Of a stretch of DNA of 64,000 bases, positions 1 to 64,000 are shown piece after piece. The DNA is from Squalus acanthias (lineage: Eukaryota): the NCBI GenBank assembly GCA_030390025.1, contig CM059431.1, forward strand, positions 142,044,001 through 142,108,000. The letters are read 5' to 3'. A program made the position numbers and the translations under genes. Numbering within the stretch: the stretch's first letter is position 1; each line of letters begins with the position of its first letter. Below the pieces are notes generated by a model, which worked only from the letters and a program-made list of their open reading frames with translations, was not told the origin of the DNA and did not search any database.

Positions 1-1290
1 ATCTTTGCCTTTTTGCATACCTATGGAAACTTTTAAAGTCTGTTTTTTTTATTTCCCATGTAAGCTTACTCTCATATTCTAAATTCCCTTTCTTCATCAT
101 TTTCTTGGTCCTCCTTTGGTGAATTCTAAAATCCTCCCAATGCTCAGGCTTACTACTCTTTTGGCAAAATTATTATCCTCTTCCTTTGATCTGATACTAT
201 CTTTATCTTCTCTTGTTAACCACGGTTGGACCACTTATCCTGTGGGGTTTTTGTGCCTTAAATGAATGTATATTTGTTGTAAATGATGAATTTCTTCTTT
301 AAATGTTAGCCACTGCTCGTACACTGTCATTCCTTTTAATGTAGTTTCCTAATCTACCTTAATTCACTCGTCCCTCATACCTACATAGTTTGCTTTGTTT
401 AGATTTAAGACCATAGATTCGGATTTAACTCAGTCACTTTCAAACTCAGCATAAAATTCTATCATATTATGTTCACTCTTCCCTAAATGACCGTTTACTA
501 CAAGGTTATTCATTAACACTTTCACGTTGCACAATACTATATCTAAAGTAGCCTGTTCGCTATTTTGTTCCTCAACATAATGATCTAGAAAACTATCTTC
601 TATACTTTCCATGAATTCGTCCTTCATACTATTACTGCAAATTGGGTTTGCCCAGTCTATATGTAGATTAAAGTCCCCCATGATCACACTATTACCCTTG
701 TTACATGCGCCTCTAACTTCCTGATTTATACACTACCCTGCATTACAACTACTGTTTGGGGGCCTATAAACAGCTCCCACCAATGTTTTCTGCCCCTTAC
801 TGTATCTTAGCTCCACGCAAGCCCACTCTACTTCTTGATTTTCGGAGCGAAGATCCTTTCTCTCTACTGTCTTTATCCCACCATTTATTATCAGGGCTAC
901 CCCTCCTCCTTTTCATTTTGCCTCTCCCTTCTAAAATGTATGTATCCTTGAATATTTAGTTCCCAAACTTGGCAACATTGCAAACAGGCCTCCGTTATGG
1001 ATATTAGATCAAACCTGTTCATTTCTATCTGCGCTATTAATTCTTCTATTTTGTTGCGAATACCTCGTGCATTCAGATATCATGCCTTTAGCTTTGGCTT
1101 ATTTCTCTTTTTCCCTGATGTCACCTTAGTCACTGATGCCTTATTACCTTTGTTACTCTCTTTGTCCCTTCCTGACCCACTCTGCTTATTTTTACCGTAA
1201 ACTCTACTCTGCCTTGCCATTTCTCCCGATGCTTTTAAATTTACTCTTTCCTGAATCCTCCCGTCGGTGTTTGAATTCTGCTGCTTTCTC
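1..1290 (-). mobile_element. CR1-clade LINE fragment (endonuclease region of ORF2), degenerate, runs off window start
   Basis: ORF 430-687(-) has APE endonuclease motifs MGDFNLHIDW, LDIVL and GKSEHNMIEF; homologous to the CR1 at 4400-5400 in reverse orientation. Confidence 0.85.
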
Positions 1291-1379
1291 ACGATAAATC
1301 TAATCGATTCCTGCCAAAACAGCGCACATCCCACTCAAGATTCAAAGAGATTTCATATAAATGCAAGTTGTTTGGTGGT

Positions 1380-4300
1380 TTGAGTGCAGTTTGTCACGGA
1401 GTGCAGCTTGACACAAAGTGAACAACTCGGGAGTTTGGACAGCGTGGGAGTTCGGTGAAGTGGGGGAAGGAGTTGCTGTTTTGCCTTGCTTTTCCTAACT
1501 TCTCCCGCAGAGCGCCAGCGGACCTGAGTGGGAGCAGACCGAGGCCCGAGAGAGGGGATAAAAGCAGCAGCAGACCTGCAACAAGAGAAAACTGCAGTGT
1601 GTCGTCACAGTAAAGGCAGGTAAGTGATTGGTAGTGACTGTGGGCTAACTTTTAAGTTAACACATAGCATACAACTAAATTTTAAAAACTAAACTTAATT
1701 TAATCAATTTAATAAACTAATGTAAGTAAATACCTTGATTACCACTAAACTAATTAATTAATAAATCAAAAAAATAATCGAAGAAGAGGAGATGTGTTGC
1801 TACTGCAATATGTGGGAGCTTGTGGACATTTTTGTCCAGGGCGACTACATCTGCGGTAAGTATCAGCGGTTCGAGGAACTTCGGCTCCGATTTCAGGAGC
1901 TGGAGTCCGACCTGCAGACATTGCGAGACATCAGGGAGGGAGAAATTTACCTGGAACTTTTGCACCAGGAGGCAGCCACAACCCTTAGACTAAATACTTT
2001 ATAATTGACACGTAGTCAGGGACTGGAGTGTGTGAGTGCGAGTGAGGCAAGTATGGGCATCCAGGAGGTAGTATTGCAGGAGCCTTATTCCTTGAATTTG
2101 TCCAATAGATTCGAGGTTCTAGCAACGCTTGCGGACGAGTGCGGGGACTGCGGAGAGGACGAGCAAACTGACCATGACACCATGGAACAGGAAGCCGGTC
2201 AAGTGGGGGGAGTAAAAAGGAAGTTGATTGTTTGTAGGCAGTAGTGTAGTTAGGGGGATAGACATTGTTCTCTGCAGCCAGGAGCGTGATTCACGAAGGC
2301 TATGTTGCCTACCTGGTGCCAGGTAAAAGACATCTCCTCCGAGCTGAAGAAGGACTTGTAGTGGAATGTGGAGGATCCAGTAGTCGTGGTCCACGTAGGT
2401 GCCAACGACATAGGTAGCACTAAGAAACAGTTTCTGCTGAGAGAGCTTGAGCAGCTAGGGACTAAATTAAAAAGCCGAAACACAAATTCTAATTTAACCC
2501 CACTATTTAAAAAAAGGTGGTAGAGAACAAATAGGGAAATATAGACCGGTAAGACTGACATTGGTAGTGGGCAAAATTCTAGTTTCCATTATAAAAGATG
2601 TAATAGCAGAGCACTTGGAAAACAGTGACAGGATCGGACAAAATCAACATGGCTTTACAAAAGGTAAATCATGCCTGACTAATCTACTGGAAATTTTGAG
2701 GATGCAAGTGGTAGAATAGATAAGGGAGAACCTGTGGATGTGGTGTATTTGGACTTTCAGAAGGCTTTCGACAAGGTCCCGCATAAGAGATTACCATGCA
2801 AAATTAAAGTACATGGTATTGGGGGTAAGGAACTGATTTGGATACAGAACTGGTTGGCAGACAGGAAGCAGAGTTAGAATAAACGGGTCTTTTTCCGAGT
2901 GGCAGGCAGTGACTAGTGGGGTACCGCAGCGATCGGAGCTAGGACCCCAGCTATTCACAATACAAATTAATGATCTAGATGAGGGAACGAGATGTAATAT
3001 CTCTACGTTTGCAGACGACACAAAGCTGGGTGGGCGTGTGTGCTGTGAGGAGGATGCAGAGAAACTCCAGTATGATTTGGACAGGTTGGGTGATTGGGCA
3101 GATGCATGGCAGATGCAGTATAATGTGGATAAATGCGAGGTGATCCACTTCGGTGGGAAAAACAGGAAGACAGATTATTATCTGAACGGCAATAGATTGT
3201 GAAAAGGGGAAGTGCAACGAGATCTGGGAGTCCTTGTGCACCAGTCGCTGAAGGCAAGCATGCAGGTGTAGCAGGCGGTTAAGAAGGCAACTGGAATGTT
3301 GGCCTTCATAGCAGGAGGATTCGAGTACAGGAGCAAGGATGTCTTGCTGCAGTTGTGCAAGGCCTTGGTGAGACCACACCTTGAGTATTGTGTGCAGATT
3401 TGGTCGCCTTATCTGAGGAAGGATGTTGTAGCCATGGAGGGAGTGCAGCGAAGATTTACCAGACTGATACTTGGGCTGGCAGGAATAAAGTATGAAGAGA
3501 GATTCGGTCGATTAGGCTTATATTCGCTAGAGTTTAGAAGAATGAGAGGGGATCTCATTGAAAATTATAAAAATCGTACAGGACTAGACAGACTAGATGC
3601 AGGAAGGATGTTCCCGTTGGAGGGGTTTCCAGAACCAGAGGTCACAGTCTAAGGATAAGGGGTAAGCCATTTAGGACTGAGATGATGTGGAATTTCTTCA
3701 CCCAGAGACTGGTGAACCTGTGGAATTCTCTACCAGAGAAGGCAGTTGAGGCCAATTCATTAAATATATTCAAGAAGGAGATTTATATATTTCTTAAGGC
3801 TAAAGGGATCAAGGGATTTGGGGAGAAAGCAGGGACAGGGTACTGAATTTGGATGATGAGCCATGATCTCATTAAATGGCGGAGCAGACTCGAGGGGCCG
3901 AATGGCCTACTCCTGCTCTTATCTTCTATGGCTCTATAAAAAGGTAATAATCTCTGAATTATTACCTGAGCCACGAGCAGTTTGGCATAGGAAATCAATA
4001 GGATCAGGGAGATGAATGCGTGGCTCAAAGATTGGTGTGGGAGAAGTGGGTTTCGATTCGAGGTGCACTGGCACCAGTACCAGTGAAAGAGAGAGCTAAT
4101 CCGTTGGGGAGGACTACACCTGAACCTTACTGGGACCAGAGTTCTAGCGAATCGAATAACTAGGAAGGTAGATGGGGCCTTAAACTAAATAAGGAGGGGA
4201 GGGGAGTCACGGTGGAGAGAAATCAAGAATGCTAACGAGATTATGCAAGGAAGCAGTGAAGGAAATCGATTGGGGTAAGGATAACCAGAATGTGTCAGGA

Positions 4301-7180
4301 AGGGGCAGAGCGTACAAACAAAAGAATGCACTAACAAATAGGGTTCGGGTAAGATAAAATGGTAATACAAATAGTGCCATAGCACAACAAAAGTGAAGAT
4401 GTCTGAAAATGTTAAAAAGACAAATCTAAAGGCACTGTATCTGAATGCAGGAAGCATTCTTAATAAGGTAGAAGAATCAACAGCGCAAATAGCTGTAAAC
4501 GGATATGATATAATTGCAATTACAGATAAATGGCTGCAGGGTGACCAAGGCTGGGAGCTGAATATCCAAGGATATTCCATATTTAGGAAGGACAGGCAAA
4601 AAGGAAACGGAGCTTGGGGTAGCATTGTTCGTAAAGGAAGAAATCAGAGCAAAAGTGAGAAAGGATTTTGGCTCAAAAAATCAATATTTAGAATCAGTCT
4701 GGGTGGAGCTAAGAAGCACCAAGGGGCGAAACACATTGGTGGAAGTAGTCTAACGGCCTCCAAGCAGTAGTGGTAATGTAGGGGACGGCATCAAACAGTA
4801 AATTAGAGTTGCATGTAACAAGCGTACTACGGTAATCACGGGTGTCTTGAATCTACATATAGACTAGCCAAACCAAATTAGCAATAATGCTTTGGAGGAT
4901 TAATTCCTGGAGTGTGTACGAGATGGCGTTGTAGACCAATGCGTTGAGGAGCCAACTATGGAACAGGCTATCAAAGATTGGGCACTCTGCAATGAGAAGG
5001 GGTTAATTAATAATCTTGTTTTGCGGGGTCCTTTAGGGAAGAGTGACCATAACATGATAACATTTTTCATTAGGATGGAAAGTGAAGTAGTGCTATCCGA
5101 AACTAGGTCCCTAAAGCAAAACAGAGGTTACTACGAAGGTATGAGGAGGGAGTTGGTTATGATAGATTGGGGAGCTACATTAAAAGGCATGATGGTGGAT
5201 AGGCAATGGATAACATTTAAGGAACGAATGCTTGTATTGCAACAGTTATACATTCCTTTCTGGCACAAAAAACACTAAAGGAAAAGCGGCCCAACCATGG
5301 CTAACAAATGAAATTAAGGATATTATTAGATCCAAAGAGGAGTCATATAAAGTTACCAGAAAAAGTAGCAAGTCTGAGGATTGGGAGCAGTTTAGAATTC
5401 AGCAAAAAACGACCAAAAGATTGATTAAGAGGGGAAACATAGAGTATGAGATTAAACTGGCAAGGAACATAAAAGCGAAATGTAAAAGCTTCTGCAAGTA
5501 TGTAAAAATAAAACAATTAGTAAAGTCAAATGTAGGTCCCTTACAGTCAGAAACGGGAGAATTTATAATGGGGAACATGGAAGAGGCTGAGAAATTAAAC
5601 AAATACTTGGGTTCTGTCTTCACGGTAGAGGACAGAAATAAATTCCCAGAAATGCTAAGGAACCAAGGGTCTAGTGAGAAGGACGAATTAAAGGAAATTA
5701 GTATTAGTAAAAAAAATAGTGCTGGACTAATTAATGGGACTGAAAGCTGATAAATTCACACGTCCTGATAATCTGCATCCAAGAGTACTAAAAGACGTAG
5801 CCATGTAAATAGTGGATGCATTGGTTGTCATCTTCCAAAATTCTATAGATTATGGAACAGTTGCTGCAGATTGGAGTGTGGCAAATGTAACACCACTATT
5901 TAAAAAAGGAGGGACAGAGAAAACAGGGAACTACAGACCGGTTAGCCTAACGTCAGTATTAGGGAAAATGCTAGAGTCTATCATAAATAATGTGATAACA
6001 GGACACTGAGAAATTTTCAACGGGAGTAGGCAACGTCAGCATGGATTTATGAAAGGGAAATCGTGTTTGACAAACCTACTGGAATTTTTTGAGCATGTAA
6101 CTGGTAAAATAGATAAGGGAGAACCAGTGGATGTGGTGTATTTGGATTTTCAGAAGGCCTTTGAAGAAGTCCCACATAAGAGGTTAGTGTGCCAAATTAA
6201 AGCACGTGTGATTGGGCTTAATATACAGGCATGGATTGCAAATTGGTTACAAGACAGGAAATAGAGAGTAGGAATAAATGGGTATTTTTCGGGCTGGCGG
6301 GTGGTGAATAGAGGGGTACCGCAGGGATCAGTGAGTGGCTAATATATGGCAGATGCAGTATAACGTGGATAAATGTGAAGTTATCCACTTCGGTAGGAAA
6401 AGCAGAAAGGCAGAAGATTATTTAAATGGTGCTAGATTGGGAAATGTTGATTTACAAAGGGACCTGGTTGTCCTTGTACACCAGTCACTGGAAGCAAACA
6501 TGCAGCTGCAGCAAACAGTTAGGAAGGCAAATGGTATGTTGCCCTTCATTGCAAGAGGATTTGAGACAGGAGCAAAGATTTTTTACTAATATATACAAGG
6601 CCTTGGTGAGACCACACCTGGAGTACTGTGTGCAGTTTTGGTCTCAGTACCTAAGAAAGGATATACTTGCCATAGAGGGAGTACAGCGGAGGTTCAACTG
6701 ATTGATTCCTCGGTTGGACTGTCGTATGAGGACAGATAGCGTCGACTAGGTCCGGATTCACTAGAGATTAGAAGAACGAGAGTGGAAATCATTGAAACGT
6801 ATAACATTCTGACAGGGCTAGGCAGACTGGATGTAGCGTGGATATTTCCCCTGGCTGGGAAGTTTAAAACGAGGTTTCACAGTCTCAAGATTCGGGATAG
6901 GACATTTAGGACTGAGATGAGGTGACATTTCTTCACTCAGAGGGTGGTGAACCTGTGGAATTGTCCACCACAGATGGCTGTGGAGGCCAGGTCACTGAAT
7001 ATATTTAAGAAGGAGATAGATAGATAGCTAGACACAAAAGGCATCAATGGGCATGGGGAGAGCGCGGGACTATGGTATTGAGATGGATGATCAGCCATGA
7101 TCATATTGAATGGCAGAGCAGGCTCAAAGTGCCGAATGGACTACTCCTGCTCCCACATTTCTATGTTTCTATGTTTCTAT
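1380..7180 (+). mobile_element. Near full-length degenerate CR1 LINE (ORF1 zinc-finger/leucine-zipper plus SGNH esterase; ORF2 EN-RT) with nested insertion and internal RT deletion near 6330
   Basis: ORF1 pieces MCCYCNMWEL..CGKYQRFEELRLRFQELE and LSNRFEVL, esterase remnants at 2240-2480 resuming at about 3940; ORF2 pieces [44 protein letters not shown]; (TTTCTATG)n tail at about 7158-7181. Confidence 0.9.
2487..3938 (+). mobile_element. 5'-truncated CR1 (RT plus 3' UTR) nested inside ORF1 of the 1380-7180 element
   Basis: SGVPQ, FADDTKLGG and RPHLEYCVQ motifs; CR1 3' UTR ends at about 3935; host esterase sequence resumes immediately after. Confidence 0.85.
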
Positions 7181-7183
7181 GTA

Positions 7184-7270
7184 GGTTATCACCAGTAGTG
7201 GAGGAGTAGGGTCACGTCTATTGTAATTTTTGGGAGCTATTATTACCAGAAGAACATGGTCATCTCAAAT
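7184..7270 (+). repeat. Remnant (about 2 units) of the 48-bp satellite upstream of GPCR copy 1
   Basis: caccagtagtggaggagtagggtcacgtctattgtaa resembles the reverse complement of the 48-bp unit (ccactagtaccggaggagcacggtcacatctagtgtaag, as at 53300-54560). Confidence 0.6.
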
Positions 7271-7549
7271 GCTGCAGGACTTTTTCATATATTGCAGGAT
7301 TTTTTTTCACCGCCTGTTCTGGAGGTGTTGGTTTACTAGGAGTCAGTGAAGGGCAGGGTCAGGGCGATGGCTGCCAGTGTAGCTGCTTCCACCAGTCTTG
7401 CTGGAATAGGCTCAGCACCAGTATTGGGTGATTCCAATTTCCATTTGTAAAGAATGTTTGTATTGTGCGTGTTTTTGAAACTGTACAATAACAATTTCAC
7501 ATATTTCTCTTAAACTGATGTATCAGTCAAAAAAAACACCTTATCTCAG

Positions 7550-7710
7550 GCTATTTGTTAAATGACTGTAACTAATGCCAATTGTGAGTTAATTTCATTG
7601 ACTCCCTGGCGGATTGATCTGTGGATAAATATAGGTTCCCCTCTATTGCCTCAGCGGTGCGCCAGTCAGAGACTTTCATCTCCAACAGAATTTATTCAAT
7701 CACACAGAAA
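7550..7710 (+). promoter_or_regulatory. Putative proximal promoter/5' UTR of GPCR copy 1
   Basis: TTGTTAAATGACTGTAACTAA block and TATA-like ATAAATATAGG about 85 bp before the ATG; homologous blocks precede copies 2 and 4, and the first block also precedes copy 3. Confidence 0.5.
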
Positions 7711-7780
7711 ATGGGGCGACCAGCTATACTGCTGATAAAAGAGATTTACTACCCAATTCTCGCAGCTTTCGGTGTCCCCG
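7711..7780 (+). CDS. GPR139-like: GPR139-like orphan GPCR copy 1, coding exon 1 (MGRPAILLIKEIYYPILAAFGVP)
   Basis: ATG at 7711, 70-nt exon ending CCG|GTGAGC donor (phase 1); same exon in copies 2 and 4; YYP..GVP is the TM1 start typical of GPR139/142-type receptors. Confidence 0.85.
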
Positions 7781-8202
7781 GTGAGCCATTGTAAACTGCT
7801 TGTTGTTAACCGGTGTTAACTGTGTCCCTGTTCATGTCTCATGTTGGATATGGTAACTTTTTTACAGATGTCAGCATGACACAGTGAACCGCCTGTCTGC
7901 ACTTTCCCAGTTCCCCTTAATATCATAACATTTCCGATAATACTATGCTCTTTCAAGCTCCAACACAAGGATTTTAGCGGATTTCCGTCCTGTCTTGTCC
8001 CGCCGTGCAGAGTGAGCGCTGCAGCAGCTCATTAAAATGTGTGGGTGGGTTTCCCAGGTTCTGGCTCCAATACTAATCCTGTTCTCACACTGCTCCGTGT
8101 GGATAATCGCACTGAATGGATTAAAATGCTCTCCACATGTATCGCCATATATATTTCAATCAGACACTGGAACATTATTTCTCTCCTCTCTCTTTCTTAC
8201 AG

Positions 8203-9122
8203 CGAAATTGGTGACAATGGTGATTCTCTCCCGAGGAAACTGCGGCCTTTCCAAGTGCATCTCTGTCTACATGGTGGCCATGGCAACAGCAGATCTACTG
8301 GTCATGATCTTTAATGTAATGGTGTATTATATTTTAAGTTATCACTTTCCGCTTTCATTCCTGTCCCACACTCCGGTGTGTAAGTCCAATCTATACATGA
8401 ATGCTGTCACCTTCGATTTGTCTGTTTGGTTCACCGTCTCCTTCACATTTGACCGATTTATAGTTATCTGCAGCCAGAAGTATAAAGTAAAATATTGCAA
8501 CGAGAGAACTGCGGCCCTGGTTATAACAGCGTTCATATTCCTGATCTTTTTAAAGGGTATTGCCATTTTGTTTGCATATGAATCTCAGCAAATAATTAAC
8601 AAGGTGCAGTGGGGGTGTCGGGTAAGTGTAGCTTTTCTTTCCTCACCTCCAGGTGAAGCGTATCTCTGGTTTCACACCATATGGCTCGTTTGGCTTCCCT
8701 TTACGTTAATGGCCTTGTTTAATTGTTTTACCGTCAGACGTATTTTAGTGGCCAGCAGAGCCCGCAGGGGACTCCGGGGTCACAGCAGTGAGAATCAGAG
8801 CGATCCAGAAATGGAGAACCGAAGAAAATCCATCATTTTGCTCTTTGCTATATCGCGCAGTTTTATATTGCTGTGGCTGACTACTGCCGTGAGTTTTGTA
8901 ATTACCAGAATGTCAAACGTCAATTATTACCCAGGTGACCGCACAGACCCAGCCTTTTTCGCCACTGAAACCGGAGCAATGCTGAAGCATTTGAGCTCCT
9001 GTCCGAACACGTGTATTTATGCAGCGACCCAGAGGAAGTTCAGAGAAAAGCTGAAGAAGGTGCTGAAATCTCCCTGGACACTGATTCTAAGATTGGTTAA
9101 ACATGAAAGAAAGCCGAGCTAG
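8203..9122 (+). CDS. GPR139-like: GPR139-like orphan class A GPCR copy 1, coding exon 2 (spliced protein 329 aa, frame intact)
   Basis: Polypyrimidine tract and TTACAG acceptor at 8201-8202; motifs YMVAMATADL (TM2), SVWFTVSFTFDRF (DRY-like), RRKSIILL (TM6), NTCIY and FRE helix 8; TAG at 9120-9122. Confidence 0.9.
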
Positions 9123-9495
9123 AGCTTCGGTTGGGACATTAGAATTCCGTTCTAGCTCGTGTTCCAGATTAGACTGGGGTTCTCTCTGCTAACCGCTACA
9201 TAAGGATTGTTGTAAAATCTCACAGGTACGCGACTATATTTGGTGTCTTTTTAGCATTTAACGCCAACAAGGACTGTTGGTTTCCGCAGTTCGTTGGCCG
9301 AGTGACTCATCCCAAACAAGTCATTCCCCCTTAAGTGTGAAAAATGTCAGTGATTTAGTCAAATTTAACAGTGGTATATAACAGTTGATCAATGAGTTTA
9401 ATATCTAATCCTGTGAGGACTGTAATCAATTCTATCCTATATTGACCGGATCAGTCACTAGTTTTAGGGAAAGATTTTGTCGTTTACAACTCCCG

Positions 9496-10397
9496 GGGGT
9501 AAAAATTCACTTGGTTGCGCCACCCGTTAGCGCCTTAAGAGGGCGCTAATGGGGCGCAAAGCCGCTAACGCCCGGGCGCAGCGATGTTTGCGCCGCTCGA
9601 GAACTTAACTTGAGATTGTGCGGCGGCGCTAAAACTTAACGCTACGACCACCTGCGCGCGCAGATTGTGACGTCATTGCATAGTGCAACGCGCTTGGGGC
9701 GCCCCGTTGCGGAAATTGAGTGGCGCCCCCTGCCTTACCGCCTGGCGCTTCCAACGACCAGAAGACTGGAACGCTATCAATCGCTGTGGGGCTGGGGGGG
9801 GGGGGGGGGGCGCTATTTAAAGGGGGCCTCTTCCTGTCTTTTATTGTTGGTGGCATTTTTGAACTACGCATTCTGAGAGAGAGAGGGAGAGACTTCTGGA
9901 GAGATTCAACGTTGTGTGAAGGAGTTTTGGGTACTGAGCAGCACTTTGCAGGTTCATTTTGATTTGCCATTCCTTGTATCGATTTAGCAGAGACCGTGGG
10001 AGCTGCACTCTGAGCTCTTTGCCTGGTGCTCTCCATTGTTCTTTCCAGCACATTTGATGTGCAAGTCTCTCCAGGCCGAGATTCAAGGCAGCAATGAACA
10101 GGATGTGGATGGAAAGCAAGATTAACCATCCCCTTTAAGAACTGGCCCGTGCCATTGTGTGTGTGTTCCATTGCTGACTGACATTACATGAGCTTCGCCA
10201 GCGCTCCGAGTTAGCGCCTCACTGCTCGGCCTTTGCGCCTTAAGAGAGGTGTGCAGCGCCTGCTTTAGCGCTCCACTCACCTCCCGGGGTGGTAAAAGTG
10301 AAGTTTCCCGTCAGTGCCGATAATTAGTGCCAGGCGCTAATATTTGCGTCCGGACGATATTTGCGCCCCAAATGGGGCGCGACCTAATTTCTACCCC
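9496..10397. mobile_element. Non-autonomous DNA transposon (PIF/Harbinger-like MITE), 902 bp
   Basis: TIRs GGGGTAAAAATT / AATTTCTACCCC; 3-bp direct repeat CCG on both flanks (9493-9495, 10398-10400); GCGCC-rich subterminal repeats. Confidence 0.75.
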
Positions 10398-11069
10398 CCG
10401 GTCTCTTACCTTTTCTAGCAGGATTGCTGAAAATATTGCTTAGACTGATTGTCACTGCAAGGGCCGCTTCACCCCTTCTCCTGGTATCAAGCAGCGGTGC
10501 CGCTGTCCCCTTCTCAGTGTTGCGATGTTTTACCATTTTTGAATGTTAACTGGCGTTGCCTCGTTTTATCTGTTGTTTTCCTGACGTCTCGAGTAATGGG
10601 AATTATTTGAAGGCTGCCTCTCAACATTAAATAGAGTTGTTACTTGCGGTTAGTAAATGTATCATGGGGAATCTGACTATATTAATGTGAATCAGCGACC
10701 CTGTAATGTGGTAAAACAGTGTAAGAAATAAGAATTTATAATCGGGGCATTTCAGTCATGGATCAGTAATCAGGACTCTCAGATACTTATATGGAATAAT
10801 CCGCTGTGTGTTTTGGTGCACAGACAGTGCTGTGTAATATCCCGTCCCTTTTACCAACATTTGTTGACCGCGTATCTCCAGTGCAAGACGGTGTAATCGG
10901 AGCTCCGTACGGCACCACTGGGGACATGATTTTGAGAGTGTTGATCGGTGCAAAGGCTTCAAATAAGGATTTGAACCAATGAACTCGAATTTCGTTCGCC
11001 AGCTAATGTCTGTGCCTCGGTAGAAGCTGTTTACTAATTCATCCTGCAGGATATGGGTTGCAGAATGGA

Positions 11070-13450
11070 AGATAGAAACATAGAAACATGGAAAACTAAG
11101 AGCAGGAGTAGGCTATTCGGCACTTCGAGTCTGCTCCGCCATTCAATATGATCATGGCTGATCCTCTATCTCAATACCATATTCCCGCTCTCTCCCCATA
11201 CCCCTTGATGTCTTTTGTGTCTAGAAATCTATCTATCTCCTTCTTAAATAAATTAAATGACTTGGCCTCCTTCTGTGGTGGAGAATTCCACAGGTTTACC
11301 ACACTCTGAGTGAAGATGTTTCTCCTCATCTCAGTCCTAAATGTCCCACCCCGTATCCTGAGAATGTGACCCCTCGTTCTAAACCCCCAGCCAGGGGAAA
11401 CATCCTCCCTGCATCCAGCTTGTCTAGCCCTGTAAGGATTTTATACGTTTCAATGAGATCCCCTCTCATTCTTCTAAACTCTAGTGAATACAGGCCTAGT
11501 CGACGCAATCTCTCCCAGGAATCAGTCTGTTGAACCTTCGCTGCACTCCCTCTATGGCAAGTATATCCTTTCTTAGGTAAGGAGACCAAAACTGCACACA
11601 GTACTCCAGGTGTGGTCTCAGCAAGACCCTGTATAACTGTAGCAAGACATGTTAGCCCCTGTACTGAAATCTTCCTGCAATGAAGGCCTACATAGCATTT
11701 GCCTTCCTAACTGCTTGCTGCAACTGCATGTTTGCTTTCAGTGACTGGTGTACAAGGACACCCAGGTCCCTTTGTATATCAACATTTCCCAATCTATCAC
11801 CATTTAAATGATACTCTGCCTTTCTGTTTTTCCTACCGAAGTGGATAACTTCACATTTATGCACGTTATACTGCATCTGCCATTTATTTACCCAGTCACT
11901 CAACTTGTCAAAATCGACTTGAAGCCTCTTTGAATCCTCCACACAACTCACAATCTCACCAATTTCGTGTCGTCAGCAAACTTGGAAAATTACATTTGGT
12001 TCGCTCATCCAAATCACTGATATATATTGTGAATAGCTGGGGAACAAGCACTGATCCCTGCGGTACCCCACTCGTCTCCACCTGCCACCCCGAAAAATAC
12101 CCATTTATTTCTACTCTTTGTTTCCTGTCTGGTAATCAATTTTCAATCCATGCCAGTATATTACCCCCAATCCCATGTGCTTTAATTTTGCACACTAACC
12201 TCTTATTTGGGACTTTATCAAAGGCCGTATGAAATTCCAAATACACCACATCCACTGGTTCTCCCTTATCTATTGTAACAGTTACATCCTCAAAAAATTC
12301 CAGTAGGTTTGACAAACACGATTTCCCTTTCATAAATCCATGTTGACTTTGTCTAATCCCGTTGGTATTTTCTAAGTGTACTGTTATTACATCCTTTATA
12401 ATAGACTCTAGCATTTTCCCGACTACTGGTGTTAGGCTAACCGATCTGTAGTTCCCTGTGTTTTCTCTCCCTCCTTTTTTAACGAGTGGAGTTACATTTG
12501 CAACCCTCCATTCTGCAGGAACTGTTCCACAATCTATATTATTTTGGAAGATAACAACCAATGCATCAACTATTTCCATGGCTACCTCTTTTAGTACTCT
12601 GGGATGCAGATTATCAGGCCCTGGTGATTTATCGGCTTTCAGTCCCATTAATTTCTCCAGCACTATTGTTTTACAAATACTAATTTCCTTTAATTCCTCC
12701 TTCTCGCTAGACCATTTGTTTACCCTAGCATTTCTGGAAAGTTATTTGTGTCCTCTTCTGTGAAGACGGAATAAAATATTTGTTTAATTTCTCGCCATTT
12801 CCTTGTTCCCCTTTATAATTTCTCCCGTTTCTGATTGTAATACACCTACATTTCGTTTCACTAATCTTTTTCTTTTTACATATTTGTAGAGCTTTTCCAG
12901 TTCGCTTTTATGTCCCTTGCAAGTTTAATCTCATAATCTTTTTTCCCCTCTTAATCAATCTCTTGGTGGTTTTTTGCTGAATTCGAAAATGCTCCCAATC
13001 CTCAGGCTTGCTTCTTTTTCTAGCAACTTTATATGACACATCTTTGGATCTAAATTTCTTTTGTTAGCCATGTTTGGGCCGTTTTTCCTTTGGTGTTTTT
13101 GCACCAGAAAGAAATGTATAACTGTTGCAATTCATGCATTCGTTCCTTAAATGTTAGCCATTGCCTATCCACCGTCATGCCGTTTAATGAAGCTCCCCAA
13201 TCTATCATAGCCAACTCATCCTCATACCTTCGTAGTTTCAATTGTTAAGATTTAGGACTCTAGTTTCGGATTGGACGATTTCCCTTTCCATCTTAATGAA
13301 GAATTTTATCATGTTTGATCACTTTTCCATAAAGGACCCCCACAACAGGATTATTAATTAAGCCCTTCTCATTACAAAATACTAAATCTAGGATAACCTG
13401 TTGCCTAGTTGGCTCGTACACATTCCAGGATTTCATTCTCCACAGTATTA
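11070..13450 (-). mobile_element. 5'-truncated CR1 LINE (end of EN, RT, 3' UTR)
   Basis: ORFs 12136-12663 (KSPGPDNLHPRVLKE, NYRSVSLT) and 11688-11951; (ATAGAAAC)n tail at about 11071-11090. Confidence 0.9.
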
Positions 13451-13489
13451 TTGCTAGATGTTGTGGAGAGGCTATCCCTTCAACTGGTT

Positions 13490-13938
13490 AAATCCACTGT
13501 TCACACTGCAGGATGTGCAAGAAAGTCAGAGGACTGTTTCAGTATTTGTCCGGGTGTCCTGGTCAGTATTTATTAATCAATGAGCAGAAATACAAGCTGA
13601 TTGGGAGTTTACAACAGATTATTGGGGTGAAATTGGACATGGGCGGGTATGCAAAACAGGCAGAATCTCATTTACCGGCCGCCATACCACACATCCAATA
13701 TTGGCTTCTATTGAAGTCAGTGGAACTGAATATCAGGTGAAGCGTGTAACAGGCGACCGCTGCGAGAGCACCCATTTTACGACACCCGCCCATGCCCAAT
13801 TTCACTCTATCTTGTCATTTACCTCATTGCTATGTGTGGGACCTTGCTGTGCACAAACTGACTTTTGCATTGCCTAACTTTACAAAATTGACTACAAGTC
13901 AAAAGCATTTGGTTGAAAGGCGCTATATAAATGCGAAT
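13490..13938 (+). mobile_element. Degenerate Deu-domain SINE 3' half, interrupted by a small MITE
   Basis: GGTGTCCTGGTCAGTATTTA core, GGGACCTTGCTGTGCACAAA, and tail GGCGCTATATAAATGC; similar to the 37402 SINE. Confidence 0.55.
13624..13808. mobile_element. Short MITE (about 185 bp); related degenerate copy at about 13940-14100
   Basis: 25-bp imperfect TIRs GGGGTGAAATTGGACATGGGCGGGT / ACCCGCCCATGCCCAATTTCACTCT. Confidence 0.7.
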
Positions 13939-15639
13939 GGCTGGAAAATCGTCTGGGCAGTAGTGGAAAATCATATCGCCGCCTGTTATAGGTACCGCCT
14001 AACATTGTGCTCAATGGAACTGAATATCTGGCCGAGTCTGTAACAGGTGATCGAAGTCACGCCGCCTGTTTACCCGACCCGCACGTGGACAATTTCACCT
14101 CAAGTTCATTATTTCCAGCCAAATCTCGAGAACTAGTTGTAAGGAGCAATTCAGTGTCCCCAATTTAAGCTGTTTTACACATAAGTTGAAAAGTTGGATT
14201 TATGTCCATTTGGGTTCAGTGGAATCTGAATATTCTGAAACGCCGATCATTTTCAATTTCAGCCTCGGCGGAAATCTGGCTGGAGCGGACAGTCCGCCAG
14301 TCATACACACCGCCGAATTTCTCTTATCAGTGACTATAATGAAAACGAAATTGGAGCGGGTGTACAATATACAACTCTCAATCGGCATAATTCACTAAAA
14401 TGGAGGAAATTTTAGTCAAATCGCCGAATTATTGACCCGTTTCCTTTTTTCCGAATACTAATTGATAAAATACCGACACTAATGAACCAGCCGCCTATCG
14501 TTTCAAGACTCTGTACTATCAGAGTCAGTTGGGCAGTGGCAGTACTTGGATTGTGGGTCAGCTTTTAGTTCTTGTAGATGAAAACCAGTCTCTCATAAAT
14601 TCCTAGAGGCAGTAACAGATTTAAATGTTCAATACAAATGCATTGCATAATCGTGAAGAAAGAAAGACTGGAATTTTTGGCCTGCAACTCACGCGAATTT
14701 CTCCATTGTGTATCTATAAGTCGGAACACGATGCTCGCGTTGGGTGTGCTTGTATAACAGTGCAGATAATTATGTTGTTGTTGACTGTTAGTGAACGATT
14801 ACACGGTTCCCTCCTGAGTCTGACGGACGCCCTTAACATCGGAGTCTTCCTCTTGTTCCACTCAGAAGAATGTAATGGGACCTTTATCTCAGCTGGAATT
14901 TAATATATTTTGCGTTATATTAAAGGGAATTAAATCAATGCCCAGAGCTCATGTCCACAAGTGTAATCATCGCAAACAAAAGTAAGCATAAATATTAGCG
15001 ATGTATTTGTTATCCTTGAACTACGAAAGTAAAGTAAAACTGCTGAACAAACAAACTGCAAGGAGTGAAAGATGCAGAAGCAACTGAACATAATTGGTGG
15101 CACGTCACAGAATCGGCTGAGCGCTGCACACATTGGCTGTTAGTGTCAGAAGTGTGACGAATCAGATTTACATTTCAAACGCGCCCTCGTCAGTCGGAAC
15201 CCTGTACTGCAGACTATGGCGCTCTTCACGGTGGGCCGCAGGAAGTGAGGTCACAGCCTGATTGTCTGAGAACAGGGAATGTTGCCGCCGATCAGGGTCT
15301 GTGTCAGAATGCTCGGCTTTCTCAGTGACCAGATGTCATGTTCCCCAGTCCAGGAATTCCGCGGGACACCAAATTAGGGGAGTAAAACTAAACACCAAGC
15401 CCGTTAGCCCCACGATATGAGGTCACTCTACAACTCCACAAGCAAACAACACGAGAATTGGAACAAATATCACTGGACAGGGCAAATCGGACAGTAATTC
15501 TGTTCCTGGCAACAACCATGTAATGCCTCAAGTGCCATATAGCACACTAGATTTAATTTAAAAGTAATGTATGTAATTTAATTGAATTTCATTTATTTCA
15601 ATTTAATGTAATTTAATGTATTTCGTTTAATTTAATTTA

Positions 15640-16990
15640 ATGTTATTTTATTTTCGAAATTAATTTAAGCTTCCATCGTGATTTCTGTCGCTATGGAATT
15701 TAGATGCTGCAATTTACATTGGTAACAACAGTGGATATTCCTGCGACATGTTGGACCTCCAGGGCACTTCACCTGGCCATGATAATCACATGTCCATGAT
15801 GTGCCTCCATCTGCTTGGAATTTCTGAGCTTGAGGAGCGGCTGGAGTCACTGCAGGGCTGAGAATTTGCTCGACCACATATTCCAGGAGATGGACAACCC
15901 GCAGCCACAGTGAGTTCAGGAGGATAGTAAGTTGCTGGCCATGGGCAGGGTGCGAAGAGGCAGGTGGTGCTGGGATCCTCCGGGAGTGTGGCAATCTCAA
16001 GGATGGGACCGATTACAGACCAGAAATGAGATTTTCTTGTGCAGGCAGGGGCATAGTTTTGATATTGAATGATTATTTTGCATGTTTCTTCACTAAAGAA
16101 AAGGATGCTGTCAATGTCACAGTAAAGGAGGCGATAGTAGAGAAATTGGAGAGGAAAAACATAAATAAAGAGGAGGTACTTAAAAGATTGGATGCGCTCA
16201 AAATAGAAATGTCACCGGCCCAAATGGGCTGTGTCCTAGGTTACTGGGGAAAGTAATGGTTGAAATTGCAGAGACTCTGGGGTCAAAAAATCTTCCAATC
16301 CTCCTTAGATATGGGAGAGCAGCCACAGTAGTGGTGGATTGCAAACATTACACCCCATTCAAAAAAGGGGAGAGTGATAAACCTGGCAACTACAGGCCAG
16401 TCAGCCTAACGACGTACGGAAACATTTAGAGACAATAATCCGACAAAAACTTAATTGGCACTTGGAAAATGTGGGTTAATCAATGAAAGCCAGCACTGAT
16501 TTTTTATTTGGGAATCATGTTTTACTAAGTTGATCGAGTCCTTTGATGAAGGAACTGAGAGGGTTGATGAGGGTAATGCAGTTGATGCTGTGTATATGGA
16601 CTTTCAAAGCGCATTTGAGAAAGTACTGCATGATAGACCTGTTAGCAAAATTTAAGCCAAAATTGAATTCATAATTGAAAACAGAAAAAAGGAAGCTTAA
16701 GATAAATGTTAGGTAAATAATTCAGTGGAGTACCAAACTGAATTCAAATTAGGAATGGTTTTGATAAAGGATATTCGACGAAATTGTTTCTTGGGGCAGA
16801 CTGCTTGGTAAACAGGGGACACAGATTTAAAGTAATTGGCACAAAAAACAGCGGGGACATGAGGAAAAATAAATGAAAATAAAATAAGTAGCAGAGGAGT
16901 GGGACTAATTGATTATCTCTTTCAAAGAGTCAGAACAGGCACAATGGGCCAAATTGCCTCCTTCTGTACTGTATAATTCGTGGATTCTAT
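15640..16990 (+). mobile_element. Old, heavily deleted CR1 LINE
   Basis: Degenerate ORF1-like segment at 15720-15960; LNDYFACFFTKEK and NYRPVSL-like RT remnants; 3' UTR-like end at about 16900-16990. Confidence 0.65.
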
Positions 16991-18900
16991 GATTGTACGA
17001 TCTTCCGTGTCATTTTTCGCAGTCAGTCGCAGTGTAGGGTGTAAATTTAACAAATGCTGCAGTAGGAAAGCGGAGATACCGATTCTTGGGAGCAGATATG
17101 GAATCTTGAAATAACTTTGGGAGATGTGGGCTCAGAGTGAAGAGCTCAGACTGCAGAAAAAGACACAAATTCACGTGAACCCTCCGCGAGGCCTTTCTCA
17201 CCAATTAGTACTAACAGTTAAAGAAGGGTCATTTCCTTTAAGAGAAATTTGAATTAATCAGAAAACTATAACAAAGTTTTTTATTATTGCTAGTGGTTCA
17301 ATTGAAGCGCATCACGCACTATAGCCAAGCATTAGTAAACGTAATAAATTAATAAAAAATCATTTAAAATTGGAATTGAGATTAAACATTTGGAGTTTAT
17401 CAGCAATTATCTGTGCGAAATGCCTCCTGTAGTTTTACCCCAACCTTGCATCTATTGCTGGAGCCGGATCCTTACACTTTGCTCAATTTTCAGAATCATG
17501 AAGCTCAGCCCAGTACCAGTCTCCCATAATGCACCAGTTCAGTTTGAGTCTCTGTCACCGGTGGACTACAACACCCAGAATGCAACAGCGTAGTAGAGCA
17601 CCTCAGTCCGTTTAACTGTCAATCTTGCAATGCAGCATAACCCCGCTCCTACTCCTATTAATCCAATTCCTCAGTAAGACGTTAAAGGAGTGAATGAAGG
17701 ATTCATCTTCTTCCTCAGCATATATATTTCAAGATAATAAAATCCAGCTTTCCAACATTGGGATCTCCAGGACGTGGGGAAATACTTGGATTCACAACAT
17801 TGGAGATTCCGTGCATTTGATGCTGTGCAGGGCCCCTTCAACACAACCCGACAAAATTCCTCTGTGTGTACTTTAATATAGTGCATATAATTGGGTTGCC
17901 AGCTTTTGATTTGTTAAAGTAGGTACAGGCACCGCAGATTATCCCATTAACAACTGTGAGGATGATTAGGATAATTCGACAATTTAACAAAATAACGTTA
18001 AATAATAGAGTTCCTTATATTGCCTCCTAAACTGCATATGCAATTCCAGGAGTATTCCACTTAAAGGTGTACATTTTGAGAATCTTCCCTTCGTTCAAGA
18101 TAATTTTCTTGCTTTCTTCGTTGTATATCTAAATTGTTAAACTCCTCAGATTGAAGTTCATCAGTTTCCCTTTGCCTGTGTTATGCAGCACATGTATTTT
18201 GCAGTTTGTTTAGAGAAGGTTATATTTTTCATGTGATAAACTTTCGATAAAATAGTTATCAATTTCAGAAGCAGATAAAAACGTTTGTGCCGAATGAACC
18301 TCCTAGTAATTCAGTAAATAACATATAGAATACAGTTATCCAGTGAGCTGAAATGTTCCGCCCGGCTTCCCGTCTAACACTTAACTTCACATTTGAGTAA
18401 TTTGTGCATTCGCCTCATAACATTAAAGCTGACATTAGATCAGCTGGAGGTTTCCTCTTTTCTAAAGATAGAAAACAGGATTTTCTATAATTTCTTCAAA
18501 ACTGGAATTGTGAATCCCTGGAATTTCTGGGACTGAGCCCTGTGAACTATACAGAGCAGACATTTCCATTTTATGATTAGGTTGCCAGAATTGTCCACAC
18601 AGTCTAAATGAGGATAATCCCAACATTTCTTGTGACAACAATAATAGATTTAATTGGAACTCTATCCTTTGAAATTCGAGGGGCTTTCTCGAACAAAGGG
18701 GAAAGCGGGAACTGGCAGAGTGCGGGAACCCGTGGGACTGGAATCTGGCAGAATGTGGGATACAGGTGAGCGGGGCCATGATGAAAAGGAGAGCGGGAAG
18801 AGTCGAACAAATCAACTGACGGAGACAGCTCCAATTTGCATGAATAAAATGTCAATCTTATTTTGTTTTCAGCTTTTAAACACTGATCGGTGAATTGGAT

Positions 18901-19636
18901 GGGCCAAAAATTGATCCCGCTGCGCGAGAGTACGCACTGCGTACTCTGGCGTATTCTCTCTCCAATTGCCGGTTTTCTGCATGCACTGCGCATGCACTGA
19001 AAACCGGCACTTGGTCTTTGGAAAAGGGGGCGGTTCCTCGGTGCACCGCGTGCGCGCTACCGGCTGCGCGCACGCTGTGCACTTAGTGCTTTGGACGCGC
19101 AGGTAAGGACGGAAGATTTTAGAAACGAAAAAAGGAGTAAGACCCACTTTTAACAAGGTAAGTAGTGAATTAAGTATTATTTTGATTTTTTTTAACAGGT
19201 ATATCTTTTTTAGAGACTTTAAAGACAGGTAAGTTTATTTTTATAACTTTTTAAAAGATTTTAAATTTTTTCAAAAATGTAATTTTTTATTTAAAATGGT
19301 TAATTTATTTAACTATACTTATTTTATTAACGTGATTTTTAAAAAAAATTAATTGAGGTTTAGCTGTTATTTTGGGGGTGTGTAAGATTCATAGCTTTCA
19401 CAGCACGTAAGTGAAACTTATGAATGGAAGATGGTGTGCTGCCATTGGCTCTAACTGAGTCACGTGATGCCACAGCTCGCACAAATTCACTACGCCGGTG
19501 GGATACGCAAACACTGCCCAGCTGATGTCTGGAACATCAAGTTCGTGCGAGCTGGATCTGAAAAAGCCAACGCGGAGTGAGAGATCGCGGCTGCTCCTTA
19601 CCCCCGCGGGAACAGAGCGAGATCAATTTCTGGGCC
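18901..19636. mobile_element. MITE family A copy (about 740 bp, Harbinger-like), inverted relative to the other three
   Basis: TIRs GGGCCAAAAATTGATC / GATCAATTTCTGGGCC; reverse complement of the copies at 40620, 45368 and 59177. Confidence 0.85.
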
Positions 19637-19789
19637 ATTAACAGCGATTCGATAAAGTTGTTAAAGGAAATGTTGGATCCTTTGAAAGGGGAATTTGTTA
19701 ACATATTTAAAATATGCTTTGCTGATTCTTAAATTGTTGATTATACATAAAAAAATAATCTTCTAAACTGAGCCAGAAAGAGATCAAGT

Positions 19790-20480
19790 TATTACTGGAG
19801 TGTCCCGGATGTGAGGTCTGGGGCGGGCCCTCGCCCACAGCAAGTGAAAGACCTGACAATGTTGGACATGGCCGGATGCTGGGATGGTTCTGCATAGAGC
19901 AGAAGTTTTGCGATCCTGGGCCTCTCCGGTCCGCGCAGGTAGAGGCCCACATATCCCAGGGGGGCATGCGGTTAACAAGCGCCCCGGAAATCACGTGGGC
20001 CGGCTCAACCAATAAAAGAAGGGTTCGCCCATTCATACTTATGGGAGTTCCTTACCTACAGAATTCCCATACATAAACAAATGTATTAATAAAAATACAT
20101 GTTTAAAATTAATTAAAATCCCATTTAATTAAAGATTTTAAACAAAAATGTAATTTAAAAAATGTATATTAGATGTTTTATCAGGGTTAAAAATAAATTT
20201 ACCTTATTAGACACGGTTTTTAAAGTATAAATGAGTGAACATTTTTTTTTCTTATATTATAACTCTTATGCTGGTAAAAGATGGCGTTATGGCAGATGCC
20301 TCCGAATTTACCTGGAGTTCCGGAAGGTACGGAAATCATTTTGCCTGCTTTTACCAGGCGTAAGAATTTCACCGGCATTCAGCGGGCGGAGGTTCGGTGA
20401 ATAGCGCAACTCTCGGCCCCTCGGAGAACCTTTTCCCGGGGATGCGGAGAATCTGCAAAGAAAATTCTTGACAGACCGCA
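19790..20480. mobile_element. MITE-like element related to family B, termini unclear
   Basis: Shares CCTGGGCCTCTCC, CACGTG..CCAAT, AAAATAAATTTACCTT, CTTATGCTGGTAAA and TTTTACCAGGCGTAAGA with 22886-23640. Confidence 0.55.
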
Positions 20481-20487
20481 AGTTCCG

Positions 20488-20680
20488 GGTCCTCCTGAGA
20501 GGGAAGACGGTGCCTCGGTTTGACGTTCCATCCGAAAGACCGCACCTCCGACAGTGCAGCACACACTCAATACTGCATTGAGGTGTCAGCATAGATTTTG
20601 TGTTCAAGTCTCTGGAGCGGGACATTAACCCATTGCCATCTGATGCAGAGGCGAGAATGCTGCCGCAGAGCCACTGCTCA
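20488..20680 (-). mobile_element. Deu-domain tRNA-derived SINE, 5' portion
   Basis: Reverse complement has a tRNA-like head and GCAGTATTGAGTGTGTGCTGCACTGTCGGAGGTGCGGTCTTTCGGATG, matching the 37402 SINE core. Confidence 0.7.
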
Positions 20681-21099
20681 CATTTTTATAAAAATAGTAA
20701 ATCTCAAAAAGGAATTGGATATATACTTGAAAAGGAAATGGTTGCTGGGCAGTGGGGAAATAGCAGCGGAGTTGGACTAATTGGATTCCTATTTCAAAGA
20801 ACCGGGAGAGGCATGATAGGCCGAATGGCCTCCTTATGTGCTTTCTGAATCTCTACCGCTTGTGTTGCCGCGATCTTCCGCCCTTTAATGTGAATGGAAT
20901 GAAAGCTGAGGAAGCGCTTCTAGAATTTTCCGACAAAACGCCCGCTGTGCGAGTGAGACTCCGGCCGTGGCGCAGGTCTGGGAGATCCCAGCGCTGGAGT
21001 AGATAAGCGGAAAGTAATTAAGAAAGTGTCAGTGAGTGTGGAATTTTAATGTATTTATTCACTTAAAAGAGAATAGGAGGCACCGTGGGTCCAATTCAT

Positions 21100-22460
21100 T
21101 CTTCAGGAGCAATATCAAGGATTAAGAAAAAGCTTTTTAATTATCCAACGAACCCAGTCGGTAGAAAGTAAAGATCAGCAAAGGCCGCTTGATAAATATT
21201 CGGAGTGGATCACAAGTGAATCATTGAAGGTTTGTATGAGAGGCAACGATCAAGGATTTATTTAAATGTAGTTCCAGTGTTCAACCACACAACTCTGGAT
21301 TCAGAAATCCAGAGACCCAGAAACCGCGAGATAAAGGAATGGGGACTGACAGGAGTGACGCTTCACTGACACTGCTGCAAGTTTCCTCAATCAGAGAAGA
21401 TTCCTGAGGATCCGACAGCGGTTGAAATAATCCCAGTGTTTAAAATAAGGCCAGGAGAGATCCAGTGGCTGGGCACCTGGGAATGGAGCAAAGTAAAAGG
21501 GAATTATCTCGTTTGAAGGGACGGTGTGTCATTTTTAACTAACCTGCTGGAGTTTCTGAAACACATCACTGGCCTGTAGGGCAGGGGAAATGCAGTTGGA
21601 ATGACCCAGTCGGATTTCAATAAAGCAGCGACAAGGTTCCACATCTACAAACGGTGAGGATTTATGGGATGGGTGGGAGATCTGGCACTGCACAGAGAGC
21701 TCATTACAAAATGAAAGTAGGATATCGACAAATGGAAACCTGTAAGGGACGTGTGACTATTGGAATCTTCCTTGGTAACAGTTAATTTTTAATGTTTTGG
21801 TTAATAGAATCACAACGAAGAAGCTATCTTAGAAAGAAAACAATGAAAATTACACCAACGTAAGAAACTCGATAAAACCATACACATTTACTGGGCGGGA
21901 GCAGTTCATGTGACCCATTCTCTCTGTAGTGGATTATTTGATACAACAATCAAAAACTAACTGAACTGTCATCCAGTGTCATTTATTTTCTCTGCTTCAA
22001 TATACTTCTAACTTTCCCTTAACTATTGCCTGAGGCAAACATTCGATCTCCAGCAAACCTTTGCATAAAGAAGTTTGTGCTAACCAGTCTGCTCATTCCC
22101 TTTGTGACCATTTAAAGCCGATCACCCTTTATTGCCAGCTACTCAACTAGATGGAATGATCTCTCCCTCTTCACTCTGCTAAACTGTTCAAAATGTTTAA
22201 ATTCTGTATTAAAACGTCTCTTAGATTTCACTGCTTCAGTGCTAATAGTCCCAATATCTTGTCCCTTATTTTCAGTATAGTTCTGATCCATGGCACCAAC
22301 CTAGTGTATCTACACTGCCCGCTCTCAGTGGAGTTAATGGCCTTTCCACAATGAGGGGCCGAAACTGTACCTGGTGTTCTAACAGTGGCCTCACCAGCAT
22401 TTTGTAAAGATTCATCATCACTTGTTTATTTTTGTGATCAAAGCCCATGTCTATAAAACA
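21100..22460. mobile_element. Two highly degenerate CR1 fragments (about 21100-21760 +, about 21870-22460 -)
   Basis: Remnant RT motifs (LTNLLEF-like; LYKMLVRPLLE in ORF 22272-22463); the minus-strand piece is duplicated at 63800-64000. Confidence 0.55.
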
Positions 22461-22885
22461 CACATTTCTGTTGGTTTTCTAGAATTGATTATTTGGATCC
22501 CTATCGCTTGCAGTTCATCCACACCCTTCAGCTCCTTCCCGTTGATATTCTGCTTCCATTCCTTGGCGTTTCACGCACAATCAGGCGAGATCGCCGATGA
22601 ACAATTTGTAACTGATTCAAAGTTGCTGGTATTTTTCAGATATTATTTGAGAAAATGTGCAACAGCATAATAAGACGATAATGACCAAAGATTGTGTCTG
22701 ACCGTCTGCACATGTTCAGCCAAACAAAGAATACTTTATATCAGCTTATTTTATCAGAATTTCTTGCAGGGTTGCTTTTTTTTACCGATAACTTGCATCA
22801 AATGTAATAGTTAATAACTTTATGAATAAACATTAATTTTTACATTGCTTTACCGTTTTGTTTGGGAGACTGATTGAGACAGAAT

Positions 22886-23640
22886 GGGCCGTATTTTCCG
22901 ATCGGAGGATTCCTGCGTACGGAGGCCTCCGATCTGGAAAAATGTACGAACTTACCTGAGGGCTCCCGAGGGGCCTATACTTCCGCTCCTGGGCCTCTCC
23001 ACAGTCGAAATGCGCAGGGCCCACTTAACCCATAGGCGCAGGCAGTTCGCAAGCGTCCCTGGGATCACGTGCGCCATGGGGAGCCAATAGGAGAAGGGAA
23101 TCTCCCTTCATACACTTGACAAATAGACCTGTCAAAAGTATGAATGAAGATCACCCCAAAAACATAGTGAAACTTTAAATAAATTAAAAAAACCATCACG
23201 TTTTTAAAATTAATTGAAATTACAATAAATTAAATATTTTAAACAACAATTTAATTACAAAAATAAGTAAAGTTTTTTACAGGCTAAAAATAAACTTACC
23301 TTTTTAAAAAATATATTTTAAAATCTAAATGAGTGAAGAAAATTTTTGTTTCTTACTTTTTTCCAACGCTTATGCTGGTAAAGGCAGGCCTTTCGCCTGC
23401 TTTTACCAGGCGTAAGATTTGTAAGGGTTTTCTGCGGGCGGAGGTGCTCCTGAAAGCGGAACTATCGGCCCGCAGACTCCCTTCTCCAGGGCAGGCGTCC
23501 GATCTGTCCAGAGCATTCTGGACAGATCGAAAATGCCGGTTTTCAGCGCATGCGCTTCGCATGCCTGAAAACGGCATTTCCGATGCCCCTTCGTGTGTGC
23601 ACAGCCCGTACACGCACGTAGGGTTCGGTATATACGGCCC
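22886..23640. mobile_element. MITE family B copy (755 bp, Harbinger-like)
   Basis: TIRs GGGCCGTATTTTCCGA / TCGGTATATACGGCCC; absent from the paralogous site near 63360. Confidence 0.85.
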
Positions 23641-24337
23641 GTGAGTCAGAATATCAATAATATTACTCATGATACTTTTATCGGCAGCACAAAACAAGAG
23701 CAGACTCCATCTTTGTGCTAAGTGAGAGACACCAGTCAGTGTACAATCGAGAATTTAAGTCTGTATCTGGGGCAAAATAGGTGAAAGTGCACATCGATGA
23801 GCCGAGTTACGAACTGTTTCCTCCATTCGAACACTGATCACGGGACAAGAGCCCGCTTTATTTGTCAATGAGGAATGGAGTCCGATAGAGAAACCCACGC
23901 CTGCAATATTCACACCAAACTTCCAGGATAGTTACCAATATTGGTGATCGCAAGAACTTTGATCGTTAAGGCACCAAATAAAACTTTATTGATGATTTTA
24001 AAGTGGCGCGCCCGATCCCAGTACCTGCAGTGTAAGGTGGATTCCTCTGTTACCCACATGTCCGACTCCGCTGCTGAACTTCATCATTGTTATCTTTGAT
24101 CCCTGAAGGTGAAATTTGCTAAAGTTGCAGGAATAGGTTATGTTTATTCAACGAAAGAAGCGTAGAAAAAGAAAGCAAAATCAGACATCAATGCATGCTG
24201 GAAAATGGAATAAATGTGTACACAAGAACTCACCCATTTTTTACATTACCGGAAAGAAGGATTGTAACGATTGAAAAGGAGTTGAAATTGAGCTTTACTT
24301 ACGAGGAAGATCTCGTTTGACTTGATTCTTTTCATCC

Positions 24338-25759
24338 TCATTTTCCAGCTAATCTCAGAATCAGTGTCCAGGGAGATTTCACCACATTCTTCAACTCTTC
24401 TCTGAATTTCCTCTGGGTCGCTGCATAAATACACGGGTTTAGACAGAGCTCAAATGCTTCAGCATTGCTCCGGTTTCAGTGGCGATATATCCAGGGTCTG
24501 TGCGGTCACCTCGGTAATAAGTCGTGTTTGTCAGTCTGGTAGTTACAAAACTCACGGCATTTGTCAGCCACAACCATATAAAACTGCCCGATACAGTGAA
24601 CAGTAAAATGATGGATTTCCTTCGGTTCTCCATCTGTGGATCGCTCTGATTTTCACTCATGTGGCCCCGGAGTCCCCTGCGGGCTCTACTTGCCACTAAA
24701 ATACGGCTGACTGTCAAACTATTAAATAAGACAATTAATGTAAAGGGAATTCAAACGACAGAGGCAGAATAAAACCAGACGATCGCTACACCAGCAGGTG
24801 AGGAAAAAAAAAGCACCACTATTCCGGCAGCCCCACTGCACCTTGTTAATTATTTGTTCAGGTTCAAATGCAAACAATACGGGGATGTCCTTTAAAAAAA
24901 ATTGGTTCGCTACGTTTGTTATAACCCCGGCCGCAGTTTTCTCGGTGCAATACTTTGTTCTAAACTTCTGGCAGCAGATAACTACAAATCGGTCAAATGT
25001 GAATGAAACGGTGAACCAAACAGACAAATCGATGGTGACAGCAGTCATGTATAGAATGACCTTACACACGGGAGTGTGGGACAGGAATCAAAGTGGAAAG
25101 TGATAACTGAATATATAATACATCATTACATTTAAGATCATGACCAGTAGATCCGCTGTTGCCATGGCCACCATGTAGACAGAGATACAGTTGGAATGTC
25201 CGCAGTTTCCTAAGGAGAGAATCACCATTGTCACCAAATTCGCTGTAAGAAACAGAGAGGAGAGAAATAAAGTTCCAGTGTCTGTTTTGAAATATATATG
25301 GAGAAAACTGTTGAGAGCATTTTGCTCCATTCAGTGCGATTATCTACACGGAGCAGTGTGAGAACAGGATTAGTATTGGAGCCATTACCTGGGAAACCCA
25401 CCCACACAGTATAATGAGCTGCTGCAGCGCTCACTCTGCACGGGGGGACAAGACGGTCCGGAAATCCGCTAAAATCCTTGTGTTGGAGCTCCAAAGAACA
25501 TCTTAAAATCAGTGATATTATCGAATTAAGGGAAACGTGGAAAGTGCGGACACCCGGTTCATTAGTTGCTTCCAGTTACTACCGACTGTGTAATGTTGAC
25601 ATCTAGAAATCACGTTACATTAGCCAACAGGCTCTATGAAGAGGAGACAGTTAACCCCGATTAACAACAAACAGGTTACAATGGCTCACCGGGGACACCG
25701 ACAGCTGCGAGGATCGGGTAGTAACTCTCTTTGATTAGCAAAATAGTTTGTTGTCCCAT
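24338..25759 (-). pseudogene. GPR139-like: GPR139-like GPCR copy 2 pseudogene (exon 1 25690-25759, exon 2 24338-25242)
   Basis: Exon 1 MGQQTILLIKESYYPILAAVGVP with GT donor; exon 2 ANLVTMVILS..; premature TGA at 25088-25090, frameshift in the A-run near 24805, second frameshift near 24440. Confidence 0.9.
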
Positions 25760-26164
25760 TTTCTGTGAGAATGGATGAATTCTGCAGGAGATGAAAGACT
25801 CTGACTGGCGCAGGGCTGGAGCGATGGAAAGGATCCTATATTCATACTCACTTCAATCCTCTAAGGTGTCAATCAGGTTAAATCATAATTAGCATTAGTT
25901 ACAGTCATTTAACAAATCGACTCAGGTAAGTTCTTTTTCTTGTCTGATACGTCAGATTAAGAGAAATAGGTGAAATTATTATTGTAAAGTTAAAACATTC
26001 AAACATTGTTTACAAGTGGAAAGTCAAATCTTCCAGTACTGGCGCTGACTCTATTCCTACAGGCGTGATGAAGGTAGCTCACCTTGCAATATTCGTCCTG
26101 ACCCTGCCCATGATTCACCTAGTGCACCAACTCCTTCAGAACAGGCGGTGAAACAAATCCTTCA

Positions 26165-29100
26165 ATACCAGTGATGAGCACAGTCAGGCCGCACTAGATG
26201 TGGCCGTTTCCTCCGGTATAGTGGTAGCCTCCACTTACAGTAGAGGTAACCGTCTCCTCTGGTATAGTGGTACTCTACACTTACGCTAAAGAGGACCATG
26301 CTCCTGCTGTCGTTCTGGCAACGTACACTTACAGTAGAGTTCAACGTGGTCCAATGGTGATAGTGGTAGCACTGCACTGACACTAGTATTGACCGTGCTG
26401 TTCAAGTACTAATGCTAATCCTTCACTTACACTAGATGTGCATGTGCTCGACCTGCACAAGTGGTGCCCGTACACTTACACTAGGGATGACCGTTCTCCA
26501 CCGGTACTAGTAATATCCCTGCATTTGAACTAGTGCTGACCGTGCCCTTCCACTATTAGCGGTGCTTTGTAATTACACTAGAGGTGACCATTTTCCTCGT
26601 GTACTCATAGTATCCCTGAACTTACACAAGAGGTAACCTTGTCCCTCTGCTATTAGCGGTTCTCTGCAGTTGCACTAGTTATGACCGTGCTCCTCTTGTA
26701 CTAGTAGTACCACTAAACTTACACTGGAGTTGAGCGTATTCCTACAGGAAAAGTCGTATCGCTGCACTAACACTAGTGTTGACCGTGCACCTCCAGTATC
26801 AGTTGCACCCCTAACATTATAATAGAGCTGATTGTGCTCTTCCAATGATAGTACACTAGAACATAGGAACATAATAAATAGGACTGGGGTAGTCCATACC
26901 GCCCTTCGAGCCTGCCCTGCCATTCAATAAGATCCTCGCTGATATTCAACATCAACTCCACTTTGCCGCCCGATCCCCATATCCCTTGATTCCCTTAGAG
27001 TCCAAAATCTATCTATCTCCGTCTTGAATATACTCAACGGCTAAGCATTCACTGCCCTCTGGGGTAGACAATTGCAAAGATTCAAAATCCTCTGAGTGAA
27101 GACATTTCTCCTCATGTCGGACTTGTATGGCCGACTCCTTATCCTGAGGCTATCCCCATATGTCTAGACTCTCCAGCCAGGGGAAACAGGCTCTCAGAAT
27201 CTACCCGATCAATCCCCCTAAGAATATTGTATGTTTCAATGAGATCACCTCTCATTCTTCTAAACTATAGAGTGCATAGGACCAATCAACTCAATCTCTC
27301 CTCTTTGGACAACTGTCTCATCCCAGGTATCAATCTAGTGAACCTTTGTTGCACATCCTCTAATGCCAGTATATCCTTTCTTAGAAAAGGAGATCACAAC
27401 TGTACACAGTGCTCAAGGTGTGGTCTCCCACCAAAGGCCTATACAAATACAGCAAGGTTTCCTTAATCTTGTACTCCAACCCCCTTGGAATAAAGACCAA
27501 CATGCCATTTGCCTTCTTAATTGCTTGTTCTGCCTGCATGCTAACTCTCTCTGTTTCCTGTATGAGGACATTTTAATCTCTCTGAACACCAACATTTATT
27601 TGTTTCTCACCATTTCAAAATATTAATATTTTCTGTTGTTCTTACCAAAGTGAATAACCTTCCATTTCCCCACATTTTACACAATCAGCCATGTTCTTGC
27701 CCACTCACTATACCTGGCTATATCCCTTTGCAGACTATGTGTGTACTCCTCACAGCTTACTTTCCAACCTAGTTCTGTATCGCCAGAAACTTGGATACAT
27801 TACATCCATCTAAGCGATTAATATAGATTGCAAATAGCTGAGGCCCCAGCAATGATCCTTAGTAGCCTGCCTAGCTGAAAATGTCCCGTTTACTCCTGTT
27901 GTCTGTTATCTTTCCTTTATCAATCCTCTGCTCAGTCTAATATATTATCCCAACCCCATGATCCCGTATCTAGTGTAACAACTTTTCTAATGGCACCTTA
28001 TCGAATGCCTTTTGAAAATCGAAATATACTTCATCCACTGGTTCCCCTTTATCAATCCTGTTAGTTATATCCTCAAATAACTAATGCATTTGCACATCAC
28101 GATTTCCCTTTCATAAAAGCATGTTGACTCTGCCTCATCATGTTATAATTTGCTAAGTGCCTTGTTACCACATCCTTAATAATGGATTCCAGCATTTTCC
28201 CGACGATTTATGTCAGGCTAACTGAGCAGTCGTTCCCTGTTTTTTCTTTCCATCCTTTATTGAATAGCGGTGTTACATTTCCTACCTCTTGTTACATCCT
28301 AGTTTAAGTGTGGTGTTACCCCTACACTTATACTGGATGTGACTGTGCTCCTCCACTAAGAGTGGTAACTTATACAAGATGTCAGCGTGTTCCTCCTGCA
28401 ATACTTGTAACTCTACATTTAAATAGATGTGACCGTGCTCCACTGGCACTAGTGGTAATCCTACACTTAACCTAGATGTATCCTTCGTTATTAGTGTACC
28501 CTACACTTGCACCAGTGTTCACCGTGCTCCTCAGGTACTCGTGGAACACTACACTTACACTACAGTTGACCGTGCTCCTCAGGTACTAGTGGAACCCTAC
28601 ACTTACACTACAGTTGACCGTGCTCCTCAGGTACTAGTGGAACCCTACACTTGCACTACCGTTGACCGTGCTCCTCAGGTACTAGTGGAACCGTACACTT
28701 ACACTAAATTTGACCGTGCTCCTCAAGTACTAGTGGAACCCTACACTTACACTACAGTTGACCGTGCTCCTCAAGTACTAGTGGAACCCTACACTTACAC
28801 TACAGTTGACCGTGCTCCTCAGGTACTAGTGGAACCCTACACTTACACTACAGTTGACCGTGCTCCTCAGGTACTATTGGATACCTACACGTACACTACA
28901 GTTGACCGTGCTCCTCAGGTACTAGTGGAACCCTACACTTACACTACAGTTGTCCGTACCCCTCAGGTACTAGTGGAACCCTACACTTACACTACAGTTG
29001 ACCGTGCTCCTCGGGTACTCGTGGAACCCTAGACTTACACTACAGTTCACCGTGCTCCTCAGGTACTCGTGGAACCCTACACTTACACTACAGTTGACCG

Positions 29101-29500
29101 TGCTCCTCAGGTACTCGTGGAACCCTACACTTACACTAAAGTTGACCGTGCTCCTCAGGTACTCGTGGAACCCTACACTTACACTACATTTGACCGTGCT
29201 CCTCAGGTACTCCTGGAACGCTACACTTACACGAGAGCTGACCGTGCTGCTATGGTACTAGTGCTACCCTACACTTATGCAAGAGATGACCAGACACGTG
29301 TGGTGCTGGTGGTTAGAAAAACTTCCACTCGATATTCGCGTGCTCCTATAGTCATAGTGGTGTCACTACACTGACATTAATGTTAACCGTGCACCTTCCC
29401 TAATAGTCGTAAGCCTAAAATTATAAAAGAGCCGATCGTGCACCTCCGGTACTAGTGGTACACCTACACTAACACTGGATGTGACAGTGCTCCTCCGTTT
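26165..29500 (+). repeat. 48-bp satellite array (homogeneous core about 28495-29250, 15-16 units; degenerate flanks), interrupted by a CR1
   Basis: Unit CCCTACACTTACACTACAGTTGACCGTGCTCCTCAGGTACTAGTGGAA; period 48 (CAGTTGACC at 28563 and 28611). Confidence 0.95.
26858..28290 (-). mobile_element. 5'-truncated CR1 LINE inserted in the 48-bp satellite
   Basis: GAACATAG tail repeats at about 26858; 3' UTR and RT homologous to 11070-12500. Confidence 0.85.
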
Positions 29501-32500
29501 TTATTAATATTCGTTCATGGGATTTGGGCGACGCTGGCAAGGCCAGCATTTATTGCCCATCTGTAGTTGCCGTTGAGAAGTTGGTGGTGAGCCGCCTTCT
29601 TGAAACGCTGCAGTCAGTGCGGTGAAGGTAATCCCACAGTGCTATTAGGGAGTGAGTTCCAGGATTTTGAGCCAGCGACGATAAAGCAATGGCGATATAG
29701 TTCCAAGTGAGGATGGTGTGTGACTTGGAGGGGAACTTGGATGTGGTTGTGTTCCCATGCGCCTGCTGCCCTTGTCCTTCTAGGTGGTAGAGGTCGCGGG
29801 TTTGTGAGGTGCTTCCGAAAAAGCCATGGCGACAGTGCATCTTGTAGACGGTACACACTGCAGTCAGGGCACTCATGTTGGTGGACGGGGTGAATGTTTT
29901 AGGTGATGGATGCGGTGCCAATCAAGCGGGCTGCTTTGTCGAGGATGTTGTCGAGCTTCTTGAATGTTGTAGGTGCTGCACTTATCCAGGCTAGTGCAGA
30001 ATATTCCATCACACTCCTGACTTGCGCCTTGCAGATGGCGGAAAGGATTTGGGGAGTCAGGAGGTGAGACACTCGCCGCAGATTAGCCAGCATCTGACCT
30101 GCTCTTATTGCCATAGTATTAATGTGGCTGGTCCAGTTAAGTTTCTGGTCAATGGAGATCCCCAGTACATTAATGGTGGAGATTTCGGCGATGGTAATGC
30201 CGTTGAATGTCAGGGGGCGTTGATTAGAAGCTCACTTGTTGGAGATTGTAATTGCCTTTCACTTGTGTGGCACGAATGTTACCTGCCAATTATCAGCCCA
30301 AGCCTGAAGGTTGACCAGGTCGTGTTGCTTGTGGGTATGAACTGTTTCATTATCTGAGGACTTGCAAATGGCACTGAAGCCAATGCAGTCATCAGCGAAC
30401 TTCCCCACTTCTGACCTTATAATGGAGGGATGGTCGGTCATTGATGAAGCAGTTGAAGATGGTTCGGCCTTGGACGCTGCCCTGAGGAACTCCTGCTGCG
30501 ATGTCCTGGGCCTGTGATGTTTGACATCCAACAACGCCGCCATTTTCCTTTGTGCTAGGTATGACTCCAGCCATTTAAGATTTCGCCCCCTCACCCGATT
30601 CCCATTGACATCAGTTTTACTAGGGCTCCTTGATGCCACACTCGTTCAAATGCTGCCTTGATGTCAAGGGCAGTCAAACTCACCTCATATCTGGAAGTCA
30701 GCTCCTTTGTCCATGTTTGGAACAAGGCTGTATTTTGGTCGGCAGCCGAGTGGTCTTTGCGGAACCCAATCTGGGCATCAGTGGGCAGGTTATTAGTGAG
30801 TAAGTGCTGCTTGATAGCACTGCCGATGACACCTTCCATCACTTTGCTGATGATTGAGAGTAGACTGATGGGGCGGTAATTGGCCAAGTTGGATTTGTCC
30901 TGCTTTTTGTGGACAGGACATACCTGGGTAGTTTTCCATATTGTCGGATAGATGCTAGTGTTGTAGCTGTACTGGAACAGCTTGGCTAGACCCGCAGCTA
31001 ATTTTGGAGCACAAGTCTTCACCACGATGGCCGGGATGTTGTCAGAGCCCATAGCCTTTGCTATGTCCAGTGCACTAAGCCGTTTCTTGATATCACGTGG
31101 AATGAATCGAATTGGCTGAAGACTGGCTTCTGTGATGGTGTAGGCCTCGGGAGTAGGCCGATATGGATCATCCCCTCGGCACTTCTGGCTGAATATGGTT
31201 GCAAACGCTTCAGCCTTGTCTTTTGCACTCAGGTGCTGGGCTCCACCATCATTGAGGATGGGGATATTCTTGGAGCCTCCTCCTCCCGTTAGTTGTTTAA
31301 TGGTCCACCACCATTCACGACTGGATGTGGCAGGACTGCAGAGCTTTCATCTGATCCATTGATTGTGGGATCGCTGAGCCCTGTCTTATAGCATTCTTCT
31401 TCCACTTTTTAGCATGCATGTAGTTCTGTGTTGCAGCTTCCCCAGGTTGGCACCTCATTTTTAGGTACGCCTTGTGCTGCTCCTGGCATGCTCTTCTACA
31501 CTCGTTGTTGAACCAGGGTTTGGCTCCCTGGCTTGGTGGTAATGGTAGAGTGAGGGATATGCCGGGCCATGAGGTTACAGATTGTGGTGGAATACAATTC
31601 TGCTGCTGCTGATGGCCCACAGCTCCTCATGGATGCCCAGTTTGAGCTGCTAGATCTCTTCTGAATCTATCCCATTTAGCACGGTGGTAGTGCCACACAA
31701 CACGATGGAGAGTATTCTCAGTGTGAAGACGGGACTTCGTGTCCACAATTACTGTGCGGTGGTCACAGCTGCCAATGCTGTCAATGACAGATGCATCTGC
31801 GACAGGTAGATTGGTGAGGACGAGGTCAAGTAGGTTTTTCCCTCGTGAAGGTTCTCTCACCACCTGTCGCAGGCCCAGACTGGCAGTTATGTCCTTCAAG
31901 TCTCGGGCAGCTCGGTCAGTAGTGGTGCTACCGAGCCACTCTTGGTGATGGACATTGAAGTCCCCCACCCAGAGTGCATTCTGTGCCTTTGCTACTCTCA
32001 GTGCTTATTCCAAGTGGTGTTCAACATGGAGGAGCACTGATTCATCAGTTGAGAGAGTGCGGTAGGTGGCAATCCGCAGGAGGTTTCCTTGCCCATGCTT
32101 GACTTGGAGCCATGAGACTTCATTAGGTACAGAGTGAATGTTAAGGACTCCCAGGGCCACTCCTTCCGGACTGTAAACCATTGTGCCGCCAACTCTGGTG
32201 GGTCTGTCCTGCCGGTGGGACAGGACATACCCAGGGATGGTGATGGAGGAGTTCGGGACATTGGCGGAAATGTATGATTCTGTGAGTATGACTATGTCAG
32301 GCTGTTGCTTGACTAGTCTGTGGGACAGCTCTCCCAATATTGTAACAAGTCCCCAGATGTTGGTGAAGAGGACTTTGTAGTGTTGACTGGGCTGGGTGTG
32401 CCGTTTCCGTGTCTGTGGCCGGTGCTGCGGTTCATGCCGGGTGGCCCGTCCGGTTTCATTCTTATTATTTTGTTTCGTAGGGCTAGTTACAACTGAGTGA

Positions 32501-32815
32501 CTTGTTCGGCCATTTCAGCGGGCAGTTAAGAGTCAACCACATTGCTGTGGGTCTGGATTCACATATAGGCCAGACCAGGTAAGTACGGCAGATTTCCTTC
32601 CCTAAAGGACATTAATGAACCAGATGAGTTTTTAACAAAATCCGATATTTTCATGATTACCATTGCTGATACTAGCTTTTTATTCCAGATTTAATTAATT
32701 AACTGAATTTAAATTCCCCAGCTGCCGTGGTGGGATTTGTACTCACGTCTCTGGATCATTAATCCAGGCCTGTGGATTTCTAGCCAAGTGACATTACCAA
32801 TACGGTACCGTTCCC
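29498..32815 (-). mobile_element. CR1-group LINE (distinct family) with EN and RT, about 3.3 kb, tRNA/SINE-like 5' head, no ORF1
   Basis: Frameshifted ORF pieces PDIVILTESY, MGDFNVHH, LLDLVLTN..SCDH, NYRPISLLS, LDIKAAFERVWH, GVPQGS, FADD; A-rich 3' tail at about 29498-29510. Confidence 0.85.
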
Positions 32816-35420
32816 GTACTACTCTAATATTACTGGTGTCGACCCTACTCTAACATTAATGGCGGTGAACCTACTCAAACATTTTTCTGGTGAACCTACT
32901 CTAACATTACTGGTGGTGAGCCTACTCTAACAGTACTAGATGTGACCCTATTCTAACATTACTGGTGACGACCTGACACAAACATTACTGCTGGTGATAC
33001 TACATTAACATTACTGGTTGTGAGTCTACTCTAACATTACTGGTGGTGACCCGACTGTAACATTACTGATAGTGATCCAACTCTAACATTACTAGTGGTG
33101 ACCCTACCCTATTATTGTTGGTGGTGAACCTAATCTAACTTTACTGGTTTTGACCCGACTGCAATATTACAGGTGGTGACCATTCTCTAACATTAATGGT
33201 GGTGAGCCTACTCTAACAGTACTAGTTGTGACCCTATTCTAACATTACTGGTGGCGACCTCACTCAAATATTACTGGTGGTGACCCTACTCTAACATTAC
33301 TAGTGGTGATTCTATTCTAACATTAATTGTGCAGAGCCTACTGTTATATTGCTGGTGGTGACCCCTCACTGACATTACTCTATTGTTACTGCTGGTGAAT
33401 CTAATCTAACTTTACTGGTTTTGACCCGACTGTAACATTACAGGTGACGACCATTCTCTAACATTACTGATGGTGACCCTACTCTAACATAACTAGTAGT
33501 GACCCTACTTTAACATTACTGACGGTGATCCTACTCTGTTTGTACAGGTGTTCAAACTAACCTAACTTTACTGGTGTTGACCTGACTGTAATATTAGAGG
33601 TGGTGAACATACACTAACATTAGAGGTGGTGACCCTACTCTAACGTTACTGGTGCTGACTCTACAGTAATATTACTTTTGGTGGCTCTACTCTATCATTA
33701 CTGGTAGTATCTCTACTCTAACATTACTTGTGGTGGCATTATTTTAAAATTACTTGTGTTGTCCAGACACTAACATTACTGGTTGTGACCCTACACTTCC
33801 ATTACTGGTGGTGAATCTGCCCTAAATTTTAAACCTGGTGAATCTGCTCTAATATTACTGGTTTTGACTCTACTCTAATATTACTGCTTGTGAATTCTAT
33901 TCAACATTACTCTTGATGACCTTATTCTATCATTAGAGTAGTGTCACCACCAGCAATGCGAAAGTCGGGTCAAAACCAACAATTTTAGAGTAGGGTAACA
34001 TACAGTAATGTTACAGTAGAGTCACGACCATTTATATTAGAGTCGAGTCACCAACAATAATGTTAGAGTAGGAGCACCACCACTAATTTTAGTGTATAGT
34101 CACCACCAGTAACGTTAGAGTAGAGTCACCAGCAGTTATGATAGAGAAGAATCATCACCATTTATGCTTGAGTAGGTTCATCATCAGTAATGTTAGAATA
34201 GGTTCATCACCAGTAATGTTGGAGTCAAGTCACCACCAGTAATGTTAAAGCAAGATCAGCACCAGTAATGTTAAATTAGTGTCAGCAGCAGTAATGTTTC
34301 TTAAAGTCATCATCAGTTAGGTTAGATCTGATTCACCACCAGTAATGTTAGTGCAGAGACACCAAAATTAACGTTAACATAAAATCAACGCCAGTAATGT
34401 TAGAGTAGGCACAATCCTAGTAATGTCATAGTAGAGCCACCAACAGCAATTCTAGAGTATTGTCAACGCCAGTAATGTTAGAGTAAGGTCAAAACCAGTA
34501 ATGCTAGGGTAGAGTCATACCCAGTAATGTTAGAGTATAGTCCCCAGCACTAATGTTAGAGTAGCGCCACCACCTGTAATGATAGAGTAGGTTCACCACC
34601 AGTAGCGTTAGAGCAGCGTCACCAACAGTAATGTTAGAATAGACTCACCACCAGTAATGTTAGCGTATCGTAACCACCTGTTATAATAGAGTTCAGTCAG
34701 CACCAGTAATGTTACAGTTTGGTCACAATCAGCAATGTCAGAGTAGTGTACCCACATTTAAAGTTAAATCCGAGTCATCAACATTAATGTCAGGGTGCGC
34801 TTTCCAGCAGTAATGCTCGAGTAGAGTCACCACCAGTAATGTTAGACTAGGGTCACCACCAGTAATGTTAGTTTTGGGTCACCACCAGTAATGTTAGAGT
34901 AGAGTCACCACCAATCATGTTTAAGTAGAGACACCGCCAGTCATGTTAGAGTAGGGTTACCGACAGTAATGTTAGAATATATTAACCATTAGTAATATTA
35001 GAGTTGAGTGAACAAAAGTAATGTTGCATTAATGTCATCATCAGTTTAGTTAGAAGAGTTTCACCACCAGTAATGTTAGAGTAGGTTTAGCACCAATAAC
35101 GATGTAGTTGGGTCACCACCACTAATGCTTGTGTAGAGTCACCACCAGTAACGTTAGTGTAGAGTCACCACCAGTAATGTTAGAGTAGAGTCACCACCAG
35201 TAATGTTAGAATAGGGTCACCTCCAGTAATGTTAGAGTAGTGTCACCACCAATAATGTTAGAGTCGGGTCACCTCCAGTAATCTTAAAGTAGTGTCACCA
35301 CAAGTAATGTTAGAGTAGGGTCACCACCAGTAATGTTAGATTATTGTCACCACCAGTAATGTTAGTGTAGGGTCAGCACCAGTTTTGTTAGAGTAGAGTC
35401 AACACCAGTAATGTTAGAGT
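32815..35420. repeat. 26-bp minisatellite array whose orientation inverts at about 33930
   Basis: Unit GACCCTACTCTAACATTACTGGTGGT (32815-33930), then its reverse complement TCACCACCAGTAATGTTAGAGTAGGG (33931-35420); period 26 (35164, 35190). Confidence 0.95.
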
Positions 35421-36724
35421 TGTGTATATTTAGTGTAGAATCTATGGACCGAGGTGCATTATTACACCATTGGTGTTCCAGAACACTGAAGCGGAAAATG
35501 TTGCATTGTTTGCTAAGTGACTGTAACTAACGCCAGTTATTGTGTAAGCGGATTTTCTCACCGGAGCTCCGAGTGGTCTATAAATGGGTAAAATTTACGG
35601 ATCTCAGATGCACTTGGGATGGAACCTTAAAGCAGGACCGAATCCACATCTTCTTCTATAATAAATAGAGTGACAGCGCGCTACATCACCTGTATAAATT
35701 ATACAGTTGTTTTGTGCTAAATTTGTCCGGTGGTGTCTTCTGTTTGTTCAAATTTAAAGACTACCAAAAGTCGTTGTATGCGTATTAAACATTTGGAATA
35801 ACTCCCAGCAGAGTCTCAATTGGGCTGAATCCTGTAACGCCGGCCTGTAAGAAAACATCTCACATTAAAATACAATGATTGATTGCCCGGAAATTCTCTA
35901 CCTAATTATTACAGCCATCGGTGCCCCAGGGAAGTCTTTGTAACCCGTTATTGCTTTGTATGGAGCGATGTTAGACTTTATTATCGCTATTAGTGCCTGC
36001 CGGATGATAAGGAGTTTCTCCGTGTTTGTTATAAAGTTGTCTCTTCACTTTCCTTTCGGTGTTCACTGCCCACCAGTTACAGTCTTCTCTATCCCTGGTA
36101 AGCTGGGACATGAATTTGAGCAGCACCTTCTCGCGAATTGATTCACTCCGCAAACAACCAATGACTTTTATTTTCTGACAAGGAGCAAGTTCACTGGTGA
36201 CCGGATTTATCATCACTACTGAGCCCCAAGCAATCTCCAGATTAGATCCGGAACTGGTGTTAGATCACCAATGTGTGCTCGTGGATTACTCTGAAAATTC
36301 AGAGTGTTCTTATTATCCTCATATGCTATAGTAAGAATAGTTCCTATTTAAAGGCAGGGTAATGTTGACCATTCAGGTTAATTACATGTTTAAAGCATTC
36401 TCACTTGCGCTGTATATCTCCAAAATGCACTGTCAATATCTGAGTCAGCTCCAACAGTATGTGTGTCATAAGACTGCGCGCCACAATCAGAACTGCTTCC
36501 TTCCAAATGATCCTGATGATTAAAATGTGTATTCAGAATATAAAGTATAAACAAATAATTTAGTTCAGAATCATGCCACATTTTAACACATGATCTATTG
36601 TGGCTGCAGCTGTAGAATCCCGTTCCCCTATCCTGCTTCCACTTTCTACAATTCAGACCGACATTGGATAGGCGGTCAAGATGTTTACTGTGGTGGGGCG
36701 GTTAATTTCTCCCGAAATCTTTCT

Positions 36725-37205
36725 TCTAGCATCAAGACCCGTTCGCCCATCACCCCTGTGCTCGCTGACATATATTGGCTACCGGTTAAGCAGCGCCTCG
36801 TTTTCAAAATTGTCATCCTTGTTTTCAAATCCCTCCATGGCCTCGCCCCTCACTATCTCTGTTATCTCCTTCAGCCCCACAAACCCCCGAGTTATCTGCG
36901 CTCCTCTCATTCTGCCCTCTTGAGCATCCCTGATTATAATCGCTCAACCTTTGGTGGCCGTGCCTTCTGTTGCCTAGGCCCAAAGCTCTGGAATTCCCTC
37001 CCTAAACCTCTCCACCTCGCTACCTCTCTTTCCTCCTTTAAGACGCTCCTTAAAACCTACCTCTTTGAACAAGCTTTTGGTCGCCTGTCCAAATTTATCA
37101 TTTAGTGGCTTGCTGTCAAATTGTTTGTCTAAAATACTCCTGAGCAGCGCCTTGGGACATTTTACTACTTTCAAGATGTTATATAAATACAAGTTGTTGT
37201 TGTTG
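36725..37205 (+). mobile_element. L2 LINE 3' fragment in the intron of copy 3
   Basis: ITPVLADIYWLPVKQR..GGRAF..PKLWNSLP..FKTLLKTYLF; tail ATATAAATACAAGTTGTTGTTG. Confidence 0.85.
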
Positions 37206-37401
37206 TTTATTGTTACTTCCTCCTTTTTATATTTTCTGATCCAGTTCAATCCGATGTGTCGGTATTTATTCCCATCTGCCTCCGTTAACCTTTACGCGCT
37301 CGTACTTTCATTTATTTTCTATTCTCTACCGATCCCCCCACCACCTTTGATCATCTGCAAGCCTTTTCACTATTAACATACTTTTCTATATTTTCCAAAG
37401 T

Positions 37402-37800
37402 GTCAGCCGCGGCTCAGTTGGTAGCACTCTCGCGTCAGAGTCAGTAGGTTTCATTCAGACTGACACTCGAGTGCTGTACTGAGGGAGAGCTGCACTGTCG
37501 GAGGAGCCGTTTTTCAGATGAAATACTAAACCGAGGCCGCAACTGCTCTCTCAGGTGGTTGTAAAAGATCCAACGGCACTGTTTCGAAGTAGAGCAGGGG
37601 AGTTCTCCCCGGTTTCCTGGCCAATATTTATCCCTCAAAAACAGCACTGAAAGAGATAATCTGGTCATTATCAGATTGCGGTTTGAAAGATCTTGGCTGC
37701 CGTGTTTTTAACATTAAAATAGCAAAAATGTAAAACGTGGCTACAAAGCGCTTTGGGACGTCCTGAAATCATCGAAGGTTCTTTATAAATGCAAGTATTT
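37402..37800 (+). mobile_element. tRNA-derived Deu-domain SINE (SacSINE1/AmnSINE1-like)
   Basis: A-box GGCTCAGTTGGTAGC; core GTACTGAGGGAGAGCTGCACTGTCGGAGG..AGAGCAGGGGAGTTCTCCCCGG..CCTGGCCAATATTTATCCCTCAA; L2-like tail. Confidence 0.8.
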
Positions 37801-39429
37801 CCTGATTTTCTGACATGTTAGTAAAAAAAATCGCGCAAAAATTAAAGAGCAATTGTCCTCACGGGATGGAAGAAACGAAGCTTTTATTTGCTCACATATT
37901 CCGGTTGATTTTAATTTTGTGGTTTAACATAATTCTAACATTTCCTTCTCTCTTTATTCCAGTTAGCCTGGTGGCGATTTCCATCCTGTGCCGAGGAAAT
38001 TGCCGTCTCTCCAAATGTGTCACTCGCTACCTGGTGGCGATGGCAGTAGCGGATTTAATAGTAGTGATTATTGAAGTCCTGATGTACCAGATTACTAGAA
38101 TTTATTGGAAAATCAAATTCCTGAAACAGGCTCCATTTTGTCTTGTCCATTATGTCCTGTGTCAGGTTGCTTTGGATTGTTCTGTTTGGCTCACCGTCGC
38201 TTTCACTTTCGATCGCTTTGTAGCCATTTGCTGCCCGAAGTTTAAGTTGAAATATTGCACCCCGAAAATTGCGGCGTTAGTTATTTTCCCAATATGTCTG
38301 GGGTTCTGTTTAAAGAACATCCCCTTTTATTTCCTGTATATGGAATCAAATTATTATATTCGCGGGAGTTTGAGGTGTTCGGGAAACAATCCCTACCCAT
38401 GTCGGAAACGTTTGAGTGGTTTTACTGGTTAGACCGTCTGTTGAAGCCGCTGCTTCCATCTGTCTCATTTTGCTCCCTAATGCTCTGACAGTCAGCCAGA
38501 TTATTGCGTCCAGTGGAGTCCGCAGGGGGCTCAGGGCCCGGAGTAATGGCGAGAAGCAGAGAGATCCAGAGATGGAAAATCGGAGACAATCCATCATTCT
38601 GCTCTTCACCCTGTCGGGCAGTTTTATTCTGTGATGGATGACAACTACTCTGGTCTTCATTCTCAGCCGATGTCTTTACACAGACCTGGAAACGTCTATT
38701 CGTCTTATTCAGGCAAAAAATGTCGGGACAGTAATTCAGCTTTTCAGCTGCTGCGCAAACACCTTCATTTATGGAGTGACCCAGAAGAAATTCAGAGAGC
38801 AGTTGAGGAGCGCGGTGGTGTATCCTGTTACTCTCGTTGCTAAATTAGTTTGATAATGTGTACCGCACAGATCAATGCGTCAGTTAATGTTCTAGTTTTG
38901 TAGCAGTGCCGACATGACCAGAAACCTCTCTGAATAAGACTACAATCCACCAACTGCGGTCTAACCTGGTGAACTTAACCCTTCTCGAGGTGAGAGTGCC
39001 CCTCCTCCCTACTCCTCCATTGTTTCCATTGACTGCTTCAGGGCACTTGCCTGTTTTATAATTCTATTTACATTTAGGCCTGATTTACAAGTGATCCTTG
39101 TTTGGTTTCTGTAGAATATTATCATATCAACACATTGCCCTTATGTGGAGGTATAATAAGATTTCGTCATACATCCATACCATTGATACAAGTTCGAGGA
39201 CTAGGAATCACTGCAACATCTTATTAATGCATTTCATTAAATCATGTCAATGTTATAATAAAACACTAATCCTTAAATGCAGGGTATATGAGATAGAGGT
39301 ACTTATAAAAACATTATAACTCCCGTAGAAAGGGCTCCTTCAGGAGATCGCAAGAGAGTCGCCTTGACTACTAACGCTGGCCTCAGCAAGAATGGGCTCA
39401 AAGTCCCCAAAGAGCTCCAGTGTGTTGTC

Positions 39430-41520
39430 ATAGAGTCAGAGAGTTATACAGTACAGAAAGAGGCCCCTCGGCCCATCGTGTCCGCGCCGGCCATCAAGCC
39501 CTGTCTATTCTAATCCCATTTTCCAGCACTTGGTCCTTAGCCTTCTATGCTATGATGTTTCAAGTGCTCATCTAAATGCTTCTTGAATGTTGTGAGGGTT
39601 CCTGCCTCTACCATCCTTTCAGTCAGTGAGAACCAGATTCCAACCACCCACTGTGTGAAAAAGTTTTTCCTCAAATCCCCTCTAAACCTCCTGCCCCTTA
39701 CGTTGGAAATATGCCCCCTGGTTATTGACCCCTCTACTAAGAGGAAAAGTTCCTTCTAGCTACCCTATCTATGCCCCTTATAATATTGTACACCTCAATC
39801 AGGTCCCCCCTCAGCCTTCTCTGCTCTAAGGAAAACAACCCCAGCCTGTCCAGTCTCTCTTCATAGCTGAAGCGCTCTAGCCCAAATAACATCCTGGTGA
39901 ATCTCCTCTGCACCCTCTCCAATGCAATCACATCCCTCCTATAGTGTGGTGACCAGAACTGCACACAGTATTCCAGCTGTCGCCTAACTAGCGTTTTGTA
40001 CAGCTCCATCATAATCTCCCTGCTCTTATATTCTATGCCTCGGCTAATGAAGGCAAGTATCCCATATGCCTTTTTTACCACCTTATCAACCTGTCCTGCT
40101 TCCTTCAGGAATCTATGTACATGTACACCAAGGTCCCTCTGATCCTCTGCCCTTCCTACGATCCTAACATTCATTGTGTATTCCCTTGGCTTGTTTGTAC
40201 TCCCAAAATGCATCATCTCACACTTTACAGGGTTAAATTCCATTTGCCACTGTTCTTCCCATCTAACCAACCCGTCTATATCGTCGTGTAGCCTGAGGCG
40301 TCCCTCCTCGCTATTTTTTACTCCACCAATTTTCGTGTCATCTGCGTACTTACTGATCATACCTCCTACATTCAAATCTGAATCATTAATGTACACTGCA
40401 AACAGCAAAGGAGCCAGCACCGATCCCTGCGGTACACCACTGGACACAGGCTTCCAGTCACAAAAACAAACCCTCGACCATCACCCTCTGCCTCCTGCCA
40501 CTAAGTCAATTTTGGATCCAATGTGCCAAATTGCCCTGGATCCCATGTGCTCTTACCTTCTTGACCAGTCTCCAATGTGGGACTTTGTAAAATGCCTTAC
40601 TGTATTCCATGTAGACAATGGCCCAAAAATTCGTGAGGAAGCCTTCGTGCGAGGGTAAGGCATCCCCGCGATCTCTCACTCCGCGTTGGCTTTTTCAGTT
40701 CCAGCTCGCACAAACTTGATGTTCTGGACAGCTGCTGTGCTGGGCTTGCGTATACCACCGGCGTAGTTAATTCGTGCGAGCTGTGGGATCACGTGACTCA
40801 GTTAGAGCCAATGGCAGCACACCATCTTCCATTCATAACTTTCACATAAGTGCTGTGAAAGTTATGAATACTATAGCCCCCCAAAAGAACCGCTAAACCT
40901 CAATTAATTTTTTTAAAAAACCATCACATTAATAAAATAAGTATAGTTAAATAAATTAACGATTTTAAATAAAAAATTAAATTTTTGAAAAAATTTAAAA
41001 TCTTTTAAAAAGTTATAAAAATAAACTTACCTGTCTTTAAAGTCTCTAAAAAAGATATACCTGTTAAAAAAAATTAAAAATAATACTTAATTCACTACTT
41101 ACCTTGTTAAAAGTGGGTCTTACTCCTCCTTTTTTTATGTGTAGAATCTTCCGTACTTACCTGCGCGTTGAAACCACTAAGTGTACAGCGTGCGCGCAGC
41201 CTGTAGCGCGCACGCGGTTCACCTAGGACCCGCCCCCTTTTCCATTCACCAAGTGCCGGTTTTAAGCGCATGCGCAGTGCATGCAGAAAACCGGCAATTG
41301 GAGACAGAATACGCGAGAGTACGCAGTGCGTACTCTCGCGTAGCGGGACTAATTTTTGGGTCTTTATCAACTGCACTACCCTCATCCACACACCTAGTCA
41401 CCCACTCGAAAAATTCAATCTAATTGGTCAGACATGATCTCCCCCTGACAAAGCCATGCTGACTATCCCTGATTAATCCCTGCCTCTCCAAGTGGAGACT
41501 AATTCTTTCCCTCAGAATTC
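39430..41520 (-). mobile_element. 5'-truncated CR1 LINE (second subfamily) interrupted by MITE A
   Basis: ORF 39737-40447 [29 protein letters not shown] sequence resumes after 41362. Confidence 0.9.
40620..41362. mobile_element. MITE family A copy nested in CR1 RT
   Basis: TIRs GGCCCAAAAATT / AATTTTTGGGTC; 743 bp. Confidence 0.85.
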
Positions 41521-42149
41521 TGTCCAATATCTTGTATCTTTTATATGTTTATCTTACGCCGCATAAAGCTCCGATTCAAATCTTCACATTTTACACAAAT
41601 TTATACTTCCATCCGACATCCGGAACTTCACTTGTTTGTCTAATATAAAATTTCTGATCCGATTGTTTTTTCTTCCAGTTAACCACTTCTGAAACTGATT
41701 CAGCACAAACCCTTCACACATATTGTAAACCATTGCCTTTGGCATCAATTGTTCCTTTTAGTGTTTGTTGTTCTGAATGGTTATCGCATTAATTTCATCA
41801 CCAACCCTTCTGCCATTTCTTTATGGAAACCAGAGACTCTCCTTGGTACGATATAACATCCCCTGTTTGTCTATGTATTCCTTGAAGCCACCGTTTTAAT
41901 TGCTTTCGCATCATTTCATCATGTTCCCTCATAGTCTCAATATCAGTCCACCTAAACCTGTATCAGAATTGCCCTCAGTGTAATCGTGTACACTCCACAT
42001 ATGTTTATTACATACACGGGAAGGAAAAGATACAGAATAAATATTTAACAGATTAAGAATAATCTGGAATGCAAATTCACGATGCAAACTATCTTTTGTA
42101 TTGGTAACGACAATTCCGTTTACAGGTCAGTCCGCATGGTCGGAGCACA

Positions 42150-42550
42150 GAAGAACATAAGAAATGAGAGCAGGAGTAGTCCATACGGCCCCTCGAGCCT
42201 GCTCCGCAATTCAATAAGATCATGGCTGATCATCGACATCAACTCAACTTTCCCGCCCGATTTCCATATCCCAGAATCCCCTAGAGTCCAAAAACTATCT
42301 GTCTCAGCCCTGAATATACTCAAAGGCTCAGCATTCACAGCCCACTGGAGCAGAGAATTCCACAGATTCACAACCCTCTGCGTGAAGAAATTCCTCCTCA
42401 TCTCTGTCTTAAATGGCCGACCCCTTATCCTGAGACTAAGCCCGTTAGTTCTAGACACTCCAGCCAGGGGAAACAACCTCTCAGCATCTACCCTGTCAAT
42501 CCCCTTCAGAATCTTGCATGTTCCAATGAGATCACCTCTCATTCTTCTAC
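42150..42550 (-). mobile_element. CR1 3' end fragment
   Basis: MRGDLI..FFTQRVVNLWNSL and CR1 3' UTR. Confidence 0.85.
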
Positions 42551-44005
42551 CTGAGTCACTGAGCCTGCTTTTCTCTCTCTAGTCTCTACGTTCAGTTTTA
42601 TTTGAGTCAACCTTAACTTGCAGATTAGGTCCCCAGGCTCTGGAATTACTGAGCAGCACAGCGACGAACAGGAATAGCTTTGGCACACGGTGAAAATCAC
42701 GATCACCTGTAATAAAGAGCAGAGAACACATGATGGCTCTTCTGGGGAGCACGGAATGTCACTAAGGGAATGTAGTTAGTAAATGTCCAATAAAGGAAAT
42801 GTTGACGCTGAAAGAAACGCATAATTTAAACAGTAATTCCTCTGTAATCTTGGTATGAGCGTTGCAGTCGCTGGTCTCCCCGTCAGACTCCGCCCCCATT
42901 GTCTCGTGGACCAAGTGGGGCCCTCTCTCCTGATCATTGACTAATGATGGAGACAGTAGGAACTTGACTTGTCAATGTGACATTAGACTCTTTGTTCACA
43001 GATATCTACTTAAAATCTCAACTGTTCTTCACAATGTTGGAATATTATAACAGGGGGCACTCCATTCGATACAATCAGTCCTTGTGGCGTTTAACCCGAA
43101 CAAATACTTCCATTTACTTTTCCCAGCCTGTCTGAACATCCCTTCAAGATATTATCATTGATCAATCTATCCAATTTAAACTTGAATATTGACATACTTT
43201 CTGCCTCCGTTAATTCCACAGCCTCATAACTCTTCATGTAAAGATGTTTCAAACACCCTCAGTTCTAAATCTCTTACATTTATTATTTTATCTCTGACCG
43301 TTAGTTCTGGATCCCTGAACGAGTGGAAGCAGCCTGCTTCTATGTACCCTGTTCCGTCCCTTCTTAACGCATTACACTTGGACACGGCCCGACAAAATAT
43401 ATCAATCTCTTATCAATGCACAGTCTAGTGAAAATCATAAAAGTGTAGCTAAGACAGTTAATGTATAGATTTATCATGGAGATCGTTGTGTCCTTTATGG
43501 TACTGAACAATGAGAAGAATGTACTTGATAGCTTAGTGAAATCCCACAACGTCGGGACGATGCAGGGGGAGATTGTAACTAAACTCCTCTATAGTGTATA
43601 AGAGGGAAGTCCTGACAGTTGTAAGTTGTGAAGGCAGAGAAGCATCCAGAATATTCTCGCAGACATTCCTAGGCGAATACGGACCTGAGGCAGGGCCAGA
43701 GGGGTGCATACAAATCTTAACGCGACTATTACCGGAGGCAGAAACAGGGTAGTATAACTCTTAATTATACATTGTAAATTGCTGCTTAAGATACAGTAAT
43801 TGTATTGATTCTTGCATGTGATGATTAAAGTTTTAATTACTGCCACCAATACGGGTCAATGTCGAATCATTTGGAATCGACGATCTCAGAAAGAGATTCT
43901 TACACATAGACACTATCTAGGAAAAGTCAGGAAAGTGCAGTGAAAATAACTAATTTGTAGCTTTCTGTTGACGACGTTTGTGTCCTTGTTTATACTGAAC
44001 AATGA

Positions 44006-44237
44006 TGTGTAGATGCCGGTGTTGGACTGGGGTGGACAAATGTGAGAAGTCGCACAACACCAGGTTATAGTCCAACAGCTTTATTTGAAATCACAAGCTT
44101 TCGGAGCGCTGCTCCTTGGTCAGGTGAAGTAAAGAGATGCATCTCTTCACTTCACCTGACGAATGAGCAGCGCTCCGAAAGCTTGTGATTTCAAATAAAG
44201 CTGTTGGACTATAACCTGGTGTTGGGCGACTTTTCAC
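44006..44237. mobile_element. Penelope-like element relic in inverted-repeat (fold-back) form
   Basis: About 95-bp arms 44042-44137 and 44142-44237 are near-perfect reverse complements; 14-bp flanking direct repeat ATACTGAACAATGA / ATGCTGAACAATGA. Confidence 0.75.
44153..44187 (+). ncRNA. Minimal type I hammerhead ribozyme (Penelope-associated); mutated mirror copy at 44092-44126 (-)
   Basis: CAC-CTGACGA-a(t)GAGC agc GCTC(c)-GAAA-GC-TT-GTG: CUGANGA and GAAA core boxes, stem II GAGC/GCTC, stem I CAC/GTG. Confidence 0.7.
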
Positions 44238-45367
44238 ATGCTGAACAATGAGAAGAATATATTTGATAGCTTGGCCACTATCCGAAACATCAGGACCAGG
44301 CAGGGTGAAATTCAAATCAAACACCTCCACAGCCCCGATCTTTTGATCGATAGCCAGAAAGGACAGAAATGGGTCAATATCGGATGTCTGGTGCTGCCTG
44401 ATCTTGTGATGTTACTGTGTGTACAGAAGTGACGTGAACGTGAACCAACCAGCATGCGATATACATGATGCAGATGCCTGAAGAACGGATCCATGACATG
44501 TTGAGTCAAGCTGACATCACCACGACATGAATTTGTTAATGTGGCTCTAGAGAGTGAGAACATGTGTAAAAGCAATAGGTAGAAATCTGCGCCATAGAAT
44601 AGGTCGAGATAAATATATGATGCTGCTGAGATGTTGGTAAGTGATGGCTGTCAGTATTCTAACACCAACAGAGGGGCACTGTAACGAATGGGTTAATCAG
44701 ACTGTCTTGAAGTCTGCTAATGTTATATTGTGTTGGTTTCTCTTTATATTTTAGTAATGTTAACCTTCAGCATTTGTCTGTTAAGCAGGGAAGTACAAGA
44801 CAATTTAAAGTACCGCTGAGTTGATGGGCCAGGCCTGATCCTGCAGCAATGGTCAGTTTCAGGATGAAGCAATAATATATTTAATTTAAGAGATGTAATC
44901 CCAAACTGATTCATATATTTCAGAGAACATTAATCATTTGATAACGTGTGGAAAGGTTATGCACTGCGAAGGAAAACATCTGGACATACATCAGCATTTA
45001 TAATTGACGTCAATGATACAGAAAATGTCATGACTTACAATTCAGGTTTTCACTTGGTATAATTGCAATTATATGGATCAAGAGTGAAACTATCGATAAG
45101 ATAACAAGCTAAGATTACGGTACGCGTCAGCCCAATAGAAAAAAAAACAGCTCATTCAGTAAGGAAAACTCGTTATTGATAAAGGTCATGCAAATTGGTT
45201 TCATTTCCCCGTGGATCCCAGGTTCTGGTAATCCGGCTGGCATCCAGCTTCTGGGGGATGTGTTGGTGAATAGCGGGCAGTTTTTTGGAATGGGCACATT
45301 CTCATTTAACAGGATTCAAAAGGCCAACTCTATTTGAGGCAGGAGGAAGGCAGCAGGCAGAGGTTTT

Positions 45368-46110
45368 GGCCCAGAAATTAAAGAGGGAGCCTTCGTGCGG
45401 GGGTAAGGCTTCCCCGCGTAATCTCACTGCGCGCCGGCTTTTTCATTCCGAGCTCGCACGAACATGATTTTCTAGACAGCAGCTGGGCAGTGCTTGCGTA
45501 TCCCACAGGCGCAGTTAATTTGTGCGAGCTGTGGGATCACGTGATTCAGTTAGAGCCAATGGCAGCACTCCATCTTTCATGTCATAGTTTTCACATCAAG
45601 TGCTGTGAAAGCTATGAATCTATACCCCCCCAAAAGAACAGCTAAACCTCAATTAATTTTTTAAAAAACCATCACATTAATAAAATAAGTATAGTTAAAT
45701 AAATTAACCACTTTAAACAAAAAATTAAATTTTTGAAAAAATTTAAAATCTTTTAAAAAGTTATAAAAATAAACTTACCTTTCTTTAAAGTCTCTAAAAA
45801 AGATATACCTGTTGAAAAAAATTCAAAATAATTCTTAATTAACTACTTACCTTGTTAAAAGAGGGTCTTACGCCTCCTTTCTTTATGCGCAAAATCTTCC
45901 ATGATTACCTGCGCGTTCAAAGCACTAAGTGCACAGCGTGCGCGCAGCATGTAACGCGCACGCAGTTCACTTAGGAACCGCCACCTTTTGAAATCGCCAA
46001 GTGCCGGTTTTCAGCGCATGCGCAGTGCATGCAGAAAACCGGAAATTGGAGACTGAATACCCGAGAGTACACAGTGCGTACTCTCGCGTAGAGGCACTAA
46101 TTTTTGGGCC
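45368..46110. mobile_element. MITE family A copy
   Basis: TIRs GGCCCAGAAATTA / TAATTTTTGGGCC; 743 bp. Confidence 0.85.
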
Positions 46111-46279
46111 ATTAATTCTCTCAGTGAGCGATGTATCTGCACCCTGCTACAATCGTGAGAAGGCGATGTGTAATCAATCAAATCATCTAATATCAACATA
46201 TACAATAGAAATCAAAGGCATGAACAATTTAACCATTGCATTACCGTGTCAAATTAAGTCCCGTATGGCTGTGATTCCC

Positions 46280-46780
46280 CGCCCCCTGTTTCTGATTAAA
46301 TAATTGTGTTCCCTTGAGATTTTCTATTTCTAATTAAACAGTTACTGTGTTTCCCTAACATTCCTTGCCCTCTATTTGTTATCAAACAGTAACCGTGTTC
46401 TCCTTTCACCTACTTCTATACACATAGCTACAAAGTTATGTGAACCCCGATTTGTAATTAAACCTTTACTCCCAAATTACCCTGAACTCGATTCCGAATT
46501 AAACAGTTAATGTGTTCCCCTAATTCCCCGTGCTCCTGTTTCTAATTACATGGTTACTGTGTTCCACTAAAGTCACTTGCGTCCTATTCCTAACTAAACT
46601 GCTACTCTTTTCCCCTACAGTTCTTTTTATTCCATTTATAACTAAACAATTGTTCTAATCCCCTAAATTCTCCAGTCCTGTATTTCTATTTAAACAGATG
46701 GTGTATTCCTTTCAATTCACCTGGCGTGTATTTGCAATTAAACAGTTACAGTCTTACCGTAAATTCCCCGATGTTCCCCA
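46280..46780. repeat. Degenerate minisatellite, about 47-bp period, about 10 units
   Basis: Recurrent TAATTAAACAGTTA.TGTGTTCCC core at about 46330, 46496, 46542, 46590, 46637, 46685 and 46734. Confidence 0.7.
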
Positions 46781-46819
46781 TATCACGTTGTGTTCTCTAC
46801 GATCTAATTTTGTCCACGT

Positions 46820-49800
46820 GATACACCTCGTTCTCTCTCGACCTTCTTCCAACTAAATCCCATAAAATGGCGGACTACTCAACTTCTGTTCCTAGCCACC
46901 ATGCTGGCTGATAATCTGAACGGTTTCCTCTGCTCTGGTACTGTTCCTATCCCTTTCAAATCTGCCGTCTCGCACACCTCCAAACAAATGCAGCTTGATC
47001 CCTCTATCTTTGTAAACTATCACCCCATCTCCAACCTCCTATTCCTCTCCAAAGTCCTTGAACGTACTGTTGTCTCCCAAATCCGTGACCAACTTTCCAC
47101 AACTCCATGTTTGAATCTCTCCAATCAGTTTCCTGCGTTTTCCACCGCACTGAATCTGCCCTTATCGCAGTCACAAACGGCATCCTCTGTGACTGTGACC
47201 CTGGTGCACTATCCTGCCTCATTCTTCCCGTCTTTGACAAGGCTGACCTCATCATGGTCCAATAGCCTGTCCTCCATTTTCCTGCATTCACCTGGTTCCA
47301 CTCTTACTTATGCAGTCAGAGCCAGAGAGTATCCTGCAATGGTTTTATCTCCGCACTCTCACACCGTTACCTCTGGTGACTCCAAAGATTATAATCTTTC
47401 ATCCTTCGATTTCTCATCTACATGCTGCCCCTTGGCGACATCATCGGGGAACACAACGTCAGATTCCACATGTATGCTGACGACACACCGTTCTACCTCA
47501 CCACCACCTCTCTCGACCCCTCCACTGCCTCTGTGTTGTCAAACCACTTGTCTGACCTGCAACCGTGGATGAGCCTTCAATTAAACATTGGGCAGACTGA
47601 ATCCATTGTCGTTGGTCCCAGCGACAAATTCCATTCTCTAGCCATCGATTCAATTTACCTCCACGGCCAATGTCTGAGGCTGAACCAGCATGTTCGCAAT
47701 CTCAGCGCCCCAGCTCAGCTTTTGACCCCATATCGTCTCCATCTCAAAGACTGCGTAACATCTGCCAGCTCCGCTCCATCGGCCGCCAGAACCCTCCATG
47801 CTTTTGCCACCTCCACACTTGACAATCCAATGCCGTTCTGTCCGGCTTCATATCTCAGACCCTCCATAATCTTAATCTTACCCAAAACTCTGCTGCCCAT
47901 AGCTTGACTTGCACCAAGTCCCTTTGACACATCACATTTTGCTCGTTCAACTACATTGGCTCTCGCTCCAGCAACTTCTCGATTTAGAAACATACATCTT
48001 CATGTTCAAGTCGCTCCATTGCCTCGCACCACCCCTATCTCTGTCACCTTATCCAGCCATACAGCCCTCTGAGATGTCTGCATTGCTTGTGCACCCTTCT
48101 CTTTCTTCTCCCCATTAATGGCGAATGTGCCTTCAGCTGTCTGTGCCCTAAACTCTGGAAATCCCTCCCTTAACCTTTCCACCTATCTCTTCTTCTTTTA
48201 AGATCTCAGTAAAACCTAAGTATTTGAAAAAAAGTTTGGTCACCTCTCCTAATATCTCCTTCTTTGGCTCGGTATCCTGCTTCTTCACCGCACGTCAACT
48301 ACAAGAGAAATGCAGGGAACAGCACCAACCGCTGTACATGGCCTTCTTCGATCTCACAAAGGCCTTCGACGCTGTCAACCGTCAGGGATTGTGGAGTGTC
48401 CTCCGCAAATTTGGCTGCCCTCAAAAGATTGTCACCATCCTCCACCTGCTTCACGACGACAATCAAGTCGTGATCCTGACCAACGGTTCCACCACAGACC
48501 CAATTCACATACGAACCGGGGTCAAGCAAGGCTGTGTCATCGCACCAACAGTCTTCTCGATGTTCCTTGCTGCAATGCTCCATCTCGCCCTCAGTAAGCT
48601 CCCCGCTGGAGTGGAGCTAATTTACAGAACAAACGGGAAACTGTTCAACCTCCGTCGCCTTCAGTCCAGACCCAAGGTCGTCCCATTATCTGTCTTGGAA
48701 TTACAGTATGCAGACGATGCCTGCATCTGCGCACACTCGGAGGTCGAACTCCAAACCATTGTCAACACCTTCAACGAAGCGTACGAGAGCATGGGTCTTA
48801 CACTAAACATCCGTAAGACAAAGGTCCTCTACCAACCTTCCCCTGCTACACAGTACTGCCTCCCCCGATTATCAAAATCCACGACAAGGCCTTGGACAAC
48901 GTGGACCACTTTCCATACCTCGGGAGCCTACTTTCAACAACGGCAGACGTCGACGACAAAGTCCAACACCGCCTTCAGTGTGCGAGTGCAGCCTTCGGTT
49001 GCCATAGAATGAGAGTGTTTGAAGATCAGGACCTCAACCCCGGCACTAAGCTCATGGTATACAGAGCAGCAGTGATACCCGCCCTGCTGTATGTCTCAGA
49101 GACATGGACCATGTACAGCAGGCACCTCAAAGCACTGGAGAGGTACCACCAACGCTGCCTCCGCAGGATCCTGCAATTCCATTGGCAGGATAGGCGCACT
49201 AACATCAGTGTTCTTGCTCAGGCCAACATCCCCAGCATCGAAGCTTTGACCACACTGGATCAGTTGCGATGGACGGGTCACATTGTCCGCATTCCCAATA
49301 CGAGACTGCCAAATCAAGCGCTCTAATTGGAGCTCCGGCACGGCAAGAGAGCCCCAGGTGAGCAGAGGAAACGCTTCAAGGACACCCTCAAAGCCTCCTT
49401 GAAAAAGTGTAACTTCCCCACCGACACCTGGGCATCCCTGGCCCAAGACCGCACAAAGTGGAGGAGAAGCATCCGGGAAGACGCCGAACACCTCGAGTCT
49501 CTTCGCCGGGGGCAAGTGGAAGCCAAGCGCAGGCAGTGCAAGGAGCGCACGTCAAGCCAAGAAACCCAACCACTCGCCCCTTCAACCACCGTCTGCCCCA
49601 CCATTGAAAGAGACTGTAGGTCCCGCATTGGACTCAACAGTCACCTGCGAACTCATTTTTAATGTGGAAGCAAGTCATCCTCGTTTCCGAGGGACTGCCT
49701 AAGAAGAAAAAGATCCTGTTTTGTCTGATTCCGCTAACGTGAAGCACCTTGGGGCGTTTTACTAAGTTAATGCATTGTATAAATGAAGGTTATTCTTATT
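46820..49800 (+). mobile_element. Degenerate L2 LINE (RT and 3' end) split by an RTE insertion
   Basis: NYHPISNLLFLSKVLE, FHMYADDT, LQLNIGQTE, LHWL; L2 tail resumes at 49713-49800. Confidence 0.8.
48280..49712 (+). mobile_element. 5'-truncated RTE-clade LINE
   Basis: FTARQLQEKCREQ..FDLTKAFD..GVKQGC..LQYADDA; C-terminal RSRIGLNSHLRTH; (AAG)n tail; ATCCTG direct repeat at 48274-48279 and 49713-49718. Confidence 0.9.
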
Positions 49801-51299
49801 GTAATGAGCAGTCCATCCTTGCCAATCCCGTTTTCCACATGTAGCTACATGGCGCATTTATAATGATCAGTGGGATTAGTCTGCAGCGATCAATCTATTG
49901 TAATGATCAGTCCATCCTGGCCAGTCCCGTCACCCACATGTATCTAGGTGGTTCGGTCCATTTACAATGATCAGTGGGATTGGGTTGTATCGCTGATCAG
50001 CACAGTCTACTGGTTCAGTACAGGAAATTACTCCAATCCCGATGCACAGCGTGTTCACCTGTAATTAGCAGTGGGCCAGAGGCTCACAGCTCAGTGACTG
50101 TTCTCAACTAATGGACCCTCAACTGCTCCCTACAGAGTTCACCATCTCAGGCCGGACTCGGTCTGTGCTGTAGAGAAGACGGAAAGTAACGGCACCGAAA
50201 GTGTTCTTATAATGATAAAAACGAGAGGGAGTGTAGTGACGCCTCGCTTTAATATCCCACATTGTAGATTATCTACCTCGCTGGAAGAGAATAACCTATT
50301 GACTGATCACCGGAGCAACGAAAGCTCTGACAATGAATGGGAGCGTGATGGGAAGAATCCAGATGTGGAGAACACTCTACCCTGTGGATAAGGCCAGCTC
50401 CAGCTCGCGGTGTTACACTGAATATCCCACTGTTCCATATAAAGAGTGCATGCGCTTCACCGGCCAGGGGGAAAGAATGAGTTGACACTAAAACCCCGCC
50501 TGGTCATTAGAAAACCGAGAGAGCCCGTTTAATTGATCAATCACATGCAGTGATGAACGTGCCCAATTCAGTCACGAGAACCCAGTCCACTGCCAGTGCA
50601 TCCATAAAACTCAGAACAAAGCATCATAGGGTTTCCTGGAGTCCAAACAATACAATGAAATGAGCATTGAGTCGGTGTCCGTCGGGCTCGGAGGATATGA
50701 TGAGCGTCAAATAAAAGAACTTAACTATCAATCTTACAATATACAGGTGCAGAAGCGGGCGTCAGAGCGCCGCGCCAGCGCTAGTCATGTACAGTGACCC
50801 ACCGACAGGGAAAGACCCCGAGGGCGGATGAGCCCTCATAGCGCTGGGGAGTGCACAGAGAGGAAAATGAATGGAGGGAACATTGGGCGAGATGTCTTGC
50901 TCCATGCGAATCCTCCTCGCCCTGTTTTGCTCTGCGCGCTCTGTGTATCCGCTACTTTACTCCCGAGTACGGAACGACACATCTCCGTCCCGGGGGCAGG
51001 ATTTAATTCCCTGGCTCATAAACATCCCGAGTGCACTGCGACCGGAAATTACATCCATCTGAGTGACCCCGCCCTGACGCCGGCTCAGCTTTCCCCGGTT
51101 TCCCCAATCAAATTGCTAGCGGAGGCACATGTCTCATTTACCGACCGATATTGGGGCCCCTCCTCGGGTTGGGGAGGCGCATGAAATTTGGTGCCGAACT
51201 CGATGCAGCAATGGGATGGGAAATGCAGGCTTTAGTTTGTGAAACTATCTGGATCAGAGCAGTGACTGAGGATGCTGGTTCCTATTATTATCCTAATAA

Positions 51300-51560
51300 A
51301 CCCAATAGGGAATTCAGGAGAAACTTATTTACTCAGAGATTTGTGAGAATGTGAAACTCGCTACCATGTGGAGTCGTTAAGGCGAATAGCTTTGATGCAT
51401 TTAAGCAGAAGCGAGATAGGTACATGAGGGAGAAAGAAATAGATGGATATGCTGATAGGTTTACATGAATTAGGGTGGGAGGCGTCTCGTGTGGAGTATA
51501 AACACCGGCCTGGATCAGTGGGGCCGAATGGCATGTTTCTGTGCTGCAGATTCTATGTAA
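51300..51560 (+). mobile_element. CR1 3' end fragment
   Basis: RRNLFTQRFVRM and 3' UTR ending GGGCCGAATGGC..ATTCTATGTAA. Confidence 0.75.
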
Positions 51561-52179
51561 TTGTTTGTAAAAAGAGAATCCGGTTGTTTTCCGACGGGAG
51601 ACTCGGTAGTTGTGGAGGAGCGCTCCGTGATAGCGGGACTGCTTTATTTTTCAGATGTCTCTGATCTTAGTTCTGTTCCGGTGCCCCCTCTGACCTGCGG
51701 TCACAGATATCTGACAGCGGGCACTGGGCTCTCCTGGGCGACTTCTTCCTGAAGCGAGTCTCCAGCTGCCTGCTTGCCCTGCTGCTCCTCATCATTTGCC
51801 TCTTCCTGCTCTCCATAGACATAGTTGCAGGGGGAGGTCCAAATGAATCACTCCGCGCCGGTGGTGATGTAGAAACCGTTCACGAGCTGGAGATAGTAAA
51901 AGGCCAAAAACATGGACTCTTCAGAAAGAAAGTTTCCCCAAGTACACAATCCAAATAAACTGGATCCAATAGGAATCGCTCCAGACAACCGCCACCGAAC
52001 AACAAGCAGCATCTCTTTCGTGGAGGTTTGTGAGTCACAATACGGCCGGTAGAGGGGGAAATTACAATAGTTTTAACTCACATTTTCATCCAGCGGGCAG
52101 AGCGGGTGCTGGCAATTTTGGACCGTCGGAAAATCAGTGCCAGACATTTCCAAAACATGTTCTGCACCGGTCACCTCTT

Positions 52180-54560
52180 GTGTAAGTGTCGTGTATCACC
52201 AGCATTGGAGGAGCGCAGTCACACCTGGTGGAAGTGCAGTGGTTGCACTAGTACTGGAGGAGTGCGGTCACTTCTAGTGTAAAGGTACTGGTGTGAGTAA
52301 TACCGGAGTAGCACGGTCACTTCTCATGCAAGTGTAGGCGCCACTAGTAACGGAGGAGAACGCTCACATTTAGTGTAAGTGTAGGTGCCACTAGTAACGG
52401 AGGAGAACGCTCACATTTAATGTAGGGAGAGGGATGGAGTCGGTGGCTAGGGAACGCGGTATGTAGTGGGGACCGAAGACAATGGCTTCGGTGTTCCCAA
52501 CCTTGAGTTGGAGGAAAGTTCTGCTGATCCAATTCTTGATGTCGGATAAGCAGCATGACAATTTAGCGGTAGTGGAGGTGTCGGGAGATGTGGTAGTGAG
52601 GTACACCTGGGTGTCGTCAGCGTACATGTGCCCCATCCGAAATCACATCATCAGTTTTCACACATACACCACTCTGGACAGCTGCATTCTCTGTCGTCGA
52701 ATTACATTATGCAGACCACACTTGCGTCTTCCCACACTCGGAGGTCGAACTCCAAACTATCTCTAAACTATCACACTGCTTGTCCGACATCCATTACTGG
52801 ATGAGCAGAAATTTCCTCGAACTAAATATATGGAAGACCGAAGCCATTTTCTTTGGTCCTCACCTCGAAAACCGTTCCCTAGCACCAGACTCCATCCCTC
52901 ACCCTGGCAAATGTCTGAGGCTGATCCAGATGGTTTGTAAACCTGTTATCACATTTGACCCCGAGATGAGCTTCTGACCACATAACTGCACCATCACTAA
53001 GACCGCCTTTTTCCACCTCTGGAACATCCCCGACCAATCCCCTGTCTCAGCTCATCTCCGGCTGAAACCATGGCTCTCTTACCTCTAGACTTATCTATCC
53101 CAACGCACTCCTAGCCGGTCTTCCACGTTCTACCTTCTGTTAACTTGAGGTCATCAAAAACGCTGCTGCCCGATTTTGGTTATCTAAACTAACATTTTCC
53201 TATGTATCTTGTTGTCAATTATTGTTTGATAACCCTCCTGTGAAGCGCGTTGGGAAGTTTTACTACGTTAAAGGCACTATAAAATATCAAGTTATTGTAA
53301 TTGTTAAGTGTAAGGCTACCACGAGTACCGTAGATTCAGCATCATCGCTAGTGTAAGTGTTGGGAACCACGAGTACAGGACGAGCTTGATAACCACTAGT
53401 GTAAGTGTAGGCGTAACACTCGTACCGGAGGAGCAGGTAAACACTAGTGTATGTGTAGGGTTCCACAGGTACTGAATGGGCACGGTCACTACTAGTGTAA
53501 ATGTGGCAGTATCACTAGTACCGGAGGAGCACTATTATCTCTAGTGTAATTGTAGGGGTACCGCTAATTCAAAAGTAATGTGCTCGCGCCTAATTTATTT
53601 GTAGCGTTACTACTTGTACCGCGGAGCAGGGTAACCTCTAATCTTAATTTAGGTTACCACTAATTTAGGATGTGCACGGTCACCACTTTATTTAGTGTAA
53701 GGGTACCACTAGTGTAGGAGCAGCGCGGTCAATTCTATTGTAAGTGTAGGGGTACCACTAGTGTAGGAGAAGCACCGTCACCACTAGTGTAGGAGGAGCA
53801 CGGTCACCGCTAGTGCAATTTTATTGAAACTACTATTACCGGTGCAGCAGGCGCCAATCTAGTGTAATTGCAGGGTTTCCGCTAGTGTAATTGTAGAGTA
53901 CCACTAGTACTAGATGAGCAATATCAGCTCTATTGTTAGTGTACTGATACCACTAGCACTAGAGGAGCATGTGTACTGTAAGTTTAAGTGTAGACATTCC
54001 ACTAGTGAATGCTCACCTCTAGTATAAGTGTACATACAAAAATACCAGAGGAGCAAAATAATATATAGTGTCGGTTTCGGGGACCTGAGAAGCACGGTCA
54101 CATAGAGTGCATGTGCCGGTTTTTTAGCAGCACGTTCACATCAAGTGTATGTTTTGGGGACCACAAGTACGGGAGGAGCACGGTTACATCTGGTGTAAGT
54201 GTAGGGGTACCACTAGTACCGAAGGAGCACTGTCAAACTTAATGTCAATATAGGGGTACCATAGGTACCCGAGGAGCACGGTCACCGATAGTGCAAGTGT
54301 AAGGTACCAATTATCCAGGAGGAGCAAGGTCACATCTAGTGTCAGTGTAGGGGTAGCACTGAACAGGAGGGGCACACTCACATCTAGTGTATGAAGGCGG
54401 TTTCCACTAGTACACGAGGAGCACTGTCAATAGCAGTGTTAGTGTACAGCTGCCACTATTAGCATAGCAGCCCGTTCAATTCTAGTTTAGGCATGGAACT
54501 AGCACGGACACATCTAGCATTAGTGTATGGGGCCATTAGTGCAGAAGGAGCACTGTCTCC
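52180..54560 (-). repeat. Degenerate 48-bp satellite array (reverse orientation) upstream of GPCR copy 4, interrupted by L2 pieces
   Basis: Repeating CCACTAGTACCGGAGGAGCACGGTCACATCTAGTGTAAGTGTAGGGGTA, the reverse complement of the 26165-29500 unit. Confidence 0.9.
52425..53300. mobile_element. Back-to-back L2 fragments (about 52425-52630 -, about 52640-53300 +)
   Basis: HMYADDTQVY..LQLKVGNTE on minus; WMSRNFLELNIWKTE and L2 tail on plus. Confidence 0.75.
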
Positions 54561-54596
54561 TCTTATACTGCCAGACTGGGCTCATCACCAGTCTTC

Positions 54597-55815
54597 CAGT
54601 AGATGTGGTGTATTTGGACTTTCAGAAGGCCTTCGACAAGGTCCCACACAAGAGATTGGTGTGCAAAGTTAAAGCACATGGGATTGGGGGTAATGTGTTG
54701 ACGTGGATTGAGAACTGGTTGGCACACAGGAAACAAAGAGTAGGAGTAAATGGGTACTTTTCAGAATGGGAGGCAGTGACCAGCGAGGTACCGCAGGGTT
54801 CGGTGCTGGGGTCCCAGCTGTTTACATTATATATTAATGATTTGGACGAAGGGATTCATTGTAATATCTCCAAATTTGCGGATGACACTGAATTGGGAGG
54901 CAGTGTGAACAATGAGGAGGATGCTAGGAGGCTACAGAGTGACTTGGACTGGTTGGGTGAATGGGCAAATGTATGGCAGATGAAGTACAATGTGGATAAA
55001 TGTGAGGTTATCCACTTTGGTGGTAAAAATAGGGAGGCAGACTATTACCTGAATGGTGGCACATTAGGGAAAAGGGAGGTGCAACGAGACCTGGGCGTCA
55101 TGGTACATCAGTCACTGAAGGTGGGAAGGCAAGTGCAGCAGGCAATCAAGAAAGCAAATGGCATGATGGCCTTCATAGCAGGGGGATTTGAGTACAGGAG
55201 TAGGGAGGTGATGCTACAGTTGTACAGGGCCTTGGTGAGGCCACACTTGGAGTATTGTGTGCAGTTTTGGTCTCCTAACGTGAGGAAGGACATTCTTGCT
55301 ATTGAGGGAGTGCAACGAAGGTTCACTAGATTGATTCCTGGGATGGCCAGACTGACATATCAAGAAAGACTGGATCAACTGAACTTGTATCCTCTGGAGT
55401 TCAGAAGAATGAGGGGGGATCTTATAGAGACGTTTAAAATCCTTACTGGTTTAGACAAATTAGATGCGGGCAGAATGTTTCCAATGTTAGGGAAAACTAA
55501 AACCAGGGGTCACAGTCTAAGGATAAAGGGGAAGCCATTTAAGACTGAGATGAGGAGGAACTTCTTCACCCAGAGAGTGGTGAATCTGTGGAATTCTCTA
55601 CCACAGAAGGTTGTTGAGGCCAGTTCGCTAAATATATTCAAAAAGGAGTTAGATATAATACTCACAACTAGGGGGATCAAGGGGTATGGCGAGAAAGCAG
55701 GAATGGGGTACTGAGGTAGCATGTTCAGCCATGAACGCATTGAATGGCGGTGCAGGCTCGAAGGACCGAATGGTCTACTCCTGCACCTATTTTCTATGTT
55801 TCTATGTTTCTATGA
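54597..55815 (+). mobile_element. Young 5'-truncated CR1 with uninterrupted RT/C-terminal frame
   Basis: ORF 54527-55714 continuous from VDVVYLDFQKAFDKVPH to GIKGYGEKAG; (TTTCTATG)n tail; paralogous site near 26160 is empty. Confidence 0.92.
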
Positions 55816-56211
55816 TTCACTGCCTGTTCTGCAGGAGTTGCTGCACTAGAAGTGAATCAAGGTCAGGTCATGACGGTTATTGCCTGGGGAGCTGCATTCA
55901 CCAGGACTGTAGGAATAGGGCCAGCACCAGTACTGGGAGATTGCAATTCCGACTCGTAAACAATATTTTAATTGTGTATTTTTTAAAACTGTCCAACAAT
56001 AATTTCACTTATTTCTCTTAATCTGACGTATCAGGTAAGAAAAACAACTTGCTGAGTCGATTTGTTAAGTGACTGTAAATAATGCTAATTATGTTTTAAC
56101 CTGATTGACTCCCTGGAGGATTGATGTGTGGATAAATATAGGTTTTCCTCCATTGCCGCAGCCTTGCGCCAGTCAGAGTTCTTTACCTCCGACAGATTTC
56201 ATCTATTCTAA
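55816..56211 (+). promoter_or_regulatory. Displaced upstream/promoter region of GPCR copy 4
   Basis: Collinear with 7300-7705 and with 25765-26160(rc); separated from its ATG by a CR1. Confidence 0.7.
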
Positions 56212-59200
56212 CAGAGCAATAGTTATTGGGGACTCAATAGTCAGAGGGACAGATAGGAGGTTCTGTGGCAGCAAAAGAGACTCACGGATGGTATGTTGCC
56301 TCCCGGGTGCCAGGGTCCGTGACGTCTCGGACCGTGTTTTCAGAATCCTCAAAGGGGAAGGGGAACAATCACAAGTCGTGGTACACATCGGTACCAACGA
56401 CATAGGTAGGAGAAGGGACGGGGATTTAAAACAGGAATTTAGGGAGCTAGGTTGGAAGCTGAGAGCCAGTACAAACCATGTTGTAATTTCTGGTTTGTTG
56501 CCGGTGCCACGTGCTAGCGAGTTGAGGAACAGGGAGAGAGTGCAGATAAACACGTGGCTGCAGGGATGGTGTAGGGGGGAGGGTTTCAGTTATGTGGATA
56601 ATTGGAGCACATTCTGGGGAAGGTGGGACCTGTACAAACAGGACGGTTTGCACCTGAACCAGAGGGGCACCAATATCCTGGGAGGGAAATTTGCTACGGC
56701 TCTTCGGGGGGGTTTAAACTAATTTGTCAGGGGGATGGGAAAAAGGGCTGTAGTCCACGAGCCAGTGGTGAGTGTAGGGAGGTACTGAGGAGGGTATCAA
56801 GGTCGCAGGAATGTACCGGCAGACAGGAAGATGGCTTGAAGTGTGTCTACTTCAACGCAAGGAGCATCCGGAATAAGGTAGGAGAACTTGGAGCGTGGAT
56901 TGGTACTTGGGACTACGATGTGGTGGCCATTACGGAGACATGGTTAGAACAGGGACAGGAATGGTTGTTGGAAGTTCCGGGGTATAGATGTTTCAGTAAG
57001 AGTAGGGAAGTTGGTAAGAAAGGTGGAGGAGTAGCATTGTTAATCAAGGATAGTTTAACAGCGGCAGAAAGGCAGTTCGAGGGGGATCTGCCGTCTGAGG
57101 TAATATGGGCTGAAGTTAGAAATAGGAAAGGAGCGGTCACGTTGTTAGGAGTTTTCTACAGGCCCCCAAATAGTAATAAAGATGTGGAGGAAGAAATTGC
57201 AAAGCAGATTATGAATAGGTGTGGAGGTCACAGAGTAGTTGTCATGGGTGACTTCAACTTTCCAAATATTGATTGGAACCTTTATAGGTCAAACAGTTCG
57301 GATGGGATAGTTTTTGCACAGTGTGTGCAGGAGGGTTTCCTGACACAATATGTGGATAGGCCGACAAGAGGTGGGGCCACGTTGGATTTGGTACTGGGTA
57401 ATGAACCGGGCCAAGTGTTAGATTTGTATGTGGGAGAGCACTTTGGAGATAGTGACCACAATTCGGTAACTTTCACTATTGCAATGGAGAGGGATAGGGC
57501 CATACGGCAGGGCAGGGTTTATAATTGGGGGAGGGGTAATTATGATGCGATTAGGCAAGAATTAGGGAGTATAAGATGGGAACAGAAACTATCAGGGAAA
57601 GGCACAAACGAAAAGTGGAGCTTTTTCATGGAGCAATTACTGCGTGTCCTTGATAGGTATGTCCCTGTCAGGCAGGGAGGAAATGGCCGAGTGAGAGAAC
57701 CATGGTTCACAAAAGAGGTTGAATGTCTAGTCAAGAGGAAAAAGGAAGCGTATGTAACGATGAGAAAACAAGGTTCAGTTGGGTCGATTGAGGGGTACAA
57801 GGTAGCAAGGAATGAGCTAAAAAAAGAGCTTAGGAGAGCTAGGAGGGGGCATGAGAAGTCCTTGGCGGGTCGGATCAAGAAAAACCCCAAGGCTTTATAC
57901 TCTTATGTGAGAAATAAAAGAATGACCAGGGTGAGGGTAGGGCCGGTCAAGGACAGTAGTGGGAACTTGTGCATGGCGTCAGAAGAGATAGGAGAGGTGA
58001 TGAATGAATACTTTTCGTCAGTGTTCACCGAGGAGAGGGGCCATGTTCTTGAGGATGAGAGTGTGATAAAGGTGGATAGGCTGGAGGTGGCAGATGTTCT
58101 GAGGGAAGATGTTTTAGCAATTTTGAAGAACCTGAGGGTCGATAAGTCCCCTGGGCCAGATGGGATATATCCTAGGATTCTTTGGGAGGCAAGGGAGGGG
58201 ATTGCAGAGCCTCTGGCTTTGATCTTTGGGTCCTCACTGTCCATGGGGATGGTGCCAGAGGACTGGAGAGTGGCGAATGTTGTTCCTCTCTTCAAGAGAG
58301 GAAATAGGAATGACCCTGGTAATTATAGGCCGGTTAGTCTTACTTCGGTGCTTGGTAAGATAATGGAAAAGGTCCTGAGGGATAGGATTTATGACCATTT
58401 GGAAAGGGGCAACTTAATCAGGGATAGTCAACACGGATTCGTGAAGGGTAAGTCTTGCCTAACAAATTTGATTGAATTCTTTGAGGAGGTAACTAAGTGT
58501 GTAGATGAAGGTAGAGCAGTTGATGTCGTATACATGGATTTTAGTAAGGCGTTTGATAAGATTTCCCATGGTCGTCTCATGAAGAAAGTAAGGAGTTGTG
58601 GGATAGAGGGAAATTTGGCCGATTGGATAAGTAACTGGCTATCTCATAGAAGGCAGAGGGTGGTGGTGGATGGAACATTTTCGGACTGGAGACCAGTTAC
58701 CAGCGGTGTGCCACAGGGGTCGGTGCTGGGTCCTCTGCTGTTTGTGATTTTTATCAATGACTTGGAGGAGGGGACTGAAGGGTGGATCAGTAAATTTGCT
58801 GATGACACCAAGATTGGTGGAGTAGTGGAAGAGGTGGAGGGCAGTTGTAGGCTGCAAAGAGACATTGATAGGATGCAGAGCTGGGCCGAAAAATGGCAAA
58901 TGGAATTTAACCCTGATAAGTGCGAGGTGATTCATTTTGGTAGGGCAAATTTGAATAAGGATTACAGGGTCAACGGCAGGGTTCTGAGGAACGTGGAGGA
59001 GCAGAGGGATCTGGGGGTTCATATCCACAGATCTCTGAAGGTTGCCACTCAAGTGGATAGAGCAGTAAAGAAGGCCTATGGTGTGTTGGCGTTTATTAAC
59101 AGAGGGTTTGAGTTTAAGAACCGTGAGGTTATGCTGCAACTGTACAGGACCTTGGTGAGACCACATTTGGAATATTGGCCCAGAAATTGATCTCGCTCTG

Positions 59201-60450
59201 TTCCCGCGGGGGTAAGCCTTCCCCGCGATGTCTCACCTCGCTTATGCTTTTTCTGATCCAGCTCGCACGAAATTGATGTTCCAGACATCAGCTGTGCTGG
59301 GCTTGCGTATCCCAGCGGCGTAGTTAATTCGTGCGAGCTGTGGGATCACGTGACTCAGTTAGAGCCAATGGCAGCACACCATCTTCCATTCATAAGTCTC
59401 ACAGCATGGCTGTGAGACTTATGAATCTTACACCCCCCCAAAATAACAGCTAAACCTCAATTAAATTTAAAAAAAAACCCATCACATTAATAAAATAAGT
59501 ATAGTTAATTAAATTAACCATTTTAAATAAAAAATTAAATTTTTGAAAAAATTTAAAATCTTTTAAAAAGTTATAAAAATAAACTTACCTGTCTTTAAAG
59601 TCTATAAAAAAGATATACCTGTAAAAAAAATTCAAAAAAATACTTAATTCACTACTTACCTTCTTAAAAGCGGGTCTTACTCCTCCTTTTTACATTTCCA
59701 AAATCTTCCCTACTTACCTGCGCGTCCAAAGCATGAAGTGCACAGCGTGCGCGCAGCCTGTAGCGCGCACGCGATGCAGCCAGGCCCCGCCCCCTTTTCG
59801 GAAGAGCAATTGCCGGTTTTCAGCGCATGCGCAGGGCATGCAGAAAACCGGCAATTGGAGTGGGAATACGCGAGAGTATGCAGTGCGTACTCTCGCGTCC
59901 CGGGATCAATTTTCGGCCCATTGTGTGCAGTTCTGGTCACCTCACTTTCGGAAGGACGTGGAAGCATTGGAAAGAGTGCAAAGGAGATTTACCAGGATGC
60001 TGCCTGGTTTGGGGGGGAGGTCTTATGAGGAAAGATTGAGGGAGTTGGGGCTTTTCTCTTTAGAGCGGAGGAGGATGAGAGGCGACTTAATAGAGGTTTA
60101 TAAGATGATGAGGGGGATAGATAGAGTGGATGTTCAGAGACTATTTCCTCGGGTAGAGGCAGCTGTTACAAGGGGGCATAACTATAATGTGCATGGGGGG
60201 AGATATAGAAGGGATGTCCGAGGTAGATTCTTTACTCAGAGAGTGGTTGGGGTGTGGAATGGACTGCCTGCTGTGATAGTGGAGTCGGACACTTTAGGAA
60301 CTTTCAAGCGGTTATTGGATAAGCACATGGAGCACACCAGAGTGATAGGGAGTGGGATAGCTTGATCTTGGTCTCGGACAATGCTCGGCACAACATCGAG
60401 GGCCGAAGGGCCTGTACTGTGCTGTACTGTTCTATGTATCTATGTATCTA
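56212..60450 (+). mobile_element. Young CR1 LINE: 5'-truncated ORF1 (SGNH esterase) plus complete ORF2 (EN-RT) split only by a MITE
   Basis: IGDSIVR..CLPGA..HIGTND..DGLHL esterase; 862-codon EN-RT frame to 59190 continuing at 59922-60365; (TATCTATG)n tail. Confidence 0.95.
59177..59919. mobile_element. MITE family A copy with exact 3-bp TSD (ATT)
   Basis: TIRs GGCCCAGAAATTGATC / GATCAATTTTCGGCCC; ATT at 59174-59176 and 59920-59922; removal restores GAATATTGTGTGCAG (EYCVQ). Confidence 0.92.
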
Positions 60451-60884
60451 GAATGTGGCAACCAGCTATTCTGCTGATCAAAGAGATTTACTACCCGATT
60501 CTCGCAGCCGTCGGTGTCCCCGGTGAGCCATTGTAACCTGTTTGTTGTTAATCGGGGTTAACTGTATCCATGTACATACAGCCTGCTGGATAAGGTGATG
60601 TCTCTCCCAGATGTCTGCATTACATAGCTGGTAGTGACTGGAACCAACTCATGAACCACGTGTCTGCACTTTCCGCAGTCCCCTTAATCCGATAACCTTA
60701 CTGAAGTTACAATGTTCTTTGAAACTCCAGCACGAGGATTTTAGTGGATTTCCGGAGCGTCTTGTCCCCACGTGCAGAGTGAGCGCTGCAGCAGCTCATT
60801 ACAATGTGTGGGTCGTTTTCCCAGGTAATGGTCATAATACTAATCATTTTCTCAGACTGCTCCGTTTTGATAACCACTGTGATT

Positions 60885-61740
60885 GGGCCGGATTTTCTGA
60901 CCCCCAGAGGTGCGTACGAGGTGTGTAGCGGCCGCGCAATTGCCGGGTTCAGGCATGCGAAGCGCATGCGCTAAAGCCCGGCACTTGCGATCTGTCAAGA
61001 ATTCTCTGGACAGATCAGCCGCCTGCCCGGGAAAAGTGCCTCCGCGGGCAGGGAGTTGCGCTTTCTGCACAACTTCCGCCCGCTGAAAACCTTTCAAATA
61101 TTACACCTGATAAAAGCAGGCGAGAGATCTGCTTTTACCAGCATAAGTGTTTAAAAAAATAAAAGGATTTTTTTTTCACTCATATTTAATTTAAAAATAC
61201 TTTCAAAAACGGTAAGTTTATTTTTAGCCACGTTTAAAATATTTAATTTAAAGTAATTTTAACTAATTTTGAATACGTGATTAAAAATATTTATTTAATG
61301 TTTAACTGTGTTTTTAAATGCGATCCCCATTCATACTTTGGACAGATCTGTGGTTAGAGATCTGTCAAAATTGTGAAAGAAAGACTTGCATTTATATAGC
61401 GCATTTAACGACCACCGGACCTCTCAAAGTGCTTTGCAGCCAGTACTTTTTGGAGTGAAGTCACTGTTGTAATGTGGGAAACACAGCAGCCAATTTCCGC
61501 ACAGCAAGGTCCAACAAACAGCAATGTAATAATGAACAGATAATCTGTTTGTTATGTTGATTGAGGGATAAATATTGGCCAGGACACCGGGGGTAACTCC
61601 CCTGGTCTTCTTCGAAATATTGCCATGTGATCGTTGACGTCCACCTGAGAGTGCAGACGGAGCTCCCTCAGTACAGCACTGGAGTGTCAGCCTAGATTTT
61701 TGTGTGCACGCAGGAAGCCTGCGATCGGAAATTCAGGGCC
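60885..61740. mobile_element. MITE family B copy in the intron of copy 4, with nested SINE
   Basis: TIRs GGGCCGGATTTTCTGA / TCGGAAATTCAGGGCC; reverse-complement similarity to 22886-23640; absent from the introns of copies 1 and 2. Confidence 0.8.
61376..61700 (-). mobile_element. Deu-domain SINE nested in MITE B
   Basis: TTGCATTTATATAGCGC tail; TTGAGGGATAAATATTGGCCAGGACACCGGGG and CTCCCTCAGTACAGCACT core. Confidence 0.8.
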
Positions 61741-64000
61741 AATAAATCTCCATTGATATTTCAAGCAGACACTTCAAAATTATTTCTCTCCTTTCTCTTT
61801 CTTACAGCGAACTTGATGGCAATTATTATTCTCTCCCGAGGAAACTGCGGCCTTTCCAAGTGTATCTCTGTCTACATGGTGTCCATGGCAACAGCAGATC
61901 GACTGGTCATGATCATCAATGCAGTAGTGTCTCACACGCTGGTGTGTAAATTCATTTTATACATGACTGGTGTCACCCTCGACTTGTCAGTTTGGTTCAC
62001 CGTCTCATTTACATTTGACCGATTTGTAGTTCTCTGCTGCCAGAAGTTTAAGACAAAATATTGCACCAAGAGAACTGCGGCCGCGGCTATAACAACGTTT
62101 TCGGTCCTGACCTTATTTAAAGACATCCCCGTATTGTTTGGATTTGAACATCAGCAAATAATTAACAAGGTGCAGTGGGGCTGCCGTCCAAGTGTGGCTT
62201 TTTCTTCCTCACCTCCAGGTGTTGCCTACCTCTGGTTTCACAGCGCCTGGGTTGTTTGGCTTCCTTTCAGTTTAATTGTCTTGTTTAATTCTTTAACAGT
62301 CCGTCGTATATTAGTGGCCAGCAGAGCCCGCAGGGAACTCCGGGGTCACAGGACTGAGAATCAGTGTGATCCGGAGATGCAGAACCGAAGGAAATCTATC
62401 ATTTGACTCTTCACTATATCGGGCAGTTTTATATTGTTGTGGCTGACAAATGCCGTGAGTTTGTTAACTACCAGACTGGGAAACACCATTATTACCGAGG
62501 CGACCGCACAGACCCTGGATATATCGCCACAGAAACCGGAGCCATGCTGAAGTTTTTGAATGGCTTTCAAAACCTGTATATTTATGCAGCGACCCAGAGG
62601 AAATTCAGAGAAGAGCTGAAGACTGTGGTGAAATATCCCTGGACAATCACTCTGAGATTGGTTAGAAAATGAGATTTAAAGTAATCAAGTCAAACAAAAG
62701 CTCCCTCGTAACTAAAGCTCAATTTCAACTCCTTTTCCACCGTAGAACGTCCTTCTTTCTGGAAATGTGAAAAATGGGAGAGTTCATGTGTGAACATTTA
62801 TTCGATTTTTAGCATGCGTTTGATGTCTGCTTTACTTTAGCTTTTCTCGCTTCTTTCGCTGAGTAAACATAACCTATTCCGGCAAATTTAGCACATTTCA
62901 ATTTCAGGGATCAAACAGAACAATGATGAGGTGCAGCAGTGGAGTCGGACATGTGTGTAACAGAGGAATCCACCTCACACTGCAGATACTTGGATCGGGC
63001 GCGCCACTTTAAAATCATCAATAAAGTTTCATTGGGTGCCGAAAACTATCAAAGGTCCTGCGATCGCCGATATTGGTTAATTTCCTGGAAGTTTGGTGTG
63101 AATATTGCAGGCGCGAGTCTCTCTATCGGACTCCATTCCTCATTGACAAACGGAGCCGGCTCTTGTCACGTGATCAGTGTTCCAATGGAGGAAACAGTCG
63201 GAACCCGGCTCAGAGATGTGACCTTTCACCTCTTTTGTCCCAGATACTGATTTAAAATCTCGATTGCGCGCTGACTGGTGTCTCTCACTCATAACTGAGG
63301 TGGAGTCTGCTCTTGTTTTGTGCTGTCGATAGAAGTATCATCAGTAATATTATTGAAATTCTGTCTCAATCAGTCTCCCAAACAAAATAGTAAAGGAATG
63401 TAAACATGAACGATTATTTATAAAATTATTAACTATTACTTTTCATGCAATTTATCTGTAAAAAAAAAGCTGCTAGAAATTCAGCTGAAATAAAACTGAT
63501 ATTAATTATTCTGTGTTTGGCTGAACATATGCGGACGGTCAGAAAGAATCTTTGGTAATTACCGTCTTAATATGCGGTTACAATTTGTCCCAAATAATCA
63601 TTAAAATTCCAGCAACTTTGAATCACTTGCAAATTGTTCATCCCTGATCTCACCAATCTGCGAGGAAACGACAAGGAATGGAAGAATTTCTCAATTGAAA
63701 AACCTGAAGGATGTGGATGGAGAGTGAGCGATAGGGATCCAAAAATTAATTCATCGAAAGTGTGTTTTCAGGAGGATAAATCCATGCAAACAAAGAGAGA
63801 AATTTGTGTTTATATATATGGGCGTAGACCACAAGAATAAACAAGTGATGATGAATCTTTACAAATTGCTGGTGAGGCTACCATTAGAACAGCAGGTACA
63901 GCTTCACCCCCTCGTTGTGGAAAGACCATTAAATCCACTGAGTGCGGGCAGTGTAGATACACCAGGATGGTGCCATGGATCAGAACTATACTGATGATGA

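Follow-up and report, generated by a model that had tools for sequence, protein, structure and literature searches.

An old cluster of mostly inactivated orphan receptor genes in Squalus acanthias and its family in cartilaginous fishes

The window analyzed in this work, a stretch of 64,000 nt from Squalus acanthias (GCA_030390025.1, CM059431.1:142,044,001-142,108,000, forward strand), is an old cluster of receptor genes of mixed subfamilies, in which most members are dead. We give a probability of about 0.5 to the reading that these genes belong to an old birth-and-death repertoire for many ligands that is put to chemosensory use. The tree and the database searches show that an orphan GPCR of the GPR139/142 superfamily, already present in the ancestor of jawed vertebrates, remained single-copy in amphibians and sturgeon, and grew into a very large family in sharks, rays and chimaeras. 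Its members would bind different ligands and be switched on in one cell class, and the probable ligands would be external peptides or amino-acid-like compounds, sensed in the nose, taste buds, skin or sensory cells of the gut. The family has an unusually varied ligand pocket and may be a set of chemical sensors that was overlooked, hidden because annotation pipelines label its members GPR139.

Receptor loci and upstream regions of the window

Using copy 1 as a query, tblastn detected exactly four receptor loci in the 64-kb window (Table 1). All of them share a short exon 1 (3n+1 bases) and a long exon 2, and together with the exon alignment this bears out the original prediction of four two-exon, phase-1 paralogs. 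PF00001 was above the cut-off in the three window copies that were scanned, which assigns them to the class A (rhodopsin-like) GPCRs. It had also been proposed that three copies were inactivated by different lesions; copies 2, 3 and 4 are indeed pseudogenes, and they have no lesion in common. Copy 2, which is inverted with respect to the other three, carries stops at 25090 and 24753 and frameshifts near 24820 (+1) and 24447 (−1). Copy 3 has a donor GG for GT, frameshifts near 38379 and 38459, and a stop at 38632, whereas copy 4 has a 13-codon (39-base) deletion at TM2/ECL1, a stop at 62404, a frameshift near 62488, and an insert of about 860 bases in its intron. Copy 3 represents a distant subfamily, matching copy 1 at 44-46% and a catshark protein at 70%; its exon 1 scores 1.7 bits against an exon-1 profile built from only 4 sequences, and the placement of this exon is supported by the alignment with the catshark protein and by the promoter core.

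Copy 1 retains an open frame for a class A 7TM product of 329 aa, in which PF00001 was the sole match and PF10324 (srw) gave none. The model of its exon 2 (pLDDT 86) matches class A structures with a TM-score of about 0.7; GPR139 was only 10th in the Foldseek search, a rank that does not discriminate. The product shows the substitutions N1.50K and P4.60A, and a G-to-R change in TM6. Position 1.50 is N in 109 of 110 relatives and K in none, and because of this K copy 1 may also be dead. Its total of 10 departures at conserved columns is ordinary (median 9).

Table 1. Coordinates of the receptor loci and associated elements in the window
Feature	Position	Strand	Details
Promoter core, copy 1	7554..7583	+	about 60 bases before TATA-like box
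Copy 1	7711..9122	+	exon 1 7711-7780; intron 7781-8202 (GT..AG, phase 1); exon 2 8203-9122
Copy 2, pseudogene	24338..25759	-	exon 1 25759-25690; exon 2 25242-24338
Promoter core, copy 2	25887..25916	-	29/30 bases as in copy 1
48-base satellite arrays upstream of copy 2	26192-26842, 28313-29497	-	gene orientation
Two 26-base satellite arrays	32817..35426		opposed orientation; junction about 33934; directly upstream of copy 3
Promoter core, copy 3	35509..35538	+	26/30; same spacing to TATA box
Copy 3, pseudogene	35875..38853	+	exon 1 35875-35929; exon 2 37963-38853
48-base satellite arrays upstream of copy 4	52168-52424, 53305-54557	+	gene orientation
Promoter core, copy 4	56061..56090	+	27/30
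LINE-containing 4.2 kb insert	56216..60450	+	862-codon open stretch 56602-59187
Copy 4, pseudogene	60453..62672	+	exon 1 60453-60522; exon 2 61808-62672

A promoter core of 30 bases is present upstream of all four copies, and it is retained between distant subfamilies (copy 3 and the others); the best unrelated site in the window matches it at 20/30. In copy 4 the LINE-containing insert lies between the promoter and the ATG. The family probably spread by duplication of a unit formed by satellite, promoter and gene. We also scored the O/E and homeodomain motifs, which we take to be the promoter sites of OR genes. A canonical O/E site was found in none of the four upstream regions, and a homeodomain site was found in two of the four (background, 123 of 319 bins); with O/E in none of the copies, a promoter of the OR type was discarded.

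Size, ancestry and age of the family

Of 3732 candidates in a single search for relatives, 2048 clusters passed E ≤ 1e-10, a result that contradicts the idea of few copies genome-wide. The best 120 of these 2048 clusters all come from 11 shark or ray species, and three shark species are represented among them by at least 33, 29 and 25 different clusters; these counts derive from database models, some of which may be isoforms or genes in decay. The databases also name members from a skate, three more rays, the bamboo shark and a chimaera, and subfamilies that are about 45% identical to each other have been retained across sharks, rays and chimaera. Most database records of the shark family carry the name GPR139, and an earlier description of the family was not found in the literature searched. 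An orthogroup labelled GPR142 in a whale-shark supplement was considered as a possible record of the expansion; it holds 70 proteins in 35 taxa and therefore is not the expansion. A metagenome scan gave 10 pattern matches, none of which was confirmed.

In a tree built without true GPR139 and GPR142 proteins, the window copies fall in a chondrichthyan clade (support 98/90) that groups with another orphan clade, its sister from amphibians and sturgeon (100/99); the alternative grouping was rejected (p-AU 0.011). The sister gene is represented by 21 clusters with 21 different species names, and it is single copy per species. Judging from sequence, the nearest bony-vertebrate relative of the shark family is this unnamed single-copy orphan, not GPR139/142. 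The orphan (e.g. XP_069092602.1 from Pleurodeles) shares with the shark proteins the TM3 end and the ICL3/TM6 signature, and is 32% identical to them; in contrast to them, it has one cluster per species and an invariant pocket that includes K6.51 and N7.38. This gene is present in Xenopus, where the ancestral ligand could be approached experimentally. The very short N-terminus described in the original prediction was recovered, since position 1.50 is preceded by 24 residues in 86 of the 120 closest proteins; nevertheless, it is no evidence of a chemoreceptor, because the single-copy amphibian sister has it too and the trait is ancestral.

The GPR210-type orphans were reported as a clade near GPR139/142, present in coelacanth, gar and fishes, with three subtypes and no human orthologue (PMC6504862). 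The text of that article (Rinne et al. 2019) includes no sharks; the shark clade and its sister probably lie within this group, and the amphibian/sturgeon orphan is probably one of its three subtypes. We recovered three orphan lineages of this type, which are candidates for the three GPR210 subtypes. A second orphan clade lies beside models labelled TMEM183A (coelacanth XP_005988539.1; also in fishes, amphibians and reptiles); it belongs to the same superfamily and has suffered the same misnaming. In sharks it is represented by one orthologue (3 species among the 120 best rows), outside the expansion, and this clade keeps R6.51 in 89 of 89 proteins whereas the shark expansion does not.

Each window copy pairs with a protein of another species and never with another window copy (support 84/66, 98/71, 100/100 and 100/93), and dS among copies 1, 2 and 4 is 0.29-0.31; these two results rule out a recent tandem burst, and by this measure the duplications that gave rise to the window copies are old. 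The intron distance among copies (0.16-0.23) is no larger than dS. Pairwise dN/dS is 0.44-0.55, with intervals below 1, which points to past purifying selection. The many paralogs, species-specific gains and independent pseudogenes seen in the searches and the tree agree with the lineage-expanded birth-and-death family that had been predicted.

Conserved scaffold and variable pocket

The residues of the signalling scaffold are nearly invariant in the near set: R3.50 in 120/120, C3.25 in 119/120, the ECL2 Cys in 117/120, W6.48 in 119/120, N7.49 in 118/119 and Y7.53 in 119/119. The x.50 residues and the disulfide are conserved in the family, except that 6.50 is T and 7.50 is either T or P. In contrast, the pocket of the shark paralogs is more variable than the remaining helices, with an entropy of 1.52 vs 1.00 bits in the 120 near paralogs (p=0.0012); in 64 distant ones it is 2.63 vs 1.56 bits. 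We chose the 23 pocket positions by class A numbering, taking 8 from papers on GPR139; these entropies ignore relatedness and are no test of positive selection. Two single-copy clades, one of them the second orphan clade, served as controls and gave 0.14 vs 0.53 and 0.65 vs 0.99. The ratio of pocket to other helix sites is therefore 1.5-1.7 in the shark paralogs and 0.3-0.65 in single-copy relatives, although the overall TM identity is alike in the second single-copy clade (0.67) and the near paralogs (0.66). At the eight GPR139 pocket sites, 33 sawshark proteins show 30 different strings whereas 21 amphibian/sturgeon proteins show 2. The paralogs have thus kept a class A scaffold and a shared promoter core while diversifying the residues that line the pocket, a combination for which a repertoire of differing ligands, used in one cell class, seems most likely.

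Unequal recombination of satellite-flanked units, with few members doing one job while the rest drift and die, is an unlikely account of the same data. It would be in line with the satellite arrays upstream of copies 2, 3 and 4 and the remnant at copy 1, with three dead copies out of four, and with a fairly high dN/dS and an intron distance no larger than dS; drift, however, would not leave the activation residues intact and at the same time make the pocket more variable than the rest of the helices, and neither the persistence of subfamilies in sharks, rays and chimaera nor the retention of the promoter core between distant subfamilies is expected from it.

The database names imply a duplicated true GPR139/GPR142 that senses L-Trp and L-Phe, a reading to which we give almost no credit. 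Among solved structures, the family profile scores highest against human GPR139 (93 bits; next, 71), and GPR139/GPR142 (PDB 7vug, 9m42) have a similar TM3 end and W6.48. Still, the similarity is weak, since copy 1 scores 28 bits against human GPR139 and 119 bits against the salamander orphan; the paralogs are multi-copy and GPR139/142 single-copy; and the paralogs have C3.25 and the ECL2 Cys while the aligned GPR139 chain has no Cys at 3.25. GPR139 requires a basic residue at 6.51 (PMC8807744) and binds its ligands through F3.33, H5.43, W6.48 and N7.38 (PMC5430874). K or R at 6.51 occurs in 0/120 near paralogs, 5/57 distant ones and 0/4 window copies, and the paralogs have not retained F3.33 or N7.38; few positions of the family vary as much as 3.33 and 7.38, H5.43 is found in 71/120 near paralogs, and copy 1 has A, H, W and A at the four binding positions. 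From the low score, the missing basic residue at 6.51 and the different orphan sister, the window copies are almost certainly not the GPR139 orthologue, as anticipated. An aromatic amino-acid ligand is not favored, because the GPR139 binding residues have not been retained.

Possible use of the repertoire

A chemosensory repertoire would be of interest given that cartilaginous fishes are considered the vertebrates with the fewest OR genes (20-62 complete genes, mean 43.8; PMC10869828) and are described as having a "relative paucity" of GPCRs (PMC8455134). These small sets stand against large olfactory organs, and one branch of the shark family alone accounts for the cluster counts given above for three sharks. 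Against the chemosensory reading counts the state of the window, which has three dead copies and a doubtful copy 1. More tentatively, this could be a chemoreceptor family exclusive to chondrichthyans and larger than their known OR, TAAR, V1R and V2R sets together, with one or few members expressed in each cell through the common promoter core, and with an origin in the receptor stock that also gave rise to nematode srw. If so, the opinion that the shark nose is highly sensitive but has only a small number of receptor types would no longer hold.

The MRGPR and FPR families of mammals also consist of clustered paralogs with many pseudogenes, a compact coding region and a variable pocket. An immune or barrier repertoire of that kind, detecting microbial or host peptides on leukocytes, skin cells or nociceptors, is possible but rather doubtful; the pocket diversity and turnover would fit it equally well, contigs of the family were recovered from each of the three probable RNA runs (tissue unrecorded), and cartilaginous fishes lack MAS1 and its relatives (PMC8455134), so that another family could fill their role. 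Its difficulty is one of ancestry, given that the profile scores place the family with the neural/endocrine GPR139-peptide receptor group and not with the chemoattractant receptors. Sensory or immune, either outcome, if true, would add a new radiation of receptors to those of jawed vertebrates. A role as internal receptors, neuro-endocrine or reproductive, for diversified shark peptides is quite improbable: characterized members of the superfamily do bind neuropeptides or aromatic amino acids, but receptors for endogenous peptides are normally stable and one-to-one, as in the two single-copy sister clades, and rapid birth and death is a poor fit.

Regarding expression, a single spliced contig (depth 3.4), from a paralog and possibly from another species, has the two predicted exons joined; it comes from a probable RNA run of unrecorded tissue, and the DNA run shows no such junction. 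Copy 1 is partly uncovered in the RNA runs, which is uninformative, and since one contig covers its intron, DNA or pre-mRNA may be present in the RNA run. A search of sequencing runs by sequence words listed no RNA run (best share, 0.32 of the words) and bears on neither side. Against a sensory role, the catshark nose is already explained as V2R-dominated (PMC10116579); in a catshark brain and olfactory library no GPCR was among the top 50 genes, and V2Rs were missed too (PMC11979771).

Vertebrate OR, TAAR, V1R, V2R, T1R and T2R genes likewise form clusters of paralogs with many pseudogenes, a compact coding region and a variable pocket; in contrast with these families, which have other ancestry, the shark family matches only PF00001 and has a coding intron. 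A precedent for the chemosensory reading is the nematode srw family (PF10324), a birth-and-death family that originated from FMRFamide/myosuppressin-type receptors and that was proposed to sense environmental peptides, with ligands that are speculative in that report (PMC2576165); the FMRFamide/myosuppressin-type receptors are the protostome sister of GPR139/142 (PMC8557429). The expansions in nematodes and sharks are independent, within the same peptide-receptor superfamily. In look-alike clusters of the Atlas, PF10324 was present in 17-87% of the members.

Receptor copies in the window and their upstream regions

The DNA of the window is rich in LINEs and, judged by its protein matches, of shark type; a tblastn search with copy 1, the leftmost of its class A GPCR paralogs (numbered 1 to 4 from left to right), matched exactly four loci (Table). 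In all four, exon mapping gave a short exon 1 ending in phase 1 and a single long exon 2, so the common two-exon layout stated in the original prediction holds, and so does its claim that three copies were inactivated by different lesions: copies 2 to 4 are broken, and because no lesion is common to them their losses were independent. Copy 1, which may also be inactive, carries K at 1.50 (class A GPCR numbering), a position with N in 109 of 110 relatives, A in place of the P present at 4.60 in 103 of 120, and R in place of a TM6 G present in 105 of 120; its total of 10 departures across 144 conserved columns is ordinary, the relatives' median being 9 and 54 of the 120 having as many.

Coordinates of the receptor copies and of their upstream 30-base elements
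Feature	Position	Strand	Remarks
Copy 1	7711-7780 / 8203-9122	+	open frame, 329 aa
Copy 2	25759-24338	-	2 stops, 2 frameshifts
Copy 3	35875-38853	+	GG donor, 2 frameshifts, 1 stop
Copy 4	60453-62672	+	13-codon deletion, 1 stop, 1 frameshift
Element, copy 1	7554-7583		reference
Element, copy 2	25887-25916		29/30
Element, copy 3	35509-35538		26/30; distant copy, protein ~45% identical
Element, copy 4	56061-56090		27/30

In each of the four copies a TATA-like box follows the 30-base element after about 60 bases, and the best other site for the element in the window matches at 20 of 30 bases; no canonical O/E site was found upstream of the four copies. At copy 4 a 4.2 kb insert containing a LINE separates the promoter from the ATG. 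This insert carries an 862-codon open stretch (56602-59187), preceded by one of 205 codons, which suggests a fairly young insertion; by its motifs, the longer stretch encodes endonuclease and reverse transcriptase of the LINE. Another dispersed repeat, not a LINE and built on an AT-rich unit of 19 bases, occurs at about 18600-19300, 23330-23750, 45700-46300 and 59500-59950.

Copies 2, 3 and 4 each have satellite arrays on their upstream side, and copy 1 has a short remnant. Ahead of copy 3, two 26-base arrays of opposite orientation (32817-35426) meet at about 33934 and make up a long inverted structure; the 48-base arrays of copies 2 and 4 have a core in common with the 26-base unit. That the genes were passively amplified by such satellites is unlikely in our estimation. 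Over 306 codons, dN/dS between copies 1, 2 and 4 is 0.44-0.55 and its bootstrap intervals stay below 1, which we interpret as past purifying selection diluted by time as pseudogenes.

The cluster is best regarded as an old mixed array, because dS between copies 1, 2 and 4 is 0.29-0.31 and the partner of every copy in the tree is a protein from another species, full support being reached for two of these four pairs. The partner of copy 3 is a catshark protein, 70% identical to it, of which several near-identical paralogs exist. A recent burst was rejected on the same synonymous distances and cross-species pairings. The intron distance between copies 1, 2 and 4 (0.16-0.23; the copy 1 intron is 7781-8202) is lower than the synonymous distance, which hints at intron constraint or gene conversion.

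Extent and relationships of the family

Exon 2 of copy 1 matched 2048 clusters at the 90% level (E<=1e-10, of 3732 candidates), and the best 120 of these all belong to sharks or a sawfish. At least 33 of the best 120 come from Pristiophorus, 29 from Heterodontus, 25 from Heptranchias, 11 and 6 from two catsharks and 8 from the whale shark, counts that are lower bounds for one branch only and may include isoforms. Among the 50% representatives there were 99 matches at E<=1e-30; 20 were checked by name (database row P0189 among them), and 19 of them, from skate, rays and Callorhinchus among others, are chondrichthyan; one is unnamed. Most of the 1928 further clusters are probably chondrichthyan as well.

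Outside this family, copy 1 matched a salamander protein with 119 bits and 32% identity. Used as query, this protein gave 25 matches: 20 amphibian clusters, one sturgeon cluster and four distant shark or skate proteins, no two of the 21 amphibian/sturgeon clusters being from one species. With a coelacanth protein as query, a second orphan clade came to light that includes fishes, amphibians and reptiles, with single shark orthologues in three species among the best 120 of 145 matches. A tree was built from 81 selected proteins: the 4 copies of the window, 17 near matches, 35 distant relatives and 25 others. True GPR139 and GPR142 are not among them, and several of the 56 family rows entered without a name look-up. 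These 56 rows form one clade (support 98/90) whose sister is the amphibian/sturgeon gene (100/99), and the second orphan clade with its shark members falls outside both. Grouping the two single-copy clades together was rejected (p-AU 0.011, for a group named after inspection of the tree). Both are probably subtypes of 'GPR210', a three-subtype orphan near GPR139/142 described in coelacanth, gar and fishes by Rinne et al. 2019 (PMC6504862), the only relevant paper found on GPR210 or GPR139-like receptors. The amphibian/sturgeon gene (P0219, P0277-P0296) is a conserved unnamed orphan receptor, present in Xenopus, with an invariant pocket, and its residues 1.50 and 2.50 are S and N in every covering row, where N and D are usual. 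Two members of the second clade, P0316 and P0414, one from a shark and one from a frog, carry the annotation of TMEM183A isoforms, which suggests conserved linkage to TMEM183A.

Expanded, ligand-diversified GPCR repertoires are already known as a kind; the chondrichthyan radiation, like its derivation from a single-copy orphan, appears not to have been described. No description of the family was found in the literature searched, a scope outside which most subscription journals lie, so a printed account is possible, and the accessible part of PMC13113109 holds nothing on it. Surveys credit cartilaginous fishes with 43.8 olfactory receptor genes on average (PMC10869828) and with few GPCRs (PMC8455134, citing Marra 2019). 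The family genes are already in RefSeq under a wrong name. The feature is real and a good lead, and most of the cluster in the window is dead.

The ligand pocket

Human GPR139 is the best match of solved structure, at a weak 28 bits for copy 1 and 93 bits for the family profile, and its sites were placed on the family through these two alignments. Activation of GPR139 requires F109 (3x33), H187 (5x43), W241 (6x48) and N271 (7x38) (PMC5430874) and a positive charge at 6x51 (PMC8807744). K or R occupies 6.51 in 21 of 21 amphibian/sturgeon and 89 of 89 second-clade proteins; in contrast, the chondrichthyan paralogs mostly lack it, with none of the 120 near paralogs (the best database relatives of copy 1) and 5 of 57 distant paralogs (remoter members) having a basic residue. 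With this loss and the low GPR139 score beside that of the salamander protein, true GPR139 copies are a hardly tenable reading. The original prediction of a lineage-expanded family that is not the GPR139 orthologue was supported, with the 2048 related clusters and the counts in three sharks supporting the expansion.

For the pocket we chose 23 of 197 helix positions, following class A numbering. Mean entropy in the pocket versus the other helix sites was 1.52 and 1.00 bits in the near paralogs (n=120, p=0.0012), 2.63 and 1.56 in the distant paralogs (n=64; P0121-P0179 and five others), 0.14 and 0.53 in the amphibian/sturgeon clade, and 0.65 and 0.99 in the second clade (n=89, the first 89 of the best 120 matches). 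Overall helix identity is alike in near paralogs (0.66) and second clade (0.67), and the difference between them is 0.87 bits in the pocket and 0.01 elsewhere. The activation scaffold is retained across the family, and a structure model gave a normal seven-helix bundle (pLDDT 86). We read the pocket pattern as that of a repertoire serving many ligands; it falls short of proving positive selection, and the entropies ignore relatedness. That the paralogs would instead be receptors for endogenous peptides is very improbable.

Proposed role and signs of transcription

As judged from sequence, these class A receptors have kept their scaffold, have diversified in the pocket, have a promoter core in common and turn over constantly. 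Each member would bind different ligands, and the receptors may serve in chemosensation of peptides or amino-acid-like compounds (probability about 0.5). Peptides with aromatic ends are the ligands of the protostome sister group of GPR139/142 (PMC8557429), and the nematode srw family, from the same receptor stock, has on account of its turnover been suggested to detect environmental peptides (PMC2576165). Against a nasal role count the description of the catshark nose as V2R-dominated (PMC10116579) and a catshark brain and olfactory library whose top 50 genes include no GPCR (PMC11979771). An immune or barrier repertoire is a possible though doubtful alternative, in favor of which sharks are reported to lack MAS1 and its relatives (PMC8455134).

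All members would be expressed in one cell class. At 80% likeness, three probable RNA runs and one DNA run, from one coded organism, were mapped to copy 1. From the RNA runs came 16, 12 and 10 contigs, which are assigned to paralogs because none reaches 95% likeness to copy 1. One RNA contig (depth 3.4) joined exons 1 and 2 across the predicted intron, a joint not found in the DNA run and a weak sign that some family members are spliced. The deepest contigs of the RNA and DNA runs, near 8730-8840, belong to a different subfamily from copies 1, 2 and 4.

What the first reader, a model, noticed from the sequence alone, without database searches (positions are those of the whole stretch)
56700..56860. 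Candidate -1 programmed ribosomal frameshift (U_UUA_AAC) joining CR1 ORF1 and ORF2
Seen: ORF1 ends GGT TTA AAC TAA (heptamer TTTAAAC at 56713-56719, correctly phased X XXY YYZ). ORF2 is open in the -1 frame across this site (GGFKLICQ..) and has no ATG until well inside the endonuclease (about 57211); the ORF-track start at 56602 is TTG. A G-rich tract follows. A different CR1 subfamily ends ORF1 similarly (GCC TTA AAC TAA, 4177-4188, also followed by G-runs). Established: UUUAAAC is the coronavirus-type slippery site, while studied vertebrate LINEs such as L1 use reinitiation. Inference: an ORF1-ORF2 fusion protein made by frameshifting. I cannot confirm whether this is already reported for CR1.
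Basis: partly seen in the sequence, partly recalled or inferred. Interest (0 to 1): 0.72.

Follow-up and report, generated by a model that had tools for sequence, protein, structure and literature searches.

The report
Ribosome slip signal in CR1 retrotransposons
A jumping-gene family common in sharks and birds keeps a virus-style ribosome slip signal at the end of its first gene, followed at a fixed distance by a short run of G bases, which suggests that it makes its copying enzyme as a fusion protein by programmed frameshifting; this is inferred from sequence and has not been tested in the lab.

Summary
T_TTA_AAC (56713-56719) ends a CR1 esterase ORF1 in phase; ORF2 is open in the -1 frame, first ATG 57211. 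The copy is 5'-truncated and interrupted, so the claim concerns the family. All 16 CR1-type junctions examined (2 window, 14 metagenomic) end TTA AAC, against TTA 18/173 Leu and AAC 20/48 Asn elsewhere in these ORFs. The endonuclease lies in the -1 frame in 11 of 13 despite unrelated linkers. Of 110 distant ORF1 proteins, 65 end Leu-Asn, 64 after a residue whose codon can end in T. New here: GGGG at exactly +11..+14 in 13 of 14 junctions, no conserved fold, the spacing of the protein-stimulated PRRSV signal. Best reading: -1 frameshifting gives an ORF1p-ORF2p fusion (0.78). Against: no canonical stimulator, AUGs near the stop in several bird-like families, no experiment. Ten paper searches found no report, but three founding CR1 papers were unavailable. 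The scan noted a similar junction on other DNA (e1-7814081).

The parts
56210..56722 (+). 3' part of CR1 ORF1: SGNH/GDSL esterase domain ending Leu-Asn-stop. The copy is 5'-truncated; the N-terminal ~135 residues seen in relatives are missing.
   Evidence: Pfam PF13472 E 1.2e-13; alignment to P0001 covers only residues 136-306
56713..56719 (+). Slippery heptamer U_UUA_AAC on the last two sense codons of ORF1
   Evidence: TTA AAC in 16 of 16 CR1-type junctions, first base T in 14 of 16
56720..56722 (+). ORF1 stop (TAA) directly after the heptamer; C+TA gives Leu in the -1 frame
   Evidence: stop directly after the heptamer in 14 of 16 junctions: TAG 10, TAA 3, TGA 1
56730..56734 (+). G-box (GGGGG) starting 11 nt after the heptamer (10-nt spacer); candidate frameshift stimulator
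   Evidence: G at +11, +12, +13, +14 in 14, 14, 13, 14 of 14 junctions; GGGG starts at 19 of 1,261 other linker positions
56737..56747 (+). Two further G3 runs, less well conserved
   Evidence: at least two G3+ runs within +8..+47 in 13 of 14 junctions
56720..56835 (+). Stop-free, ATG-free -1-frame linker from the slip site to the endonuclease (motif I at codon 41 from the heptamer)
56836..57459 (+). ORF2 apurinic-type endonuclease; motif I (LKCVYFNARS) lies upstream of the first ATG (57211)
   Evidence: Pfam PF03372 E 5e-22
58312..59019 (+). ORF2 reverse transcriptase
   Evidence: Pfam PF00078 E 1.1e-36
59176..59920 (.). Later insertion with 20-nt terminal inverted repeats that breaks ORF2
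   Evidence: inverted repeat I4; ORF2 resumes after it (frame 59625-60365)
59921..60450 (+). Rest of ORF2 (stop at 60365), 3' UTR and short TTCTATGT-like terminal repeats
4177..4204 (+). Junction of a second, decayed CR1 family: C_TTA_AAC, stop TAA, GGGG at +11 (4196-4199) and a second GGGG (4201-4204)

Best explanation
Esterase-type CR1 LINEs express ORF2 by programmed -1 ribosomal frameshifting. Ribosomes translate ORF1 to its last two codons (Leu-Asn on U_UUA_AAC). Most stop at the next codon and release ORF1p. A minority slip back one base and read on through a variable linker into the endonuclease and reverse transcriptase, giving a Gag-Pol-like ORF1p-ORF2p fusion (about 1,270 residues in this family, my estimate from a 306-residue ORF1p and the ORF2 coordinates). 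The pause is probably caused by the G-box 11 nt downstream, as a protein-binding site or a small G-quadruplex, perhaps helped by the adjacent stop. SHOWN (sequence): heptamer, phase, adjacent stop, -1 continuity, G-box position, no conserved fold. INFERRED: that slippage occurs, its rate, the role of the G-box, any binding protein.
For: (1) Codon level: TTA AAC in 16 of 16 CR1-type junctions; background in 11 of the same ORFs is TTA 18/173 Leu and AAC 20/48 Asn, about 0.043 per junction. Counting only four deep lineages gives about 4e-6. The base before is T in 14 of 16, against 438/1,748 third positions. (2) Phase: the endonuclease is in the -1 frame in 11 of 13 junctions that reach it; 9 are stop-free up to motif I over linkers of 33, 33, 33, 33, 41, 44, 47, 57 and 84 codons; linkers of distant families are only 35-57% alike by global alignment. 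(3) In 11 of 16 a -1-frame stop lies 2-6 codons before the heptamer, so there ORF2 cannot be entered from further upstream. (4) Proteins: among 150 representatives at 50% identity, 110 end within 20 residues of the esterase and 65 of these end Leu-Asn, with tails of 4-18 residues after the last helix, so the dipeptide tracks the stop, not the fold. Over all esterases fetched, K/E/Q/M/W (no codon ending in T) stand before Leu-Asn in 1 of 102, against 35 of 102 one position earlier (Fisher p 4e-11; rows are related). (5) One distant lineage ends Gly-Asn instead: 14 of 18 have Q or K before it and none has F/Y/C/H/N/D/I, which fits G_GGA_AAC; one cluster ends Ser-Lys-Asn, which fits A_AAA_AAC. 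Atkins et al. list U_UUA_AAC, G_GGA_AAC and A_AAA_AAC among the most shifty heptamers for mammalian ribosomes (PMC5009743, passage). (6) G-box at a fixed 10-nt spacer, two of its four positions (+11, +14) third positions of -1-frame codons; PRRSV uses an unstructured motif 11 nt downstream with a 10-nt spacer (PMC4937337, passages).
Against: No conserved stem-loop: z between -2.2 and +1.7 in 28 folds of 14 junctions, and -0.5 to +1.4 for the window's site. No pairing partner at a shared position. An in-frame AUG lies before motif I in 6 of the 9 intact junctions; it is 2 nt after the stop in four bird-like families (L010, L013, L015, L016), and L029 has a UAAUG stop-start overlap. Two junctions (L036, window 4.18 kb) have the endonuclease in another frame; both are decayed. 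L025, left out of the G-box count because its contig ends at +13, has T at +11 and G from +12. The window's second heptamer is C_TTA_AAC. 45 of the 110 proteins do not end Leu-Asn, and about 30 end in nothing slip-like. The Gly-Asn and Lys-Asn rows sit in one branch (quick tree) and have no DNA, so their codons, downstream frame and element type are unknown. I picked junctions by searching for TTAAAC near an HMM-predicted ORF1 end, so positions 2-7 of the table are fixed by construction; the independent fact is that 14 of the 15 metagenomic loci reaching that end had it. No RNA or ribosome data: the RNA run laid gave 0 reads.
Confidence: 0.78

Rival explanations
1. ORF2p is made separately by termination-reinitiation, as for L1: ribosomes stop at the ORF1 stop and restart at a nearby AUG or non-AUG codon. 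The heptamer and G-box would be a termination or ribosome-tethering signal.
For: AUG 2 nt after the stop in four bird-like families, UAAUG overlap in L029 (SART1 coupling by UAAUG is recalled, not read). Atkins et al. describe AUG-independent initiation as likely for mammalian LINE ORF2 (PMC5009743, passage). No canonical stimulator.
Against: No AUG in the window's family, L007 or L024; other bird-like copies have GTG, TCG, TGG or TCC at that codon. Reinitiation does not require the linker to be in frame from the heptamer, nor the T before TTA, nor the apparent switch between heptamer types. Both routes could coexist in birds.
Confidence: 0.12
2. The motif acts in RNA processing or transcription: TTTAAA as a weak poly(A) hexamer with a G-rich downstream element, a TATA-like internal promoter, or a splice signal.
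For: TTTAAA as a minor poly(A) variant and G-rich downstream enhancers are recalled, not tested. The G-box lies at a fixed distance.
Against: It does not explain the codon phase, the adjacent stop, the invariant C or the -1 continuity. The three bases after the heptamer are TAG, TAA or TGA, so no constant AG acceptor. One unexplained contig joint (56589 to 56711, depth 22 against more than 100,000) is all that one search shows, and no RNA reads were laid.
Confidence: 0.05
3. Protein-level constraint only: a C-terminal Leu-Asn in ORF1p and a Phe-Lys-Leu-x-x-x-Gly segment before ORF2.
For: Leu-Asn is nearly invariant in close homologues; Gly at position 7 also appears in database proteins P0018, P0025 and P0071.
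Against: Synonymous positions are fixed. The -1 peptide could only be under selection if it is translated, which in 11 of 16 junctions needs entry within 2-6 codons of the heptamer.
Confidence: 0.03

Closest known systems
CR1 subgroup 7, ORF1 type IVB (zinc finger/leucine zipper + esterase) (PMC4120745, passages)
   Same: Esterase ORF1 followed by endonuclease-reverse transcriptase ORF2
   Different: That paper has 0 occurrences of 'frameshift' and 'overlap', and calls the esterase groups exclusively vertebrate; L006 and L007 look invertebrate (nearest named ORF2 to L006 is from Apostichopus japonicus, 53%)
Canonical -1 frameshift sites of coronaviruses (IBV U_UUA_AAC), retroviruses and LTR retrotransposons (PMC5009743, passages)
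   Same: Same heptamer; structural ORF fused to polymerase ORF in the -1 frame
   Different: No stem-loop found at 5-9 nt; the host is a non-LTR element
PRRSV nsp2 -2/-1 frameshift stimulated by nsp1beta/PCBP (PMC4937337, passages)
   Same: Unstructured short motif 11 nt after the slip site, 10-nt spacer
   Different: G-rich rather than C-rich; different heptamer; no trans-activator known
Mammalian L1 ORF2 translation (PMC5009743, passage)
   Same: Two-ORF LINE; ORF2 need not depend on its AUG
   Different: L1 ORFs are separated by a spacer and ORF2p is thought to be initiated separately; here the frames overlap on a slippery heptamer
Proposed frameshifts in HeT-A gag (PMC5009743, passage) and Penelope-like elements (PMC8557442, figure legend)
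   Same: Frameshifting proposed for retroelements without LTRs
   Different: Other clades; the Penelope-like case is drawn with a pseudoknot; neither passage concerns CR1

Membership tests
CR1 LINE with esterase ORF1 (type IVB) | SGNH esterase in ORF1 | tested here: met
   PF13472; homologues named from sharks, rays, chimaera, Xenopus and turtles
CR1 LINE with esterase ORF1 (type IVB) | Apurinic-type endonuclease plus reverse transcriptase in ORF2 | tested here: met
   PF03372, PF00078
CR1 LINE with esterase ORF1 (type IVB) | N-terminal zinc finger/leucine zipper of ORF1 | tested here: inconclusive
   absent from this truncated copy; Cys pairs and a Leu-rich stretch are present in 80-89% identical relatives
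CR1 LINE with esterase ORF1 (type IVB) | Placement in the CR1 clade by reverse-transcriptase phylogeny | not tested
   no RT tree built; the CR1 label rests on ORF1 type, domain order and 3' tail (tail form recalled)
RNA-structure-stimulated -1 frameshift (coronavirus/retrovirus type) | X_XXY_YYZ heptamer in phase | tested here: met
RNA-structure-stimulated -1 frameshift (coronavirus/retrovirus type) | Downstream ORF open in the -1 frame from the heptamer | tested here: met
   endonuclease in the -1 frame in 11 of 13, 9 stop-free to motif I
RNA-structure-stimulated -1 frameshift (coronavirus/retrovirus type) | Stable hairpin or pseudoknot 5-9 nt downstream | tested here: not met
   the folding tools used do not model pseudoknots directly, but no C-rich partner for the G-box is conserved
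Protein-stimulated frameshift (PRRSV type) | Conserved unstructured motif at a fixed 9-11 nt spacer | tested here: met
   GGGG at +11..+14 in 13 of 14
Protein-stimulated frameshift (PRRSV type) | A trans-acting protein that binds the motif and is needed for the shift | not testable with these tools
   needs binding and reporter assays
Any programmed -1 frameshift | Trans-frame product or reporter frameshifting above background | not testable with these tools
   no ribosome-profiling or proteomic data; RNA run gave 0 reads

The most novel reading that the evidence does not exclude
Esterase-type CR1 LINEs, from invertebrate-like families to sharks and birds, use a Gag-Pol-like -1 frameshift whose stimulator is an unstructured G-box at a fixed 10-nt spacer, read by a host G-tract-binding protein, by ORF1p itself, or folded as a small G-quadruplex. 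This would be a cellular-genome counterpart of arterivirus protein-stimulated frameshifting, or a natural G-quadruplex-stimulated frameshift, kept since before the origin of jawed vertebrates.
Probability: 0.4. Interest if true: 0.88.

Novelty: new variant of a known kind. Interest (0 to 1): 0.75.

Why it matters
CR1 is the most abundant interspersed repeat of the chicken genome (PMC11835228, passage) and fills this window. I found no account of how it makes its reverse transcriptase. A frameshift would mean that the enzyme is an ORF1p fusion, with a built-in ORF1p:ORF2p ratio and cis-tethering as in retroviruses, unlike L1. It would also mean that ORF2 annotations starting at the first ATG can miss endonuclease motif I. 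The G-box gives a sharp test of a stimulator type for which Atkins et al. (2016) knew no natural G-quadruplex case. A junction of about 100 nt is enough for the assay.

Tried and rejected
No whole genome is held for this window, so no genome-wide copy count. Scans of viral contigs and prokaryotic genomes gave no CR1 junction; L001-L004 are weak 34-residue matches and were not used. Of 42 metagenomic loci, 27 gave no junction (26 end before it, L043 is an unrelated match); L037 reaches the esterase end but is a different esterase type with no heptamer. Folding and a duplex scan of the G-box against 500 nt upstream and up to 3 kb downstream in 11 loci found no shared structure. G4Hunter-type scores ranged 0.76-2.40, with L007 holding a single run, so a quadruplex is not general. 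ORF2 homologues of L006 (120 listed) have scattered gene-caller starts and none reached back to the slip site; they say nothing on phase. The lay of reads: the raw DNA run laid 6 reads and the RNA run none, so no test; contigs drop rare variants, so the lack of differences at 56706-56757 is weak support. I got no DNA for the Gly-Asn, Lys-Asn and Phe-Phe endings; the Phe-Phe endings do not fit a simple heptamer rule and are left unexplained. The careful tree did not finish; one search is the quick tree. The 17 runs holding half or more of the sampled words were not used as evidence beyond the two laid.

Full report
OBSERVATION. The window is rich in retrotransposon fragments and single-exon GPCR genes. 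The nearest named homologues of the ORF1 piece are from sharks and rays, so I infer a cartilaginous fish. At the stated place ORF1 ends GGT TTA AAC TAA; the heptamer T_TTA_AAC is at 56713-56719 and the stop at 56720-56722. ORF1 encodes an SGNH esterase and the frame 56602-59190 an endonuclease and reverse transcriptase. That frame is -1 to ORF1. Its first ATG is 57211, whereas endonuclease motif I starts at 56836, so a protein begun at the ATG would lack about 125 residues of the domain. The copy is dead: ORF1 homology starts at about 56210 and an element with terminal inverted repeats splits ORF2 at 59176-59920. The second site (4177-4188) is C_TTA_AAC in a decayed copy. One such 10-mer in 64 kb is not unusual.

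IS THE JUNCTION TYPICAL OF ITS FAMILY? Laying two contig sets on 56400-57100 gave a 2,714-nt contig that spans the stretch with 2 other letters, and no difference at 4% or more between 56706 and 56757 in either set. A loose-end consensus from another subfamily also reads into TTTAAAC and a stop. Contigs drop rare variants, and the two raw-read runs gave 6 and 0 reads, so this is modest support.

RELATED LOCI. One metagenome scan with an ORF1 alignment gave 42 loci. Fifteen reach the ORF1 end: 14 by an HMM that omits the last residues (four more HMM rows end just short of it), and L016, which has an indel, by reading. Fourteen carry TTA AAC there. The fifteenth (L037) is a different esterase type without it. 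With the two window sites, 16 of 16 CR1-type junctions read TTA AAC; the base before is T in 14 (G in L006, C at 4179); a stop follows directly in 14. In 11 of these ORFs TTA is 18 of 173 Leu codons, AAC 20 of 48 Asn codons and T 438 of 1,748 third positions. The loci are not independent: 12 are bird-like (label from a recalled avian ORF2 motif) at 51-82% identity upstream, while L006, L007 and the two window sites are 44-55% to all others, about the floor of this alignment. Four lineages alone give about 4e-6 for the codon pair.

PHASE. Thirteen junctions reach the endonuclease. In nine the -1 frame runs stop-free from the heptamer to motif I over 33-84 codons; in two more (L008, L029) the domain is in the -1 frame with local damage; in two decayed copies (L036, window 4.18 kb) it is not. 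In 11 of 16 a -1 stop lies 2-6 codons before the heptamer, which confines entry to the heptamer or the linker. An AUG before motif I is missing in 3 of the 9 intact junctions and scattered in the others, except for one 2 nt after the stop in four bird-like families.

PROTEIN ENDS. In the first homologue set Leu-Asn-stop is nearly invariant across sharks, rays, chimaera, Xenopus and turtles. Among 150 representatives at 50% identity, 118 reach the last helix, 110 end within 20 residues and 65 end Leu-Asn, after tails of 4-18 residues. Over all esterases fetched, residues with no T-ending codon precede Leu-Asn in 1 of 102 but stand one place earlier in 35 of 102. Eighteen proteins end Gly-Asn, 13 after Gln and none after a residue lacking a G-ending codon; four of one cluster end Ser-Lys-Asn. 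These fit G_GGA_AAC and A_AAA_AAC. They lie in one branch of a quick tree, have no DNA, and may belong to other retroelements, so they count as one suggestive event.

THE G-BOX. In 14 junctions with enough sequence, G occupies +11, +12, +13, +14 in 14, 14, 13, 14; L009 and L025 end too early, and L025 has T at +11. GGGG starts at 19 of 1,261 other linker positions. Positions +11 and +14 are third codon positions in the -1 frame, so a Gly requirement does not explain them. No fold is conserved, no pairing partner recurs, and quadruplex potential is uneven. The PRRSV signal has an unstructured motif 11 nt downstream, with a 10-nt spacer working over 9-11 nt and bound by nsp1beta/PCBP (PMC4937337, passages). 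The likeness is in geometry only.

MECHANISM. Most likely (0.78) ribosomes pause on the last two ORF1 codons, a fraction slips -1, and ORF2 is made as an ORF1p fusion. Reinitiation (0.12) is the serious rival, mainly for bird-like families with an AUG beside the stop; the two may coexist. An RNA-processing signal (0.05) or pure protein constraint (0.03) explain neither phase nor codons. It works like a viral -1 frameshift, but it fails the structure test for the canonical type, and membership of the protein-stimulated type cannot be tested here.

WHAT IS IN PRINT. Ten full-text searches (one search was for the PRRSV comparison) listed no paper on a CR1 frameshift. I read passages only. PMC5009743 (first 300,000 of 449,034 characters) has 0 hits for CR1 and mentions HeT-A, TART and L1. 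PMC4120745, PMC3905857, PMC8665684 and PMC4316615 have 0 hits for 'frameshift'. The frameshift hits seen in PMC11835228 (first 300,000 of 609,807 characters), PMC4255032 and PMC6609765 concern other things. PMC8557442 draws a frameshift with a pseudoknot for some Penelope-like elements. PMC7618472 has 0 whole-word hits for 'retrotransposon'. Haas 1997, Kajikawa 1997 and Kapitonov and Jurka 2003 are not held; I saw nothing of their text, and they or Repbase notes may already mention the overlap or suggest frameshifting (my guess: about one in three). No supplements were read; element tables there could bear on novelty.

VERDICT. Observation confirmed; interpretation supported at the comparative level and extended by a fixed-position G-box; no experimental evidence. 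New variant of a known kind; interest 0.75.

Noticed in passing
window 59176-59920: A 745-nt element with 20-nt terminal inverted repeats, an apparent 3-nt target duplication and several internal hairpins sits inside ORF2; similar sequence shows on the minus strand near 18869-19234. Looks like a non-autonomous DNA transposon.
   Followed up: partly
window 8016-9122, 24722-25087, 37806-38432, 61696-62406: A cluster of related single-exon rhodopsin-type GPCR frames, several broken; the first hits Pfam 7tm_1.
   Followed up: no
window 28433-29032: A tandem array with a 39-nt unit, open as a repeating 13-residue peptide.
   Followed up: no
P0018, P0025 (Hypanus sabinus gene models), P0071: Database proteins run from the esterase into the -1-frame Phe-Lys-Leu segment, in P0018 and P0025 on into the endonuclease. 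Probably copies with an indel or gene-model artefacts; they confirm the order of parts in rays, not frameshifting.
   Followed up: partly
P0005, P0293, P0297: CR1-like proteins filed under Pseudomonas aeruginosa, Candidatus Thiodiazotropha and Enterospora canceri; probably host DNA in those assemblies.
   Followed up: no
P0108, P0151, P0186, P0328-P0331, P0336: A group of esterase ORF1 proteins ends Phe-Phe plus 0-1 residue (one runs on further), nested in the Gly-Asn branch; possibly a U-rich slip site, not resolved without DNA.
   Followed up: partly
L005, L009, L012, L017-L019, L025: Many contigs of one metagenome end within about 100 nt of the ORF1 end, as expected where repeat copy number jumps.
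   Followed up: no
window 56706-56712: A run of seven G directly before the heptamer; P0024 has two extra Gly there, so the run is length-unstable. It is not conserved in other families.
   Followed up: no
P0138, P0154, P0182, P0339, L037: Esterases with a His-Pro motif (probably the fish L2 type) do not end Leu-Asn, so the signal may be limited to the CR1-type esterase ORF1.
   Followed up: partly
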